DNA from: Acidimicrobiia bacterium
Lineage (GTDB): Bacteria > Actinomycetota > Acidimicrobiia > Spongiisociales > ZC4RG35
Direction: 5' to 3'
DNA: 64,000 bases
Assembly: GCA_040878345.1 (NCBI GenBank)
Contig: JBBDML010000009.1
Coordinates: forward strand, 42,693 to 106,692
The notes beneath the pieces are model-generated. The model did not search any database and was not told where the DNA came from. It saw only the letters and a program-made list of their open reading frames with translations. A program made the translations under genes and the position numbers. This document shows, piece after piece, positions 1 through 64,000 of the stretch; position 1 is the stretch's first letter, and every line of letters begins with the position of its first letter.

Positions 1-80
1 GCCAGCACCGTCGCATCGGGTCCCAGTCGTCCGAGCACGTCGAGAGCCTCGTCTTTGCTGGCTGGGGAGATGAACTCCAT
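1..80 (-). CDS. 5' part of xanthine dehydrogenase/CoxM-family FAD-binding subunit (runs off window)
   Basis: Manual translation from ATG at 80: MEFISPASKDEALDVLGRLGPDATVLA..., typical of the CoxM N-terminus leading into the LAGGT motif; co-oriented with the upstream operon. Confidence 0.6.
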   Translation of the reverse strand, partial: MEFISPASKDEALDVLGRLGPDATVL

Positions 81-90
81 CCGAAGGCCG

Positions 91-468
91 TTAGGGCTGC
101 ACTGCGCTGGTGTGATGCGCCAACGCCCGCCATCGAGCGTCGCGCTTGATCCAAACTGCGGTGAACATCAGCTCACGATCCAGGCCCTGTCCCCCTCCTG
201 GAGCCAGATAGGAGCCGTCGACGATTGCGATCTCGCCGAAGGTCCGGACCCGGAGATCTCGCGGGGCAGCCGGCGCTCTGTCTCTGGGAACCGGGGCGAT
301 GTAGTGCTCGTAGTCTGGCTTGTATCGGACGATCCCGTTGAAGTCGATGTAGACCCAGTCCTCTGAGAGCGTCGTCTCGAAGAAGTCCCCCGGGTCACCG
401 CCCACCCGATCGAACCATTCGTCATAGATCCTCTCGAACTCGGCGACCAGGTCCCGCGTTTCACTCAT
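91..468 (-). CDS. NTF2-like/DUF4440 family protein
   Basis: 125 aa; pattern LSEDWVYIDFNG...VRTFGEIAIV...FTAVWIKRDARWRALAHH; overlaps the permease stop. Confidence 0.7.
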   Translation of the reverse strand: MSETRDLVAEFERIYDEWFDRVGGDPGDFFETTLSEDWVYIDFNGIVRYKPDYEHYIAPVPRDRAPAAPRDLRVRTFGEIAIVDGSYLAPGGGQGLDRELMFTAVWIKRDARWRALAHHTSAVQP

Positions 469-1446
469 GTCGCCTCCCTTCGCACCCAGGCGTCCACCGC
501 CACGGCGGTGAGGATGATCCCGCCCTGGAAGATCTGCTGGTAGATGGGATTGATGTCCAACAGGTTGAACCCGTTGCGCACCAGCGCCAGGAGCATCAGA
601 CCGAGGACCGTCCGCCAGATGGCGCCGTCGCCACCCAGGATGCTGGTGCCACCGATGACGATCGCCGCGATGGCCGAGATCTCGAGACCGATGCCGGTGT
701 CTGCCTGGCCGGTCGCCACTCTCGAGGCGGAGATGATCCCAGCGAGGGCTGCCGCGGTGCCCGATATGGCGAAGGTCACCGCCCTGATCAGATGCACCCG
801 GATCCCGACCAACCGCGCCGCCTCGGCGTTGCCACCCACCGCGAATATGTAACGGCCGAACGTCGTGGTCCGCAGCATCACCCCCGACAGGATCACCACT
901 GCCAGGAAGAGCCAGACCGAGTACTTCACCCCGAGCATCTCTCCCCGGCCCAGAGTTGCGAAGTCGGTATCGGCGACACGCACCAACTGACCCCCGGTGA
1001 GGGCGATGGCCAACCCGCGGATCATTATCCCGGCCGCCAGGGTGGCGATGATGGCGTTGATACGGCCCACCGTCGACAGGAGCCCGTTGACCGTTCCGAG
1101 TACCAGCCCACAGACCACAGCAAGGGTCATGGCAACGGGCACTCCGAGTGTGTCGACGGTGAGGGCGGCCACGATCCCGGAGAGGGCGAACACCGCCCCG
1201 GTCGAGAGGTCCAACCCTCCGGCGATCAGGACCAGGGTGCCGGTGACGGCGATGACCCCGATCGTGGACTGCTGATCGAGGATGTTGAGCAGGTTTCGGG
1301 GGGTGAGGAAGGCGGGACTGGCGAAGGCGAGGACGACGAAGAGGATGGCGAAGGCGATGATGATCCCGTAATCGCGTAGAGCCGACACGCCGCGTCCACG
1401 GATGGCCGGCGTGGCTACGACGCTGGGGTCTTGGGTGGAGGCTTGG

Positions 1447-1454
<8 letters not shown>
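465..1454 (-). CDS. Monosaccharide ABC transporter permease (RbsC-like)
   Basis: Hydrophobic; GGLDLSTG, FGRYIFAVGGNAEAARLVGI, IAAIVIGGTS motifs; start moved to ATG 1454, overlapping the ATPase stop. Confidence 0.9.
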
Positions 1455-2970
<1,516 letters not shown>

Positions 2971-2999
2971 TCGTTACGCCGCGTCTGTGATGCTTCGGA

Positions 3000-4094
3000 T
3001 CAACCTTCCCACTGGCATTCGAACTGTGACACCGTCTCGGCGGTGAGGACAGAAGGGAACCCGCTCTCGGCTTGGGCATCTATGCCTTGGGGCTCGGTGA
3101 TCTCCCCGCGTACCCAGCCGATGGCGATCTCTGCTCCAACGACCCCCTCGTTGCGAGGGACGTCGAGAGTCGTCCCGAACCAAGCACCGGATTCGACGTT
3201 CGCCACCCCTGGGCAGCTTCCGCCACCGCCGATCAGGAGGACATCCACGCCCGGGACGAGACCGGCGTCCTCAACGGCGATCTGAGCGCCAAGGGTCATC
3301 TGGTCACCGGTTGTGGCCAACACGTTGATGTCGGGATTGGCCTGGAGGATGTCCTGAGCGATCGCCAGCGCCGGGTCGGCGAGATAGCCGCCACCGTCCT
3401 GGTAGGCGACGAGGTTGATGTGGTCGTTCTCGGCGACGATCTGGTCGAGAAGCTCCTTGGTCTTCACCTCGAAGTCGATGGTCGCGAAACCGGCGATCCA
3501 GCCCACGTTGCACGGGTCGAGATCCGCGCATGCCTCGAGCAATAGGTTGGTGATGTTCTCGGCCCGGACCGTTCCCGGTGTCATCACGGTCCCCGCCTGC
3601 CCGTCGATTTGTGGCTGGCTCGTGGTGAGATCGGGGCCCAGGGCCAGGTCGGTGTTGACCACGGCGAGCCCGGCTGCGATCGCCTCCTCGGCTGCCGGAA
3701 CCAGAGCGACCGGGTCCAGGGGGATGATGATGAGGGCGTCGAAGGTCCCTTGGGCGACGGCGTCCTGGATCTGACTGAACTCGAGGGTGGCGTCGAATTG
3801 GGTGTCGAAATAGGTGAGCTCGGCTCCTTCACGGGCCGCCACCTCTTCCAACCCTTCGATGGTGGCAGCCACATAGCTGTTGGCCATCGGTGCGAAGAAG
3901 GCGATTTGGATCGGCTCCTCGGGGGCTGCCGACGTGGTCGTCGCCTCCCCTCCTTCGGTCGTGGTCGCGGCTAGTGGACCCGTCGTGGTGGTCGAGTCGG
4001 TGGTCTCGGCTGGCGAACAAGCCGCCGCGACCAGGCTAAGGGCGATGACGAGGAGGCTGAGTCGCCATCCCGTCTTGCCTCCGGTCCGTCCCAT
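3000..4094 (-). CDS. Sugar ABC transporter substrate-binding lipoprotein
   Basis: Lipobox LVAAAC, Thr-rich linker, periplasmic binding protein type I pattern; GGAGGA RBS upstream of ATG 4094. Confidence 0.85.
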   Translation of the reverse strand: MGRTGGKTGWRLSLLVIALSLVAAACSPAETTDSTTTTGPLAATTTEGGEATTTSAAPEEPIQIAFFAPMANSYVAATIEGLEEVAAREGAELTYFDTQFDATLEFSQIQDAVAQGTFDALIIIPLDPVALVPAAEEAIAAGLAVVNTDLALGPDLTTSQPQIDGQAGTVMTPGTVRAENITNLLLEACADLDPCNVGWIAGFATIDFEVKTKELLDQIVAENDHINLVAYQDGGGYLADPALAIAQDILQANPDINVLATTGDQMTLGAQIAVEDAGLVPGVDVLLIGGGGSCPGVANVESGAWFGTTLDVPRNEGVVGAEIAIGWVRGEITEPQGIDAQAESGFPSVLTAETVSQFECQWEG

Positions 4095-4178
4095 TTTCAT
4101 TCCTCCATTCGCCAAGGGGCTCGGCGGGAAAATATTATAACGAATTAGAATCCGCCGCGGCCCTGGAAGGAGAGAGAC

Positions 4179-4967
4179 ATGAGAACACTCGAAGGCAAAG
4201 TTGCCGTGGTCACCGGGGCGTCGAGGGGGTTGGGTGCCGCCATCGCCCGGAGGTTGGCCGAGGAGGGCGCCTCTGTGAGCATCTCGGCACGCAACGTCGA
4301 TCTCCTCGAGAAGGTGGCCAATCAGATCGAGGAGGGAGGCGGGGTTGCCCTCTGGACAGGTTGTGACGTCACCGCGCCCAACGACATCGAGGCGATGGCG
4401 GCCAAGACGCTGGACCGGTTTGGCCGGACCGACATCCTCGTCAACAATGCGGGGGCGATCTCGATCGCACCGTTCCTCGAGGAAACCGACGAGCAGTGGG
4501 ATTACATGCTCAAGGTCAACCTGGACAGTGCCCGTTGGGCCACCCGGGCCTTCCTCCCCTCGATGATCGAGAACGGCGGCGGGAAGGTGATCTTCATGTC
4601 GTCCAACGCCGCTAAGAAGGGCTTCATCAACGATGCCGGCTATTCGGTGGCCAAGGCCGGTCTGATGGCGCTGACCAAGGTGCTCGCCGTCGAATTCGGG
4701 AACCAGGGGATCGAGACCTTCGCCGTCCACCCCGGGCTGGTCGCAGAGACAGACATGGGTGACTTCATCGTCGAGGACCACATCCAGAGACCGGAGTTCG
4801 AGGGGAGTCGGGAGAAGTTCTGGGAGTGGGCCAACCCGCTCTCCCCCACCGGATTCCACCCGACCGTCAAGGAGATCGAGGACCTGGTCGCCTTCCTCGC
4901 ATCACCGGGGAGCACCGTGTTGACCGGGACCTGTATCACCGCCGATCACGGGTTCACCCCGTACTAG
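4179..4967 (+). CDS. SDR family oxidoreductase
   Basis: TGASRGLG, NNAG, YSVAK catalytic motif. Confidence 0.9.
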   Translation: MRTLEGKVAVVTGASRGLGAAIARRLAEEGASVSISARNVDLLEKVANQIEEGGGVALWTGCDVTAPNDIEAMAAKTLDRFGRTDILVNNAGAISIAPFLEETDEQWDYMLKVNLDSARWATRAFLPSMIENGGGKVIFMSSNAAKKGFINDAGYSVAKAGLMALTKVLAVEFGNQGIETFAVHPGLVAETDMGDFIVEDHIQRPEFEGSREKFWEWANPLSPTGFHPTVKEIEDLVAFLASPGSTVLTGTCITADHGFTPY

Positions 4968-5971
4968 AGGTCAGGCCTGCCCAGCATGGGCAGCACCCGT
5001 CGTGTCGTCGTCTCGACGATTGCGTCGAGGCTCTCCGTCGGAGTGGGGAACAGACCCACCGCGTCGGCGCCTGCCTCGAAGTACTCGGTAATCTTGACGG
5101 CGACCTGCCCGGGGTCACCGGCGATGGCGAGCATGTCGATCCAGTGCTCGGGCATGGTCTCTTCTAGAGGGCGGTCTTCCTCGAGCAGCGTCTTCAGCTC
5201 GGTTGAGATCCCCGCCTGGTCGGTGAGAGCATTGGGCCCGCCCGCGCTCAGGTAGAAGGCCATCGGCCCCCGCACCGCCTCCCTGGCCCGCGCTCCATCA
5301 TCGTCCACCGAATAGAGGGCGAAAGCGGTCATCCGATGATGATCGGTGCGGCCGGCCTGGTTTCGCCCGGCTTTGACCCGCTCCCCCGCCCAGCGGATGT
5401 AATCGGGGCCGCTCAGCACGGAGAGGACGGAGCCGTCGGCTATCCGGCCCGAGAGCTCCAACATCCGCGGGCCGATCGCCCCGAGATGTAAGGGGAGGGC
5501 GCCGGCTTCGATGGGGTAGGTCAGGGTCACGTCCTTGAACGTGAAAAGGTCGCCCTGATGGTTGAGGGTGTCACCTCGCAGGAGCGCCGCCACCGCCTCT
5601 ACGCACTCGGTTACTGCGCCCAGGGAGGACTCGGGCGTCAGACCCATCTGCTCGATCCAGGCGGGCACTCCAAGACCGATACCGGCGACGAGACGACCGG
5701 GGTACACACCCGACAGTGTGGACAGCTCCATCGCCAGCAGCGCCGGATGGCGGGCCACTGCGGATACGACACCCAACCCGACCTTGATTCGATCGGTGTT
5801 GGCGAGACACACCCCGGCCGCCGAGATCCCACCGGTGAAGAAGAAGTCCTCGGCAAGCCATACCTCGTCGAAGCCGGCGTCCTCGGCCCGCTTGACCACC
5901 GACTGCAGATGCTGGGGCCCGATGGCACTTCCGAGGACCAAACCGACGACGTCAGCCAACGCTGACCTCAA
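4964..5971 (-). CDS. LLM class flavin-dependent oxidoreductase
   Basis: AEDAGFDEVWLAED, RHPALLAME, GAIGPRMLELSGRIADG. Confidence 0.85.
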   Translation of the reverse strand: MRSALADVVGLVLGSAIGPQHLQSVVKRAEDAGFDEVWLAEDFFFTGGISAAGVCLANTDRIKVGLGVVSAVARHPALLAMELSTLSGVYPGRLVAGIGLGVPAWIEQMGLTPESSLGAVTECVEAVAALLRGDTLNHQGDLFTFKDVTLTYPIEAGALPLHLGAIGPRMLELSGRIADGSVLSVLSGPDYIRWAGERVKAGRNQAGRTDHHRMTAFALYSVDDDGARAREAVRGPMAFYLSAGGPNALTDQAGISTELKTLLEEDRPLEETMPEHWIDMLAIAGDPGQVAVKITEYFEAGADAVGLFPTPTESLDAIVETTTRRVLPMLGRPDL

Positions 5972-6173
5972 TCCTCGTCAACGTAGGCTGTGATGGCATT
6001 CAGGATCCCGCCGACCTTCGGGTGCATTCGATGTTTTATAGTATCTGAGTGACCTGTCTCGTCTGGTTCCGACTGCCTCAACCGGCCCCTCGCCGGGCGC
6101 GGAGACGACCGAAGCCGGCAATGGTTGATCCGATGACCACGTCTCTCCCCATCCCCCGGACCCCTCCTCCCGG

Positions 6174-7355
6174 ATGACCGACGCCTTCCCAGCTCGCAGA
6201 GGCAAGCAGGCCGACGGGTCGGCCGGGGGAATGCGACGCTCCGGGATACGCGATGTCTTCGACGCCGTCTGGGCCCTACCCGAGGCAATACATCTGGAGG
6301 TGGGCGAGCCCAACTTCCCGACCCCCCCTCACATCATCGACGCCGCCGCCCAGGCAGCACGGGATGGGATGACCAAGTACACCCCCAACGCGGGGATCCC
6401 GCAGCTGCGAGAGGCGCTCGCCGCCAAGGTATCGAGGGTGAACCGATTCGATCCGAAGCCCGATCAGATCGTGGTGACCACCGGAGGTATCGGAGGTCTC
6501 TGCTCGGCTCTGCTGGCGGTGGCCAAGCCGGGTGACCAGGTCATGATCGGCGACCCCGGGTGGCCGAACTACCGGATGATCTGTGAGCTTCAAGGCCTCG
6601 ACATGGTGTATTACCCGATCTCCGCCGGGACCGGGTTCCAACCGGTCGCTTCGGAGCTGGCATCGTTGATCTCGGACCGCACTCGGGTTCTCGTCATCAA
6701 CAGTCCCAGCAACCCCACGGGGTCTGTCTTCGACACTCAGGTCCTGGGTGACCTCTATGAGCTGGCCCAGGCCCATGACCTGTGGGTGATCTCCGATGAG
6801 GTCTACGACGAGGTGACCTTCGAGGGAACCCCGTTGAGCATCGCCTCGATGGACTCCGATGGCCGGGTGATAACCGTGTACAGCTTCTCGAAGACGCACT
6901 CCATGACCGGGTGGCGGGTCGGATACGTGATAGCACCCGAGCCGGTGGCCGAGCTGGTGGCGCGGGTACAGGAGGCGATGACTTCCTGTGTCAATGCTCC
7001 GGCTCAGGCCGCCGCCCTGGCGGCGACCACAGGGCCCCAGGACCACGTCGAGATGATGAGATCCGCCTATCGGGAGCGGCGCGATCGGGTTCTTGAGATC
7101 CTGGGGAGCTTCGAGGTTCCGGCCATGACCCCGGAGGGGGCCTTCTACGTCTGGATCGACATCTCAGGTGCCGGCACCGACGACATCTCATTCGCCAAGA
7201 GGCTTATCGACGAGTCGCTGGTTGCCGTGGTTCCCGGCACCACCTTCGGCCCCAACGGGGGGCGCTACATCCGCATCTCGTTGGCGACCGCTCCCGACGA
7301 GCTCTACGAGGGCGTCACCCGGATCGGGAACGTCTACCGCAGCCTTTTGATCTGA
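6174..7355 (+). CDS. PLP-dependent aminotransferase class I/II
   Basis: GEPNF, NSPSNPTG, SDEVY, SFSKTHSMTGWRVG (PLP lysine). Confidence 0.9.
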   Translation: MTDAFPARRGKQADGSAGGMRRSGIRDVFDAVWALPEAIHLEVGEPNFPTPPHIIDAAAQAARDGMTKYTPNAGIPQLREALAAKVSRVNRFDPKPDQIVVTTGGIGGLCSALLAVAKPGDQVMIGDPGWPNYRMICELQGLDMVYYPISAGTGFQPVASELASLISDRTRVLVINSPSNPTGSVFDTQVLGDLYELAQAHDLWVISDEVYDEVTFEGTPLSIASMDSDGRVITVYSFSKTHSMTGWRVGYVIAPEPVAELVARVQEAMTSCVNAPAQAAALAATTGPQDHVEMMRSAYRERRDRVLEILGSFEVPAMTPEGAFYVWIDISGAGTDDISFAKRLIDESLVAVVPGTTFGPNGGRYIRISLATAPDELYEGVTRIGNVYRSLLI

Positions 7356-7365
7356 GCCTCACCGG

Positions 7366-8322
7366 TCACCTGTCGATGCTTCGACCCGGATCACCGAGAA
7401 GGCTCATCACCTCCCGGCGGGTGGTGGAAAGGAAGTCGCCGTGCAGACCCAATGCCAGCGCCGCCATCACCGTCCCCATCTCGACTCCCCGACCCAGATC
7501 GCCATCGAGATAACCGGCGATGATCCCGGCGGCAAAGGCGTCGCCGGCGCCGATCCGGTCGATGACCGTGGCCGGCCTCGCCGGGACGTGTGAGAAGGCG
7601 GTCCCTGACCGCCACAGGGCACCATTCTCACCCAAGGAGAGGACCACATTGTCTGTCTCCATTCGCTCTTGAAGCTTTGCTGAGATCTCACCTGCCTCGC
7701 CGGTGATGCCGAAGACGTCGCGGGCGTCCTCCCGGTTGACGATGAGAAGATCGATCTTGCCGGAAATCGCCTCGAAGGTGGCCCGAGCCTGCTCGGCACT
7801 CCACAGCTTGGATCGGAAGTTGATGTCGAGGGAGAGGAGAGTCTCGAGCCCGGCGACTCGAGCCACCACCTCGAGAGTGAGGTCCCGGCACGATGACGAG
7901 ATCGCAGGGGTGATGCCGCTGACGTGGACCAGACGTGTCGCTGCGATCGCATCCCATGGGAAGGTCTCCCCTGACATGTGGGTGGCGGTGGAGCCCTGAC
8001 GGTCATAGATGATGCTGACCGGTCGGGGTGGGCCGCTCAGCTCGACGAAGAACACCCCCATCCGACCTTGGTCGACCCAATCGACCAGGCTCAGATCGAC
8101 CCCGTATCGGATCAGCTCGCCGGAGAGTCGTCGGCCAAGGGCGGTATCGGGGAGGATCGAGTACCAGGCCACGTCGACCCCCAGTCGTGCCAGGGTTGCC
8201 GCGACATTGGCCTCGGCACCGGCCGGGTGGACATCGAGTCGCTCCATGTGCTCGAGTCGGGAACCGGGGGGGACGCTGAGACGAAGCATCCCCTCACCGA
8301 AAGTAAGTACGTCGTATTTCAT
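7366..8322 (-). CDS. PfkB family sugar kinase, 2-keto-3-deoxygluconate kinase-like
   Basis: FGEGMLRL, AGAEANVA, DINFRSKLW, DRIGAGDAFAAG; adjacent to aldolase. Confidence 0.85.
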   Translation of the reverse strand: MKYDVLTFGEGMLRLSVPPGSRLEHMERLDVHPAGAEANVAATLARLGVDVAWYSILPDTALGRRLSGELIRYGVDLSLVDWVDQGRMGVFFVELSGPPRPVSIIYDRQGSTATHMSGETFPWDAIAATRLVHVSGITPAISSSCRDLTLEVVARVAGLETLLSLDINFRSKLWSAEQARATFEAISGKIDLLIVNREDARDVFGITGEAGEISAKLQERMETDNVVLSLGENGALWRSGTAFSHVPARPATVIDRIGAGDAFAAGIIAGYLDGDLGRGVEMGTVMAALALGLHGDFLSTTRREVMSLLGDPGRSIDR

Positions 8323-8951
8323 CTGGTGCTCTTCACCGCCTCGGTGACCAGATCGGCGATCTGGTCCAGGTCCCCTCTCTCGATGAGGTGCGCGGGGAAC
8401 AGGCTCCCCCCCATGCCGGCTGCGGCCGCCCCTGCCTCCAGATAGGCCCGGATGTCGCTGACTTCCACCCCCCCTGTCGGCACCAGGGACACGCCTTCCA
8501 AGGGCTCACGGAGGGCTGATATATATGCTGGCCCACCAAGCTCCCGAATCGGGAACACCTTCACCGCGGCGGCCCCGAGTCGGTGCGCGGTCCAGATCTC
8601 GGTTGGTGTGGCCGCCCCGGGGAGACAGGGGACTGCCGCAGCGAGGCAGGCTTCGACGACATCGGGGAGGACCACCGGTGTCACCACGAAAGACGCGCCC
8701 GCTCGGATAGCCGAGCCGGCCCCTGAGGCAGTGAGGACGGTGCCGGCGCCGATGGTGAGGCCCGGAATGGAGTCGAGCAGCATCTCGATCTGATCCAAGG
8801 CATCGGTCGTGTCGAGCGTGACTTCGACGATGGTCAGACCGGAATCGTGAGCCACCCGCGCCACGTCGACTACCCGGTCCCGGGGGCATCGTCTCAGGAT
8901 GCCGATGAGCGGAACCTCGGCCAGGGCGGGAATTCGCTCTTGCAAACTCAA
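8319..8951 (-). CDS. KDPG/KHG aldolase (Eda-like)
   Basis: IGILR, VEVT, GAGTV, PGAATPTE, VKVFP, PTGGV; start codon uncertain (TTG 8951 chosen). Confidence 0.85.
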   Translation of the reverse strand: MSLQERIPALAEVPLIGILRRCPRDRVVDVARVAHDSGLTIVEVTLDTTDALDQIEMLLDSIPGLTIGAGTVLTASGAGSAIRAGASFVVTPVVLPDVVEACLAAAVPCLPGAATPTEIWTAHRLGAAAVKVFPIRELGGPAYISALREPLEGVSLVPTGGVEVSDIRAYLEAGAAAAGMGGSLFPAHLIERGDLDQIADLVTEAVKSTR

Positions 8952-9053
8952 CTCGGTGTCACCGACCAGCAGGCTAATAAGACGATTCGCCGCCGCCAGG
9001 CGGGTGGGTGCCGAGGCACTGGTACCGTCCTCAGGAGCATCGAGAGGTCGATA

Positions 9054-9725
9054 GTGGAAGAACGAAGCCCGGCGACGCCACCTGCCACTACGAGTGTCGA
9101 CCGAGTCCATCAGGAACTTCGTGATGCGATCATCGAAGGCAGGTTCATTCCGGGCTCGCCGCTGCGTCTCAATCGTCTGACCGAGGAGTTCGGGGTCAGC
9201 CTGATTCCCATCCGCGAGGCATTGCGGCGTCTCGAGGTCGAGCGTTTGGTGGAAACCTCTCCGAACCGCGGTGCTCGCGTCGCCGGCATCTCACCCGAGG
9301 ATGTCGCCGACGTGTACTCGATGCGGATTCTTCTCGAGTCGGAGGCGCTGGTCCGTGCCTGGCCGCGATTGACGCCGGAGGTCATCGACGAGCTGACGAA
9401 GCTGCGGAATCGGATGGCGCAACAGATCAGCAAGGGTGATCCCGAGGGTTACGAGTTGCACCGTCGTCTCCACTTCGAGATCTACGAGCGGGCCGATTCG
9501 CCCTGGCTGCTCTATTTGATCGAGATCCTGTGGAGTCACACCGAGCGCTACCGAAAGCTGGCAAGTCAGTTGAAGACGTTCATCGACTTCCCCGATGATT
9601 TACATGCCCACATCCTGGAAAGCGCCAGGAAGGGCAATCTGGAAGAGGCGACAGCGTTCCTCGCACGAGATCTCGAGCGCACCTCTCGCCTGGTGATCGG
9701 CGCCCACACTCCCGAAGACGAATGA
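9054..9725 (+). CDS. GntR family regulator (FCD domain)
   Basis: wHTH LRDAIIEGRFIPG...FGVSLIPIREALRRL, FCD LHRRLHFEIY; GTG 9054 with GAGAGG RBS. Confidence 0.9.
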   Translation: MEERSPATPPATTSVDRVHQELRDAIIEGRFIPGSPLRLNRLTEEFGVSLIPIREALRRLEVERLVETSPNRGARVAGISPEDVADVYSMRILLESEALVRAWPRLTPEVIDELTKLRNRMAQQISKGDPEGYELHRRLHFEIYERADSPWLLYLIEILWSHTERYRKLASQLKTFIDFPDDLHAHILESARKGNLEEATAFLARDLERTSRLVIGAHTPEDE

Positions 9726-9811
9726 CTTAGGCAGACAACGAGGGCGAGAGACGGCACTGGCGGCTGATATGTCAGTCGATCCGACAGCGAACCAGGACGT
9801 GCTGGCCGCGG

Positions 9812-9990
9812 TCGGAGCTCGCCATCCAGACAGGCGAACCAGCCCTCGAACGCTTCGTTCGTCTCCGGCGCAACCGAAATCGATCCGAATACGGATCCAT
9901 GACTTTTGGTGAAGCTGAAGTCCGGGAGGCGATCGACAACGCCAGAGCCATTCACGCAGAATGCGCGAATTTCGGCAATCTGTTGCAACA
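9812..9990 (+). pseudogene. Possible C-terminal remnant of a HEPN-domain protein
   Basis: Frame reads ...EPALERFVRLRRNRNRSEYGSMTFGEAEVREAIDNARAI..., resembling the HEPN R-x4-[HY] C-terminal helices; no credible start; boundaries approximate. Confidence 0.3.
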
Positions 9991-10121
9991 GAGAGTGGCG
10001 GTCGCCCACCAGCGAACTAAGTCACCTAGGGGCCGGGGATGCGGTAGCGGTCACGCAAGGACCCCAACCGATCTGGCCTTTCCTCCAGGTTGCGGTGACC
10101 CCAGCCCTGTAGCCTGCGGCC

Positions 10122-11462
10122 GTGCCTGTGGCTCAACCGAACATTCGGTTCACGACCACGAGAGATGGTGTCGACATCGGCTTCTGGGAGATCGGCTCCG
10201 GCCCCACCCTCCTCCTCGCTCAGAACAGGAGTCTCAGTCACGCCGAGCTGGAGTGGGCAGTCCCATCGATGGCGGCGTTGTACCTCGAGTTGGCCAGGTA
10301 CTTCCGTCTTGTGAGGTTCGACCCTCGAGGCGCCGGCATCTCGGGCGACTCCACCGAGGAAGAGGTGACCCTTGATGGCCTCGCCCAGGACATCGAAGCG
10401 GTCGCCAAGGCCCTCGCCGTCGGAGAGTTGATGCTCGTCGGCGCCATCTCCCTCGGCCCGGCAGCCGTGATGTATGCCGTATCTCACCCGGAGATGGTCA
10501 CCCACCTCATCCTGTGCGACACGGGCCCGAGACTGAGTGACCTGCCCCTGGATGCATATGTCAAAGCCACGGATGCGCTGGTGGACCTGGGGGTGATTCC
10601 GAGCCTGACCGGTCTGTTCCCCTCGAACCCAACCGACGACCTCCCGGCACTCGAGCGCCTGATGCGAGGCTCGCTCTACAACCGGCCACGGATCAAGGCG
10701 CGTGATCTGCGCACTTTCGATGTCACCGACCTCCTCGACCAGGTACTGGCGCCGACCCTGGTGCTCAAGTCACAAGACAGTCTGTACACCGATCTGAGCC
10801 AGACCCGTGCGCTCATCTCGGGGATCCCAAAAGCCGAGATGAGGGTCGTGCCCGGCACCATGGCACCCTGGCTCGCCGACCGCGACTCCGTGATGGAAGC
10901 CTTCGTCTCGTTTCTCACCTCCGGGCATCACCAGCCCGACGTCGACCAGAGCGACGGGTTCCTGACCGTGGTGTTCACCGACCTGGTCTCGTCCACCGAG
11001 GTGCTGAGCCGCAAGGGCGACCTCGAAGCGCGTCGGGCCTTCCGTGAGATCGAGGACCTGGTGGCAGAGTTGAGCGCCAAGTGCGGCGGCAACCTGATCA
11101 AGAAGCTGGGCGACGGATCCCTCATCACCTTCAAGTCGACACGCCGGGCGATTGACTTCTCCCTGGAGCTCCAGGACCGTATGGCTCTCCAACCCATACA
11201 AATGCGAGTCGGGATGGCGGCCGGGGAGCCGATCCAGGAGGAGGGGGACGTCCACGGAGCTGTCGTCGTCCAAGCCAGCCGCATCGCCGACCTCAGCGAG
11301 GCTGGAGACGTGATGGTCTCCGACAGCGTGCGCCAACTCGCGGTCGGCAAGGAGTTCGAATTCGAGCCACGGGGCCAGGTCCACCTCAAGGGATTCGAAG
11401 AGGCACAACGGGTCTGGAAGGCCACCAGGTCCCACGAGAGAACGCATTCGACCACCCCGTAG
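10122..11462 (+). CDS. Alpha/beta-hydrolase fold + class III adenylate/guanylate cyclase fusion (Rv1900c/LipJ-like architecture)
   Basis: N-terminal RFDPRGAGIS hydrolase-fold region; C-terminal FTDLVSST, KKLGDG, RVGMAAGE, LKGF cyclase motifs. Confidence 0.85.
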   Translation: MPVAQPNIRFTTTRDGVDIGFWEIGSGPTLLLAQNRSLSHAELEWAVPSMAALYLELARYFRLVRFDPRGAGISGDSTEEEVTLDGLAQDIEAVAKALAVGELMLVGAISLGPAAVMYAVSHPEMVTHLILCDTGPRLSDLPLDAYVKATDALVDLGVIPSLTGLFPSNPTDDLPALERLMRGSLYNRPRIKARDLRTFDVTDLLDQVLAPTLVLKSQDSLYTDLSQTRALISGIPKAEMRVVPGTMAPWLADRDSVMEAFVSFLTSGHHQPDVDQSDGFLTVVFTDLVSSTEVLSRKGDLEARRAFREIEDLVAELSAKCGGNLIKKLGDGSLITFKSTRRAIDFSLELQDRMALQPIQMRVGMAAGEPIQEEGDVHGAVVVQASRIADLSEAGDVMVSDSVRQLAVGKEFEFEPRGQVHLKGFEEAQRVWKATRSHERTHSTTP

Positions 11463-11709
11463 GACCAGGGCGAGGCGATCGCTCTGATCCCACATCAACA
11501 GGCGGCACGCGCACCCCTTCCGATCGGTCGAGTGCCAAACCAAATCCACTACTTCCCGGTAGTCCAGAAAAAGGGTTAGACGACCGATCGCCTCCTCTTT
11601 ACTCATCTCCTGAACATCCGACTCGGACAGGCGAACCCGTGCTGCGAACGCGAAATCTCGAATGAGCAGTCACGGAGAATGCTGACATGTGCCACCCTCC
11701 AAGGCTGCC

Positions 11710-11719
11710 CAATCGATTG
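11710..11719. promoter_or_regulatory. Putative LacI-family operator CAATCGATTG
   Basis: Perfect palindrome upstream of the CMD/CocE operon; TAGGAT -10-like box at 11736. Confidence 0.55.
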
Positions 11720-11769
11720 CCCGGCCCGGTTTCATTAGGATGGGTGCAGAGACCGGAAGGAGAACGGTG

Positions 11770-12399
11770 ATGACGGGTAAACCGCGCATCAGCTACGTGC
11801 CGCTCGACGACATGACCTCGGAGATGCGGGCAGAGATGGAGCGCTGCGCCCGGGAGGGGACTCCCCGGCCCGAGAGCTCGGCCGTTCGGGCCCATGTCCC
11901 CAACGCCTTCTGGTCCTTCGCCAACAGCTGGAAGGATCTCTTCCGAGATGGGGTGGTCGACCACGACATCAAAGAGCTGTGCCGCGTCTACGTGTCCCGT
12001 TCCGTCAAGTGCGAATACTGCGGGAATCAGCGCTCCGAGAAGGGACGCTCGATGGGGCTCACCGAAGGCAAGTACGACGACCTGCTCAACTTCGAGTCGT
12101 CGCAGGAGTACGACGACCGACAGAAGGCAGCGCTGGCCTATGCCGAGGCGATCACCTGGCATCTCGACACCGACGATGCGTTCTGGGAGCGTCTCAACCA
12201 GCACTTCGACGAAGCCGAACTGGTGGAGCTCGGGTGCTTCGTCGGTCTCACCATGGGTCAGCAGAGCTGGTTGCGTCTCCTCGACATCGATCACCATCAG
12301 GTGATGCCCGGGACCATGGCCGCCATGGCCCCCGGTTTCGAGAGCGCAGGGGACCTGGCCCAGTCGAAGGCTTCCGAGGACTACTGGGCCAAGTCCTGA
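11770..12399 (+). CDS. Carboxymuconolactone decarboxylase/AhpD-like protein
   Basis: IKELCRVYVSRSVKCEYC (CxxC), QKAALAYAEAI, HFDEAELVEL. Confidence 0.75.
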   Translation: MTGKPRISYVPLDDMTSEMRAEMERCAREGTPRPESSAVRAHVPNAFWSFANSWKDLFRDGVVDHDIKELCRVYVSRSVKCEYCGNQRSEKGRSMGLTEGKYDDLLNFESSQEYDDRQKAALAYAEAITWHLDTDDAFWERLNQHFDEAELVELGCFVGLTMGQQSWLRLLDIDHHQVMPGTMAAMAPGFESAGDLAQSKASEDYWAKS

Positions 12400-12419
12400 A
12401 CCCGGCTCGGGCCACCGCA

Positions 12420-14180
12420 ATGCACATCGATTGGGACGTCCCCATCGAGACGGACGACGGCCTGATACTCCGAGCCGACGTCTTCCGACCAGATCCGGAC
12501 GGTCGGTATCCGGTCATCCTCTCCTACGGGCCCTACGCCAAGGGTCTCGCATTTCAGGAGGGCTACCCCGACCAGTGGCGTCTGATGACGACCCAGCATC
12601 CCGATGTAGAGGCGGGCTCGAGCAACCGCTACCAGAACTGGGAGGTGGTCGACCCCGAGAAGTGGGTGCCCGACGGCTACGCAGTGGTCCGCGTCGACTC
12701 CCGGGGTTGCGGGCGCTCCCCCGGCTATGTCGACGTGTTCTCCCAACGGGAGACCGACGACTTGGCGGCCTGCATCGAGTGGGCCGGAGTCCAGCCGTGG
12801 AGCACCGGAAAGGTGGGTCTCAACGGGATCTCCTACTACGCAATCAACCAGTGGCACGTCGCCTCCCGACAGCCGGAGCACCTCGTCGCCATGTGCGTGT
12901 GGGAGGGGGCGGCCGACTGTTATCGGGACATGACCCACCATGGCGGAATCCTCTCCACCTTCTGGGCGAACTGGTACGACATGCAGGTGAAAACGGTCCA
13001 ACACGGTCTCGGCGAACGTGGCGCCGTGAGCCGGGTCACCAGGGTCCCCGTCACCGGCGACATCACCTTGAACCAGGCGGAGCTGGAGCGGAACCGGGCC
13101 GAATTGGGAGCAGACGTCCGTGAGCATGCCCTCGACGACCAGTTTCATCGGGACCGCTCGCCCGACTGGTCGAGGGTCGACATCCCTCTCCTCACGGCGG
13201 GCAATTGGGGAGGACAGGGGCTGCACCTGCGTGGCAACGTGGAGGGCTTCGCCCGCTCGGCCACCCGGCGCAAGTGGCTGGAGCTCCACGGCCTCGAGCA
13301 TTGGACTCACTTCTACACCGACTACGGGGTCGGCATGCAGAAGCGGTTCTTCGCCCGGTTCTTGAAGGACGCGGACAACGGATGGGACGACGAGCCGCCG
13401 GTCCGACTCCAGATCCGGCGTGTCGACCGCTACGAGGAGCGCACCGCCGGGGGGTGGCCTCTGCCCGACACCGAATGGACCACTCTCTACCTGGACGCCG
13501 GCGATACGACCCTCTCACATCAGGTGCCTGAGGTCCGACGAGAGATCCGTTACGACGCCGCGGGTGACGGCGTGACGTTCCTACTCGATCCGCTCGACGT
13601 CGAGACCGAGATCACCGGTCCGGTCGCGCTGAGGCTGTTCGTCTCGTCGGCCACCAGAGACGCCGACATATTCGCGGTGGTGCGTATCTTCGATACCCAT
13701 GGCGACGAGGTCACGTTTCAAGGCGCCATCGACCCGCACACCCCGGTGGCTCAAGGCTGGCTGCGGGCATCGCACCGACGCCTCGATGCGGAGCTGTCTC
13801 TCCCCTACCGCCCGTATCACACCCACGATCGCGTTGAGCCGCTGACGCCGGGCGAGATATACGAGCTCGATGTCGAGATCTGGCCGACGTCGATCGTCGC
13901 CCCGGCCGGCTACCGCCTCGGACTGTCTGTCCGGGGGAACGACTACCGGTACGAGGGAGATCTTGGCGGGGCATCGCTGAGCACCTTCAAGAACCGCCTC
14001 ACAGGATGCGGGCCATTCCTCCACGACGACCCGCTCGACCGTCCAGCCGACGTCTTTGGCGACGGGGTGACGCTTCACACCGGCCCCGATCACAGGTCCT
14101 CATTGTTGTTGCCGGTGATACCCCGTTCTCGACGGTCGGCTACCGGCCACTCACCGCTGGAGGAGCCGTCGACGACCTGA
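12420..14180 (+). CDS. CocE/NonD family hydrolase
   Basis: LRADVFRP, GYAVVRVDSRG, nucleophile GISYY, C-terminal EITGP/GWLRASHR domain. Confidence 0.9.
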   Translation: MHIDWDVPIETDDGLILRADVFRPDPDGRYPVILSYGPYAKGLAFQEGYPDQWRLMTTQHPDVEAGSSNRYQNWEVVDPEKWVPDGYAVVRVDSRGCGRSPGYVDVFSQRETDDLAACIEWAGVQPWSTGKVGLNGISYYAINQWHVASRQPEHLVAMCVWEGAADCYRDMTHHGGILSTFWANWYDMQVKTVQHGLGERGAVSRVTRVPVTGDITLNQAELERNRAELGADVREHALDDQFHRDRSPDWSRVDIPLLTAGNWGGQGLHLRGNVEGFARSATRRKWLELHGLEHWTHFYTDYGVGMQKRFFARFLKDADNGWDDEPPVRLQIRRVDRYEERTAGGWPLPDTEWTTLYLDAGDTTLSHQVPEVRREIRYDAAGDGVTFLLDPLDVETEITGPVALRLFVSSATRDADIFAVVRIFDTHGDEVTFQGAIDPHTPVAQGWLRASHRRLDAELSLPYRPYHTHDRVEPLTPGEIYELDVEIWPTSIVAPAGYRLGLSVRGNDYRYEGDLGGASLSTFKNRLTGCGPFLHDDPLDRPADVFGDGVTLHTGPDHRSSLLLPVIPRSRRSATGHSPLEEPSTT

Positions 14181-15171
14181 TGGCGAGGGTGGGTGAGAGG
14201 AGGACCCGACCGGGAGAGACGACCGCTCCGGCGATGAGCGCAAGGAGCGTGCTGGCCGCATCGGCGCCCATCTGGCGATAGGGAACCCGAACGGCTGTCA
14301 TCGGGGGCTGCATGAGGTCGAGAAGGGGAATGTCGTTGTAGCCGGTGATGGAGACATCCACTCCGATGACCTTGCCCAGGGATCGCACCGCCCGGTAACA
14401 ACCCAGACCCAACAGGTCGTTGGCCGCCACGATCGCAGTGATGTGTGGATGACGTCGGAGCAGGGTGAGGGCGGCGGTGGTCCCCGGCTCAACCTGATAC
14501 CACTCGGCCTCCTCGACGAGATCGATGTCGGCGTCGAGCCCCACGGTCGTCATCCAGTCGAGAAACGCGTCGCGACGGTCCTTGCCCGTCGATACCCACG
14601 AGGGTCCCGCCACATGACCGATGCGCTCGTGGCCCAACTCCCTCAGGTGTCTCACCGCCAACCCGATCCCAGCGTGATCGTCGCCGACGATCGCCGGGAT
14701 GGAATCGTCGTCGACCGACCGGTTGACGAGGACCATCGATGCGTCTCGTTGCGCCTGCCGGGCGACCTCGGAGACCACTCGGCCTGGAGTCGCCAGGATG
14801 AGCCCGTCGACGTGGCGCTCCAGCATGTCCTCCACGAGGCTGTCGGCGTGACTCGGCCCCATGTCGGCGTTGCCGATCAGCACCGAGTAGCCCTCCTCGA
14901 CCAGCACCGACTCAGCACCGGCGATGATCGGTCCGAAGAGGGGGTTCTCGACGTCCGGGATGATCACACCGACCGACATGGTGCGGTTGGTTCGCAACCC
15001 TCTCGCCAGTGGATGCGGTCGATAACCGAGCCTCCGGGCGGCTTCGGCGACCCTCTCCACGGTCTCCGGGTTGACGATCGAGGCGGTGCTCGGATTGAGG
15101 GCGCGTGATGCCGTTGAGATATGCACCCCTGCCTCGCGGGCCACGTCTTTCAATGTGGTTCGGGTCGACAC
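14140..15171 (-). CDS. LacI family transcriptional regulator
   Basis: [28 protein letters not shown] hinge, ANDLLGLG. Confidence 0.95.
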   Translation of the reverse strand: MSTRTTLKDVAREAGVHISTASRALNPSTASIVNPETVERVAEAARRLGYRPHPLARGLRTNRTMSVGVIIPDVENPLFGPIIAGAESVLVEEGYSVLIGNADMGPSHADSLVEDMLERHVDGLILATPGRVVSEVARQAQRDASMVLVNRSVDDDSIPAIVGDDHAGIGLAVRHLRELGHERIGHVAGPSWVSTGKDRRDAFLDWMTTVGLDADIDLVEEAEWYQVEPGTTAALTLLRRHPHITAIVAANDLLGLGCYRAVRSLGKVIGVDVSITGYNDIPLLDLMQPPMTAVRVPYRQMGADAASTLLALIAGAVVSPGRVLLSPTLAIRSSTAPPAVSGR

Positions 15172-15291
15172 CGTGCCCCGAGGCTATCCGTTGCTCTGGC
15201 TGTCGTGGGGAGTCAGCTCGACTTGGCGTCGAATCCGTCACGGCCGGTATTGGGGGTCTGTTTGCGCTTCCGTATCGAGAATCCGATAATA

Positions 15292-15301
15292 CAAACGATT
15301 G
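15292..15301. promoter_or_regulatory. Putative LacI-family operator CAAACGATTG
   Basis: In the divergent intergenic region between lacI and the dehydrogenase gene. Confidence 0.55.
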
Positions 15302-15357
15302 CGGGAGGTACCCCAAAGTGCCCTCGCATGCCGCTAGGCGAGAGGAGAGCGAGCAAG

Positions 15358-16293
15358 ATGGCCGAGAACAAGCACCCGCATCGGGTGGGCTGGATCGGGA
15401 CGGGCCGGATGGGTGCCGCCCTCATCGAGCGACTGCTCGCCTCCCATGTCGATCTCTGGATCTACAACCGGACTCGCTCCAAGGCTGAGCCCTTGGCCAC
15501 CAAAGGTGCCAAGATCGTGGACTCACCTGACGACCTCGCCGAGCGTGACATCGTCTTCACCATGGTCGCCGGTCCCGAGGATGTCCTCGAGGTCACGGTA
15601 GGGGAACGAGGTGTTCTCTCTCGCTCCGATCACCGGCCTGGGATCATCGTCGACTCGACGACGATCGACGCCACCACCTCGCAGACTCTCACGGAGAGAG
15701 CGGCCGAGCTCGGGACGGCGGTGCTGGCAGCCCCGGTGTCGGGCAACCCCAAAGTGGTGAGATCGGGCCGTCTCACCACGGTGGTGTCGGGGCCTAGGGA
15801 AGCATACGAGACGGTGCTCCCCTACCTCGAGTGTTTCGGACGCAAAGTCACCTACGTGGGCGCGGGTGACGAGGCGCGGTTGGTGAAGATATGTCACAAC
15901 CTGATGCTCGGCGTCGTCACTCAGTCCATGGCCGAGATCACTCTCCTCGCCGAGGCCGCCGGGGTGTCGAGGTCCGACTTCCTCGAGTTCCTCAACGACA
16001 GTGTGATGGGCTCCACCTTCACCAGGTACAAGACCCCGGCATTCGTCAATCTGGACTACAAGCCGACATTCACCTGGCATCTGCTCCGTAAGGACTTCGA
16101 GTTGGGGCTCGAGACCGGCAGGCTGCTCGATGTGCCGCTGCCGACCGCCGCCCTGGTGCACCAGATCGTCGTGGACGGCATCGGGCGCGGATACGGGGAC
16201 CAGGACTTTGCCTCGATGCTGAGCCGGCATGCTGAAGGCGCCGGCATCGACCTGGTCCCTGAGGGCAAGGACGTCTCCGACGGTCTGAGTTGA
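15358..16293 (+). CDS. NAD(P)-dependent oxidoreductase, 3-hydroxyisobutyrate dehydrogenase family
   Basis: GWIGTGRMG, APVSG, VKICHN catalytic Lys, KDFELG. Confidence 0.85.
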   Translation: MAENKHPHRVGWIGTGRMGAALIERLLASHVDLWIYNRTRSKAEPLATKGAKIVDSPDDLAERDIVFTMVAGPEDVLEVTVGERGVLSRSDHRPGIIVDSTTIDATTSQTLTERAAELGTAVLAAPVSGNPKVVRSGRLTTVVSGPREAYETVLPYLECFGRKVTYVGAGDEARLVKICHNLMLGVVTQSMAEITLLAEAAGVSRSDFLEFLNDSVMGSTFTRYKTPAFVNLDYKPTFTWHLLRKDFELGLETGRLLDVPLPTAALVHQIVVDGIGRGYGDQDFASMLSRHAEGAGIDLVPEGKDVSDGLS

Positions 16294-16324
16294 GGCCCCC
16301 CGCTGGGTCGCTACCAGAGCCGAC

Positions 16325-17215
16325 TCAGAGGTGCTCGTCGAGATAGGTGAGAACACCGTCGATGGCCGCCTCGGCCACCTCGTTGACCTCGTATTCGCCG
16401 TCGGGACCACGTAACGGGTACACATAGCCGTGGAGGTCGTGGTCCCAGCTGACCCACTCCACCGGCTTGCCCGCCTCGGCGAGCAACTGGTACGAGACCC
16501 GAAATATCCCCTGGAGGTGGTCATCGTCCCTCCCCATGACCAGGATCGGGGTGTCGATGGTCGAGATCCGCTCCATCGCCTTCTTCATGTCGATGCGGGA
16601 GCGGACCTTCTCGGCCTCGACCATCTGCATCTCCTCGATGTTGCGCATCCCGGTGTCGGGCTCGACGAAGGCGGACTCGTCGGGGGTCAATGCGAGGAAC
16701 TCATGCGCCGCCGGCTCGGATGCCACCGCCGCCTTGATGCCCTGGTACTCCGAAGTGATCTTGAGCACCATCTCCCCGCCATGGCTCATCCCGATCAGAC
16801 CGATCCTGTCGGCGTCGATCCGAGGGTCCTCCTTGAGGTGCTCGACGATGGCGATCTCATCCTCGTACTCCAGGGGTGAGCGGTTGAACATGTCGCGGCC
16901 CTGTCTGATGTCCCGGATCAGCCGCCCTCCGTTGTGGTAACCGAGCTCGACCTCGGCCCGATAGCGAATCCAGGCACAGGCATAACCTCGCTCGAGGAGA
17001 CGGTCCATGATGCATCCCCGGTTGGCGACGGCGTCCCTGATCCAGGCCATCCCTCCCCCACCGTTCCCGGAAGCGAGCAAGACCAAAGGGTGGGGGCCGT
17101 CGCCCGACGGCACACGGAGGCCGATGGGGGCATAGAGACCGTCCCAGGTCTCCACATAGCCGAGCTCCACGGGGATGTCGGAGCCGGCTACCTCCTCGAT
17201 CGTGACTGCGTTCAC
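16325..17215 (-). CDS. Alpha/beta hydrolase (S9/dienelactone hydrolase-like)
   Basis: DPRIDADRIGLIGMSHGG elbow, GRDDD, HGY; AAGGAG RBS. Confidence 0.75.
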   Translation of the reverse strand: MNAVTIEEVAGSDIPVELGYVETWDGLYAPIGLRVPSGDGPHPLVLLASGNGGGGMAWIRDAVANRGCIMDRLLERGYACAWIRYRAEVELGYHNGGRLIRDIRQGRDMFNRSPLEYEDEIAIVEHLKEDPRIDADRIGLIGMSHGGEMVLKITSEYQGIKAAVASEPAAHEFLALTPDESAFVEPDTGMRNIEEMQMVEAEKVRSRIDMKKAMERISTIDTPILVMGRDDDHLQGIFRVSYQLLAEAGKPVEWVSWDHDLHGYVYPLRGPDGEYEVNEVAEAAIDGVLTYLDEHL

Positions 17216-17285
17216 CTCAGCTCCTTCTCGGCCTGCGCAAACGATAGGGCATTAACCTACCTGGCATGATCGACGACGGACCACG

Positions 17286-18245
17286 ATGAGAGCCGCACAG
17301 GTCACGGTCATCGGGGCTTCACCTCAGCCCGTCGAGTTGGGCGACCCATCCGTCGGACACGGTCAGGCGCTCATTGCGGTGACTGCCGTTGCGCTCAACC
17401 CTGTCGAGCTACGTGTTGCCGCGGGGCAAATGCCCGGTGCGGTGACCCCGTATGTGCCCGGTCTCGAGGGCGTGGGCACCATCATCAGTTCCAGCACTCT
17501 CCCCGAGGGCACCCGGGTCCGCTTCGAGAACGACCTGCCTGGGTTTGGCAAGGACGGGGCAATGAGGGAGATCGCAGTCGCCGAGGAGGGGGCTCTCGTC
17601 GAGTTGCCCTCGTCGGTCGACGACAACACCGCTGCCGCCGTCGGCGTAGCCGGAGTGACCGCCGAGCTAGCGCTTCGACTGGCGGGTATGAAGGGCGGGG
17701 AGAGAGTCGCGGTCCTCGGCGCCACCGGCGGCGTCGGCCAGATGGCGGTGCAACTGGCCGCTGCCCGGGGTGCGTCCTCCGTCGTGGCGGTGGGACGTCA
17801 TCGACCCGGGCTCGGCTGGCTCGAGTCCAACGGCGCCACGGCGACGGTCGACCTCGCCGTGTCAGCGGACCTGCCCGAGGCACTCATCGAAGCCGCAGGC
17901 GGTCCTCTCGACATCGTGGTGGACCTGGTCTGGGGTGCTCCGGCAATCGGCGCCATCTCTGCCCTGGCCGACCAAGGAAGGCTGGTGAACGTGGGGAACA
18001 CCGCGGGGACCCATGCCGACCTGCCGCTTCAAGCGATGCGCAAGGCCCGCAGCTCGGTCGTCGGCCTCTCCTCCGGATGGACCCCGATGCCCGAGAAGCT
18101 GGATGCCTTTCGCTTCGTGATCGAGCAGGTCTCGGTCGGTGCCGTCAAGGTGAATCTCGATGTGGAGCCTCTCGAGTCGATCGGATCGGCCTGGTCACGC
18201 CAGGAGCAGTACCCCCACGCCAAGATCGTCGTCTCGATGATTTGA
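17286..18245 (+). CDS. MDR family quinone oxidoreductase-like protein
   Basis: ALNPVE, PYVPGLEGVG, GATGGVG; no Zn ligands. Confidence 0.8.
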   Translation: MRAAQVTVIGASPQPVELGDPSVGHGQALIAVTAVALNPVELRVAAGQMPGAVTPYVPGLEGVGTIISSSTLPEGTRVRFENDLPGFGKDGAMREIAVAEEGALVELPSSVDDNTAAAVGVAGVTAELALRLAGMKGGERVAVLGATGGVGQMAVQLAAARGASSVVAVGRHRPGLGWLESNGATATVDLAVSADLPEALIEAAGGPLDIVVDLVWGAPAIGAISALADQGRLVNVGNTAGTHADLPLQAMRKARSSVVGLSSGWTPMPEKLDAFRFVIEQVSVGAVKVNLDVEPLESIGSAWSRQEQYPHAKIVVSMI

Positions 18246-18263
18246 ACGGGGAGCCCGCCCGAC

Positions 18264-20570
18264 TCAGACCGGCGATGCCCCCACGCGGTCTCTCGACCCT
18301 GACAGCGCCGCCCACACCGTCGCCGGGCGGAGCGGCATCTGGAGGTCGGTGACTCCATATGGGGCCAGGGCGTCCAGTACCGCGTTGACGATGGCGGGCG
18401 GTGCACCGATGCAACCGGCCTCGCCCGTCCCCTTGGCCCCGAGAGGGTTGGAGGGCGCCGGATGGACCAAACGTCCCGAGATGACCGGCGGAGCGTCGGT
18501 GGCGCGTGGCATTGCGTAGTCGATGAGGGTCGAGGTGAGGAGCTGGCCCTGCTCCGAGTACTGGACGCCCTCATACAAAGCCTGACCGACACCCTGCATC
18601 AGCGAACCGTGGAGCTGGCCCTCCACGATCATGGGATTGAGCACGTTGCCGCAGTCGTCGACTGCCACCAGACGTTGGAGACTCACCTCCCCGGTGTCGA
18701 GGTCCACCTCCACCACGGCCGCATGCACCCCGTAGGGGAACGTCTGCGCGCCGGGGACGAACCACTCCTCGGCCGCCAGGTCCACGCCTCGCTGGTGGGC
18801 AGCCTCCGCCACCTCGGCCCAACCCATCTCGGTTCCCGGCACCCCGACGATCGAAAACGACCCATCGGTCAGCATCACATCCGCCGGCGAGGCCTCGAGG
18901 AGGTCGGCGACCAACTCCGTCGCCGTTTGCCTGACCACATGGGCCGTCCGCCATATCGCCGCCCCGCCGATCTGAGCGGACCTGCTGGCGAAGGTTCCGG
19001 TGCCCTGTGCCACCTCGTCGGTATCGCCCGCCACGTAGTGGACCTCATCGGGTGAGACTCCGAGCGCCGCCGCCGCCACCTGGGACCAGGCTGTCTCGTG
19101 TCCCTGACCCGAGGAGGCCGAGCCGGTGCGCACAGTTATCGAGCCGTTCCGGTCGACCTCGACCCGTCCGTACTCCCCGGCGTCCACTGCGCCTCCGGCC
19201 CGCTCCACGAAGGCGCCGAAGCCGATTCCGAGGGGATTTCGTCCCTCGGCGAGACGGGTCCGTTGCTCGACCCTGAGCCGGTCCAGTTCCACCAGATCGA
19301 CGGCGCGACGCATGGCCTCGGCGTAGTCGCCGGAGTCGTAGAGGGCGCCGGTGGGAGTTCGGTGTGGGAGAGCCTCGGTCGGTATGAAGTTGGCCAGCCG
19401 CACCTCGACCGGATCGAGATTGGCGGCCCTGGCGAATGCGTCCACGGCCCGTTCTATGGCGTAGGCGGCCTCGGGTCGCCCCGCCCCCCGGTAGGAGCCG
19501 GTCGGTGCGGTGTTGGTCACCACCGAGGTGGTGGTCACGGACACGCTCTCGATGTCGTAGAGCCCGAGGGCCACCAGGCGGGAGAAGATCGGGATGGAAG
19601 ACCCATTGTGCGGATAGGCGCCGACGTCGGCCAGGATGTCGATCTCGGCACGCTCGATGCGACCGTTCCGTCTCCCCATGAGCTTCACGCGGTGGACCGA
19701 GCCGCGTCCGTGCGTGCCTCCACTGAAGTGCTCGCGGCGTCTCTCCGCCCACATCACCGGCCGCCCCAGGCGAAGGGCGATGGCCGCCGTCACCATGTGC
19801 TCCGGATAGGTCATGCCCTTCATGCCGAAGGCCCCACCCACATCAGGAACCACGACATGGAGCTTGTCGCGGTCGATCGGGATCAGCTGGGACAGACGCG
19901 CCTGCACACCGTGGGGTCGCTGATGGCTGATGTACACGGTGAGACGTCCGTCATCCTCCGGCACGGCCAGTATGACCAGGGGCTCGATCGGGTTGGGGGC
20001 GAGCCGTTGATTGGTCACCTCGAGCTCGACCACGACCTCGTAGTCCTGACGGAGCTCTCCAACCTCGAGGTTCGACCGGTGGACGACATTGGTCCCCGCT
20101 TTCTCGTGGATGAGCTGTCGGTCCTCGAGGCTGAAGCGGGGGTGGATCACTGCAGGCAGCGGCTCATAGTCCACCCAGATCAAATCGGCCGCGTCGACGG
20201 CTGCTGCCACCGATGCGGCGGCAACCACCGCCACCGGCTCGCCGACATAGCGGACCTTCTCCCGGGCAAGTTGTGGCCTGGCAAAGTCGGGGGCGGGTAT
20301 GGAGATGTTGTCACCAGGGATGTCAGGGAGATCCAGGTCTTCACCGGTGAACACCCCTTCCACTGCAGCACCGTCAACTGCATCGGTGTCGATCGCGGTG
20401 ATTCCGGCATGCGCCTCGGTGCTGCGGACGAACGCCAGGTGGACGGTCTCCGGCGAAGCGAGGTCGGCGACGAAACGCCCGGCACCGGTGATCAGGCGAT
20501 GGTCTTCCCGGCGAAGGAACGAATGGGGCTCGAAATAGGGGATCTCGTCCACGTCGACCTTTATAGCCAC
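18264..20570 (-). CDS. Xanthine dehydrogenase/CoxL-family molybdopterin-binding subunit
   Basis: RREDHRLITG, VGGAFGMK, SYRGAGR, GQGHET, VEGQLHG, GAKGTGE; start approximate. Confidence 0.92.
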   Translation of the reverse strand: MAIKVDVDEIPYFEPHSFLRREDHRLITGAGRFVADLASPETVHLAFVRSTEAHAGITAIDTDAVDGAAVEGVFTGEDLDLPDIPGDNISIPAPDFARPQLAREKVRYVGEPVAVVAAASVAAAVDAADLIWVDYEPLPAVIHPRFSLEDRQLIHEKAGTNVVHRSNLEVGELRQDYEVVVELEVTNQRLAPNPIEPLVILAVPEDDGRLTVYISHQRPHGVQARLSQLIPIDRDKLHVVVPDVGGAFGMKGMTYPEHMVTAAIALRLGRPVMWAERRREHFSGGTHGRGSVHRVKLMGRRNGRIERAEIDILADVGAYPHNGSSIPIFSRLVALGLYDIESVSVTTTSVVTNTAPTGSYRGAGRPEAAYAIERAVDAFARAANLDPVEVRLANFIPTEALPHRTPTGALYDSGDYAEAMRRAVDLVELDRLRVEQRTRLAEGRNPLGIGFGAFVERAGGAVDAGEYGRVEVDRNGSITVRTGSASSGQGHETAWSQVAAAALGVSPDEVHYVAGDTDEVAQGTGTFASRSAQIGGAAIWRTAHVVRQTATELVADLLEASPADVMLTDGSFSIVGVPGTEMGWAEVAEAAHQRGVDLAAEEWFVPGAQTFPYGVHAAVVEVDLDTGEVSLQRLVAVDDCGNVLNPMIVEGQLHGSLMQGVGQALYEGVQYSEQGQLLTSTLIDYAMPRATDAPPVISGRLVHPAPSNPLGAKGTGEAGCIGAPPAIVNAVLDALAPYGVTDLQMPLRPATVWAALSGSRDRVGASPV

Positions 20571-20585
20571 CCACCACCGACCGGG

Positions 20586-20608
20586 CAATCGCTTGGGACA
20601 ATCGATTG
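20586..20608. promoter_or_regulatory. Tandem putative LacI operators (CAATCGCTTG 20586-20595; CAATCGATTG 20599-20608)
   Basis: Between the divergent Mo-subunit and Gfo/Idh/MocA genes; TAGGAT at 20620. Confidence 0.55.
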
Positions 20609-20649
20609 CAACCCAGGGTTAGGATCGTTCCCCGCCCTGAAGGAGTGCG

Positions 20650-21630
20650 ATGGCTGAGAGTGTGAAGGTGGCCAGTGTCGGTCTGGGATGGTGGGGCAAG
20701 GAGCTTGCCCGGGGCGCCAAAGCCGCCGGCATCGAGGTGGTGGCTTGCTACGCACGCACCGAGCAGACCAGAAACGCCTTCGCGGCGGAGGCGGGCTGTG
20801 AGCCGGCGTCGAGTCTCGAAGAGGTCCTCGCCGACCCCACCGTCGACGGCCTGCTCATCGCTACCTCACACGGCAGTCATCGTCAGTTGGTGGAGGCCGG
20901 CGCCGGGGCGGGGAAGCATGTGTTCATCGAGAAACCCCTTGCCCTGTCGGTGGAAGACGCCAAAGCCTGTGTCCGTGCAGCAGAAGCTGCCGGGACCGTG
21001 CTTCAGGTCGGGTTCCAACGACGCCGGTATCCCGCCCACAGGGAGATCAAGCGTCTCATCGATGAGGGCTCGATCGGGGAGATCGAGACGCTGGAGGCGA
21101 ATCACTCACTGCCCAATCGCATTCCCGAGAACGCCTGGCGCTGGGATGAGGGGGAGAGCCCGTTGGGATCGATGACCTCACTCGGCATCCATCAGATCGA
21201 GAACTTCCACTATCTGGCGGGGCCGATCATCAGAGTGGGCGCGATGTCCCGCCCCGGTCGCTCGGTGTCGATCGACGAGGCGACCGCCCTCGTCTTCGAG
21301 TTCGCCGGGGGCGCGGTTGGGACCCTCATCTCCTCGTTCTTCACGCCATGGCGGATCAGCCTGGCTGTGCACGGCACCGATGGCGCTGCCCTCGCCGATC
21401 GGGACGGGACGACCCTCGCCTTTCAACCGAGAACTGAGAACCGGCCGACCGAGATCCCCTTGGCCGAGGTCGACGCGGTGACCGATCAACTGGTCGAGTT
21501 CGCCACCTGCGTCCGCGAGGACAGACGTCCCGAGGTGTCGGGCGCCGAGGGTCTCGCCGTCGTCGCGGTGCTGGAGGCGGCCCAGCGGAGTGCGGTGACC
21601 GGGTCGTTCGAGCGGGTCGACACGGGGTGA
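20650..21630 (+). CDS. Gfo/Idh/MocA family oxidoreductase
   Basis: VGLGWWG, HVFIEKP, VGFQRR, LGIH. Confidence 0.9.
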   Translation: MAESVKVASVGLGWWGKELARGAKAAGIEVVACYARTEQTRNAFAAEAGCEPASSLEEVLADPTVDGLLIATSHGSHRQLVEAGAGAGKHVFIEKPLALSVEDAKACVRAAEAAGTVLQVGFQRRRYPAHREIKRLIDEGSIGEIETLEANHSLPNRIPENAWRWDEGESPLGSMTSLGIHQIENFHYLAGPIIRVGAMSRPGRSVSIDEATALVFEFAGGAVGTLISSFFTPWRISLAVHGTDGAALADRDGTTLAFQPRTENRPTEIPLAEVDAVTDQLVEFATCVREDRRPEVSGAEGLAVVAVLEAAQRSAVTGSFERVDTG

Positions 21631-21644
21631 GGGTCTGTTGCCCC

Positions 21645-21656
21645 GCAAACGTTTGC
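21645..21656. promoter_or_regulatory. Putative LacI operator GCAAACGTTTGC
   Basis: Perfect 12-bp palindrome followed by a TACACT -10-like box at 21661. Confidence 0.6.
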
Positions 21657-21676
21657 TCCATACACTCGGCGACCCG

Positions 21677-22669
21677 GTGCATCCCAGGCGACCCAAGGTG
21701 GCGATTGTCGGAACCAGATTCCGCGATTTCGATGTCGAACGCGGGGTGCTGGGTGATGTCGAGATCGTCTCGGGGTCAGGTCAGAACCCCGCCGAGATCC
21801 TCGAAGTGGCGAAAGGCGCCGATGTGATCCTCGCCGGCGCCGCCCCGGTGTTCGATTCCGGGACGCTCACGGCGCTCGATTGCCGGGCGATCGTCCGGCT
21901 CGGTGTCGGAGTGGATGGGGTGGACCTCGACACCGCTCGCTCCCTGGGAATGTGGGTGGTGAACGTCCCCGACTACGGGACCGACGCGGTGGCGCTGCAC
22001 ACGGTCACGCTGATCCTCGCCTCGCTCCGCCGATTGACCCAGGCCGACCGTCGACTCCGGGAGGGTTCCTGGGGGGTGGCCGACCTGCGTCCTTTGCATC
22101 TACCCGCCTCCCTCACCGTGGGTGTAGTGGGGCTGGGACGGATCGGGCGAAGGGTCGCCACGATGCTGAACGGCGTCGGGTTCGAGCGCTTCCTGGCTAC
22201 GGACCCAATGATCCAACCGACCGATCTGAATGAGGCCCTCGGGGACCTCGAGGTGCGGCTGGTAGATCTTCCCGAGTTGCTCGGCGGCGCCGACGTCGTC
22301 ACTCTGCACGCCCCCCCGGAATCTCACCGCCACCTTCTCGGGGCGGACCAGTTCGGGATGATGAGAGAGGGCTCGATTCTGGTCAATACCGCACGCGGTT
22401 CTCTCGTCGACACCGGTGCCCTCATGGCAGCTCTCGGCAAGGGCCGACCCGCCATGGCAGCCCTCGATGTCTTCGAGCACGAGCCGCCTGACATGACCGT
22501 GTTCGAGAGCGTCTCCGATCGGCTGATCATCACCCCACACATGTCCTGGTACACCGAGGAGAGCGAGCTGGCTCTCCGTCGTCAGGCGGCTGCGGAGGCC
22601 CGTCGGATCCTCGACTCACAACCGCCCCTCCACCCGGTGGTGACCCCTTCCCCGGCTGAAGTCGGGTGA
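21677..22669 (+). CDS. D-isomer-specific 2-hydroxyacid dehydrogenase (CtBP-like)
   Basis: VRLGVGVDGVD, NVPDY, GLGRIG, NTARG, DVFEHEP, TPHMSWY; start moved downstream of the operator. Confidence 0.85.
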   Translation: MHPRRPKVAIVGTRFRDFDVERGVLGDVEIVSGSGQNPAEILEVAKGADVILAGAAPVFDSGTLTALDCRAIVRLGVGVDGVDLDTARSLGMWVVNVPDYGTDAVALHTVTLILASLRRLTQADRRLREGSWGVADLRPLHLPASLTVGVVGLGRIGRRVATMLNGVGFERFLATDPMIQPTDLNEALGDLEVRLVDLPELLGGADVVTLHAPPESHRHLLGADQFGMMREGSILVNTARGSLVDTGALMAALGKGRPAMAALDVFEHEPPDMTVFESVSDRLIITPHMSWYTEESELALRRQAAAEARRILDSQPPLHPVVTPSPAEVG

Positions 22670-23430
22670 GCATGGCCAGGTCGATCCTCGACCTCACGTC
22701 GCCCGAGGTGGCCGAGCTGATGGGGCGCAGCGGCCTCGTGGTGATGCCGTTTGGAAGCGTCGAGCAGCATGGACCGCACCTTCCCTGCGGGACCGACACC
22801 ATGGCCGCCGACCTCGTCGCCGCCCAGGTGGCGCAGATCCTGGATGCCATCGTCGTCCCCGCCGGTCAATACGGAGTCACACCGATCCACGCCGGCCACC
22901 CCGGCACCATCTCGCTGCGGCGGGACGTGTTCGAGTCGTATCTCTCCAACCTCTGCGAGGAGATGGTCGCCATGGGGGCCCGGACGTTCGTCTTCGTCAA
23001 TTGGCACGAGGGCAACATCGCATCGTTGGACGCAGTGGCCACCGACCTCCAGACCAAGTGGGATGTGCTCGTGGTCACTGCCCACGCCTGTTACACGGCG
23101 CAGCGCATATACGCCCCCGCCGGTGGGGAGCTCACCCATGGCGGCGGGATCGAGACGCTCGCCGTCCTCGCCCATGACCCCGAGTTGGCACGGCTCGACA
23201 GGGCCCGGGAGCCCACTCGGCCGGAAGGAGCCGAGGAGCTCGATGCCATGCGGCGGTCCAGCGAGGTCTACGGCTACATAACCGATGTGACCGAGATCGC
23301 GGACGACGGCTGGTACGGCAACCCGGCTTGGGCTGACATGGAACGAGCCGGCGTGTTCGCCAAGACGGTGGCCGACGAGATCGCCGGCACCGTGGAGTCG
23401 ATATTGAAGATGAGGAGAGGTCGATCATGA
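22666..23430 (+). CDS. Creatininase family cyclic amide hydrolase
   Basis: GSVEQHGPHLPCGTD, NWHEGN, HGGGIET. Confidence 0.88.
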   Translation: MSMARSILDLTSPEVAELMGRSGLVVMPFGSVEQHGPHLPCGTDTMAADLVAAQVAQILDAIVVPAGQYGVTPIHAGHPGTISLRRDVFESYLSNLCEEMVAMGARTFVFVNWHEGNIASLDAVATDLQTKWDVLVVTAHACYTAQRIYAPAGGELTHGGGIETLAVLAHDPELARLDRAREPTRPEGAEELDAMRRSSEVYGYITDVTEIADDGWYGNPAWADMERAGVFAKTVADEIAGTVESILKMRRGRS

Positions 23431-23816
23431 CCGTTGTCGGCCCGAACGAGCTCCAGTTTCGCGACTTCCCGGGACGGGCGACATCCGACCCGTTCCGGGA
23501 CGCCGGGAAAGGGGCCTCCACCGTGCGACAGGTCGTGATCGAGCACGTCGCCTCCAGATCTCCCCACCTGCACCCACAGAGCGAGGAGATCGTCTACGTG
23601 GCCGCCGGGACCGGCCGGGTGTGGCTCGATGGCGTCTTCCACCCCGTCGGGCCCGGCTCGTGGTATCGAATCCCGGCGGAGACCCCACACGCCACCATGG
23701 CCGACCCGGGCCAGCGCATGTCACTCGTCTGCTTCTTCCCCCACGACGACTTCGCCAACAACATCGAGGAGCTCGACATGGTGATCGAAGCCGGGAAGGA
23801 GCACGGAGTTGACTGA
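23427..23816 (+). CDS. Cupin domain protein
   Basis: PHLHPQSEE and PAETPHA metal motifs. Confidence 0.85.
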   Translation: MTVVGPNELQFRDFPGRATSDPFRDAGKGASTVRQVVIEHVASRSPHLHPQSEEIVYVAAGTGRVWLDGVFHPVGPGSWYRIPAETPHATMADPGQRMSLVCFFPHDDFANNIEELDMVIEAGKEHGVD

Positions 23817-24864
23817 ACGCGTCAAGCTCGCATCGATCGGATTGGGCCGCTGGGCCAGGGTGCTGGCCCGAGGGGCGCAGCGAGGATCGGTCATAGAGCT
23901 GGCGAGTTGCTTCTCGCGTTCCCCCGACCGCCGCGCCGTCTTCCAGGCCGAGTTCAGCGTGCCCAGGGGCGCCTCGACACTCGACGAGCTCCTCTCCGAC
24001 CCCGAGATCGAGGGCGTCCTCGTCACCACACCCAACGACACCCACAAGACCGTCATCTTGGAATGCCTGGACGCCGGCAAGGCGGTGTACACCGACAAGC
24101 CGATAGCGCACACGATGGAGGATGCCGGGGAGATCGCCCGCGCCGCGGCCGCTTCGGGCAGACCCTTCGCCGTCGGTCACAGCGCCCGTCGTCTCGGCGG
24201 GCACAGGGCCATGAAGCAGTGGGTGGACACCGGCAAGATCGGCCAGGTCTCACTGGCCGAGGCCAACTTCTCCAATGAGCGCGGGCTCGAGCTGACCACC
24301 GACACCTGGCGCTGGTTCGCCGACAAGAGCCCGGGCGGGGCCATGATCCAACTCGGGGTGCACCACGCCGACAACCTGCAATACCTGCTGGGGCCGGTGG
24401 CCGCCGTCTCCAGCCACGCCCGCAAGCTCTACACCAAGGCCGAGGTGCCCGACGCGATCATGTCGATACTCGAGTTCGAATCCGGCCCCCTTGGGTACCT
24501 GGGCACCGGATGGGCCTCACCCGGGGTATATCAGCTACGCATCCAGGGGACCGAGGCGAACCTGTTCTACGACCTCGACTTCAACAACTGGGACGAGTCC
24601 CATCTGGTCGACTCGAAGAGCACACTGGTCAGCCAGGCCTATCGGGAGTCGACCCGGCCACCGGTTGACATGCCCCACACCGACATGTTCCGGGAGCAAC
24701 TCGACGAGTTTGCCCTCGCCATCAGGGGGGAGGCGAGAATCGAGGTGGGCGCCCTGGAGGCGATCCGCGCCCTGGCCGTCGTCCACGCCGCATTGGAGTC
24801 TTCCCGGCGGAATGGTGAGGCGGTTGCCGTGGCTCCGATGGTGGAGAGGACAGGAGCCATCTGA
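23809..24864 (+). CDS. Gfo/Idh/MocA family oxidoreductase
   Basis: IGLGRWA, VYTDKP, VGHSARR, GGAMIQLGVH. Confidence 0.88.
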   Translation: MTERVKLASIGLGRWARVLARGAQRGSVIELASCFSRSPDRRAVFQAEFSVPRGASTLDELLSDPEIEGVLVTTPNDTHKTVILECLDAGKAVYTDKPIAHTMEDAGEIARAAAASGRPFAVGHSARRLGGHRAMKQWVDTGKIGQVSLAEANFSNERGLELTTDTWRWFADKSPGGAMIQLGVHHADNLQYLLGPVAAVSSHARKLYTKAEVPDAIMSILEFESGPLGYLGTGWASPGVYQLRIQGTEANLFYDLDFNNWDESHLVDSKSTLVSQAYRESTRPPVDMPHTDMFREQLDEFALAIRGEARIEVGALEAIRALAVVHAALESSRRNGEAVAVAPMVERTGAI

Positions 24865-25967
24865 TGAGAGTCGATCCTGCAAAGACCCGCACCCTCGATC
24901 ATCCGGATCCAGAGGTCCAGGAGGTCCTCGACATCTGGGCGGCGCGATTCCTCCACGGCCAAATCGCACTCGGCGACCTGACAGCGACCGTGGGCAGGAT
25001 CAACGTCTGGTCGGACTGGGGGCCGGAGTGGATGATCACCGCCCAGGCCCACGAGGCGATGGGCGAGCAGGCATGGGAGGAGGGTCGTCGCATCTCGGCG
25101 GTCGACTCCTTCCTGGCTGCGGCTCGCTGCTACCACCTGTCCTACTTCCTCTCCGTCGACGACGAGGAGGCCCATGCCCATGGTCTGGCCAAGATGGTGG
25201 AGTGCCACGACCGGGTTCTCCCCCTCATGGCGCCCCCGGTGGAGAAGATCACCATCCCCTTCCCGGAAGCCGACCTGACCGCTCTGCTTAGTGTTCCTGC
25301 CGGTGTCGGCCCTCATCCGGTGGTGATGTTCCTCCCCGGTCTCGACTCGACCAAGGAACAGCGACATGGGGGGCGGGGGTCGCTGCTGCGCCGCGGTCTG
25401 GCGGTGCTCAGCCTCGACGGGCCCGGCCAGGGCGAGATCAGCGCCAAGCTCCCGATTCGCCACGACTACGAGGTCGCGATCTCCGCCGTCATCGACGCAC
25501 TGAAAGGCGACGATCGCATCGACACCGACCGGGTTGGCCTGATCGGCGCCAGCCTCGGTGGCTATTACGCGTGCCGGGCGGCAGCCTTCGAGCCCCGGGT
25601 GACCGCGGCGGTGGCCAACTGCGGCCCCTACGACTGGATCGCCTGTTGGGACGAGCTGCCGAAAGTGACCCGTGGCGCCTTCCGCAAGTACTCGTGGTCT
25701 TCGTCGGACGAGGAGGCGAAGGAGAAGGCTCGGGCCCTCGACCTCACCGGTGTGGCGGAGAAGATCACCCAGCCACTCGTGGTGGTCCACGGGATGCTCG
25801 ACCCGCTCATAGGTGTCGAGCACGCCCGGCGCATCGCAGACGAAGCCCCGAACGCCATCCTGATCACCGTTGACGACGCCACCCACGGCGTCAGCAACCT
25901 TGCCTACAAGTTCGCTCCGTGGGTGGACGACTGGATGGCGGAGAGGCTGGGCGGAAAGGTCGTATGA
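24864..25967 (+). CDS. Alpha/beta hydrolase, 2,6-dihydroxypseudooxynicotine hydrolase-like
   Basis: GPHPVV-PGLDSTKE, DGPGQGE, GASLGGYY, AAFEPR, HGMLD; matches the DHPON hydrolase pattern as I recall it. Confidence 0.8.
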   Translation: MRVDPAKTRTLDHPDPEVQEVLDIWAARFLHGQIALGDLTATVGRINVWSDWGPEWMITAQAHEAMGEQAWEEGRRISAVDSFLAAARCYHLSYFLSVDDEEAHAHGLAKMVECHDRVLPLMAPPVEKITIPFPEADLTALLSVPAGVGPHPVVMFLPGLDSTKEQRHGGRGSLLRRGLAVLSLDGPGQGEISAKLPIRHDYEVAISAVIDALKGDDRIDTDRVGLIGASLGGYYACRAAAFEPRVTAAVANCGPYDWIACWDELPKVTRGAFRKYSWSSSDEEAKEKARALDLTGVAEKITQPLVVVHGMLDPLIGVEHARRIADEAPNAILITVDDATHGVSNLAYKFAPWVDDWMAERLGGKVV

Positions 25968-27745
25968 CCTCCCCGGGAGACAAGCACACCTTCACCGTCA
26001 CGGCCGACGGCATGTGCATCGATTACCAGGTGCCCATGACCATGACCGACGGCGCGGTGCTCCGAGCCGACGTATTCCGCCCCTGTGAGGACGGCCGGTA
26101 CCCGGTGATCCTCTCCCACGGTGTCTACGCCAAGGGGCTTGCATTCAACGGCCCGATCTACCGGATGCAGTGGGACAAGCTGGTGGCCAAGGACCCATCG
26201 GTGCTCGAGGGCTCCACCAGCAGGTATCAGGCCTGGGAGGTCACCGACCCGGAGCGCTGGGTTCCCGATGGTTATGTCGTGGTTCGTGTCGACTCACGCG
26301 GGGCGGGTTGGTCACCCGGTGTCCTCTGGCCCCGGAACCCCCTGGAGTACGACGACATAGCCGAGTCGGTGGAATGGGCGGCCGCACAATCCTGGGGTGA
26401 CGGCAAGGTCGGCATCATGGGCATCTCCTATTACGCGGTGATGGCGTGGGCGGCCGCCGACCGTCAGCCGGAGCACCTCGCCGCCATCATCGCCTGGGAG
26501 GGCTTCAACGACCCCTACCGGGACGCCTACTACCACGGGGGCATCCTCAGCGAGTTCACCCGACGCTGGCAGGAGCGCCAGATAGACCCGATCCAGTACG
26601 GCCGGGGATCACGCGCCCCGTTCAATCCCAATACCGGGCAGTCGGTGGCGGGGCCCGTCGACCTGGCCGACGAGGAGCTCGCGGCCAACAGGGTCGACTC
26701 CTTCCCCGACATCAAGGCTCATCCCATCTACGACGACTGGCACCGGGCCCGTGGCATCGACCTGGGGCGGGTGAAGGTCCCCCTCCTCACCGCGGCCAAC
26801 TGGGGCGGCCAGGGGATTCATCCCAGGGGGAACTTCAACGGGTTCGTCGAAGCGTCCTCGGAGAACAAATGGCTCGAGGCACATGGCGACACCCACTGGA
26901 CCCACTTCTATTCGGCATACGGGCGCGACCTGCAGAAGCGCTTCTTCGACCACATGCTCAAGGGCTTGGACAACGGCTTCGACCGCACACCACGCGTCCA
27001 ACTCAACATCCGTCACCCTGGCGAGAAGTTCGAGTGGCGCGGCGAGGACGAATGGCCCCTGGCCCGCACGGAATGGACGACGCTCAATCTGCATGCGGAC
27101 CTGTCGTTGTCCCCCGAGCCGGCCCGGGGCGAGGCGTCGATCCAGTATGAGGCGATGGGGGAAGGGCTCCATTTCTCCACCTCTCCCTTCACTGAGGAAA
27201 CCGAGATCACCGGGCCTCTCGCCGCCAAGCTCTTCATCTCGTCGACGACGGCGGACGCCGACCTCTTCCTGATCCTCCAGCTGTTCGACCCAGGTGGCAA
27301 CGAGGTGACATTCGAGGGCTCAACCGATCCCAACACCCCGATCGCCAATGGGTGGCTGCGGGCCTCGCATGGCGCCCTCGAACCGGATCGGTGCCTTCCC
27401 TGGCGGCCGTTTCACCCCCACGACCGGGCCCAGCCGCTGGAGCCGGGGGCCGTATACGAGCTCGACATCGAGATCATCCCGACCTGCATCGTCGTGCCAT
27501 CCGGATACTGGCTCGAGCTTTGGATCAGGGGCCGCGACTACGAGTACCGCGGCCCGCTCGACGACTACGGTCAGACCTTCTACTACGCCACACGCGGCAC
27601 CGGTGGAATGACCCACGCCGACCCTGACGATCGTCCGGAAGACGTGTTCGGTGGCAAGGTGACCGTCCACATCGGTCCGGACCATCCTTCCGGTTTGCTG
27701 ATACCCGTGATACCCCCCAAGACGACCGAGGAGATGACGAGTTGA
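25964..27745 (+). CDS. CocE/NonD family hydrolase (paralog of 12420-14180)
   Basis: LRADVFRP, WEVTDPERWVPDGY, GISYY, NWGGQGIHPRGN, HWTHFY. Confidence 0.9.
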   Translation: MTSPGDKHTFTVTADGMCIDYQVPMTMTDGAVLRADVFRPCEDGRYPVILSHGVYAKGLAFNGPIYRMQWDKLVAKDPSVLEGSTSRYQAWEVTDPERWVPDGYVVVRVDSRGAGWSPGVLWPRNPLEYDDIAESVEWAAAQSWGDGKVGIMGISYYAVMAWAAADRQPEHLAAIIAWEGFNDPYRDAYYHGGILSEFTRRWQERQIDPIQYGRGSRAPFNPNTGQSVAGPVDLADEELAANRVDSFPDIKAHPIYDDWHRARGIDLGRVKVPLLTAANWGGQGIHPRGNFNGFVEASSENKWLEAHGDTHWTHFYSAYGRDLQKRFFDHMLKGLDNGFDRTPRVQLNIRHPGEKFEWRGEDEWPLARTEWTTLNLHADLSLSPEPARGEASIQYEAMGEGLHFSTSPFTEETEITGPLAAKLFISSTTADADLFLILQLFDPGGNEVTFEGSTDPNTPIANGWLRASHGALEPDRCLPWRPFHPHDRAQPLEPGAVYELDIEIIPTCIVVPSGYWLELWIRGRDYEYRGPLDDYGQTFYYATRGTGGMTHADPDDRPEDVFGGKVTVHIGPDHPSGLLIPVIPPKTTEEMTS

Positions 27746-29322
27746 CGACGACCACAGACTTCGTGATTGCCGGGGGCGGGCACAACAGCCTGATCACTGC
27801 GGCCTATCTCGCCATGGCGGGTTATGAGGTGGTGGTGCTCGACGCCCGAGCCGAGGCGGGTGGCGGGGCGGCAACCGAGGAGATCCTGCTGCCCGGCTTC
27901 GGGTTCGACACCTGCTCGACGGGGCACACCATGATCCAGGTGAACCCCCTGCTCGCCCGGGACGAGTTGGGGCTGATCTCGGAGCACGGTCTTCAGTACG
28001 TCCATCCCGACCCGGTGGCACACGTCGTGTTCCCTGACGGCGAGCACTTCACGATGTGGCTCGACCTCGACAAGACTCTCGCCGAGATCGCCAGGTTCTC
28101 GAAGAGCGACGCCGACTCCTATCGACGCATGCTCGACGAGTTCGATGAGGTCAGGGCGGAATACGGTGCGTACCGGTTCACGCCCATCGGATACGGGCCC
28201 TCACTCGACGAGCGTCTCGCCGGCCACCCCAGGGGTCGGGTGTGGATGCGGCGCAACGTGATGTCGGCATGGGAGGTCATCAGACACGAGTTCGAGAGCC
28301 GTCACTTCAGGGCCTTCATGGCGTGGATGGCATTCCAGACGGCACAGCCTCTCGACTCCCCGGGGTCGGGATATCTGGCTTACTCCTTGGTCGGCAGCCG
28401 GCAACGCCGGAGTTGGTCGATCCCACTCGAGGGCTCGGCGAGCCTCCCGCGGGCGGTCGTGGCCGCCATCGAGAAGAGGGGCGGGTCGGTCGTCACCGAC
28501 ACCTTCGTCGAGTCACTCGTCATCGAGGACGGTCGATGTGTGGGGGTGGAGACTCGAGGCGGGGACCAATACCGGGCGAGACTCGGTGTGGTCTCCTCGA
28601 TCCATGTAAAGACCCTGGTCGGGATGGCGCCCTCAGAGCTCTGGGGCGATGACTTCCTCTATGGAGTCGACACCTACGACGAAGGTCTTTCCTCGTTCGC
28701 CTCCTATTACGCGACGACTGAGGCGCCACGCTTCGAGGTCGATGAGGGAGAGCTCGAGGTGGTCTCGGCAGGGCCGGCCCCATGGGCCGAGGACGTCATC
28801 GAGTTCGGCAGGGGGCTGCGCCAGGGTCGTCTCCACCGGCCGGGGACGTTCCTGTTGTTCGCCACACCCACGATCGTCGATCCCTCGCGTGCTCCTGAGG
28901 GGCATCACACCGTGAAGATCCTGAGTCTGGCCCCGTACGAGGCCCCGGAGGATCTCGGGGACTGGGAGATGGGCAAGGACCTGCTCGCAGACGAGCATCT
29001 GAAGATGCTCCAGACGTGCGCCCCGAACCTGACCGACGACAAGATCCTGGCCCGCAAGGCCAAGAGCCCCGTCGACATCGAGGCCTCCAACCCGCACATG
29101 TGGCGGGGGACGATCCACGGGGGGGACCGGGGTCTGGCGTATGGGGGCGCCCAGCGCCCGGCACCCGGGTGGGCACAACATCGGATGCCTATCCCCGGCC
29201 TCTATCAGACCGGGGCGACCACCCATCCCGGCGGCTCGATCACCGGCGGGCCGGGGAGGAATGCGGCCACCGTGATCCTCGACGACCTCGGGACCAGCAT
29301 CGAGGAGGTCGTCTCCCGTTAG
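27742..29322 (+). CDS. Phytoene desaturase-like FAD-dependent oxidoreductase
   Basis: GGGHNSL FAD motif, SPVDIE, PIPGLYQTGATTHPGG. Confidence 0.85.
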   Translation: MTTTTDFVIAGGGHNSLITAAYLAMAGYEVVVLDARAEAGGGAATEEILLPGFGFDTCSTGHTMIQVNPLLARDELGLISEHGLQYVHPDPVAHVVFPDGEHFTMWLDLDKTLAEIARFSKSDADSYRRMLDEFDEVRAEYGAYRFTPIGYGPSLDERLAGHPRGRVWMRRNVMSAWEVIRHEFESRHFRAFMAWMAFQTAQPLDSPGSGYLAYSLVGSRQRRSWSIPLEGSASLPRAVVAAIEKRGGSVVTDTFVESLVIEDGRCVGVETRGGDQYRARLGVVSSIHVKTLVGMAPSELWGDDFLYGVDTYDEGLSSFASYYATTEAPRFEVDEGELEVVSAGPAPWAEDVIEFGRGLRQGRLHRPGTFLLFATPTIVDPSRAPEGHHTVKILSLAPYEAPEDLGDWEMGKDLLADEHLKMLQTCAPNLTDDKILARKAKSPVDIEASNPHMWRGTIHGGDRGLAYGGAQRPAPGWAQHRMPIPGLYQTGATTHPGGSITGGPGRNAATVILDDLGTSIEEVVSR

Positions 29323-29329
29323 CTCGGCA

Positions 29330-29350
29330 CAATCGATTTCGCATTAGGGT
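29330..29350. promoter_or_regulatory. Degenerate operator CAATCGATTT plus TAGGGT -10-like box
   Basis: Intergenic, upstream of hydrolase 29418. Confidence 0.4.
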
Positions 29351-29417
29351 TGCCCGACGATCGTTGCTTTGCAGCGAGGTCGTGCAAACCGAGAAACAAC
29401 GCGATGAGGAGGTTGCC

Positions 29418-30551
29418 TTGACTCTCGAACTCGCCTTCGCCCCGAACGAGGATCCCTTTGTCGTCGTCCACGGTGGCTTCTATCGGCGCTGGTTCTCGAT
29501 GATCGAGGACATCCCCGAGCTCGAGAGGGCGGTCGCCCGTCTCGAAGGAACCACACAGGACAAGTGGGTGCCGGTTTGGGAGGAGTTGGGGCGGCGTCAC
29601 GAGGACGAGGGCGATCGGTTGGAGGAGGCCGGGGACTTGGAGGCATCGAGGAGGGCCTACCTCCAGGCGAAGACCTACTACGCCATCGGCCGCTTCCCCG
29701 GCGAGGTGTCGGACGTCAAGGCGCGCATCAGCGAAGACTGCGCCCGCGCCTACCGCAAGGCGTGCGCCCACCTCGATCCCCCGATGGAGGTCGTCGAGTT
29801 TGAGCATCACGGCGAGACGATCAGGGCGCACTTCCGCGCCCCCCGTGCCGATTCACCGGTGCCGGGGGTCCTCATCATGTGTGGCGCCGATGTCTTCAAG
29901 GAGGATCGGGGGTGGGCCCAGGACATGTGCCTCGAGAACGGCATGGCCGCCCTGGTCATGGATGGCCCCGGGACGGGGGAGAACCCATTTCCCTGGGCCC
30001 CCGAGTCGGTGAGCGCCTGGGAGGCCGCCGTTGACTATCTCGCCGGTCGGCCCGAGGTGGATGGCGGGCGCATCGGGGCGTTCGGCATCAGCCGGGGCGG
30101 TTATTCGGTGATGCAGCTCGCCGGGACCGCGCCCTCGAAGCTGCAGGCGGTGGTCGCCAACGCCGGTCACCCCTTCGGGTACGTCATGGGCGACGACGAG
30201 ATCGAGGAGTTCGTCCGGGTCCGCAACGAGCGGGCCCAATGGCGATTTGGCGCACCCGACGACCCTCCGTCGTTCCCGGCGACATCGGTGGAGGAAGAGC
30301 GGGCCGAGTTCTCCCGATGGGCCCTCTCCGAACAGGGGATCCTCGACAACATCACCATGCCGGTGCTGATGATCAACGGCAAGCGCGACCACCTGGCACC
30401 GATCGGCAACATCTATTTCATGCTCGAGACCGGCCCGGCCACCGGGAAGGAGGCCCGGATCTACGCCGACGACGGCCACTGTGCCTTCAAGCACTTCAAC
30501 CACTGGGCCCCATCGACCTTTCGCTGGCTGGCCGAGAAGCTGGGGAGATAG
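29418..30551 (+). CDS. Alpha/beta hydrolase (FrsA/DHPON-hydrolase-like)
   Basis: DVFKE, DGPGTGE, GISRGG, NGKRD, DGHC; GAGGAGG RBS before TTG. Confidence 0.8.
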   Translation: MTLELAFAPNEDPFVVVHGGFYRRWFSMIEDIPELERAVARLEGTTQDKWVPVWEELGRRHEDEGDRLEEAGDLEASRRAYLQAKTYYAIGRFPGEVSDVKARISEDCARAYRKACAHLDPPMEVVEFEHHGETIRAHFRAPRADSPVPGVLIMCGADVFKEDRGWAQDMCLENGMAALVMDGPGTGENPFPWAPESVSAWEAAVDYLAGRPEVDGGRIGAFGISRGGYSVMQLAGTAPSKLQAVVANAGHPFGYVMGDDEIEEFVRVRNERAQWRFGAPDDPPSFPATSVEEERAEFSRWALSEQGILDNITMPVLMINGKRDHLAPIGNIYFMLETGPATGKEARIYADDGHCAFKHFNHWAPSTFRWLAEKLGR

Positions 30552-30554
30552 GCC

Positions 30555-30572
30555 CCGGGCGCGGCGGCCCGG
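30555..30572. terminator. Short GC hairpin between convergent genes
   Basis: CCGGGC-GCGGCG-GCCCGG. Confidence 0.3.
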
Positions 30573-30575
30573 CGT

Positions 30576-31850
30576 TCAGATCACGATCAACTGGTGGGGG
30601 AACCTCGTCACCTGCTCGTGCCCCCCATCCGTGATGACATAGGTGCGGCCGAAGAATATCCCGAGCAGGCCGTCAGGGGTGATGATGGTCGGCTCCAGCA
30701 TCGCCACGATCCCGGGGACGAGGTCGAGCTCGTCGTCGTTGGCGTCCACGTGGTCCCACATCACATGAGGGGTGTGACTCACGAAGTCGATGCAGTGGAG
30801 AAACAGCGGTCGCGAGTCGTATCCCTTCTCGCGGAAGAACTCACTCGCCCTCATCACGTCGTCCCACGTGTTACCGCCGACCAGCTTCCCGGCCATCAGG
30901 TCGTAGCCCGGCAAGACGACCTCCTCGAAGAACTGGCGTATCCACCCCGGCGGCTCCCCGATGCAGATCGGCGTGCCCAGCTGAACCGAGTAGCCGTTGT
31001 AGCCACAGGCCAGCTCGTTGATGATGATGTCCCCGTTCTGCAGGGGCCGGCTCGAGGGCCAGGGGTTGCCGAAAACCATCGCGGGTTTGTCCATGGGCGT
31101 GGACCCGATGATGGTGAAGTCCATCTGCCCCCCGCCATCCAACACGGCGTGGGTGGCTGCGGCCGCCAACTGATACTCGGTGACCCCCGGCCGCGCCGCC
31201 GCGATCATGGCGTGGAATGCCTGGTCCATGAGTTGGCCGGCTCTCCGGACACACTCGATCTCCTCGGCGCTCTTCACGTGGACCAGGTCGTGGAAGAAGT
31301 CGCCGACCCGCTCCAGAGACGCCTCCGGAAGCCCATCGCGCAACCGCTCCCACTCGTCGACCGGGAGGTGGTGCCCGTAGACAGGGTCTACGTGTGACAC
31401 CCCGATCGTGCCGTCGGCGAGGCCCCACTCCCTGATGAGCTCGACGATGACCTCCCCGGAGCGGCCCCATCGCGAGTGACGGACGTCCCCGAGCGGGGTG
31501 GCACGGCGCACCGCCTCGCGATGGGCCCCACCGGGCCCACAGATCAAGACCGGCTCGCCTTCGGGTGGCACCACGACGTATGCCGACATCCCGTGCCACT
31601 CCCAGTGGTTGCTCAGCCAGCGCATGCCGCCGCCCCAGCTCCAGTGGTTGGGCCCACCGGCGGCGATCAGCACGTCGAGGCCGAGCCGTCTCATCTTCTC
31701 CTGGGTGGCCGAGAAGCGTCTCTGGTACTCGGCGTCCGAGAACCTCTCGTAGACGGCATCGCCGTACCAGGGGCTGTTGGCGATGCGACCGAAGACCTCG
31801 GTGTGGAGCTTTCCGGCGGCGTCGGCAAAGTCGATGTCACCCGGTGTCAT
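30576..31850 (-). CDS. M24-fold (creatinase/Xaa-Pro peptidase-like) hydrolase lacking canonical metal ligands
   Basis: FSDAEYQRR N-domain, VKSAEEIE, PGVTE; ligand positions read E/Q/H/E/G. Confidence 0.8.
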   Translation of the reverse strand: MTPGDIDFADAAGKLHTEVFGRIANSPWYGDAVYERFSDAEYQRRFSATQEKMRRLGLDVLIAAGGPNHWSWGGGMRWLSNHWEWHGMSAYVVVPPEGEPVLICGPGGAHREAVRRATPLGDVRHSRWGRSGEVIVELIREWGLADGTIGVSHVDPVYGHHLPVDEWERLRDGLPEASLERVGDFFHDLVHVKSAEEIECVRRAGQLMDQAFHAMIAAARPGVTEYQLAAAATHAVLDGGGQMDFTIIGSTPMDKPAMVFGNPWPSSRPLQNGDIIINELACGYNGYSVQLGTPICIGEPPGWIRQFFEEVVLPGYDLMAGKLVGGNTWDDVMRASEFFREKGYDSRPLFLHCIDFVSHTPHVMWDHVDANDDELDLVPGIVAMLEPTIITPDGLLGIFFGRTYVITDGGHEQVTRFPHQLIVI

Positions 31851-31879
31851 GAGCTCCTCTTTTGGTGTCGTTCCATTGA

Positions 31880-32860
31880 TCAGGAGATCGAGTCGAGCAG
31901 ACCCAGACCATCGAGATCCACTCGTAGCGCCTCGAGTCGCTCGTCGGCGAGCGGGATCAGTGGCGGCCTCACCGGGCCTTGGGGCAGGCCCATCAACCCG
32001 AGCCAGGCCTTGAGCTCGGCGATCGGGATCGCCCCCTCGCCCTGTGCCAACCACTGGTCACGCATCCATCGCCCGAAGGCTGCCCGCTCGGCTTCGAGGG
32101 TGCCCTGCAGCTCCCAGGCCCCGGCGACATCCCCTGCGTCGGCCATCATCGTGTAGTCCCTTATCGGGAGTCGGCCGGGGGTCTGATACATGGCCAATGC
32201 CGGGGTCGACATCAGTGACCGGAACCCATGATCCAGGTGGAGACCGAGCCAATCGCCCTCATCGGCGTCGCATACCACGATCCGGTCGCCCACCAGGTCT
32301 TGCACCTCGAGCAGATGCTCCCTCGGCTTCGGGTTCTTTATCCCACAGACCGTCTCGAGATCACTCAGCTCGGCGATCAGCGCCGGGCTCAGGGCATATC
32401 CGGAGTACGAGGTGTTGAAGAGGAAGAAGGGCACAGAGGACTCCGAGGTGAGCCGTCGGTACCAGTCGCGGACGATGTCGTCGGAGGGCTTGATCGGGAA
32501 GTAGGGGTTCATCGCGATCACGAAGTCGGCGCCGATCTGCTCGGCGTGACGACTCAGCTGGGCGGCCTCGGAATATGTGTGATGGCCGATGTGGGCCATG
32601 ATCGGCACTCTTCCAGCTGCTGCGCTCACGACGAGCTCGTGGACACGGGCTCGCTCCTCGACGGTCATCGCCCAGAACTCGCCCATCACGCCCCCGCAGA
32701 AGATGCCGTCGACGGCGAGACCCTCTATGTAGTAGTCGACCGACTTGCGAAGTACCCCCTCGTCGATCCCCCCGGCCGAGGTGAACGGTGTGGGGATCGC
32801 GATCCACAACCCCCTGACCTTCTGGAATGCGACCTCCTTGGCCGCGCTGAGCGCTGTCAT
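31880..32860 (-). CDS. Dihydrodipicolinate synthase family aldolase/lyase
   Basis: IPTPF, GVMGEF, GIKN Schiff-base Lys, GPVRPP. Confidence 0.85.
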   Translation of the reverse strand: MTALSAAKEVAFQKVRGLWIAIPTPFTSAGGIDEGVLRKSVDYYIEGLAVDGIFCGGVMGEFWAMTVEERARVHELVVSAAAGRVPIMAHIGHHTYSEAAQLSRHAEQIGADFVIAMNPYFPIKPSDDIVRDWYRRLTSESSVPFFLFNTSYSGYALSPALIAELSDLETVCGIKNPKPREHLLEVQDLVGDRIVVCDADEGDWLGLHLDHGFRSLMSTPALAMYQTPGRLPIRDYTMMADAGDVAGAWELQGTLEAERAAFGRWMRDQWLAQGEGAIPIAELKAWLGLMGLPQGPVRPPLIPLADERLEALRVDLDGLGLLDSIS

Positions 32861-32940
32861 GTCGGGTCTCCTCTCCTCGCACGGGAGCCGTATGGCGCCT
32901 ACGAACGGGCCCGCCCGGAGCCGGCACCGGGTACGCGACG

Positions 32941-32991
32941 CTAGTGGCCCGGCGCCCAAATAGCTACGCATCAATTGAGCGACAGACCACT
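32941..32991 (-). repeat. ~50-bp palindromic REP/MITE-like element, copy 1
   Basis: 32941-32990 is the reverse complement of 51611-51660 at 48/50 positions; imperfect terminal inverted repeats beginning CTAGTGG. Confidence 0.75.
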
Positions 32992-32995
32992 GTCA

Positions 32996-33011
32996 GCACA
33001 TACGTTTGTGC
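32996..33011. promoter_or_regulatory. Putative LacI operator GCACATACGTTTGTGC
   Basis: Near-perfect 16-bp palindrome between the divergent DHDPS-like genes. Confidence 0.55.
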
Positions 33012-33047
33012 GGGCGACAGGAGGCGATCTGTACGCGGCAACCCCCC

Positions 33048-34064
33048 ATGCAGTCCGAGTACACCAGATCGGAGGCCAAGAGCTGGGCGCGGGAGACGTT
33101 CCACGGGGCCTGCAACGTGATCATCCCCTCCTACACCTCCGACCTGAGGGCACTCAACGAGGCCGCCATCCGGCATGACGTTCGACGAAACATCGAGTTG
33201 GGGTTCTGGGGCGCCTTGTTGGTCTCGGAGGCGGGGAGCACTCTCGACGAGATGCGCCGGTTCATCGAGATCGCCGTGGACGAGGCCGAGGGCCGGCATC
33301 GATTCCTCCTCCAGGGGGTCTTCGACACCGCGGACGACATCGTCTCGATGGCCAACGACGCCGGCGCCCTCGGTGTGGACGGAATGCTCCTCGGGCACCC
33401 CAACAGCTTCTACCCGACATCTGCCCAGCAGGTCGAGGACTACACCGTCGAGATCTGCGAGGCAACCGACCTGGCGGTCGTCCTATTCGTCGTCGAGCAC
33501 TCCAATCTGAGACGTCTCGACGTCCGTGGCTTCCCCGCCGACGTTCTCGAGCGGTTGACCAAGGTGGACACGATCGTGGCCGTCAAGTACGAGCTGGGCC
33601 GCCAGCAGACCACCAACACCTATGAGACCTTCCGCCGCCTCGAGAGCGCAGACGTCCTGCTCTCCGATCCCATGGAGTTCAACGCCCCCATGTGGGTCGA
33701 CATCTTCGGCATGCAATGGATGGGCACGAGCAACTACGAGTACTACGGGTCGTATGTCCCCCGGCTTCTCGGGCTGCTCCGCGGAGGCGACACCCAACGG
33801 GCCATGGAGGAGTACTGGGGCATCCAGCCCGCCCGCGACGCCCGCTCGACGACGATGAGCTCCGGTGGCGCCAACTTCGTGCACCGCTATCTCTGGAAGT
33901 TCCAAGCCTGGCTCAACGGATACAACGGCGGGCCGATTCGCCAGCCGGCGATGAAGCTGTCGGAGAGCCAGATGAGGTCTTCAGCCGATGGGTTGCGCAA
34001 AGCGGGCATCGCCGACACCGACGAGCCCTTCGCCGAGTTCTTCGTCGGACGCAACCCCGCCTAG
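33048..34064 (+). CDS. Divergent dihydrodipicolinate synthase family protein
   Basis: VIIPSY, AAIRHDVRRNIELGF, AVKYE Lys, NGGPIRQP; lacks GxxGE. Confidence 0.75.
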   Translation: MQSEYTRSEAKSWARETFHGACNVIIPSYTSDLRALNEAAIRHDVRRNIELGFWGALLVSEAGSTLDEMRRFIEIAVDEAEGRHRFLLQGVFDTADDIVSMANDAGALGVDGMLLGHPNSFYPTSAQQVEDYTVEICEATDLAVVLFVVEHSNLRRLDVRGFPADVLERLTKVDTIVAVKYELGRQQTTNTYETFRRLESADVLLSDPMEFNAPMWVDIFGMQWMGTSNYEYYGSYVPRLLGLLRGGDTQRAMEEYWGIQPARDARSTTMSSGGANFVHRYLWKFQAWLNGYNGGPIRQPAMKLSESQMRSSADGLRKAGIADTDEPFAEFFVGRNPA

Positions 34065-34067
34065 GCA

Positions 34068-35048
34068 ATGCGAATCCTCGACGCCGCCGCCGTCGAGGCC
34101 CTTATCGACGACCGCATGGTGCTCGAGACCATGGGCGAGCTCTTCTCCCTCCCCTTTGCGGAGATCGGCTACGGCCGTATCGATCTGACGCATCCCACTG
34201 GTTGGCTCCGCTCTCTGCCTGCCTTCATCGAAAGCAAGGACCTCCTCGGCTTCAAGGTGCTGCATCGGACCCAAGGTGTCGGCATGCGATACACGATCTA
34301 TGTCCACAGGCTGAGCACCGGCGAGTTGATGGGCATCGTCGACGGGCTCGAGGTCACCAACCTGCGCACCGGGGCCGTCTCCGCCTTGGCCACCGATCAT
34401 CTGGCTCGACCGGATGTCGAAGTCGCCGCCATCGTGGGCACCGGCCCCGTCGCTCGCGGTCAGCTGCGGGCGATCGAGTTGGTTCGTCCTGCCGCCGAGA
34501 TCAGGGTGTTCGCCCCCACCCCCGAGAATCGGGCGGCGTTCGTGGCCGACATGGCAAGCCTCGTCGAGGGCCGACTCGTCGAGGCGGCCAACCTGGAAGA
34601 GGCCCTCGAAGGAGCGACGCTGGTCACACTGGCGACCAAGGCAAGCGCGCCCGTCCTCCTCGCCGAGCACCTCCGACCCGGGATGCACGTCAATTCGGTC
34701 GGCCCGGCGAGCCGCGACCGCGTCGAGGTCGATCCCGCGGTGTTCGCGAGGTTCGATCGGGTGGTGTGCGACTCGGCCGAGTTGGTGCTCGAGGAGGCAG
34801 GAGACGCCTTCTCGGCCGTCACGGACCACGGTCTCGACCGGAAGCGGGCAGAGGAGCTGACCGCCGTCGTCACCGGGCGTGCCGCCGGTCGGGTGAGCAA
34901 CGACGAGATCACCCTCTTCAAGTCGGTCGGCACCGGGGCACAGGACCTGATCGTGGCCTCCCGTCTCCTCGGCCTCGCCGCCGACGCCGGGGTGGGCACC
35001 ATCGTCGGCGATGTGAACTCGATCAAGCCCGCCCTCCCAGGGGGCTGA
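34068..35048 (+). CDS. Ornithine cyclodeaminase/mu-crystallin family protein
   Basis: LRTGAVS, VGTGPVA, HVNSVG, TLFKSVGTGAQD. Confidence 0.9.
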   Translation: MRILDAAAVEALIDDRMVLETMGELFSLPFAEIGYGRIDLTHPTGWLRSLPAFIESKDLLGFKVLHRTQGVGMRYTIYVHRLSTGELMGIVDGLEVTNLRTGAVSALATDHLARPDVEVAAIVGTGPVARGQLRAIELVRPAAEIRVFAPTPENRAAFVADMASLVEGRLVEAANLEEALEGATLVTLATKASAPVLLAEHLRPGMHVNSVGPASRDRVEVDPAVFARFDRVVCDSAELVLEEAGDAFSAVTDHGLDRKRAEELTAVVTGRAAGRVSNDEITLFKSVGTGAQDLIVASRLLGLAADAGVGTIVGDVNSIKPALPGG

Positions 35049-35087
35049 CCCTGACCGGTTGGTGATGGCCGGAATAGGGTCGTCCCG

Positions 35088-36096
35088 ATGATCGACGATC
35101 TCTATCCGAGGTTCAGCGAGAAGGAGTTGGCGCGACGCCGCCAGTCCATCGTCGAATTGATGGGATCCGCAGGGGTTTCACATCTCGTTGCCTATGGCGC
35201 CGAGCGCGTGGGGTCCGCCGTGCCCTGGCTCACGGAGTGGCCGGTCACCACGGAGGCTGTCTTGCTGTTCACGCCAGAGGAGACACCTCGGCTTCTGGTT
35301 CAGCATTACAACCACTTGCCCAATGCGCGAAGAATCGCCTCCGACTGCGAGGTGGAGTGGGGTGGGCCGTCCACCCTCGCCCGGCTCGAAGAGTTGCTTC
35401 GGGCGCGGGTCACACCGGGTCGGCGAGTCGGGGTGTTGGGCCCGCTGCGCCATCGAAGCCACCTCAGGCTGGAGGGGTCGGTGGGCGAGTTGGTGGAGCT
35501 CGACGCCGAGTACCAGCGACTGCGTCTGGTCAAGTCGCCCGAAGAGATCGAGAGGCTGGAGGTGGCCGCCAGGCTCTCGGATCAGGCAGTGGGCGCCATC
35601 GTCGAACAGGTCGAGGTGGGGATGGACGAGCGCCGGCTGGCGGCGCTGTGAGATCAGCGCCGCCTATTGGGGTTACGCCGCCCAGGTTTTGCGAAGCTTC
35701 ACGATCGCCGCCGAACCGACCCCGCTGTTCGTCGATCTCCATAAGGCCGCCGACGCCGCGTTCGATGCCATCGCCTCGGTGGTTCGTCCCGGCGCCCACG
35801 CCGCCGACCTCGTGGAAGCGTCCGGGGTGATCGAAGAGATGGGGTTCACCATCTACGACGACCTGGTCCACGGATATGGGGGCGGGTACCTCCCTCCGGT
35901 CCTCGGTAGCAGGAGCCGCCCCAACCTGCCCATACCCGACCTCACCCTCGAGGAAGGGATGGCCCTCGTCATCCAGCCCAACGTGATCACCACAGACGAG
36001 CGCGCCGGGGTACAGACCGGGCATCTCGTCGTCGTGACCGCAGACGGGCACCGGTCCCTGCATGACGTTCCTCGCGGTCTCATCAGGGTCGCCTGA
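35088..36096 (+). pseudogene. M24-fold hydrolase interrupted by an internal deletion/frameshift at ~35650
   Basis: Frame 1 (FSEKELARR...VKSPEEIE...RRLAAL*) stops at 35651; another frame continues EISAAYWGY...HGYGG...VIQPN; ~45 codons missing relative to paralog 30576-31850. Confidence 0.8.
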
Positions 36097-36239
36097 CCTT
36101 GCGGGTCCTGCTCTCGAGCCCGAGCATCGTGGTCACGTCGACGTCTATCGTCGTGAGGTGAATCGACGATCCCGCTCGGGTCCAGGAGGCCGGTATACCT
36201 GTCTGAGGAGGGTGCTGTGACGTCGAGGAGAGACAACTG

Positions 36240-36286
36240 GAATCGGTTGCAGTCCGCCGCGTCGCTGGTTAGCGTGCAAACGATTG
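36240..36286. promoter_or_regulatory. Two putative LacI operators (GAATCGGTTG 36240-36249; CAAACGATTG 36277-36286) with TAGCGT -10-like box
   Basis: Upstream of the peptide-type SBP gene. Confidence 0.5.
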
Positions 36287-36336
36287 GGCTGACGATTGAG
36301 CCTGTTCGTGCGGAGACAAAATTGAGGAGGACTCCC

Positions 36337-38010
36337 GTGAGACGAGAATCGATTGCGTGGAGGATGTTGGCTTTGTGTGCCGTCCTTGCGCTGGTCGTAG
36401 CGGCGTGTGGCGATTCGACCACCGATACGACAACCGCCACCGGGGGTGATGTCCCCAACCCGAATGTGCTGGTGGCCACGGTGAACGACGACGTCTTCAA
36501 CCTCGATCCCGCCGCAGTGGGCGGGAACGACGTCGGCATGAACGTGATCCTCAACGTCTACGACCGACTCCTCTTCATATCCGCGGACGACGGCTCGGTG
36601 ATTCCTTCCCTGGCGACCGAGGTCCCCAGCCAGGACAACGGGTTGATCTCCGATGACGGGCTCACCTACACCTTCCCGCTCCGAGATGACGTTGTCTTCT
36701 CCGACGGGACGGACATGACCGCCGAGGACGTCAAGTACTCGTGGGATCGCGTCGTGGAGATGGCGCTTCCGGAGGGGCAATCCGAGCTCTTCAACAACGT
36801 GGCCGAGACCAGCGTGGTCGACGAATTCACCTTCGAGGTGACCTTGAGCACGGTGGATGCCTCTTTCCTCGCCTTTCTGGCCGCCCACCCGGCGGCGTCT
36901 GTAATCAGCCAGGATGCAGTCGAGGCCAACGGTGGGGTGGTCGCCGGCCAGCCCAACGAGTACATGGCCCAGAACATGGTGGGGACCGGTCCCTACACCC
37001 TGGCCTCGTGGGAGCGCGGTGACCGGATGACCTTCGACATCAATCCCGACTACTGGGGTGAGCCCGCCAAGCTGCCGGTGCGTTGGGAGTTGATCGTCGA
37101 CTCACCGGCCACGGGTCTTCAGGCGAAGGAGTACGACATCGTCGACATCAGCCCCACAGACGTGCCGTCGATCTTGCCCATCGAGCATGCGGTGGTCGAC
37201 ACCGACATCCTCGACCTCCAGGTGCTCCAGATCGGCATGAACATGAACATCGCCGAGGGAGTGCTACCCGACGGTGACACCATCCCCCTGGACTTCTTCC
37301 AGGACGTTCGGGTGCGACAGGCGTTCAACTACGCCTTCGACTATCAGGGGTACGTCGACGGGATCCTGGGCGGTCTCGGTGGTCGCAACAGCTTCATCCT
37401 CCCGGTGGAGATGTACGGATACGATTCCGACGCCCCGATCTACGAGCACAATCCGGAAGAGGCCGAGAGGCTGTTCCGCGAGGCCGGGTACTGGGATGAG
37501 GGATTCACGATCTCGATAGCCAGCGACCAGACCCATGAGGGGTTCACGGGCGCCGCTCTCACCCTGAAGGACAGCGTCGAGGCACTCAACCCGAACTTCC
37601 ACGTCAACGTGATGGCGGTCCCGGAAGCCCAATTCGACGAGATCCTGGCGAGCGACCCGTTGCCGATTGCGATGTGGTCGTACACCAGCTCGCAGTACAG
37701 CACCCCGGACGCCTACCTGTTCGACAGCGCTCTGTCGGACGGCCGGTATGGGGCGGTGAACAGCTTCGTGGACGGGTACTCCGACCCCGCGGCCATCGAC
37801 GCCCTGATCAATTCCGCCCGCACCACATTGGACGAGGCGCAGCGTCTGGAGATCTTCTCCGAGATCCAGCAAGTCCTCTATGAGGAGGCCATGTGGATCA
37901 TGCCCGCCAACGAGGGCGCTCCCTCCGCAAGCGGAGACTGGGTGACGGGTCATGTCGAGAACCCGATGTGGGCCCGCCCGTCCCAGTACTGGGCCCTCTA
38001 CGGCAAGTGA
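36337..38010 (+). CDS. Peptide/nickel-type ABC transporter substrate-binding lipoprotein (family 5)
   Basis: Lipobox VVAAC, NLDPA, YTFPLRDDVVFSDG, GTGPY, DVRVRQAF; GAGGAGG RBS. Confidence 0.92.
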   Translation: MRRESIAWRMLALCAVLALVVAACGDSTTDTTTATGGDVPNPNVLVATVNDDVFNLDPAAVGGNDVGMNVILNVYDRLLFISADDGSVIPSLATEVPSQDNGLISDDGLTYTFPLRDDVVFSDGTDMTAEDVKYSWDRVVEMALPEGQSELFNNVAETSVVDEFTFEVTLSTVDASFLAFLAAHPAASVISQDAVEANGGVVAGQPNEYMAQNMVGTGPYTLASWERGDRMTFDINPDYWGEPAKLPVRWELIVDSPATGLQAKEYDIVDISPTDVPSILPIEHAVVDTDILDLQVLQIGMNMNIAEGVLPDGDTIPLDFFQDVRVRQAFNYAFDYQGYVDGILGGLGGRNSFILPVEMYGYDSDAPIYEHNPEEAERLFREAGYWDEGFTISIASDQTHEGFTGAALTLKDSVEALNPNFHVNVMAVPEAQFDEILASDPLPIAMWSYTSSQYSTPDAYLFDSALSDGRYGAVNSFVDGYSDPAAIDALINSARTTLDEAQRLEIFSEIQQVLYEEAMWIMPANEGAPSASGDWVTGHVENPMWARPSQYWALYGK

Positions 38011-38059
38011 GATAGATCGATCGAGACTTCGAGTGGCACCGGGTGCCCGAAGTGCATGG

Positions 38060-38094
38060 CACCGCCGGACGGGATCAGCTCCCGTCCGGCGGTG
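38060..38094. terminator. 15-bp perfect stem-loop after the SBP gene (attenuator or mRNA stabiliser)
   Basis: CACCGCCGGACGGGA-TCAGC-TCCCGTCCGGCGGTG. Confidence 0.65.
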
Positions 38095-38154
38095 TTGTCG
38101 GGGTGACCCGGTTCGCAGGGCGGCCACGTAGACTCCCCACAGGAAGTCTGAAGC

Positions 38155-39165
38155 GTGCATAGGTACATAGCGCGACGGTTGCTGGCCCTTCCCTTCGTGA
38201 TCCTGGTCGTCAGCATCCTCGTCTTCTCGATGACCCGCCTCGGCGGCACCACCATCGGCCCCTACCTGGAGCCGGGAATGACCCACGAGGAGATAGCCGC
38301 CCTGGAGGAGCGCTTCAATCTCGACGAGCCGGTGCCCATGCAATATCTGGCGTGGCTCGGTGGGGTGGTCCGGGGTGAGCTCGGTTGGTCGGCGGTCGCC
38401 GCGGCACCTGTGGTGGACGTCTTCCGGACCAAGATCCCCGCATCGTTCGAGCTGGGGGCCGTCGCCGCCTTGTGGGCGGTCACCCTGGGGATCGGTATGG
38501 GCACATTCGCCGCCAGGCGTCGCAACCGAATGCCGGATCAGGTCACCAGTGTGATAGCCGTCGGTGGGGCCAGCATGCCCACCTTCTGGCTCGGGATCGT
38601 CCTGCTCATCATCTTCTGGTCCTATCTCGGCTGGTTCCCGCATGGGAGATCCAATCATGAGATATGGGCGAGCATGGCCCATCCGACCGGCTTCTACGTG
38701 ATCGACTCCATCATCGCCGGCCGTCTCGACGGTGTCAGGGACGCCCTCTGGCACCTCGTGTTGCCCGCCCTGACGTTGGGCTACGGCGCCCTCGGGATCG
38801 TGACCAGGATGATGCGCTCCTCGCTCCTGGAGGAGATGGGCAAGGACTACGTCGACGCGGCCCGGGCTCGCGGGCTCCCGGAGCGACTCGTGGTCCGCCG
38901 TCACGCCCGCCGCAATGCCTACATCCCCACCATAACGGTGATCGGTCTCTCCATCGGGATCATGTTCGAAGGAACCGTCGTGGTGGAGACGATCTTCGGC
39001 TGGCCGGGTCTGGGCAGCTGGATGGCCGCCTCGGTGCTGAGCGGTGACCAGGCCACCACACTCGCCTTCGTCATCTTCACCAGCATCCTCTTCCTGTGCA
39101 TCAACCTGCTCGTCGACGTCACCTACGGGTACCTGGACCGCCGCGTCGTGATGAGGAGGACCTGA
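38155..39165 (+). CDS. Peptide ABC transporter permease (DppB-like)
   Basis: YIARRLL, SMPTFWLG, DYVDAARARG, ETIFGWPGLG. Confidence 0.92.
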   Translation: MHRYIARRLLALPFVILVVSILVFSMTRLGGTTIGPYLEPGMTHEEIAALEERFNLDEPVPMQYLAWLGGVVRGELGWSAVAAAPVVDVFRTKIPASFELGAVAALWAVTLGIGMGTFAARRRNRMPDQVTSVIAVGGASMPTFWLGIVLLIIFWSYLGWFPHGRSNHEIWASMAHPTGFYVIDSIIAGRLDGVRDALWHLVLPALTLGYGALGIVTRMMRSSLLEEMGKDYVDAARARGLPERLVVRRHARRNAYIPTITVIGLSIGIMFEGTVVVETIFGWPGLGSWMAASVLSGDQATTLAFVIFTSILFLCINLLVDVTYGYLDRRVVMRRT

Positions 39166-39167
39166 GC

Positions 39168-40097
39168 ATGTGGTTCCAGGCGGTTCGTGCCGAGAGGGCG
39201 CCACGGGTGCTCCGTGACACCCCGGTGAGGGTCAAGGCGCGTCGTTTAGGGGCGACGACCGCCGAGGTGTTCAGCCGTGGGAGCACGGCGTTCGGCGCCA
39301 CCCTGATCACCCTCATGCTGGGTATGGCGATCTTCGCTCCCCTGATCGTCGACGAGAATCCACGCGGCGCCTATCAGATGCCCCGTGACCTGAGTGCAGT
39401 CGCCGTCCCGCCCGGCACCGAAGGCCACCTACTCGGTACCACCCGCTTCGGTGGCGATGTCCTCTATGGCGTCGTCTGGGGAGCCCGTCTCTCACTGCAA
39501 CTGTCGTTGTACGTCGTGACAGGCGCCGTCCTCATGGGTCTGATCGTCGGCTGCACTGCTGGGATCGTGGGAGGAAAGGTCGATGCCATCCTGATGAGGA
39601 CGGTGGACGTCTTCTTGTCCATACCGACCCTGGTCTTCCCGTTGGCGATCGCCGCCATCCTCGGACCGTCATTCATCAACATCGTGGTGGCGTTGGCAGC
39701 CATCATGTGGGCGCGTTACGCCCGGATCATCCGCAGCCAGATCCTCCAGGTGCGTGAGGAGGACTACGTTGACGCGGCACGCGCCATCGGAGACTCAAAG
39801 TTCGGGATCATCCGACACGACATCCTGCCCAACTCCTTCACACCGGTGGCGGTGCAGGCGACCTTGGACATGGGTCACGCCGTGCTCCTGGGAGCAACCC
39901 TCGCCTTCATCGGGTTGGCCGTGGCCGGTCAGGCGGAATGGGGCACCCTGGTGAGCGAGGGTCAGGCCGACATCGTCGCGGGGAGATGGTGGACCTCCGT
40001 CTTCCCCGGGTTGATGGTGTTCTTGTGGGCCCTCTCCTTCAACCTCGTGGGTGACGGTCTGCGTGACGTCTTCGACCCACGCACCGAGGGGCGTTGA
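39168..40097 (+). CDS. Peptide ABC transporter permease (DppC-like)
   Basis: HLLGT, YVDAARAIG, EWG, FNLVGDGLRDVFDP. Confidence 0.92.
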   Translation: MWFQAVRAERAPRVLRDTPVRVKARRLGATTAEVFSRGSTAFGATLITLMLGMAIFAPLIVDENPRGAYQMPRDLSAVAVPPGTEGHLLGTTRFGGDVLYGVVWGARLSLQLSLYVVTGAVLMGLIVGCTAGIVGGKVDAILMRTVDVFLSIPTLVFPLAIAAILGPSFINIVVALAAIMWARYARIIRSQILQVREEDYVDAARAIGDSKFGIIRHDILPNSFTPVAVQATLDMGHAVLLGATLAFIGLAVAGQAEWGTLVSEGQADIVAGRWWTSVFPGLMVFLWALSFNLVGDGLRDVFDPRTEGR

Positions 40098-40144
40098 GGC
40101 TCAGCGGCACTCGATCCCGACACCGGTGCTGACCGGTCGGAAAC

Positions 40145-41149
40145 CTAGACGTCGATGCCTTCGAGGAGACGGGCGACGTTGCCCCCGAGGATGAGCCGTC
40201 GCTGCTCGTCGGATAACCCGGGGATGGTGTTCACGGTGTCCACGGGTGTCGGATCCCCCATGGGGAAGGGGTAGTCGGTCCCCATGACGACGTGGTCGGC
40301 GCCGACATGCTCGACGAGGAAGGCGAGCGGCGCCGGATCGTGGAGGACCGTGTCGTAGTAGAGCCGGCGTGCCAACTCGGAGGGCGGTGTCGAGATGTTC
40401 TGCGCCGCCAGCCTGGGCACCGCATCGAAGCCTCGCTGCATGCGACCCAGCTGGTATGGGAGGAAGCCGCCACCGTGCACCACGCAGATCACCAACCCGG
40501 GGTAACGCTCGAGGACGCCGCTGAAGAGGAGGTGCGCCACGGCGATGGTGCTCTCCGCAGGCCGGCCCACCATGTTGTCGAGGAAGTTGCGGGACAGGTC
40601 GACCCCGGATAGTGGGTCGCAGGGGTGGAGCACGACGAGACACCCCAGCCCCTCAGCCGCCTCCCAGAAGGGGTCGAGCCCGGCCCTGTCGAGATCGGTC
40701 CCGTCCACCGTGGTGGCGATCTGCACACCGGCCATCCCCAGATCCCTCACCGCGTAGTCCAGCTCCTCGGCGGCAAGTCGCGGATCCTGAAGCGGGATCG
40801 TCCCCACCGGAGTCAACCGATTCGGGTGTCGGCGGGCCTCGGCGGTGATGATCTCGTTGAACCGTCTCGAGTATTCGGCCCCGGCTCCCCCGTCGAGGGC
40901 GTATGCGGTGAGGTCGATCCAACCGGAGAGCAACTGGACGTCGACGCCGGTGGCGTCCATCGCGCCTATGCGAGCGTCCAGATCGGAGAGGGTGGGGTTG
41001 AAGGGCTGTAACCGCACCCGATCACCGATCACGGCGTACTCGCCCCGGCCATCATCTCTCAGCTCGATGCCGAGCCGGGAGCCCTCGGACCGCAGCATGT
41101 CGAGGAGCGGTCCCGGTATGCAATGGGCATGGATGTCATAGGTGGTCAT
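40145..41149 (-). CDS. Amidohydrolase family 2 protein (ACMSD-like decarboxylase/hydratase)
   Basis: DIHAH, VLHP, HGGGFLP, YYDT, GTDYPF. Confidence 0.88.
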   Translation of the reverse strand: MTTYDIHAHCIPGPLLDMLRSEGSRLGIELRDDGRGEYAVIGDRVRLQPFNPTLSDLDARIGAMDATGVDVQLLSGWIDLTAYALDGGAGAEYSRRFNEIITAEARRHPNRLTPVGTIPLQDPRLAAEELDYAVRDLGMAGVQIATTVDGTDLDRAGLDPFWEAAEGLGCLVVLHPCDPLSGVDLSRNFLDNMVGRPAESTIAVAHLLFSGVLERYPGLVICVVHGGGFLPYQLGRMQRGFDAVPRLAAQNISTPPSELARRLYYDTVLHDPAPLAFLVEHVGADHVVMGTDYPFPMGDPTPVDTVNTIPGLSDEQRRLILGGNVARLLEGIDV

Positions 41150-41168
41150 CGTCGCCTCCTCGAACGGG

Positions 41169-42335
41169 TCACCAGGCAGCCTGTGTCATGCGCTCGGCGA
41201 GCCTCTGGTCGGGCTCCAGGATGTAGACGCCCCCATTTACCCGATCGGTGACGAACACGGTGAGGTCCTCGGACACGTACACGTCGTTTATCTGTGCGGC
41301 AGCCTGGTTCGGAGGGCATTCCGGTATCCAATGCGCCATTTCGACCGGGTCGTCGGCATCCGAGATGTCGTAGACCCGGAGGCCGGCGTTGAAATAGGTG
41401 ACGAACACCAACTCCTGGCTCCGATAGCTGTTGGGTCGATTCTCGTGGAGACAGTGGGCACCGAACCGCAGGCCTCGGTCGCAGAAGTCGCCTTCCGGGA
41501 CCGGGCATATGGAGCGGACGAAGGGGGCGGTCTCGTCGGAGACGTCGACCAGCCGGACCATGTGACGGTCGCCTTCACAGCCCTCTGTGAGGGCCTCATC
41601 CGTGACCACGACGAGATCGCGATCGGGTAGGGGAAGACAAGTGTGGGTGTGACCACCCTCCTCCCAACCGAGCCGGGACAAGGTCAGCGGGGCGGTGAGG
41701 TCGGAGATGTCGATCACCACCATGCCCCCGTCCCAGAACCCGAGATAGGCGCGGTCGTCCTGGACCATGGCATGGTGCACGAGCCACCCCACGTTGGCCG
41801 GTGACTCCAGGGTCTCGCCGCCCGCCCGCCACATTCCGGGCCACCACCAACGACCGACCTCGGTGGGGCGAGTTGGGTCCGACACGTCGACGATCAGCCA
41901 GATCCTCCCGGTGTAGCCGTCGGGTGTGGCCGAGATATAGGCGTAGTCTCCGCCTTCGAACACGATCCGGTGAACCCCACGACCACCGGTGTCGAGGAAC
42001 CCGATCCGCCGTGGCTCCAGTGGGTCGTCGAGGTCGTAGACGGCCATGCCCACGGGGGCTGGGCCCTCGCTGCGGAACAGCTCGTGGTTGACCATGAGGA
42101 GACCGTCGGCCACCTGGACCTTGTGCGTTCGCGACCCGGCAGGGGCGTCCCACTGTCTAACCACTCGTGGCTCGGCCCGGTCGGAGATGTCGAGGATCGA
42201 GGTCCCCTTCCCGCTCGGCCCGAAATGGGCTACGTAGAGAACGTCGCCAAGCGGCATCACCTGCATCCCGTCACCATGCCCGTCGAGGTCGGAGTGGCCT
42301 ACGAGACGAAATCCGTATGTGTCCTCGGGGTGCAT
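41169..42335 (-). CDS. LVIVD-repeat beta-propeller protein
   Basis: Repeated ILDISD/IVDVSDP/VIDISD/LVDVSD/VYDISD units, THK, HTH, FGAH. Confidence 0.8.
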   Translation of the reverse strand: MHPEDTYGFRLVGHSDLDGHGDGMQVMPLGDVLYVAHFGPSGKGTSILDISDRAEPRVVRQWDAPAGSRTHKVQVADGLLMVNHELFRSEGPAPVGMAVYDLDDPLEPRRIGFLDTGGRGVHRIVFEGGDYAYISATPDGYTGRIWLIVDVSDPTRPTEVGRWWWPGMWRAGGETLESPANVGWLVHHAMVQDDRAYLGFWDGGMVVIDISDLTAPLTLSRLGWEEGGHTHTCLPLPDRDLVVVTDEALTEGCEGDRHMVRLVDVSDETAPFVRSICPVPEGDFCDRGLRFGAHCLHENRPNSYRSQELVFVTYFNAGLRVYDISDADDPVEMAHWIPECPPNQAAAQINDVYVSEDLTVFVTDRVNGGVYILEPDQRLAERMTQAAW

Positions 42336-42366
42336 GCGTGTCTGTGTCTGACGGGGCCCGACTTGC

Positions 42367-42378
42367 ACAAACGTTTGT
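42367..42378. promoter_or_regulatory. Putative LacI operator ACAAACGTTTGT
   Basis: Perfect 12-bp palindrome between the LVIVD gene and the second lacI. Confidence 0.6.
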
Positions 42379-42541
42379 AGCACGCCCTTCCCGGCCATGC
42401 GAGAGTATCTGCTACGAGGATTCACCGCCCACGTCCCGAGGCGTTCCTCCCCTGACGACTCCTGCCGCCGGAGGCAGCGTGGTGAAAAGAGAATCCCAAG
42501 TCGGGGCCGGTGCCTCGGGCACAGGTGGTTACCCTCCCTCC

Positions 42542-43588
42542 GTGAGCGCTTCTGGGAAGGGGGAGACGCGGACCTCGAGACCGCCCACCCTGCGCGACGT
42601 CGCCAGGGAGGCCGGTGTGCACGTCTCCACGGTGTCACGTGTCCTCAACGACCTGGCGGCCGCGGGTCGGATCACCCAGGACACCGAGGAGCGGATCAGG
42701 GAGGTTGCCCGCAGGCTCGGCTATCGCCGGAACATCATCGCCCGTGCCCTCCGCACCGGTCGCACCCTGGTGGTGGGAATGGTCGTGCCCGACGTGGCCA
42801 ACCTCTACCAGGCTGGCATCACACGAGGGGCGGGTGACGTGCTCTACGCCGATGGATACTCGCTGATCCTGGCCAGCACCGATGACGACCCGGCACACGC
42901 CGAGTCGCAAGTCTCCGCCATGCTCGGTGTCCAGGTGGAGGGTCTGATGTACGGGGTCGCCCGTGAGGACGACGCTCTCCTGGCAGGAGTCATCGACGAA
43001 GGCATCCCGGTGGTCCTGTTCAATCGGGCGGCGCCCGGCCTAGGGGTGAGTGCGGTGCTGCCCGACGACCACGCCGGCACCAGACTGGCCGTCGAGCATC
43101 TCCTCTCGCTCGGTCACACCAGAATCGTCCACGTCGGGGGCCCCGAGGGCGTGTCGTCAACGGTGAACCGGCTCGAAGCGTTCGAGGAGTCGCTGCGGGC
43201 AGCCCATCTGACAGGGAGCCACCATTTCGCCCAGCGTCAGAACGAGGACGAGGGTTATCGGGTCACCGGTACATTGTTGGTGGAGCAACCCGACACCACT
43301 GCAGTTCTCGCCGCCAACGACCGGCTCGCCCTAGGCGCTATCGACGCCATCCGCGCCAGTGGCCGGTCGTGCCCTGAGGATGTCTCGGTGGTCGGCTTCA
43401 ACGACATGCCCTACAGCGATCGCTTCTCGCCACCGCTCACCACCGTCCGAATCTCTCAATACGAGCTAGGGGCGCGGGCGGCCCGACTCCTCCTGGAGAC
43501 AATCACCGACCCCGACAGAGCCGCAGAGACCCAGCTGGTGACCCCGGAGCTAGTGGTCAGGGGCTCCACGGCACCGGCCCGAACCTGA
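42542..43588 (+). CDS. LacI family transcriptional regulator (second paralog)
   Basis: [42 protein letters not shown]; start uncertain. Confidence 0.93.
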
Positions 43589-43620
43589 CGGTCGCAGGCT
43601 CAGGGGGTAGGCTTCTTGGA

Positions 43621-43630
43621 CAACCGTTTG
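43621..43630. promoter_or_regulatory. Putative LacI operator CAACCGTTTG
   Basis: Just downstream of a TAGGCT -10-like box (43608), upstream of the creatininase operon. Confidence 0.5.
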
Positions 43631-43664
43631 TGCAGCGGAACGGCCGAAGAGAACGAGTAGACCG

Positions 43665-44453
43665 ATGGACCTCGAGAACATGCTCCTCGCCAATATGACC
43701 CAGCCGCAGGCGGAAGAGGCGCTGGGGCGGGGCACCGCCATAATCGTCACCGGCAGCATCGAACAGCACGGAGGCCATCTCCCCCTTGGCACCGATGCAT
43801 TCGCCGCCCTGACCATCGCCCTCAGGGTCGGGCGCAGACTCGAGGCGCCGGTCCTCCCCTTGTCCCCTGTGGGTGTCGCCCCTTACCACCTGCATTGGGC
43901 GGGATCGTTGACCCTCAGACCGGACACCCTGGCCTCTCTCCTGCTCGATGTCTGCGAGGGTCTGTCGGCTGCGGGTGTGGAGAGGGTCATCGTGGTCAAT
44001 TGGCACGAGGGCAACACCTCGGCCATCCGTATCGCCGCTGATCGTCTCCAGGCGAAGCTGCCCGTGCGGGTGATCGTCGTCGAGGCACACGTCATCACCA
44101 ACGGCCTCTTCCCCGACGAGATGGAGTTCACCCACGCCGGTTCGATGGAAACGGCGGCGGTGCTCGCCCACGACCCTGCCCTGGTTCGGCTGGAAGAGCG
44201 CATCGAGGGCGACCTGGTCGACCGTGGCATGGAGGGCCATGCGTTGTTCCGGCGACGCGACGTGTTTCCGGTGATGAAGGACTTCAGGGAGGTTGCCACC
44301 GCCGGCTGGTATGGCACCCCCGACGCCATCACAGAGGAACGCGCCGGCGAGATCATCGATTCAGTGGTCGATCACATCGTCAGCTCGGTGGAAGATGTTT
44401 GGAAGAGCCTGACCGAGCGCGCCCCCGTTGTCGAGGGCCCTTCCCCGGGATGA
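43665..44453 (+). CDS. Creatininase family protein (second paralog)
   Basis: GSIEQHGGHLPLGTD, NWHEGN, HAGSMET. Confidence 0.88.
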   Translation: MDLENMLLANMTQPQAEEALGRGTAIIVTGSIEQHGGHLPLGTDAFAALTIALRVGRRLEAPVLPLSPVGVAPYHLHWAGSLTLRPDTLASLLLDVCEGLSAAGVERVIVVNWHEGNTSAIRIAADRLQAKLPVRVIVVEAHVITNGLFPDEMEFTHAGSMETAAVLAHDPALVRLEERIEGDLVDRGMEGHALFRRRDVFPVMKDFREVATAGWYGTPDAITEERAGEIIDSVVDHIVSSVEDVWKSLTERAPVVEGPSPG

Positions 44454-45502
44454 GGACGATGCGCGCCGCGGTGTTGCGGGGATGGGACGACCTCGCCGTC
44501 TTGGAGGTCGACGTCCCTGAGCCGGCCCCCGGTGAGGTGCTGCTCAGGGTCAGGGCGTGCGGGTTGTGCGGTACCGACCTCAAGATGGTGCACGGGGCAT
44601 TCCGGGAGCGGGGCTGGCCGCCGTCGCTGCCCTTCGTGATGGGTCACGAGTGGTCGGGTGAGGTGGTCGCCATCGGTGAGGGGCTCGAAGATCTCGACCT
44701 GCAGCCCGGTGACAAGGTCGTGGCGGAGAACCACATCGGTTGTGGGCGATGCCCCATGTGCCGCCGTGGTCGATACAACCTGTGCGAGAAGTCGGGCACC
44801 CCTGGGTACCGTCTCTACGGGCACACCGCTCCCGGTGCTCTCGCCGAGTACGCCGTGCGCCCGGCACAGATGCTGCACAAGCTCCCCGACTCGGTCGGTC
44901 ATCTCGAAGGCGCCCTGGTCAACCAGGGATCGCTGACGGTGCATGCCCTGCGACGTGTCGAGTTCCTCCCCGGATCCACCGTGGCGGTCTTTGGCCCCGG
45001 GCTGTTGGGTCTGCTCACGGCGGCGGTCGCCTCGGCCTCCGGAGCCTCCCAGGTCATCATGGTGGGGCGGGGAAGCCGGCTCGACCTGGCCGCCAAGATG
45101 GGCTGTGACGACATCGTGGATTACGAGAGCGAGGACCCGGTCGCCGGGGTCCGTCGTCTGACCGCAGGACGAGGCGTCGACTACGTGTTCGATTGCACCG
45201 GTAACCCGGGTGTCCCGGCGCAGGCGATCGGCGCAACCCGTCGGGGAGGGAGGGTGGCCGTGCTCGGTCTCACCGGCGGCAAGCCGTCCGAGATCGATGT
45301 CGACCGCCTCACCCTCGACGAGATCGATCTCATGGGGATTCGCTCCAGCCCGAACGCCTACCCGGCGATGATCGCCCTGATGCGGTCGGGCAAGGTGGAT
45401 CTGAGCCCCCTGGTGACCCACGTCTATCCCCTGGAGGCGGTAGGCGAGGCGCTGGCCGCCCTGGAGTCCCGGGAGGCGGTCCGACCCATCGTGGAGATCT
45501 GA
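44450..45502 (+). CDS. Zinc-dependent alcohol dehydrogenase (MDR)
   Basis: CGTD, GHE, CGRCPMCRRGRYNLC structural Zn, GPGLLG. Confidence 0.92.
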   Translation: MRTMRAAVLRGWDDLAVLEVDVPEPAPGEVLLRVRACGLCGTDLKMVHGAFRERGWPPSLPFVMGHEWSGEVVAIGEGLEDLDLQPGDKVVAENHIGCGRCPMCRRGRYNLCEKSGTPGYRLYGHTAPGALAEYAVRPAQMLHKLPDSVGHLEGALVNQGSLTVHALRRVEFLPGSTVAVFGPGLLGLLTAAVASASGASQVIMVGRGSRLDLAAKMGCDDIVDYESEDPVAGVRRLTAGRGVDYVFDCTGNPGVPAQAIGATRRGGRVAVLGLTGGKPSEIDVDRLTLDEIDLMGIRSSPNAYPAMIALMRSGKVDLSPLVTHVYPLEAVGEALAALESREAVRPIVEI

Positions 45503-45504
45503 CG

Positions 45505-45984
45505 ATGGCCTTGGTAGAGCATCCCCACATCTCGATGTTCGGGTCCACCGAATGCACCTGCACCGAGGAAGAGGCCACAGCCCTCGCGGTAGTGGCCGGC
45601 TACCGGGTGGCGAAGGTGTCGGAGAGGGCCCCGTTCCTCTCCCCCGACTTCAAGCGGCACCGGGCCGGGTTCACCCACATCGGCGAGCTGTGGGAACACC
45701 AGGGCCCGGGTGGGATGAACGACGACTCGATGCGGGACCGTCGCAACATCCTGCTCGACCTGACTGCCAAGAACGACAAGGTCTGGGGGATCTTCCGGGT
45801 GGTGGGCACCCATACGGGACCCCTCTACGGGATCCCGGAGACCGATCGTCACATCGATGTCATCGAGGTTGGCCTGTGGCGGGTCGAGAACGGGCTGATC
45901 GTCGAGGCCTGGTACTTCGGAGACGAGCTCGGCATGCTGAGGGCACTGGCACTCAACCCGCCCGATCTGACCGAATCCCCATAG
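45505..45984 (+). CDS. SnoaL-like/ester cyclase family protein
   Basis: DKVWGIFRVVGTHTGPLYGIPET...ENGLIVEAWYFGDELG. Confidence 0.75.
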   Translation: MALVEHPHISMFGSTECTCTEEEATALAVVAGYRVAKVSERAPFLSPDFKRHRAGFTHIGELWEHQGPGGMNDDSMRDRRNILLDLTAKNDKVWGIFRVVGTHTGPLYGIPETDRHIDVIEVGLWRVENGLIVEAWYFGDELGMLRALALNPPDLTESP

Positions 45985-46042
45985 ATCCGGCGTCTGTGTA
46001 TCCGACCACCGCTTCCGACAGAGTCCTTCCCGTCTGGTACGA

Positions 46043-46789
46043 GTGGTCGTGACGACCGAGTTCGCACTCGTCCTGGTGGTCATCGCCGTCGCCTACACGG
46101 TCAAGGGCGTCACCGGGATGGGTGGCCCCCTCCTGGCTGTGCCCTTCATAGCCTCTCTCACCAGCGTCGAGTACGCCGTGGTCGTCCTCTCCCTGGCGAA
46201 CATGGTGTCCAACGGGTGGCTGCTCTGGGAGCACCGGGCCGGCGCCCGGGGCACCGGATTCGTCATGATCCCCTTCCTCTCGGTTGGAACCCTCGCCGTG
46301 ATCGCCGGGACCTGGGTCCTCACCGAGATCGACGACCTGATCCTCTCCGTGGTCATCGCCATCGTGATTGCCATCTACATATGGCGCTATCTCGCCAATT
46401 CCGACTTCGGTCTGGAGCGGGAGACCGCCCGGCGGATGGCGGCTCCGATGGGTCTGGTCGGCGGGGGTCTGCTCGGGGCCACCGGCACGGCAGGGCCCCT
46501 GATCATGACCTATCTGCACAGTCTCCGGATGAATCGGGCCTCCTTCATCCACATGATGAGCCTCACCTTCACCGTCTTCGGTCTGATCCAGCTGGTGACC
46601 CTGGTGGCGTTGGGTGCTTTCACACCCGTGCGAACGACTCAGGCCATATGGGCGATGGTCCCGGTGGCGGTGATGACGGCAGTCGGGATACGAATCGGGA
46701 GGCTCATCAACCCGAGGACCTTCGAGCGGGTGATCCTCGCCTTGCTCGGGTTCGCCGCGGCTCGTCTGCTCTGGTCCGCCCTCGGCTGA
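46043..46789 (+). CDS. TauE/SafE family membrane exporter
   Basis: VKGVTGMGG, GGGLLGATGTAGP, multiple TM helices. Confidence 0.85.
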   Translation: MVVTTEFALVLVVIAVAYTVKGVTGMGGPLLAVPFIASLTSVEYAVVVLSLANMVSNGWLLWEHRAGARGTGFVMIPFLSVGTLAVIAGTWVLTEIDDLILSVVIAIVIAIYIWRYLANSDFGLERETARRMAAPMGLVGGGLLGATGTAGPLIMTYLHSLRMNRASFIHMMSLTFTVFGLIQLVTLVALGAFTPVRTTQAIWAMVPVAVMTAVGIRIGRLINPRTFERVILALLGFAAARLLWSALG

Positions 46790-46805
46790 GGATCGACTCG
46801 GGCCA

Positions 46806-48173
46806 CTAAATCCGCGAACCGCGTGACGTGTGGAGGATGCAGGCGGTGAGACGACCGTCGCCGATGTGCTCGAGCTCCACCGGCGGTACAGGGCCGAACC
46901 TGATGCTCACTTTGCGACCGTCGGTTGACATGTCCTCGAGGGCGGCTCTCATCGCAGCTGGCACTTCTCCGCGTTTGAAGGCCTCGACGGCAGTGGCGGC
47001 CGCCGCCTCGTCGTGGAATACCAACGTCGCATCGAAGTTGGTGCGGCGTTCCACGTCGGCGAGACCTGCGGCCAGGGCCTCGTGGTCCTGCAACCAGCCG
47101 ACGGCGTCATCGACCTCCCAGCCGCACGCCGGTGTGGCCACCGGGCAGCGGGTGTGGAATCTGCAACCCTCGGGCGGTTTGGCCGGATCGGGCACGCTTC
47201 CGGGCAGCCCTCTCATCTCGGACTTCTCTGCCTTGATGTCCGGGTTGGCGGCGAGCAGTGCCTCGGTGTACGGGTGTCTGGGGTCCTCGAACAGCTCCCT
47301 GGCGGTGCCTTGCTCGGCGACCTTTCCCAGATACATGACGGCGATGCGATCGCTCATCAGCCGGATCACCCCGAGGTTATGGCTGATGAAGAGGTAGGTG
47401 AGCCCGCGCTTCCGCTGCAATTCGTAGAGGAGATTGAGGATCTGGGCCTGCACCGACACGTCCAGGGACGAAGTGGGCTCGTCGAGCACGATGAACTCGG
47501 GGTCGAGTGCCAGGGCGCGGGCAATCGAGATCCTCTGTCGCTGGCCCCCCGAGAATTGATGCGGAAAGCGATACAGATGCTGTCGCCCCAGACCCACACT
47601 CTCGAGAAGGGAGACGACGCGCTCCATGAGGTCCTGTCCCGAGGCCTCCTTGTAGACACGGAGTGGTCGCCCGACGATGTCCTTGACGAGCTGTCTGGGA
47701 TTGAGGGAGCTGAACGAGTCCTGGAACACGACCTGACAGTTGCGACGGTATGTCCTCCAGGCTTTGCCGGAGATCTGGTCGATCCGGTGGTTGTCGTCGA
47801 TCCGCTCCAACTCTCCGAGCTGCTCCCTGGTGCGCTCGGGCTCAGGCGTGGCCTCGATCGCGTCGAGACGGGCCGCCTCCTCGTCGGGCAGCCGGAAGTA
47901 GATCTTGCCCCCTGTGACCTGGGTCAGCCCGCTGATACACCGGCCGAGTGTCGTCTTGCCACACCCCGACTCGCCCACCAGACCCACGGTCTCTCCGGGG
48001 CGGACATCGAAGGACACCCCGTCGACGGCCCTGACATGACCGACGACCCGCTGCAGGGTGCCCTCCCTGATCGGGAAGAGCTTCTCGACTCCCCGGAGTG
48101 AGATCACCGACCGCTGCGGGGCGGAGCGTTCGACCGTTCCGGGCTCGGCGCGCAGCGATGTCACGACACCCAC
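46806..48173 (-). CDS. Oligopeptide ABC transporter ATP-binding protein (DppF-like) with insertions
   Basis: [33 protein letters not shown]. Confidence 0.92.
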
Positions 48174-49384
48174 GCCTCGAGTCTGGGGAGGACGACGTCG
48201 CCGTCATCCACCTCGTATGCGAAACAGGCGACGGAGTGGCTCTCCCCGATGTCGATCGTCCGTGGATCGGTGGTTCGACAGATCTCGACCGCGAAGGGGC
48301 ATCTGGTGTTGAACCGGCACGCCGGCTCGGGATCCACGAGCTCAGGAACGTTCCCGACGATGGAGGCCAACTCGCCGCGGCGATGGCTGGCGGAGGGGAC
48401 GGCGGCCATCAGGCCGCGGGTGTAGGGATGTCTCGGATTGCTGAAGACCTCCGTGGTGGTGCCGGTCTCCACTATCCGACCCGCGTACATCACCGCCACC
48501 CGGTCACAAATGTTCTTCACCAGGGACAGGTCGTGGGTTATGTAGAGGACGGAGGTCTCGAGCCGCTCCTGGAGCTCTGCGATCAGCTCGAGGATTCGGG
48601 CCTGGATGGTGACGTCGAGCGCGGTGGTGGGCTCGTCTGCGATGAGAAGGTCGGGATTGCAGGCGAGCGCCTGTGCTATTAGGACACGCTGTTTCATGCC
48701 CCCGGACAGCTCATGGGGGTAGCTGTGCATGATCTTGCGTGGATTCGAGATCTGAACCTCAGCCAGGGCGTCGACGACCATCTCGTCGACCACTTCCTCG
48801 AGCTTCTCAGCCATGGAGCGAAACGGCGCGAACTTGAGCAGGAATCGCTCGAATGAGGTGGTCTGCTGCCAGACGGCACGACGTATGACCCGTGGCACCC
48901 GTGGCCCGAGAGCCCGCAGGATCTCCTCCGATCTGTGTTGGTGGAAGACCTCGGCGATCTGGGCTCGGATCGACAGAGCCGGGTTCAGGGCTTTTCCAGG
49001 GTCCTGGAAGATCATGGCGATGCGATCACCGCGGATCTGGAGCATCTCCTCGTCCGAGATCTGGAGGAGGTCGACGTGATCCTCGACATAGTCGATCGGC
49101 GTATCGGCCTCCCCCCGTTTCCTCGAGTGCCAGAAGAGGATCTTCCCCCCGGCATAGACCCCCGGCGGGGTGGGGACCAGCCGGTTGAACGAGCGCGCCG
49201 TGACGCTCTTGCCACACCCCGTCTCCCCTACCAATCCGAGAGTCTCCCCGTCGCGGATCTCGAAGGAGACACCGTCGACGGCATACACCATTCCCGCCTT
49301 GGTCTGGAAATGGACCTTGAGATCACGAACCGAGGCGACGAGAGGACGGTTGGACCTGTCCCGACGGTCGATCCTGACCGTCAT
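48161..49384 (-). CDS. Oligopeptide ABC transporter ATP-binding protein (DppD-like) with insertions
   Basis: [35 protein letters not shown]. Confidence 0.92.
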
Positions 49385-49508
49385 CCGACCCGGGCCCCGA
49401 CTCGAGCCGGATGAGGCATTGCACAGCGAAGACCCCAGGTCACGTCGACCAGTATCGCATCGATCCGCCCCTCAGCCGCGGTGTCATGTCGTCACTCCTC
49501 GGCGGTTT

Positions 49509-49522
49509 AGCAATCGATTGCT
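49509..49522. promoter_or_regulatory. Putative LacI operator AGCAATCGATTGCT
   Basis: Perfect 14-bp palindrome in a divergent region, followed by GAACCGGTTC and TAGGAT (49542). Confidence 0.6.
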
Positions 49523-49658
49523 GAACCGGTTCCGCACGATATAGGATCACCCCACGGGGTGCAATAGGTGGCCGAATCGGGTTGGGCTCCGACCCAATCC
49601 TCACCCGGGCCGACCCGTGGTGGGTGTCCAGGGGGGCGAGCCGAGCAAGGAGAATCAC

Positions 49659-49895
49659 TTGAGATTGGTCAGGTATCACGCCGATGACGGCCCCCGGGCC
49701 GGGGTGCTGGATGGCACCGACGTCGTCGACTTCTCCGCCACCCTCGACGTGCCAGACGCCACGGTGGGGCCGATCGACATGGCCATGGATTCAGGGTTGT
49801 CTGCGACGGCGCTCGAGGGGACCAGGGTGGCGTTGTCGTTTTCAAACCAGAGGGCACGATGGGTAGCGAGGTTCGAGGCTCGAGGAGGAGGATGA
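49659..49895 (+). pseudogene. N-terminal fragment of a fumarylacetoacetate hydrolase family gene
   Basis: AAGGAG RBS; MRLVRYHADDGPRAGVLDGTDVVD is a typical FAH-family N-terminus, but the ORF ends after ~78 codons with no catalytic domain. Confidence 0.5.
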
Positions 49896-49896
49896 G

Positions 49897-50745
49897 ATGG
49901 CCCGTTTTGCGGTGAAGACACCGACACACCACACCACATGGGACCGGATGCTGGAGGTGTGGCAGGCGGCCGACGAGATCGAGCTCTTCGAGTCGGCCTG
50001 GAACTTCGACCACTTCTACCCGATCCGGGGCGACACCAATGGGCCATGTCTCGAGGCGTGGGTGACCTTGTCCGCCCTGGCACAGGCGACCAAGCGGATC
50101 CGGGTGGGGACCATGGTAAGTGGCATGCACTTCCGACACCCGGCGGTGCTGGCCTCGATGGCGGCGTCGCTCGACATCGTGTCGGCCGGTCGTCTCGAGA
50201 TCGGTCTCGGCGCCGGCTGGAATGAGATGGAGGCAGAGGCCTACGGAATGGAGATGGGCACCGTCGACGAGAGGATGACCCGCTTCGAGGAGGGCACCGA
50301 GGTGATCCACCTGCTCCTCACCCAGGAGCACACGGATTTCGACGGCCGCTTCTTCGACCTCACCAACGCACGCAACGAGCCCAAGCCCATCCAGAGACCC
50401 CGCCCGCCGATCGTGATCGGGGGCAGGGGGGAGAAACGGACCCTGCGTCTCGCCGCCCGATTCGCCTCGATGTGGGACGCCCTGTTCGTCGAGGAGGAGA
50501 AGGACGAGTGGCTCCGGCTCCGCGGCGTGTTGTGGGCTCATTGCGAGGATGTGGGACGCGATCCGGGCGAGATCTCCTGTTCCAGTCACCTCTCAGTGAG
50601 CCCGGAGCCCGACCCGGCCGACGTGGCATCTCGTTCCGCCGCCATGTTCGATGCCGGGATCGACGTGGTGATTCTCGGTTTCACCGGGGCGCACGACGGT
50701 GACACCGTCCGGGCCATCGCCGGGGCGCTGAGCGCCATCAGTTGA
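49897..50745 (+). CDS. LLM class (probably F420-dependent) oxidoreductase
   Basis: WNFDHFYP, EAWVTLSALA, RHPAVLA, GLGAGW, PPIVIGGRGEKRTLRLAARFA. Confidence 0.88.
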   Translation: MARFAVKTPTHHTTWDRMLEVWQAADEIELFESAWNFDHFYPIRGDTNGPCLEAWVTLSALAQATKRIRVGTMVSGMHFRHPAVLASMAASLDIVSAGRLEIGLGAGWNEMEAEAYGMEMGTVDERMTRFEEGTEVIHLLLTQEHTDFDGRFFDLTNARNEPKPIQRPRPPIVIGGRGEKRTLRLAARFASMWDALFVEEEKDEWLRLRGVLWAHCEDVGRDPGEISCSSHLSVSPEPDPADVASRSAAMFDAGIDVVILGFTGAHDGDTVRAIAGALSAIS

Positions 50746-51611
50746 GCGGAGCCCTTTGGGCCCTGGTGGCTGCCGTCGGGTTCGCATTCCTCCAGGCCTC
50801 GAATCGGAAGGTGAACCAACTCGTCGACGCCTACCGGACCGCTTTCGGGTTGCTGGTTGCCGTCGAGATCGTCCTCTTGGTGCGCGCCCTCGTCCTGGGT
50901 GACCTGGACCTGTTGTTGTCGGCGCCACTGTCCGCCGTCCTCATCTTCGGAGCGACCACGCTGTTCCACTTCATCGGTGGGTGGACCCTGCTCGCCCTGA
51001 GCCAGCAGAAGATCGGTGTGGCCCGCACCGCCGCCCTGGTGTCGCCCGCCCCCATCATCGGCACGTTGGTGGCGGCGGCCGCCCTCGACGAGCCGCTCAC
51101 CTTCGCCATCGGCGGCGGCGTGCTCCTCGCCGTCGTGGGTGTGGCGCTGATCTCCCTGAGTGGAGGCGCCCCCGGCACCGAGGGCTGGCGCCGGCCCTGG
51201 CTGGCGCTGACCGTGGCGTTGATCTGGGGGTCCACCCCACTCCTGATCCGTATCGGTCTGGAGCGGTTCGATCACCCCGTGGAAGGGCTCACCATCGGGC
51301 TGGCCTCCAGCGTGGTGGTCTATGCGCTCATCCTCACTCTCATGCGGGGATGGCGAGGCCCGGTGCCGGGCGCCGCAATACGCTGGATCATGATCGGCGG
51401 GCTCTGCGGTGCCCTGGCGGTATCGGCGCAATGGGTCTCGTTCGATCTCACCACCATTGCCGTCTCCATCACCATCCAGCAGCTCTCGGTGCTCTTCGTC
51501 CTCGCGCTGGTGCCGATCATGTTCAAACAGTCATTCGAGCGGATGAACCCGCGGTTCTTCGGTGGTGCTTTCCTGGTGCTCATGGGCGCCACCATCGTCC
51601 TCTTGTCCTAG
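50742..51611 (+). CDS. DMT/EamA family transporter
   Basis: About 10 TM helices in two repeats, LDEPL motif. Confidence 0.8.
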   Translation: MSGALWALVAAVGFAFLQASNRKVNQLVDAYRTAFGLLVAVEIVLLVRALVLGDLDLLLSAPLSAVLIFGATTLFHFIGGWTLLALSQQKIGVARTAALVSPAPIIGTLVAAAALDEPLTFAIGGGVLLAVVGVALISLSGGAPGTEGWRRPWLALTVALIWGSTPLLIRIGLERFDHPVEGLTIGLASSVVVYALILTLMRGWRGPVPGAAIRWIMIGGLCGALAVSAQWVSFDLTTIAVSITIQQLSVLFVLALVPIMFKQSFERMNPRFFGGAFLVLMGATIVLLS

Positions 51612-51660
51612 TGGTCTGTCGCTCAATTGATGCGTAGCTATTTGGGCGACGGGCCAGTAG
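51608..51660 (+). repeat. ~50-bp palindromic REP/MITE-like element, copy 2
   Basis: CTAGTGGTCTGTCGC...GCGACGGGCCAGTAG; overlaps the TAG stop of the DMT gene; inverted copy at 32941. Confidence 0.75.
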
Positions 51661-51708
51661 ATCATCGTGGGGCGATCACGGCGGTGAAACCACTTGAATG
51701 ACGGGGCC

Positions 51709-52161
51709 ATGACCGACTTCATCGTCGACCCCTCCACACTCGCCCTACAGATCACCGGGCTCGTGCCCCAGGGTGGGAGCCACGTCCGTCAGGTCCTCCA
51801 CGACGAGATCGAGGCCCGTCTCCCCCGCGACCCGGGGTCACGGGTCAACATCCAGCTCTCCGAGCTGAACCCGGGCAGAACCGCGTCCTGGCACATCCAC
51901 AATGGCGTCGTCTACTTCGTCCTGCTCCGGGGCATCATCACCCTCCAGTACGAGGGGCGGAGCGAGCACTACTCGGCGGGCGACGTCTACACCGAGCCGA
52001 TCGGGGTGGTGCATCGGGCCCTGAATCCGCATCCCGACATCCCCGCATCATTGCTCGGTTTCTGGGTCACCGCCGCCGACCGGCCCCATATAAGCGAGAC
52101 CGGCGAGCCGGGGTGGGCTCCGAGCCCGACGACCCACCCCGCCCTCGATCAGACCGCTTAG
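51709..52161 (+). CDS. Cupin domain protein
   Basis: ASWHIHNG, EPIGVVHRALN. Confidence 0.75.
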   Translation: MTDFIVDPSTLALQITGLVPQGGSHVRQVLHDEIEARLPRDPGSRVNIQLSELNPGRTASWHIHNGVVYFVLLRGIITLQYEGRSEHYSAGDVYTEPIGVVHRALNPHPDIPASLLGFWVTAADRPHISETGEPGWAPSPTTHPALDQTA

Positions 52162-52850
52162 ACGCTCACCGAGATCGGGCTCAGCGGGACGAGCTCGAAT
52201 GTGATCTCGTCTCCCGGGTGCACCTTTATAGGTTGGATGACCGAGCCGACGATCACCACGTCTCCGGCTCCGAGCCGCTCCCCGGCCGCCCGTAACAGAG
52301 CAGCCGTGTGGCCGAGGACCGAGACGATGCGACCGGTGAGGGCCTCGAGATCCTCCGTGTCGGCGATCTCTGATCCGTTTCTCGAGATCCGGGCCCGCAT
52401 CCCGGCGACGCTGCCATCGACACGGGAATGGTCCGGCGGACCGAGGACCACGGCGCGATGGAAGATGTTGCCCTCGAGGACCTGCCCGATGTCCTCCACC
52501 GGGCTGTCGACGTCGGCGAGCTCGATTGCCGCACCGAGACCCGAGATCGACTCCACCACCCGGTCCGGCTCGAGCACATCGCTGCCCAGGTAGACCGCGA
52601 TCTCCGGTTCGGCCACCGGGTCGACCCAACCCTGGCACGAGATCGTCGACCCTGGCGCCTTCCTGCTCGATTCCGGGAGAAAGCCGACTAAGGGCCCGGT
52701 GAGCCCCAGCTTTTCCAGCCAGACCGGCGCCCCGAAAGCGAGCTTCCAGCCGATGGTCCCCTCGCCCCGCTCCAGCACCCGCCGACGCTGATCCAGCATC
52801 CGTCGCATCGCTTCCCCCACCACCGGGTCGTCCCACCCCGGCGTGGTCAT
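52158..52850 (-). CDS. 2-keto-4-pentenoate hydratase/FAH-fold protein
   Basis: IGWKLAFG, AEPEIA, AAIELAD, LGAGDVVIVGS. Confidence 0.8.
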   Translation of the reverse strand: MTTPGWDDPVVGEAMRRMLDQRRRVLERGEGTIGWKLAFGAPVWLEKLGLTGPLVGFLPESSRKAPGSTISCQGWVDPVAEPEIAVYLGSDVLEPDRVVESISGLGAAIELADVDSPVEDIGQVLEGNIFHRAVVLGPPDHSRVDGSVAGMRARISRNGSEIADTEDLEALTGRIVSVLGHTAALLRAAGERLGAGDVVIVGSVIQPIKVHPGDEITFELVPLSPISVSV

Positions 52851-53160
52851 GTGGCTTCGGCCTCGTAACCTGTGTCCTCGAGCGCCCCGGCCCCACTCCA
52901 ACCCCAGACCAGCACGACGTCCTCCTCGCCGGTGTTGTCGAAACCGTGCCAGTGCCCGCGCGGGGTGAACACCACATCACCCTGTCGCGCCGGCTCTGGG
53001 TCGTGGTCGGTGTAGATCATGCCGTTTCCCTGGAGGACGATGAAGAACTCGTCGGCCAGATGGTGCCGATGACGGTCATGTCGCCCCCCGGGCGGGAGCA
53101 CCGTCCAGCCGAGGAGGAAGTCCTCCGAGCCGGCACTGTGCTTGTCCACCAGGAACTTTG
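52847..53160 (-). pseudogene. Cupin gene, 5'-truncated and fused to the upstream dehydrogenase
   Basis: KFLVDKHSAGSEDF...HDRHRHHLADE...PRGHWHG intact, but no start or RBS of its own; overlaps the upstream ORF by ~85 nt. Confidence 0.65.
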
Positions 53161-54026
53161 AGCAGGTGATAGACATCGAAGACGGTCACGAAGTCGCGGT
53201 GGTCGATACGACGCCCCCGGCAGGCGTTGAGGAGCTCGTTGGCCACGGCGGCGAGCGGCGCCGGCGAGCCTTGGCGTCGGGCCACCTCGAGGGCGAGGAT
53301 CATGTCCTTCTGTTGCAGGGTGACGTCGGCCAGCGGCTTGTCCGGCATGCCGCCCTCGAGGATGAAGGGCCCGCGATACCCCATCACCGGCGAGGCGACC
53401 ACACTCTTCAACATGGCGTCGACGGCGACCTCACGGTCGACACCGCCCTTCTCGGCCAGGGCCACCGACTCGCAGAAGGCCACCATCTCCACGATGAGGG
53501 TGAGGTTGACCGCGATCTTCATCTGCACCGCGGTCCCCGGGCCACCGATGTAGCTCACCTTGGAGCCGATGTCGTGGAGCACCGGCGCCACCCGCTCGAA
53601 GGCGGTCAGGTCACCGCCCACCATCGTGGAGGCGCTGCCCTGGGCGAGGGTTATCGGGCTTCCCGAGATCGGTGCGTCCAGCATGGTCAGGCCGGCGGCC
53701 TCGAACTCGGCGCTGATCGCCCGACTCACCTCGGGGTCGATCGTGCTCATGTCGGGGTAGACCGAGCCGGGGCCGAGACCGGCGATCACTCCATCGGGAC
53801 CCAGCGCCACCGACCTCACCGCGGCGCCGTCGGTCACGATCGAGAACACCACCTCAGATGCGGAAGCCACCGCCCGCGGCGTGTCCGCCCATCTCATGCC
53901 CTCCTCCACCAGGGGCCATGCCTTCGACTCGGTCCGGTTCCACCCGGTGACATCGTGTCCGGCGGCCAGCAGCCGGGGGACGATGCCCTGACCCATGTCA
54001 CCCAGACCTATGAAGCCGATCCTCAC
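53076..54026 (-). CDS. 3-hydroxyisobutyrate dehydrogenase family oxidoreductase (aberrant read-through C-terminus)
   Basis: GFIGLGDMG, DAPISG, MKIAVN, QQKDM; tail after VFDVYHLL is out-of-frame cupin sequence. Confidence 0.85.
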   Translation of the reverse strand: MRIGFIGLGDMGQGIVPRLLAAGHDVTGWNRTESKAWPLVEEGMRWADTPRAVASASEVVFSIVTDGAAVRSVALGPDGVIAGLGPGSVYPDMSTIDPEVSRAISAEFEAAGLTMLDAPISGSPITLAQGSASTMVGGDLTAFERVAPVLHDIGSKVSYIGGPGTAVQMKIAVNLTLIVEMVAFCESVALAEKGGVDREVAVDAMLKSVVASPVMGYRGPFILEGGMPDKPLADVTLQQKDMILALEVARRQGSPAPLAAVANELLNACRGRRIDHRDFVTVFDVYHLLKVPGGQAQCRLGGLPPRLDGAPARGAT

Positions 54027-54101
54027 TGCAATCCTCCGGCGGGGTGGGGACGATACAGCCCGTTATCGTGCCCTCCACTTCCCAAGCCCACCTGGGAGCG
54101 C

Positions 54102-55130
54102 ATGACCACCATCGACATCCACACCCATCTCGCCACCCCGGCGAGCAGGGAGTCGATCGAGCCATACCGCCGCCCCGAGCACGAGCCCTACGACCACTAC
54201 ATGGGAGCGGACTCGGTGGCGCACAACGCCGTGATGCTGCCCGCCATCAGGCCTCTCCTCACCGAGCCGGAGTCACGCATCGAGCACATGGACCGGATGG
54301 GCATCGATATCCAGGGGCTCTCCACGTTCGTCTCCGAGCATTTCTACTGGGCCCCTCCCCGGGTCGGGGCCGAATCGGCCCGGATCCAGAACCACAACCT
54401 GGCGGAGGCGGTGGCCTCACACCCCCACCGTTTCGTCGCCTTGGGGGCGACCGTGCCCCTCCAGGACGTCGACCTGGCGATCGCCGAGATGGATCGGGCG
54501 GTCGACGAGTTGGGGTTCAAGGGTCTCCAGATCGGGGGGACGGTCGACAGACTCGATCTCGACCAGCCCCGATTCCGACCCTTCTGGGCTGCGGTCGAGG
54601 CCAAGGCAGTCCCGGTCATCGTCCACCCCAACGGCTACCCGGAGGGTCAGCGGTTCGGGGACTACTTCATGGTCAACTGCATCGGAAACCCCTTGGAGAC
54701 CATGGTGGCTGCCACCCGGATGATCTTCAGCGGGCTGTTCGAGGAGCACCCCGGGCTCGAGATGATCCTGCTCCACGGGGGCGGCTATCTGCCCTTCTAC
54801 GCCTCACGCTCCGACCACACCTGGAAGGTGCGACCGGAGACCCGGGCCCACATCCCCGATCAGCCACCCAGCCACTACATGAAGATGCTCTACTACGACA
54901 CCGTCGTCTACCAGCCGCTGTATCTGCGTCATCTGTTGGAGGTGGTCGGCGTCGATCATGTCCTGTTGGGCACGGACTTCCCGTTCGACATGAGCGAGAC
55001 CGACCCGCTGGGGCTGATCGCAGCCACCGAGGGTCTCAACGACGCCGACCGGGCAGCCATCTCGGGTGGGAACGCCGCCCGGCTCTACGGGATCGATCCC
55101 GGTGGCAATACCGCCACCACCCCCGTGTAG
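54102..55130 (+). CDS. Amidohydrolase family 2 protein (ACMSD-like, second paralog)
   Basis: DIHTH, IVHP, HGGGYLP, YYDT, GTDFPFD. Confidence 0.88.
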   Translation: MTTIDIHTHLATPASRESIEPYRRPEHEPYDHYMGADSVAHNAVMLPAIRPLLTEPESRIEHMDRMGIDIQGLSTFVSEHFYWAPPRVGAESARIQNHNLAEAVASHPHRFVALGATVPLQDVDLAIAEMDRAVDELGFKGLQIGGTVDRLDLDQPRFRPFWAAVEAKAVPVIVHPNGYPEGQRFGDYFMVNCIGNPLETMVAATRMIFSGLFEEHPGLEMILLHGGGYLPFYASRSDHTWKVRPETRAHIPDQPPSHYMKMLYYDTVVYQPLYLRHLLEVVGVDHVLLGTDFPFDMSETDPLGLIAATEGLNDADRAAISGGNAARLYGIDPGGNTATTPV

Positions 55131-56293
55131 CCGTCGACGGCCACGATCTGACCGGTCACTTCACCGAGATCGACCCCACACACCGCAGGGACCCCCAGCG
55201 ATCGCGCCGTCTCGAAGACATGGGCCGCCGGGCCCCCCAGCTCGGTCACCAGACCGACGGCATCCCAGATCAGCTGTGACAGGTACGGCAGGGCCTGTGG
55301 AGCGGTGACCACCGCCCGTGACGGCGGGCTGACTGCGCCGGCGACATGACGTAGCCCGACGCCGATCCCGCCGGCCGCCGGCACTCCCTGGAATCTGACC
55401 CCATGCTCGAGGACCACCGCCGCCGCCAGATGCGGCTCGATCTCATGGGGACCTTGGGTCGTCATCGCCACTTGCACCACTGGGATCAGGTCGGGCGATG
55501 TGGTCGTGACCGGTACCGGGGTCGGCTCCGGGGGGACGGTCCCCAGCTGCAGGATCCACAACCCCTCGCTCACCCCCCACTCACAACGGTTGTAACCGAA
55601 CCGGCTCCAGGCCGTGGCCAGAGCAGTGCCGATGTCATCGAGAGTCTCCAAACCGACAAGGGCGATGGCGTCAACACCCACCCACCTCCCGCCGGGGTCT
55701 CGGGTCGCGGCCACACCGCGCACCCACCCCTGGAGCAACGGTGCCGGCGTCCCGGTCACCGCCTGGACCCGGATCGTCCCCTCGGCTGTGATCTCGGCGA
55801 CGCCACCCACAACCGGCGCTATCGATGGTTGTATCAGTACCGCCAGAGGGACCGCCCCCGGCTCGATCCCGGATCGGTGCTGTCGATCAAGGGCATCGAC
55901 GGTGAAGACCGAGGCCCAGCAACCCAGGACCGCGTGGGGCAGTTCCTCGGGAGAAACGTCGGTGTATGAGGCGAAGGCCCCGGCCCACACCCCGTCGGAT
56001 TCGAGGGGGCTGGAGGAGCGCACGGCCAGGGTGGCGGAAAGGGCCCTACCGGCCGCCTCGATCTGAGCCGCACCAGGGAGTGGTGTCGTGGTCACTGCCT
56101 GACGGGCACCACCCGACCCACGTCGGGAGAGCACCGATGCTCCGATCTCCATATGGCTCAGCGACACCATGGTCTCGACGACGATCCCGGGAAGGACTGG
56201 AAGACCGTCCCGAAGCCCCCGGGCCAACGCCGCCGCCTTGGCGCCCACCCGCTTCGGATCGAGGGCGGAAGGCTCGTCGAGACCGGTGATCAC
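55085..56293 (-). CDS. Compact PEP-synthase-like protein (nucleotide-binding domain + phospho-His swivel domain)
   Basis: VGAKAAAL, PVLPG, AVRSSSPLE, AGAF, VLIQ; C-terminal TELGGPAAH...ARSLGVPAV...VDGYTG; GTG overlaps the M24 stop. Confidence 0.75.
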   Translation of the reverse strand: MITGLDEPSALDPKRVGAKAAALARGLRDGLPVLPGIVVETMVSLSHMEIGASVLSRRGSGGARQAVTTTPLPGAAQIEAAGRALSATLAVRSSSPLESDGVWAGAFASYTDVSPEELPHAVLGCWASVFTVDALDRQHRSGIEPGAVPLAVLIQPSIAPVVGGVAEITAEGTIRVQAVTGTPAPLLQGWVRGVAATRDPGGRWVGVDAIALVGLETLDDIGTALATAWSRFGYNRCEWGVSEGLWILQLGTVPPEPTPVPVTTTSPDLIPVVQVAMTTQGPHEIEPHLAAAVVLEHGVRFQGVPAAGGIGVGLRHVAGAVSPPSRAVVTAPQALPYLSQLIWDAVGLVTELGGPAAHVFETARSLGVPAVCGVDLGEVTGQIVAVDGYTGVVAVLPPGSIP

Positions 56294-57528
56294 TTCACCG
56301 TGATGATCTCGTGGCTGGCGTAGGTCGACACCAGCTCGATCCCGGTGTCGGTGACATAGAGCATCTCCTCGAGCCGGACCCCATGATCGTGGAGCTTGCC
56401 GTGTTGGGTCTCCAGAGCGAATGTCATGCCGGGCTCGATCTCCACCGGGTAGTCGAGTGACCAGATGCGGGAGATGACCGGCGGGTCGTATTGAGCGAGA
56501 CCGAGGCCATGACCCCAGAAGTTGGCCGCCGCCTGGTCCTCTTCCTCGTAGCCCCACACCTCCTTGGCCGACGGCCACTTGGAGGCGACGTCTGCGGTGG
56601 TGACCCCGGGCTTGGTGGCCTCGATCGAGTCCCACAGCCACTTGTGGGCCAGCTCGTAGGTTTTCTTGTGTTCTTCGGTGGGCTCGCCGCCGACGCAGTA
56701 GGTCCGGTAGACACAGGACTTGAAGCCGTTCCAGGTCAGGGCGGCGAGGTCGACGATGACCAGCTCCCCGGGCCGGATCATCCGGTCGGAGAAGTTCCGC
56801 CAATTGGGCCAGGCGTTGGGGCCAGAGGAGACGATGACGTCCTCCACGTCCTCCACCCCCGGCAGTGAGTACAGCTTCTCGAACCCGAAAGCGGCCACCT
56901 CGTTCTCACTCAGCCCGGGTTTGATGAAGTTGGTGATCTCGTAGTGGACGTAGTCGCAGATGGCGCCGACGATGGAGAATGCCTTGATCTCGTCGGGGCT
57001 CTTGATGGCTCGGGCCTCCATCATCGGTGACATCCCGTCGGTCCAGGTGATGCCCCTGTTCTCGAACTCCCTGATCAGGTTGATGTCGATGAAGTCCACG
57101 CCCAGTGGCTCGTCTCTGACACCGGCCTGCTCGAGATCGTTCATCAGGGCGTTGGCGAACTTGTTCACCTGCTGGTTGGCGGCAGGCCCCACCGCTCCCT
57201 TGATCCAGGAGTAGGAGTAGCGGATGTTCTCCTTGGGGATCCACGGGTTGTGCACCTCGAGATGGTGCCCGATGTCACCCTGCTCGTAGACGATCGGCTT
57301 CTTGCCCCGGGGCAACACCACATAGCGAAGCCCGGGCTTGAGGCGGTTCCACCCCGGGGTCAGGGTGGAGGAGACGTAGCGCATGTTCTCGTCGTAGAAC
57401 AGCAGCAGGGCGCCGAGCCCGTGCCGCTCCATGGCGTCGTGGGCACGCTTCAGCCGCCAGTCCCTGACCGCGGCCCAGTTGATCCCCTCTTTCCAGTCGG
57501 TGCTCAGCGCGAAGAACGCCTCTCTCAT
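56290..57528 (-). CDS. M24 family metallopeptidase-fold enzyme (DddP-like subgroup)
   Basis: RLKRAHDAM...ENMRY N-domain, IKSPDEI, IVD...GFKSCVYRT, GHGLG, ALET, RLEE. Confidence 0.85.
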   Translation of the reverse strand: MREAFFALSTDWKEGINWAAVRDWRLKRAHDAMERHGLGALLLFYDENMRYVSSTLTPGWNRLKPGLRYVVLPRGKKPIVYEQGDIGHHLEVHNPWIPKENIRYSYSWIKGAVGPAANQQVNKFANALMNDLEQAGVRDEPLGVDFIDINLIREFENRGITWTDGMSPMMEARAIKSPDEIKAFSIVGAICDYVHYEITNFIKPGLSENEVAAFGFEKLYSLPGVEDVEDVIVSSGPNAWPNWRNFSDRMIRPGELVIVDLAALTWNGFKSCVYRTYCVGGEPTEEHKKTYELAHKWLWDSIEATKPGVTTADVASKWPSAKEVWGYEEEDQAAANFWGHGLGLAQYDPPVISRIWSLDYPVEIEPGMTFALETQHGKLHDHGVRLEEMLYVTDTGIELVSTYASHEIITVK

Positions 57529-57576
57529 TCGTGATCCTCGAATCGGCTGATGGGCACCCTACCGAGCGGTGGTGGG

Positions 57577-58533
57577 TCAATCGATCTCGATCACCAGCTT
57601 GCCGAGGGCGCGGCCCTCCCCGAGGTGGCGGAGCGCTTCAGGCAGGTCTTCCAGTGGGTAGGTCCGTTCCACGGTGGTCCGCAAGACCCCGGCGCCAACC
57701 ATCTCGGCCGACCGGCGCAGGTCGTCGTTGTTGGGCCGCACCATGAGCAGTCCCATGCGCCGACCCCCGGTCGACAGGAGCCGACCCAGGGTGAGGGCCG
57801 ACAGCACGGCTCGCATCGAGCCCCCCACCACCAGATGGCGCCCGCCGGGAGCGATCGCCCGCCGGATGGCGAACATCGACCGCTCACACACCAGGTCGAG
57901 GATGAGGTCGTAGTGCCCGCTCTTGGTGTAATCGTCTTTGGTGTAATCGATCACATGATCGGCGCCGATGGATCGCATGAAGTCCTGCTTGTAGCCGTTG
58001 TCGACCGCGGTCACCTCGGCACCGGCGGTCTTGGCCAATTGGACGGCGAAGGCTCCCGCTCCTCCCCCACCCCCGTTAACGAGAACCCGATCGCCCGGCT
58101 CGATCCGCCGGGTTCCTTGGATGGCGATCGCCCCCGCCTGGGGGAGGGTCGAGGCCTCGGCGAAGGTGAGCGCCGCCGGCTTGTGGACGATGGGTGCCGT
58201 CTCCGGTGCCTTGACGTACTCGGCGAAGGTGCCCCCATTGAGGTACATCGTGTCGCCGAACACCTCGTCACCGGGTCGGAACCCCTCGACCGCCCCTCCC
58301 ACCGCCTCCACTATGCCGGCGACGTCGGTTCCGAGGATCTTCCTCCCGGGCCGAAACAGCCCTCCCATCCGTGCATAGAAGGGCTTTCCGATCAACCCCT
58401 CCCAGTCGGAACGGTTCAGTGACGCCGCCCGCACCCTGATGAGCAGGTCTCGCTCCCCCGGAACCGGGCTATCGACGTCCGCCATCTCGAGGACGTCGGG
58501 TGGCCCGTACCGCTCGTACACCATCGCCTTCAA
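57577..58533 (-). CDS. NAD(P)-dependent MDR family oxidoreductase
   Basis: YGPPDVL, ASLNRSD, GTDVAG, NGGGGGAG, GKLVI. Confidence 0.88.
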   Translation of the reverse strand: MKAMVYERYGPPDVLEMADVDSPVPGERDLLIRVRAASLNRSDWEGLIGKPFYARMGGLFRPGRKILGTDVAGIVEAVGGAVEGFRPGDEVFGDTMYLNGGTFAEYVKAPETAPIVHKPAALTFAEASTLPQAGAIAIQGTRRIEPGDRVLVNGGGGGAGAFAVQLAKTAGAEVTAVDNGYKQDFMRSIGADHVIDYTKDDYTKSGHYDLILDLVCERSMFAIRRAIAPGGRHLVVGGSMRAVLSALTLGRLLSTGGRRMGLLMVRPNNDDLRRSAEMVGAGVLRTTVERTYPLEDLPEALRHLGEGRALGKLVIEID

Positions 58534-58609
58534 GCTGGCGCTGAGGGTAGGTTGGTCAGAGTCGCTTGGGGAGGCACTGGAGCGGGGACGCCTTGTATCG
58601 TCCAGCTAG

Positions 58610-60397
58610 ATGGGTGGTCGTTTGGCCCTCGCCGCCTCCCTCGTACTCGCCGGTTGCACTGCGACTCCTGAGCCGACGACCACGACCGGGGGCCCGGCGC
58701 CCACTTCGGCACCAACCACTACCACGAGCCCTCCCGTCACGACACTGACCGACCCAGCCGAAGTCGTGTTCACCAACGCTCAGATCATCACCATGGATCC
58801 TGAGAATTCGACCGCCGAGGCGCTGGCGGTGGACGGGGATCGGATCCGGGCAGTGGGTGACAGATCCACAATCGACCAGTTCGTCGGGGACGAGACCCGG
58901 GTCTTCGACCTCCAGGGTCTGACAGTGCTGCCCGGACTGGTCGACGCCCACAGCCACTTCTTCGAATCGGGGGACCCCTCGATCCAGGACCAGGAGATCC
59001 TGAGCAACGGGATCACCACCACCGCCGAGCTGCACGTCACACCGGAGTTGTTGGAAACGATTCGGGGCTACGCCGGGAGTGGCGAGCTCCGGGTCCGGAC
59101 CAGTGTCTACCTCGTACACACGGATAGCTGCGGCAACCGACAGGGAGACTGGTGGAAGGAGCATCCCCCTACCCGGGAGCCCGGGGAGATGTTGCGCATC
59201 GGTGGGATCAAGGTGTTCGCCGACGGCGGGAGCTGCAACGTCCCCGCGGTCAGCTTCACGTACCCCAACGGGTCCAGCGGGGACCTCTACTTCACCGTCG
59301 ATGAGATGGAGGCCATCCTCCGAGAGATCGAGGCCGAAGGGCACCAGGCGGCAGTCCATGCCCTTGGGGATCGGGCGCTGGCCACGGTGCTCGATGCGAT
59401 GGAGCGGGTCATGGCAGGCGGTCCGAACCCGCTGCGGCACCGTATCGACCACAACGCGGTCGTCCCTCCGGAGCTGTATGGCCGACACCAGGAGGCAGGG
59501 GTCGTGGCGCTCCTCTCCGGGGCGTTCCGCACCTGTTTTCTCACTCAGGCCGACAGCAGCTACCTCTACAGGACTCCGGAGGAGTATGTCGGATGGGAGT
59601 GGCCCTGGCGACAACTACTGGACAGCAACCCCGAGACGGTCTTCGCCTGGCATGCCGACTACCCGGCTCTTCCCGCCACCCTGGGTGAGAATCTGGCCGG
59701 CTTCGTCACCAGGGTGGAGGGGGATTGTCAGCCGCTGTCCGAGATGGCCGCAGGAACCGTGACAGTCGAGGAAGCCATCGAGATGATGACACTGGGGTCC
59801 GCCTATGCCCTCGACCGAGACGAAGAGGTGGGGTCGCTGGAGCCAGGCAAGTACGCCGATCTCGTAGTGCTCAACCAGAACCCCATGAACCTCGACCCGC
59901 AGGAGCTGGGGGGCACCGAGGCGCTGATGACCGTCGTGGGGGGCAATGTCGAGTTCTGCCGCCAAGGCCAAGAGCTTCTCTGTGAAGTTGACCCCGGCTA
60001 CGAGCAGGGCCTGGAGGGTCTCACGGTCACCGCCTCGTCGTCACGGGACGAACATGTCCCTGAACGGGCTCTCGACGGCAGCATCCAGGGAGAATCCTTC
60101 TGGTCATCTGGCACCGACCCCCCTGGCTGGATCCAGGTCGACTTCGACGAGCCCGCCACCCTTCTGGGTCTCCGCTTCACCGTCTTCCAGAACCCGGAGA
60201 GCGACACCCTCCATGTCCTCAAGCTCCGGATCGAAGGCGAGTGGGTCGAGGTGGAGCGCTTCGAGACTTTCACTGCCACCGGTGACGTTCTGGGGTGGCT
60301 GCCGGATGGTCCCGTCGCCGACGTGGAGGGGTTCCGGATGACCACCTTGCAGAGCCTGTCCTGGCCCGAGTGGTACGAGATCGAGATCCTTCGCTGA
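58610..60397 (+). CDS. Lipoprotein amidohydrolase_3 (YtcJ-like) with C-terminal discoidin/F5-8C-like domain
   Basis: Lipobox LVLAGC, T/P linker, PGLVDAHSH, IKVFADG, HALGD, RIDH, GSLEPGKYAD; C-terminal TASS...ALDG...WSS...WIQVDF. Confidence 0.8.
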   Translation: MGGRLALAASLVLAGCTATPEPTTTTGGPAPTSAPTTTTSPPVTTLTDPAEVVFTNAQIITMDPENSTAEALAVDGDRIRAVGDRSTIDQFVGDETRVFDLQGLTVLPGLVDAHSHFFESGDPSIQDQEILSNGITTTAELHVTPELLETIRGYAGSGELRVRTSVYLVHTDSCGNRQGDWWKEHPPTREPGEMLRIGGIKVFADGGSCNVPAVSFTYPNGSSGDLYFTVDEMEAILREIEAEGHQAAVHALGDRALATVLDAMERVMAGGPNPLRHRIDHNAVVPPELYGRHQEAGVVALLSGAFRTCFLTQADSSYLYRTPEEYVGWEWPWRQLLDSNPETVFAWHADYPALPATLGENLAGFVTRVEGDCQPLSEMAAGTVTVEEAIEMMTLGSAYALDRDEEVGSLEPGKYADLVVLNQNPMNLDPQELGGTEALMTVVGGNVEFCRQGQELLCEVDPGYEQGLEGLTVTASSSRDEHVPERALDGSIQGESFWSSGTDPPGWIQVDFDEPATLLGLRFTVFQNPESDTLHVLKLRIEGEWVEVERFETFTATGDVLGWLPDGPVADVEGFRMTTLQSLSWPEWYEIEILR

Positions 60398-60640
60398 CAC
60401 CCCGAACTGCTCAGGTTGCCCCCGACCACCGTCCCCGGCTGAAGGCGTGACCTGGCCGACTGGTCGCAGTCTCGTCTCGGATGGACGCTCGTCAGACTGA
60501 CGCCGATGTCCCGGCGCCGCCTGCGACGCAAGGTCCATTGATCCCTGCCCGCGCCGAGAAGGGCTTGGACACGCCCAGTGAGCACAACAGCGATGTGGGA
60601 CCTTCCGGTTCCCCTGACCTCGGCCCCGTGGCCTGAGGCC

Positions 60641-60825
60641 GTGCCTGTGGCTCAACCGAACATTCGGTTCACGACCACGAGAGATTGAGCGTGCGCCAAT
60701 TTGCGGTCGGCAAGGAGTTCGAGTTCGAGCCACGGGGCCAGGTCCACCTCAAGGGATTCGAAGAGGCACAACTGGTCTGGAAGGCCACCAGGTCCCACGA
60801 GAGAACGCATTCGACAACTACCTAG
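60641..60825 (+). pseudogene. Internally deleted copy of the hydrolase-cyclase gene at 10122-11462
   Basis: 60641-60685 identical to 10122-10166; 60688-60815 matches 11325-11452 with 4 mismatches by eye. Confidence 0.9.
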
Positions 60826-60868
60826 AGTCCGGCGAGGCGACCACTCCGAGTCCCTCAGCGAAACGGAG

Positions 60869-61141
60869 TCACGGCACTTCCTCGAGCAGCCACGTGGCGT
60901 AGGCGCGCGGCCAAGACTTGTCGGGCTGCTCGGCGGTGTACCGGCGGTCGGCCTCGATCAGCCAATCCGTGAGCTCGTCTACCGTCATCTCGGAGTCCAG
61001 AAGCCGGTTCAGCTCGTGGATGGCATTGTTCGCGTACCACTCCGCCCATCTCGGGTTGGGCCCGCCGGTTGCGGCATGGTGGGCGCGAGCGGTTTCGACC
61101 AGGACGCCCATCAACTCGGTCGTCTTGTCGGCTTGGGTCAC
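60869..61141 (-). CDS. Small hypothetical helical protein
   Basis: ~90 aa with protein-like composition and repeated W-x-x-[WA]-Y-A motifs (WAEWYA, WPRAYA). Confidence 0.55.
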   Translation of the reverse strand: MTQADKTTELMGVLVETARAHHAATGGPNPRWAEWYANNAIHELNRLLDSEMTVDELTDWLIEADRRYTAEQPDKSWPRAYATWLLEEVP

Positions 61142-61529
61142 CGGCATTCAAGAGTATCAGTGAGGCATCTCGGGGCTGGTGATGCAGGTGGGCCGACTCG
61201 GATCTCGGCCAATCGATCGGACCGGGTCGGCCGCCTTGCTCAGATGTGTGCCGGGGAGGTGAGCTCCGCGAGCAGCAACTCGAGCTTGGCGACATCGACC
61301 ACCGCTAACGCGTCTACCGATGGCGCTCCTCACCGATCACGGACTACTAGAGCGACGAGGATGACCTCGACCTCATTGTGATAGTCCCAGTAGAGAGCAC
61401 CCTCGACGTCAGGACCAATCACTGTGATGATCCATGACCCGCCTCTGTCGCCCTCGATCCTCCCCTGACGTGCCCAATCGGAGGCATGGTCGATGAGCAA
61501 ACGCTTGATGACTCCATCAGAAGCCCACC

Positions 61530-62669
61530 TCAGAGCTGACTGAGGGCCCTCACAAGATCTGCGACGTCGTCTTCGTTGTTATAAGGGGCCAGAGATATTC
61601 GCAGTCGCCCGCCACGACCACCGGCAACGATGCCGACCGTCCTCAGGTGTCTTGTCACCTCCCTCGTGTCCATCCCGTCGTGGCTCAGCGAGATGATGTG
61701 ATCGGACGCCGAGGGGTCCACCAACTCTCGTAAGGGATGCCAGCCGTAGGGCCTCAGCTCGCCGACGAGCAGGCGGGCAAGGTCGGCGGCGGCTCGTTCG
61801 ATGTTGTCGAGGCCGGCATCGAGGAGCTGGTCGATGGCGGCGGTGAGACCCGCAGCCGACGCGTATGAGATGGTCGACTGGGTGTATCGACGAGCGTCAG
61901 GTGCCAGCAGGAGGCGGGTGGCGTCGAAGTCGAACGGTTCCGGGGCGGACATCCACCCAGGCAACGCCGGAGGCTCTTCGAGGAGTTGACGACTGATCAC
62001 CCCGATGGCCACACCACCGTGGCCGCCGAGCCACTTGTACCCACTCGAGACCACGACATCGGCGCCCCACGACCCCATCGGGCGGTTCGTCGCCCCGGCC
62101 TCCTGGGTGGCGTCTACCACCAGCCGGACCCCGGCTTGTGCGGTGGCCTCCCGCAGGCGGGGGATGTCGACGACCGTCCCGGTTGCATACTGGACAGAAC
62201 CGATGGTCACCACCGCGGTCTCTCCGTCTATCCGCTGGACCAGCTCACCGGTCAGATCGGAATCAGGGTCGTCATGGGCGAAGTCCACCCGGCAGCCGCC
62301 CCGCTCGGCCAACAGCAGCCAGGGGCGGGTCACCGCCGGGAAGTCGGTAGCCACCGCAACGATCTTGGCCCCTTCGGCCGGGGCGAGGATGAGAGGTAGC
62401 TGACCGAGTAGCTCACTGGCGCTGGCCAGGATGGCGACCTGCTCCGGGTCGCTCCTGAGCAGCTGAGCCGCCTTTGAGCGGAGGGCTTCGAGAAAGCCGG
62501 CCTCGTCTTCGTCGGGCATGTAGGTGTTGCCGTGACGACCCACATCTCCTAGGAACCCGGTCATCTCATCGACGGCGGGTTGGCCGATCAGACCGAGGGA
62601 GGCCTGATTCAGGTAGACGACATCGCGCAAGGTTGGGTAATCGCTTCGGTCGAACAGAGAAGAGCTCAC
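61530..62669 (-). CDS. PLP-dependent aminotransferase class V-fold enzyme
   Basis: YLNQAS, VDATQ, SSGYKWLGG, LRISLAPYN; lacks the cysteine-desulfurase catalytic Cys loop. Confidence 0.85.
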   Translation of the reverse strand: MSSSLFDRSDYPTLRDVVYLNQASLGLIGQPAVDEMTGFLGDVGRHGNTYMPDEDEAGFLEALRSKAAQLLRSDPEQVAILASASELLGQLPLILAPAEGAKIVAVATDFPAVTRPWLLLAERGGCRVDFAHDDPDSDLTGELVQRIDGETAVVTIGSVQYATGTVVDIPRLREATAQAGVRLVVDATQEAGATNRPMGSWGADVVVSSGYKWLGGHGGVAIGVISRQLLEEPPALPGWMSAPEPFDFDATRLLLAPDARRYTQSTISYASAAGLTAAIDQLLDAGLDNIERAAADLARLLVGELRPYGWHPLRELVDPSASDHIISLSHDGMDTREVTRHLRTVGIVAGGRGGRLRISLAPYNNEDDVADLVRALSQL

Positions 62670-62781
62670 CCGACTCCCTGCCTGGTTCGACCCACTGTAT
62701 GTGGGCAGCGCCAGCCCGAACGAACCATGTGCGCTTGGGAGGGAGAGGCGAGGTGCTGTTGGCTAGCGCCCCATTTCCAGG

Positions 62782-63166
62782 AGCCAAGAGGGGTTCGCCG
62801 TCACCCAGACCACCGTCTCCCGCGATCTGCGAGAGCTCGGGCTCAACAAGGTGCGCGCATCGAATGGGCATCTCGTCTACGTACAGGGGAGCGTCCCGAC
62901 CAGGATCAGCTGGCAGCCATGGCTCGGGCGCTGCAACGGTGGGCGCTTGCCATGGAGCCGAGTGGGAACATGGTGGTCATCCGCACTCCGAATGGCTACG
63001 CCGATCCCGTGGCCCAGGCCATCGACGAGTCGGGCCACCCCCATGTCCTAGGCACGGTGGCCGGGGAGAACACTGTGTGGTGATTGCCGTGGAGGGCGTC
63101 TCGGGGAGCAGGCTCGCCGACACCCTGGGTTCCATGGCTATAGGGAATCCCTTGACTCGTGCCTAG
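62782..63166 (+). pseudogene. argR: Arginine repressor pseudogene
   Basis: GFAVTQTTVSRDLRELGLNKVR (HTH); frameshift to SGNMVVIRTPNGYADPVAQAID...GTVAGENTV; second frameshift to VIAVEG; N-terminus absent. Confidence 0.8.
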
Positions 63167-63236
63167 GTGATTGGGTGCTACCCGGCTTCCACGCTGCCCA
63201 GTGACCTTGGTCGACCCATGTCGATATCCTCGCCAG

Positions 63237-63887
63237 GTGCCACCTCTGGTCGATCTCTCACATGTCATAGAGAACGGGATGACCACCTACCCCGGTCTTC
63301 CCGGCCCGACGATCACCGACCACTTGTCCCGGGAGGGCTCGAGGAAGAACTACGAAACGGGGACCGAGTTCAACATTGGCCGCATCAACATGGTGGCCAA
63401 CACCGGCACCTATCTCGACACGCCGTTCCACCGCTACCCCGACGGCTACGACCTCGCCGACCTGCCCCTCGAGCGTGTCACCGACCTCACCGGGCTCTGC
63501 ATCAAGGCCGAGTCCCAAGAGATCGGGCCTGGCTCTCTCACCGGCTTCGACCTTGCCGGCAAGGCCGTCTTGTTCGCCACCGGCTGGGATCGTCATTGGG
63601 GCACGGCCGCGTACGGCGACCCCAGCCACCCATACCTCTCCGAGACGACGGCGGAGCTTCTGGTCGCCGCTGGAGCCGCACTGGTGGGAATCGACTCGGT
63701 CAACATCGACGACACCCGGGGCGGGTCCCGTCCCGTGCACAGCCGACTCCTCGCCGCGGGGATCCCCATCGTGGAGCATCTGACCGGTCTTCAGGCTCTG
63801 CTCGGCACCGAGCTCCACTTCACCGCGGTGCCGGCTCCAGTTCGGGGCATGGGCACTTTCCCGGTCCGGGCATTCGCCGTCATCTAG
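63237..63887 (+). CDS. Cyclase/kynurenine formamidase family protein
   Basis: VDLSH, YPG, NTGTYLDTPFH, VGIDS, VHSRLL, IVEHL, PVRAFA. Confidence 0.85.
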   Translation: MPPLVDLSHVIENGMTTYPGLPGPTITDHLSREGSRKNYETGTEFNIGRINMVANTGTYLDTPFHRYPDGYDLADLPLERVTDLTGLCIKAESQEIGPGSLTGFDLAGKAVLFATGWDRHWGTAAYGDPSHPYLSETTAELLVAAGAALVGIDSVNIDDTRGGSRPVHSRLLAAGIPIVEHLTGLQALLGTELHFTAVPAPVRGMGTFPVRAFAVI

Positions 63888-63910
63888 AACAGATCCGCCC
63901 GGGCCCGGTG

Positions 63911-64000
63911 CTATCGAATCGCGTCGCCCGCCACGTCGGCGATGTAATTCACCAAGTGCTCATCCTCTGGAGCCTGCGGATAGGCGAGCCGGAACGCTCG
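63911..64000 (-). CDS. 3' end of an unidentified gene (runs off window)
   Basis: Reverse frame ...RAFRLAYPQAPEDEHLVNYIADVAGDAIR* converging on the cyclase-family gene. Confidence 0.35.
   Translation of the reverse strand, partial: RAFRLAYPQAPEDEHLVNYIADVAGDAIR

Follow-up and report, generated by a model that had tools for sequence, protein, structure and literature searches.

A ~46-kb block at 11.7-57.5 kb of a 64,000-nucleotide stretch of DNA (the window) from the 2.46-Mb MAG of an uncultured soil Acidimicrobiia bacterium holds enzymes, transporters and regulators throughout. Does this island act as one unit, and what would it degrade? An earlier note on the sequence had described about 40 contiguous catabolic and transport genes without housekeeping genes and proposed an N-heterocyclic substrate. 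Our own gene calls (third-position GC, Pfam and NCBIfam; gene starts are approximate and the genome is a MAG) give 43 contiguous genes at 11689-57528, in keeping with the first part of that description: 2 LacI repressors, 1 split Dpp/Opp-type ABC importer, 2 exporters and ~34 enzymes. The Pfam and NCBIfam calls include no ribosomal, replication, cell-envelope or other housekeeping gene, the tRNA scan found no tRNA and the Rfam scan gave no match. The genes are listed below with their strands.

11770..12399, +: g12, CMD/AhpD-like (YciW-related); PF02627 25.6 bits (cutoff 23), NF053654 E 4.3e-16, below cutoff
12450..14180 (start approximate), +: g13, CocE1, CocE/NonD-family serine hydrolase; PF02129 2.4e-41, PF08530 4.6e-33; TIGR00976 241.6 bits (cutoff 66.3)
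14140..15171, -: g14, LacI1, LacI-family repressor; PF00356, PF13377
15360..16293 (start approximate), +: g15, HIBADH1, 3-hydroxyisobutyrate/tartronate-semialdehyde-reductase-family dehydrogenase; PF03446 5.4e-36, NCBIfam equivalogs all below cutoff
16325..17215, -: g16, alpha/beta hydrolase (DLH/BAAT/S9-like); PF08840, PF00326, PF01738
17286..18245, +: g17, QOR1, quinone-oxidoreductase/enoyl-reductase-like MDR; PF00107, PF08240
18264..20588, -: g18, orphan molybdopterin-enzyme large subunit (xanthine dehydrogenase/CoxL family); PF20256 4.3e-78, PF02738 9.4e-64
20650..21630, +: g19, GFO1, GFO/IDH/MocA oxidoreductase; PF01408 9.8e-25
21674..22669 (start approximate), +: g20, 2HADH, D-2-hydroxyacid dehydrogenase family (core); PF02826 4.9e-44
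22666..23430, +: g21, Creat1, creatininase-family metal amidohydrolase (core); PF02633 8.2e-53, PDB creatininases 3e-16; below the NCBIfam cutoffs of MftE, creatininase and IolN
23427..23816, +: g22, Cupin1, small metal-binding cupin (core); PF07883 1.5e-12, PDB matches weak only
23809..24864, +: g23, GFO2, GFO/IDH/MocA oxidoreductase (core); Pfam, 92-95% conserved
24864..25967, +: g24, FrsA1, DHPON-hydrolase-like alpha/beta hydrolase (retro-Claisen C-C hydrolase family); PF06500
25919..27745, +: g25, CocE2, CocE/NonD hydrolase (accessory module); Pfam, NCBIfam; 53% identical to CocE1, with no further copy in the genome
27742..29322, +: g26, AmOx, FAD amine-oxidase/phytoene-desaturase-like oxidoreductase (accessory module); PF01593 1.9e-14, sole PDB match 4dgk (2.3e-13)
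29361..30551 (start approximate), +: g27, FrsA2, second FrsA/DHPON-hydrolase-like hydrolase; PF06500 1.9e-15
30576..31863, -: g28, M24_1, pita-bread M24 protein without metal site; PF00557 5.1e-21
31880..32861 (start read from sequence), -: g29, DHDPS1, class-I aldolase/DHDPS family; PF00701 1.1e-35
33049..34064, +: g30, DHDPS2 (variable accessory); PF00701 9.8e-10
34068..35048, +: g31, OCD, ornithine cyclodeaminase/mu-crystallin family (variable accessory); PF02423 2.4e-40
35088..36096, +: g32, M24_2, broken copy; internal loss and frame change near 35.6 kb
36337..38010, +: g33, SBP_bac_5 lipoprotein substrate-binding protein; PF00496 6.6e-66, lipobox LVAAC; nearest PDB entries generic (DppA/GsiB/HbpA/AgaA)
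38155..39165, +: g34, ABC permease (DppB/NikB-like); Pfam
39096..40097, +: g35, ABC permease (DppC/NikC-like); Pfam
40145..41149, -: g36, Amidohydro2_1, ACMSD-like non-oxidative decarboxylase/hydrolase; PF04909 6.1e-37
41169..42380, -: g37, LVIVD-repeat beta-propeller; PF08309 1.7e-17, weak match to the Sb-PTE propeller hydrolase 5hrm (8.9e-07); no signal peptide seen on inspection of the N-terminus
42575..43588 (start approximate), +: g38, LacI2, second LacI-family repressor, 40-42% identical to LacI1; Pfam
43665..44453, +: g39, Creat2, second creatininase-family hydrolase; PF02633 3e-53
44399..45502, +: g40, Zn-dependent alcohol dehydrogenase (IolM/threonine-dehydrogenase-like); Pfam, IolM 213.9 bits (cutoff 450)
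45505..45984, +: g41, SnoaL-like protein; PF07366 6.3e-12
46043..46789, +: g42, TauE/SafE-family anion exporter; PF01925 5.3e-22
46806..48173, -: g43, DppF/OppF-type ABC ATPase; PF00005, PF08352
48161..49384, -: g44, DppD/OppD-type ABC ATPase; Pfam
49617..49895, +: g45, small ORF, weak Rv2993c-like_N (FAH N-terminal) match; PF10370 E 0.003, below cutoff
49897..50745, +: g46, F420-dependent LLM-class oxidoreductase; PF00296 2.8e-46, TIGR03560 266.3 bits (cutoff 231.4)
50742..51611, +: g47, EamA-family transporter; Pfam
51694..52161, +: g48, Cupin2; Pfam
52158..52901, -: g49, FAH-fold hydratase/decarboxylase (DmpH/DmpE-like, weak); PF01557 1.6e-9, TIGR03218 53 bits (cutoff 350)
52847..53176, -: g50, Cupin3, canonical two-motif metal cupin; PF07883 5e-18, sequence inspected
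53076..54026, -: g51, HIBADH2; PF03446 8.7e-45
54103..55130 (start read from sequence), +: g52, Amidohydro2_2, second ACMSD-like protein; PF04909 1e-42
55085..56290, -: g53, PEP-utilising-type phosphotransferase; PF00391 8.5e-10, PF01326 1.6e-9; ATP-grasp N-domain and swivel His domain, without the TIM-barrel domain
56290..57528, -: g54, M24_3, DddP-like M24 protein, right edge; PF00557 3.2e-34, PDB 4s00 4.5e-24 over its full length, DddP model 108 bits (cutoff 600)

Of the families named in the earlier note, the following are present: CocE/NonD, FrsA/DHPON-hydrolase-like, creatininase, DHDPS and ACMSD-like Amidohydro_2 proteins (two each), three M24 proteins, three cupins, and OCD, FAH, CMD and LVIVD proteins. 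The Pfam scan also gave no match to Rieske or extradiol (glyoxalase-fold) domains, as that note had said, nor to a flavin-monooxygenase domain; the only oxygenase candidates that it matched in the island are the cupins, the LLM protein and the FAD protein.

The island is one coherent catabolic unit. Its genes are grouped beyond chance, because its edges match those of a conserved syntenic block, several of its families are paralogue pairs found in this genome only inside it, and it is enriched in a regulatory motif. Among other Acidimicrobiia species, genomes G041 and G042 keep the genes from CocE1 to M24_3 collinear over ~47 kb, and their conserved region has the same limits as the island (11.7-57.5 kb); in G044 the collinearity is nearly complete, and in G045 the order is rearranged. 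Matches were found for 37, 36, 34 and 31 of the 43 island genes in G041, G042, G044 and G045, with median protein identities of 84.9%, 84.8%, 86.8% and 77.3%, respectively. M24_3 is the best-conserved gene (95%), and its neighbour g53 the least (58-65%; missing from G044).

Homologues also co-occur in other genomes, as the earlier note would require: a search based on Creat1 gave 55 loci, and in 54 of these the Creat1 homologue is close or moderately close, sharing at least 56% of its residues. Synteny was seen among these Creat1-found loci, many of which end at contig ends. 2HADH recurs in 37 of 39 close and all 15 distant loci, Cupin1 in 35/39 and 13/15, and GFO2 in 33/39 and 15/15. A core of five genes (for 2-hydroxyacid dehydrogenase, creatininase-like, cupin, GFO/IDH/MocA and DHPON-hydrolase-like proteins) recurs in distant Actinomycetota, and a streamlined Nanopelagicales locus consists of exactly 2HADH-Creat-GFO-cupin-FrsA plus a transporter. 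The two halves of the island are linked in distant Actinomycetes, where LVIVD, ACMSD-like, HIBADH, M24 and FrsA genes adjoin the core. A Haloarcula plasmid carries ~13 island homologues within ~50 kb, with an M24_1 homologue (53%) next to a Creat1 homologue (41%). Judged from these sequence comparisons, the operon 2HADH-Creat1-Cupin1-GFO2(-FrsA1) forms the invariant heart, and the set of accessory modules around it differs from genome to genome. The CocE2-AmOx-FrsA2 module is optional (CocE2 is missing from loci L010, L011, L031, L032, L034 and L037), and OCD and DHDPS2 are missing from G041 and G042.

The earlier note had also claimed co-regulation. Of the 13 copies of the LacI-type palindrome CAWWCGWWTG in the 2.46-Mb genome, 8 belong to the island (0.31 expected by chance in the window; 8 reached in 0 of 100 shuffles). 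All 8 are in promoter or divergent regions, and the 5 outside copies are within ORFs; other promoters of the island have 5 additional sites with one mismatch. The sites, with no strand assigned, are as follows.

11710..11719: operator-like palindrome CAATCGATTG, ~50 nt upstream of the CMD gene, at the island's left edge
15292..15301: operator CAAACGATTG, LacI1/HIBADH1 divergent region, conserved in G041, G042 and G044
17238..17247: one-mismatch operator CAAACGATAG, between g16 and g17
20586..20608: tandem operators, CAATCGCTTG (one mismatch) and CAATCGATTG (exact), g18/GFO1 divergent region, conserved
21646..21655: operator CAAACGTTTG, directly upstream of the core operon
29330..29339: one-mismatch operator CAATCGATTT, upstream of FrsA2
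32999..33008: operator CATACGTTTG, DHDPS1/DHDPS2 divergent region
36277..36286: operator CAAACGATTG, upstream of the binding-protein gene
36346-36355: one-mismatch operator, near the binding-protein gene g33
42368..42377: operator CAAACGTTTG, LVIVD/LacI2 divergent region
43621..43630: one-mismatch operator CAACCGTTTG, upstream of Creat2
49511..49520: operator CAATCGATTG, within the perfect 14-mer AGCAATCGATTGCT, OppD/g45 divergent region

This distribution argues for the co-regulation claimed. Sites are kept at orthologous positions, with at least one in 50 of the 55 related loci; the core-operon operator is conserved in G041, G042, G044 and G045, and loci of distant Actinomycetes likewise have it in front of 2HADH. 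No LacI-family gene besides LacI1 and LacI2 was found in the genome, and LacI1 orthologues in related islands are 89-91% identical. The motif scan found no exact operator at 51.6-57.5 kb, and so the part from Cupin2 to M24_3 may be regulated differently.

What the unit degrades is harder to read. The claim that it fits no characterised pathway stands: a literature search found no matching route, and none of the island's proteins passes the cutoff of an NCBIfam equivalog model, so that every enzymatic role is a family-level analogy. Three of the 45 island entries scanned exceed a cutoff, all with generic 'subfamily' models. Among these analogies, the DHPON-type and ACMSD-like assignments are well matched. 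FrsA1 (residues 15-362) resembles DHPON hydrolase, a nicotine-pathway enzyme according to the earlier note (PDB 2jbw, E 8.1e-45), as well as AntI and Ayg1, and Amidohydro2_1 matches human ACMSD over its full length (E 2.8e-57, 197.6 bits). In alignment with prolidase 1pv9, M24_1 retains one of the five metal ligands, a Glu; at the other four positions it has E, Q, F and G. M24_2 is broken here. The 'EutC-like' part, OCD and the second DHDPS, is variable. The plural 'Mo-hydroxylases' have to be given up, as there is one large subunit only, g18, without a 2Fe-2S or FAD subunit; all five Fer2_2 subunits of the genome are outside the island, and there is no three-subunit Mo hydroxylase in it. g18 carries an SYRGAGR loop, and its top-scoring models are glyceraldehyde dehydrogenase (alpha subunit best, 580 bits against a cutoff of 790) and form-II CoxL-type.

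In the earlier note's reading, the N-heterocycle class, drawn from family analogies, remains a candidate; the coherence, co-occurrence, co-regulation and unmapped pathway are supported. The LacI-type regulators, and the GFO/IDH/MocA and 2-hydroxyacid dehydrogenases of the invariant core, fit a polyol or hydroxy-acid moiety no less well than a heteroaromatic ring. By analogy with these families, we favour a route of 'dehydrogenate, then hydrolyse C-N and C-C bonds', and we think that the substrate is a hydroxylated compound, probably one containing nitrogen. The island could instead serve several substrates, related or unrelated, because some modules are also found apart from the rest: Streptomyces and Paenarthrobacter plasmids carry the M24_3 module by itself, and CocE2-AmOx-FrsA2 is optional. 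On the Streptomyces plasmid, the same operators flank the LacI/M24_3-type module.

The spread of the island is patchy. None of 11 same-genus genomes has a creatininase-family gene or a DNA match to 11.5-31.5 kb, and of 200 other genomes in the order, 35 have a GFO2 orthologue, covering 10 of 12 families (34/199 without G216, which is flagged unpublished). Between the same genome pairs, island proteins have a median identity of 85-87%, against 69-70% for neighbouring non-island genes (a small sample of 5-10 genes per genome). RpoB is closer in G041 (89%) than in G044 (84%), and island identity is ordered oppositely. Being ~15 points closer to other genera than its neighbour genes are, the island suggests acquisition by horizontal transfer, although scans of the window found no integrase, transposase, tRNA or GC shift marking it. 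Vertical descent with many losses may explain the pattern instead, as GFO2 identity roughly tracks taxonomy and the background sample is small.

Taking horizontal transfer as the preferred reading, and starting from the observed gene content, synteny, operator distribution and spread, we consider it somewhat probable that the island is one horizontally mobile, LacI-controlled catabolic regulon of soil Acidimicrobiia with the following route, whose reactions and step order we infer by analogy. The paralogous repressors LacI1 and LacI2 would bind the palindromes at ~11 promoter regions and keep ~13 short transcription units silent in the absence of an inducer, which would be the substrate or an early intermediate. 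After uptake by the ABC importer (lipoprotein binding protein, two permeases and two ATPases), CocE/NonD and other alpha/beta hydrolases would strip peripheral ester or amide substituents, and GFO/IDH/MocA, 2-hydroxyacid, Zn-ADH and HIBADH-type dehydrogenases would oxidise secondary-alcohol and 2-hydroxy-acid groups. The activated carbonyl products would then be opened hydrolytically, with C-N cleavage by the two creatininase-like enzymes and metal-free M24 proteins and C-C cleavage by the two DHPON-hydrolase-like retro-Claisen enzymes. ACMSD-like decarboxylases, cupins, the FAH-fold hydratase and DHDPS-type aldolases may convert the fragments to pyruvate-level products, and semialdehydes may be handled by the HIBADH enzymes and the orphan Mo aldehyde-oxidoreductase-like subunit. 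The importer itself is split, its ATPase genes lying 6.7 kb from those for the permeases and binding protein.

The island occupies positions 11689-57528 of the window, itself C9:42693-106692 of a host MAG of 2.46 Mb (39 contigs, 98% complete, 65% GC) that is closest, among named relatives, to soil MAGs labelled 'Acidimicrobiia bacterium'. Genes were called by third-position GC, with starts that are approximate in a MAG, and annotated with Pfam and NCBIfam. The 43 island genes are two LacI-family repressors (LacI1 and LacI2), one Dpp/Opp-type ABC importer, TauE and EamA exporters and ~34 enzymes; Pfam and NCBIfam reveal no housekeeping gene among them, the island has no tRNA, and no Rfam family, riboswitch or other known RNA was found in the window. 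The catabolic block described in the earlier note is real and lies where that note placed it. Its genes fall into ~16 short transcription units that alternate in strand and often comprise one gene only. Several families found in the host genome only here are present as paralogue pairs (CocE, 53% identity; LacI, 40-42%; creatininase, 39%; GFO/IDH/MocA, here GFO, 34%; the DHPON-hydrolase-like FrsA, 26%; ACMSD-like, 38%), and the two HIBADH proteins form another (33%).

Features of the window, by position
1-9725: left flank, with a CUT2-type ABC importer, SDR, LLM, aminotransferase, KDG kinase (PfkB), KDPG aldolase and GntR/FCD regulator; a separate sugar-acid unit, outside the conserved island
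10122-11462: g11, an alpha/beta-hydrolase plus adenylate-cyclase domain gene adjoining the island on the left (repeat span 10082-11494)
18264-20588: MoCoL, a molybdenum-enzyme large subunit
35088-36096: M24_2, one of three pita-bread (M24) proteins
36.3-40.1 kb: binding protein (SBP, 36337-38010) and two permeases of the split importer
46043-46789: TauE/SafE exporter
46.8-49.4 kb: two ATPases of the split importer
57.6-60.4 kb: QOR2 and an Amidohydro_3 gene, outside the conserved block
60601-60857: decayed duplicate of g11, 3 kb right of the island
61530-62669: class-V aminotransferase, right flank
63171-63887: cyclase-family (kynurenine-formamidase-like) gene, right flank

A search of intergenic DNA for central-CG palindromes yields an operator family with the core CAWWCGWWTG. 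The genome has 13 exact sites, eight of them in the island (11710, 15292, 20599, 21646, 32999, 36277, 42368 and 49511), against 0.31 expected in the window; none of 100 shuffles reaches eight. Each of the eight is either in a divergent promoter region or upstream of a gene, and the five others all lie inside predicted ORFs. Sites with one mismatch occur at five further island promoter positions (17238, 20586, 29330, 36346 and 43621), so that one operator family, in two flavours with ATCGAT and AACGTT cores, spans 11 promoter regions; no exact operator was found in 51.6-57.5 kb. The sites are kept at orthologous positions in four other Acidimicrobiia genomes with orthologous islands (G041, G042, G044 and G045), and 50 of 55 related loci carry at least one operator, typically ~20-30 nt upstream of 2HADH. 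LacI1 (PF00356 1.1e-12, PF13377 1.7e-32) and LacI2 (PF00356 6.3e-14, PF13377 4.9e-38) are the only LacI-family genes detected in the host genome, and each pairs a LacI HTH with an effector domain like a periplasmic binding protein. The computational evidence speaks strongly for a LacI regulon that is limited to the island, to which ~2% of the 2.46-Mb genome is devoted, and the co-regulation proposed in the earlier note is predicted by these promoter sites.

A 51-nt inverted repeat (96%; 32941-32991 and 51610-51660) was considered as a shared operator and rejected as a genome-wide MITE/REP-like element; since ~20 copies lie on at least 12 contigs, it is not evidence of co-regulation. In its short form the element measures 51 nt, its TCAATTGA core being flanked by 13-nt terminal inverted repeats that match imperfectly, and the long forms are ~165 nt long, with halves 115-140 nt apart. 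Two of the full or partial copies are in island promoter regions, and further copies are on host contigs C3, C4, C11, C14, C15, C18, C19, C22, C27, C31 and C38.

Related neighbourhoods were located by scanning one genome per GTDB species with Creat1, the creatininase-family protein of the core operon (2HADH-Creat1-Cupin1-GFO2-FrsA1), and the resulting 55 loci were compared with all island proteins by tblastn. Creat1 has at least 75% identity in 39 loci, almost all labelled Acidimicrobiia (some Acidobacteriota or Actinomycetota), and 50-75% in 15 loci from Streptosporangiales, Acidothermales, Nanopelagicales and 'Actinomycetes'; the remaining locus, an Oceanobacillus match, is unrelated. The counts below are lower bounds because many loci end at contig ends.

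Core genes present in close loci and in distant loci
2HADH: 37 of 39 close, 15 of 15 distant
Cupin1: 35 of 39 close, 13 of 15 distant
GFO2: 33 of 39 close, 15 of 15 distant

Gene order is kept at 75-95% identity (LacI1, HIBADH1, hydrolase, QOR, MoCoL, GFO1-2HADH-Creat1-Cupin1-GFO2-FrsA1-CocE2-AmOx-FrsA2, M24_1-DHDPS1 and so on; AmOx is an FAD amine-oxidase-like protein). On four long contigs, G041 and G042 keep the block from CocE1 to M24_3 collinear across ~47 kb, G044 keeps it almost so, and in G045 it is rearranged; its left limit falls exactly at CocE1/CMD and its right limit at M24_3. The co-occurrence of the homologues in other genomes, a check that the earlier note had named, is thus confirmed. 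Some parts vary: CocE2-AmOx-FrsA2 is absent from six loci, DHDPS2-OCD-M24_2 is replaced in G041 and G042 (OCD being an optional gene), and the PEP-utilising gene is absent from G044. In the distant Actinomycetes, the core is adjoined by LacI, LVIVD, ACMSD-like, HIBADH and FrsA-like genes and by two to three M24 paralogues; since these genes come from both halves of the island, the halves are functionally linked elsewhere. Importers in these loci are of NitT/TauT type or MFS_3, and in Streptosporangiales loci NMT1/THI5-type binding proteins take the place of the Dpp-type importer. A Nanopelagicales locus (49% GC) has only 2HADH-Creat-GFO-cupin-FrsA and a PF03601 transporter.

Two unrelated anion-exporter families are found in these loci, TauE/SafE in the island and the PF03601 YeiH type in the Nanopelagicales core locus (L041 4271-5287). 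Together with the NitT/TauT-type importers, they give a weak hint of an anionic, possibly sulfonated product or substrate.

The core extends from Acidimicrobiia through other Actinomycetota and, in part, to a haloarchaeal plasmid. On plasmid NZ_CP119790.1 of Haloarcula ordinaria ZS-22-S1, the 110-170 kb region encodes ~13 homologues of island proteins, the set listed here lying within ~50 kb (110-157 kb).

Homologues on the Haloarcula plasmid, with identity to the island proteins
Transport: OppD 49%, OppF 46%, permeases 40% and 44%, SBP 36%
Enzymes: GFO2 42%, Zn-ADH 36%, ACMSD-like 31%, AmOx 43%, 2HADH 30%
LVIVD protein: 35%
Adjacent pair: M24_1 53% and Creat1 41%

The GFO2 homologue sits between two cupins (a cupin-GFO-cupin unit), and the region also has 2-oxoacid dehydrogenase E1/E2/E3 genes. 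A cyclase-family gene, of which one lies in the right flank of the island, is found here beside the ACMSD-like gene.

Horizontal transfer of the island within the Acidimicrobiia is likely, judging from sequence identities and from a distribution that passes over the closest relatives but includes more distant genomes. RpoB of the host is 86.5% identical to that of same-genus G001, 89% to those of G041 and G042 and 83.9% to that of G044, whereas the island is more similar to that of G044 than to that of G041, a reversed order that we read as probable transfer. The background values below are for the best host matches of non-island neighbouring genes, a small sample of 5-10 genes per genome.

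Median identity to the host, island and neighbouring genes
G041: island 84.9%, neighbouring genes 69.4% (n=9)
G042: island 84.8%, neighbouring genes 68.7% (n=10)
G044: island 86.8%, neighbouring genes 70.0% (n=5)

The alternative is that the island was inherited vertically, under strong constraint, and lost many times. A protein search detected no creatininase-family gene in any of 11 same-genus genomes (62-95% complete); proteins were used because the genus is too divergent for DNA comparison: DNA synteny with same-genus genomes over the island and both flanks is limited to few matches of 65-76%, and the 11.5-31.5 kb segment has none except one CocE paralogue and Mo-enzyme fragments. The same-genus contigs are too short and retain no synteny, so that they give no pre-insertion locus. 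Among 200 other genomes of the order, 35 have GFO2 orthologues at E <= 1e-100 (one of these, G216, is flagged unpublished); they are spread over 10 of 12 families and include 7 of 30 genomes within the same family. No integrase or transposase domain and no tRNA target was found in the island or at its borders, and there is no compositional shift, the GC content of the island (0.63-0.68) being that of the flanks.

The duplicate of g11 is internally deleted and 88-94% identical to the gene (first 85 nt 88%, last 172 nt 90%, ~1.16 kb missing). These direct repeats bracket ~50 kb, the island and two native-looking genes, and fit insertion or duplication by homologous recombination. The g11 family is expanded in the lineage, with 11 matches in the host and up to 41 in relatives. 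A chimeric contig was also considered; two own-genome MITE copies in the island and same-genus homologues of the flanking QOR2 argue against it.

The enzymes themselves are recognisable at the level of family. Three of the 45 island entries scanned reach an NCBIfam curated cutoff (two CocE_NonD and one F420-LLM), all with generic subfamily models, and none of the 43 proteins has an equivalog-level NCBIfam match to a characterised enzyme; thus no island enzyme can be equated with a characterised one. Several family assignments of the earlier note are nevertheless sound: both CocE/NonD proteins score far above the subfamily cutoff (241.6 and 238.0 bits versus 66.3), and Amidohydro2_1 matches human ACMSD (E 2.8e-57, 197.6 bits). 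FrsA1 matches 2,6-dihydroxy-pseudo-oxynicotine hydrolase 2jbw over its full length (E 8.1e-45), in a family that also contains FrsA and the retro-Claisen enzymes AntI and Ayg1, both of which FrsA1 also matches in the PDB search. PDB sequence searches give generic or weak matches for AmOx, LVIVD, SBP and Cupin1 and no substrate clue; SBP has distant relatives in AgaA and AccA, which bind opines.

Two further points concern the M24 and molybdenum enzymes. That the M24 proteins are metal-free agrees with M24_1, where an alignment with Pyrococcus furiosus prolidase 1pv9 places E, Q, F, E and G at D209, D220, H284, E313 and E327, and with M24_2, where inspection finds the GHG, EPG and RIED-type motifs missing (we take these residues to be the 1pv9 metal ligands and these motifs to be those of M24). 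In M24_3, the same inspection finds GHG, EPG and RLEE retained and a Cys in place of the second Asp. The five carboxylate/His ligands of the dinuclear metal site of prolidase/aminopeptidase P-type metallopeptidases are thus incomplete in the M24 proteins of the island. The architecture of M24_3 resembles that of DddP (4s00, E 4.5e-24; DddP model 108 bits versus a cutoff of 600), and M24_1 matches creatinase 7yto at E 1.2e-6 only. M24_2 is broken in the MAG, lacking residues 197-225 and changing frame relative to the intact 391-aa G044 orthologue, either as a pseudogene or by an assembly error. The plural 'Mo-hydroxylases' of the earlier note has to be withdrawn, as MoCoL is the only large subunit in the island and the five Fer2_2 (2Fe-2S) subunits of the genome are all elsewhere. 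MoCoL has an SYRGAGR loop (form-II CoxL-like), its best NCBIfam model is glyceraldehyde dehydrogenase alpha (580 bits versus 790), and it is kept at 78-85% in all full islands, none of the four having Fe-S or FAD partner genes for it. A complete Mo-enzyme operon is located just upstream of the window (C9:39.3-41.7 kb).

The combination maps to no named pathway, as the earlier note had held: it does not qualify as any of the nicotine, Thermotoga inositol, ectoine/creatinine and ACMS pathways, and no description of this pathway was found in the open-access literature. Like the nicotine genes of Paenarthrobacter nicotinovorans pAO1, the island is an actinobacterial catabolic block, probably mobile by horizontal transfer, with a putative DHPON-hydrolase-type C-C hydrolase (FrsA1), a protein of the Mo-enzyme family and one that is FAD amine-oxidase-like. 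Unlike pAO1, it has one large subunit rather than three-subunit (L+M+S) NDH/KDH, no flavin monooxygenase, LacI control and a core of creatininase-like, cupin, GFO and 2HADH proteins, which to our knowledge have no part in the pAO1 pathway. The inositol route of Thermotoga maritima (IolG-IolM-IolN-IolO) shares a logic of dehydrogenation followed by hydrolysis: besides a Zn-ADH and a dehydrogenase of the GFO/IDH/MocA family, it relies on a creatininase-family enzyme to hydrolyse a diketone ring; in the island, Creat2 adjoins an IolM-like ADH. However, the island proteins score far below the Iol cutoffs (IolN 59.9 and 54 bits versus 245, IolM 213.9 versus 450, IolG 127.5 and 109.6 versus 355), an IolO-type epimerase is absent, many C-N-acting families are added, and the importer is not of a sugar type.

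Ectoine (Doe/Eut) and creatinine catabolism likewise pair a metal-free M24 protein with a cyclic-amide hydrolase or OCD-family enzyme, and the adjacency of M24_1 and a creatininase-like gene is kept as far as Haloarcula. Here too the scores differ, for ectoine (DoeA 53.1 bits versus 613, EutC 127.1 versus 471.65, no match to DoeB/EutE or EutB, OCD optional) and for creatinine (creatininase TIGR04448 91.8 and 87.5 bits versus 235, no match to sarcosine oxidase). The island resembles the ACMS branch (kynurenine/2-nitrobenzoate) in having an ACMSD-like decarboxylase near cupins, an FAH-fold DmpH/DmpE-like protein and aldolases, but 3-hydroxyanthranilate dioxygenase is not recognisable among the cupins (109-155 aa), and, by Pfam, the island has no deaminase and no aldehyde-dehydrogenase-family gene that could stand for the aminomuconate-semialdehyde dehydrogenase of that branch. 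Regulation resembles that of LacI catabolic regulons for opines and sugars, with 10-14-bp central-CG palindromes in divergent promoter regions and, among the regulated genes, those of a binding-protein-dependent importer; ~43 genes, ~11 operator-bearing promoter regions and two paralogous repressors set the island apart, as does an enzyme set unlike that of any described sugar or opine regulon. The island is a large, conserved and probably mobile regulon that would work like known LacI catabolic regulons, with single families borrowed from known pathways.

The earlier note had proposed an N-heterocyclic substrate. In its aromatic form (an alkaloid or vitamin of pyridine, quinoline or purine type, hydroxylated on the ring by a Mo enzyme and then opened reductively or hydrolytically), this is quite unlikely. 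It draws on the DHPON-hydrolase homologue, as in the nicotine pathway, on ACMSD-like decarboxylases, as for picolinate- or hydroxyanthranilate-type intermediates, on creatininase-like and metal-free M24 proteins as relatives of C-N-acting enzymes, and on NMT1/THI5-type binding proteins in the Streptosporangiales loci. AmOx, OCD and MoCoL with the neighbouring ene-reductase-like QOR and HIBADH also favour it, the MoCoL/QOR/HIBADH set presumably resembling the logic of the Eubacterium barkeri nicotinate route. But MoCoL is an orphan subunit with best models of aldehyde-oxidoreductase and form-II CoxL types and is missing from the minimal core loci, Pfam finds no flavin monooxygenase or ring dioxygenase in the island, and LacI-type regulators accompany invariant genes for polyol and hydroxy-acid dehydrogenases. 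The same regulators and dehydrogenases (GFO x2, Zn-ADH with its best match to IolM, HIBADH x2, 2HADH), DHDPS-type (KDG-aldolase-like) proteins and FAH would suit a carbohydrate-like substrate: a cyclitol, sugar acid, glycoside or sugar-amino-acid conjugate (Amadori/opine-type), with creatininase-like proteins as IolN-type ring or lactam hydrolases. IolN belongs to the creatininase family, the operators have a AAACGTTT-type core, which we take to be usual for LacI-family operators, SBP has its opine-binding relatives, and KDG kinase and KDPG aldolase are in the left flank. This substrate class is nonetheless unlikely: the Iol scores are low, the models of MftE and creatininase, both amide hydrolases, give Creat1 higher scores than that of IolN does, Pfam shows neither a glycoside hydrolase nor a sugar kinase or isomerase inside the island, and the importers are Dpp/Opp, NitT/TauT or MFS_3 rather than CUT1/CUT2 sugar systems. 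Three M24, two ACMSD-like and the CocE proteins would be left unexplained.

The short, often single-gene units on alternating strands, the internal paralogue pairs (CocE, LacI, creatininase, GFO, ACMSD-like, HIBADH) and the two operator flavours could also mean that the island unites several small, mutually independent pathways, each with a substrate of its own, that are passed on as a group and have related LacI repressors in common; modules do separate in other taxa, and the DHDPS2-OCD-M24_2 segment is variable. We consider this improbable, given that 47 kb of gene order is retained across genera, that in distant Actinomycetes and Haloarcula the core is accompanied by genes from both halves, that a single importer has its ATPase genes parted from its permease genes by two other units, and that one operator family covers 11 promoter regions. 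A biosynthetic or resistance cluster, finally, is most improbable. SnoaL, AntI/Ayg1-like, cupin, F420-LLM and RPH-like phosphotransferase proteins belong to families several of which also serve in polyketide tailoring or antibiotic inactivation, and there are two exporter-family genes; yet Pfam finds no PKS, NRPS, terpene or other scaffold enzyme, a binding-protein-dependent importer and LacI repressors are present, and hydrolases and dehydrogenases dominate.

Because LacI and polyol-dehydrogenase genes are mixed with C-N hydrolases, we favour a substrate that is hydroxylated and probably contains nitrogen; a simple heteroaromatic ring or a simple sugar seems less apt. The candidates considered, of which none was adopted, were creatinine, ectoine, nicotinate/nicotine, tropane alkaloids/calystegines, riboflavin, mannityl opines/Amadori compounds, sulfonates, diketopiperazines and flavonoids. 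A bolder reading, less likely than not, is that the island and its core encode an undescribed, largely oxygenase-free mineralisation of a ring compound that bears both hydroxyl groups and nitrogen (an aminocyclitol, say, a polyhydroxy alkaloid, or a heterocycle derived from a cofactor and carrying a polyol side chain), in which NAD(P)-dependent dehydrogenases would create beta-dicarbonyl or 2-oxo functions ahead of C-N and C-C cuts. In the route that we propose, the substrate would induce the repressed regulon and enter by the Dpp-type importer, and CocE/NonD and other alpha/beta hydrolases would strip ester or amide substituents. Alcohol and hydroxy-acid groups would then be oxidised by the GFO, 2HADH, Zn-ADH and HIBADH dehydrogenases, C-N bonds would be opened hydrolytically by creatininase-like and metal-free M24 enzymes and C-C bonds by DHPON-hydrolase-like enzymes, and ACMSD-like, cupin, FAH and DHDPS steps would lead the fragments to central metabolites. 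We infer each of these steps from what is observed: gene families, order, operators and distribution. The mainly hydrolytic ring opening suggested in the earlier note fits the scarcity of oxygenase domains in Pfam.

If the oxygenase-free route is true, new reactions would be added to five or more enzyme families, all in one LacI regulon. The identity of the substrate would give functions to several large families, the creatininase-like, metal-free M24, FrsA/DHPON-hydrolase-like, LVIVD and orphan CoxL-like proteins. Soils are rich in Acidimicrobiia, of which hardly any have been cultured and whose metabolism is poorly understood. As the regulon is found nearly gene-for-gene in many soil species and has probably been exchanged among them, its substrate is likely to be common and ecologically important. 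A defined operator, two repressors, a lipoprotein SBP and the plasmid loci of cultured Haloarcula and Streptomyces strains make the substrate question testable.

The plasmid of Streptomyces sp. YIM 121038 (NZ_CP030772.1, about 732-749 kb; L086 11618-28012) has LacI-SBP divergent from HIBADH-like-M24_3-like-SSADH-E1-E2-flavin reductase-LLM-ABC-ester cyclase, and the divergent promoter between LacI-SBP and HIBADH-M24_3 carries two CAATCGATTG operators. The HIBADH-like and M24_3-like pair recurs as a separate module with 2-oxoacid dehydrogenase components, here and on a plasmid of Paenarthrobacter sp. R1 (L085 11585-16449). The passages on 'peptidase' in the sad-cluster paper (PMC6868719) do not mention the M24 module. 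In Paenarthrobacter sp. R1, the module adjoins annotated sulfonamide genes (sulR and an acyl-CoA-dehydrogenase-family gene) and IS elements.
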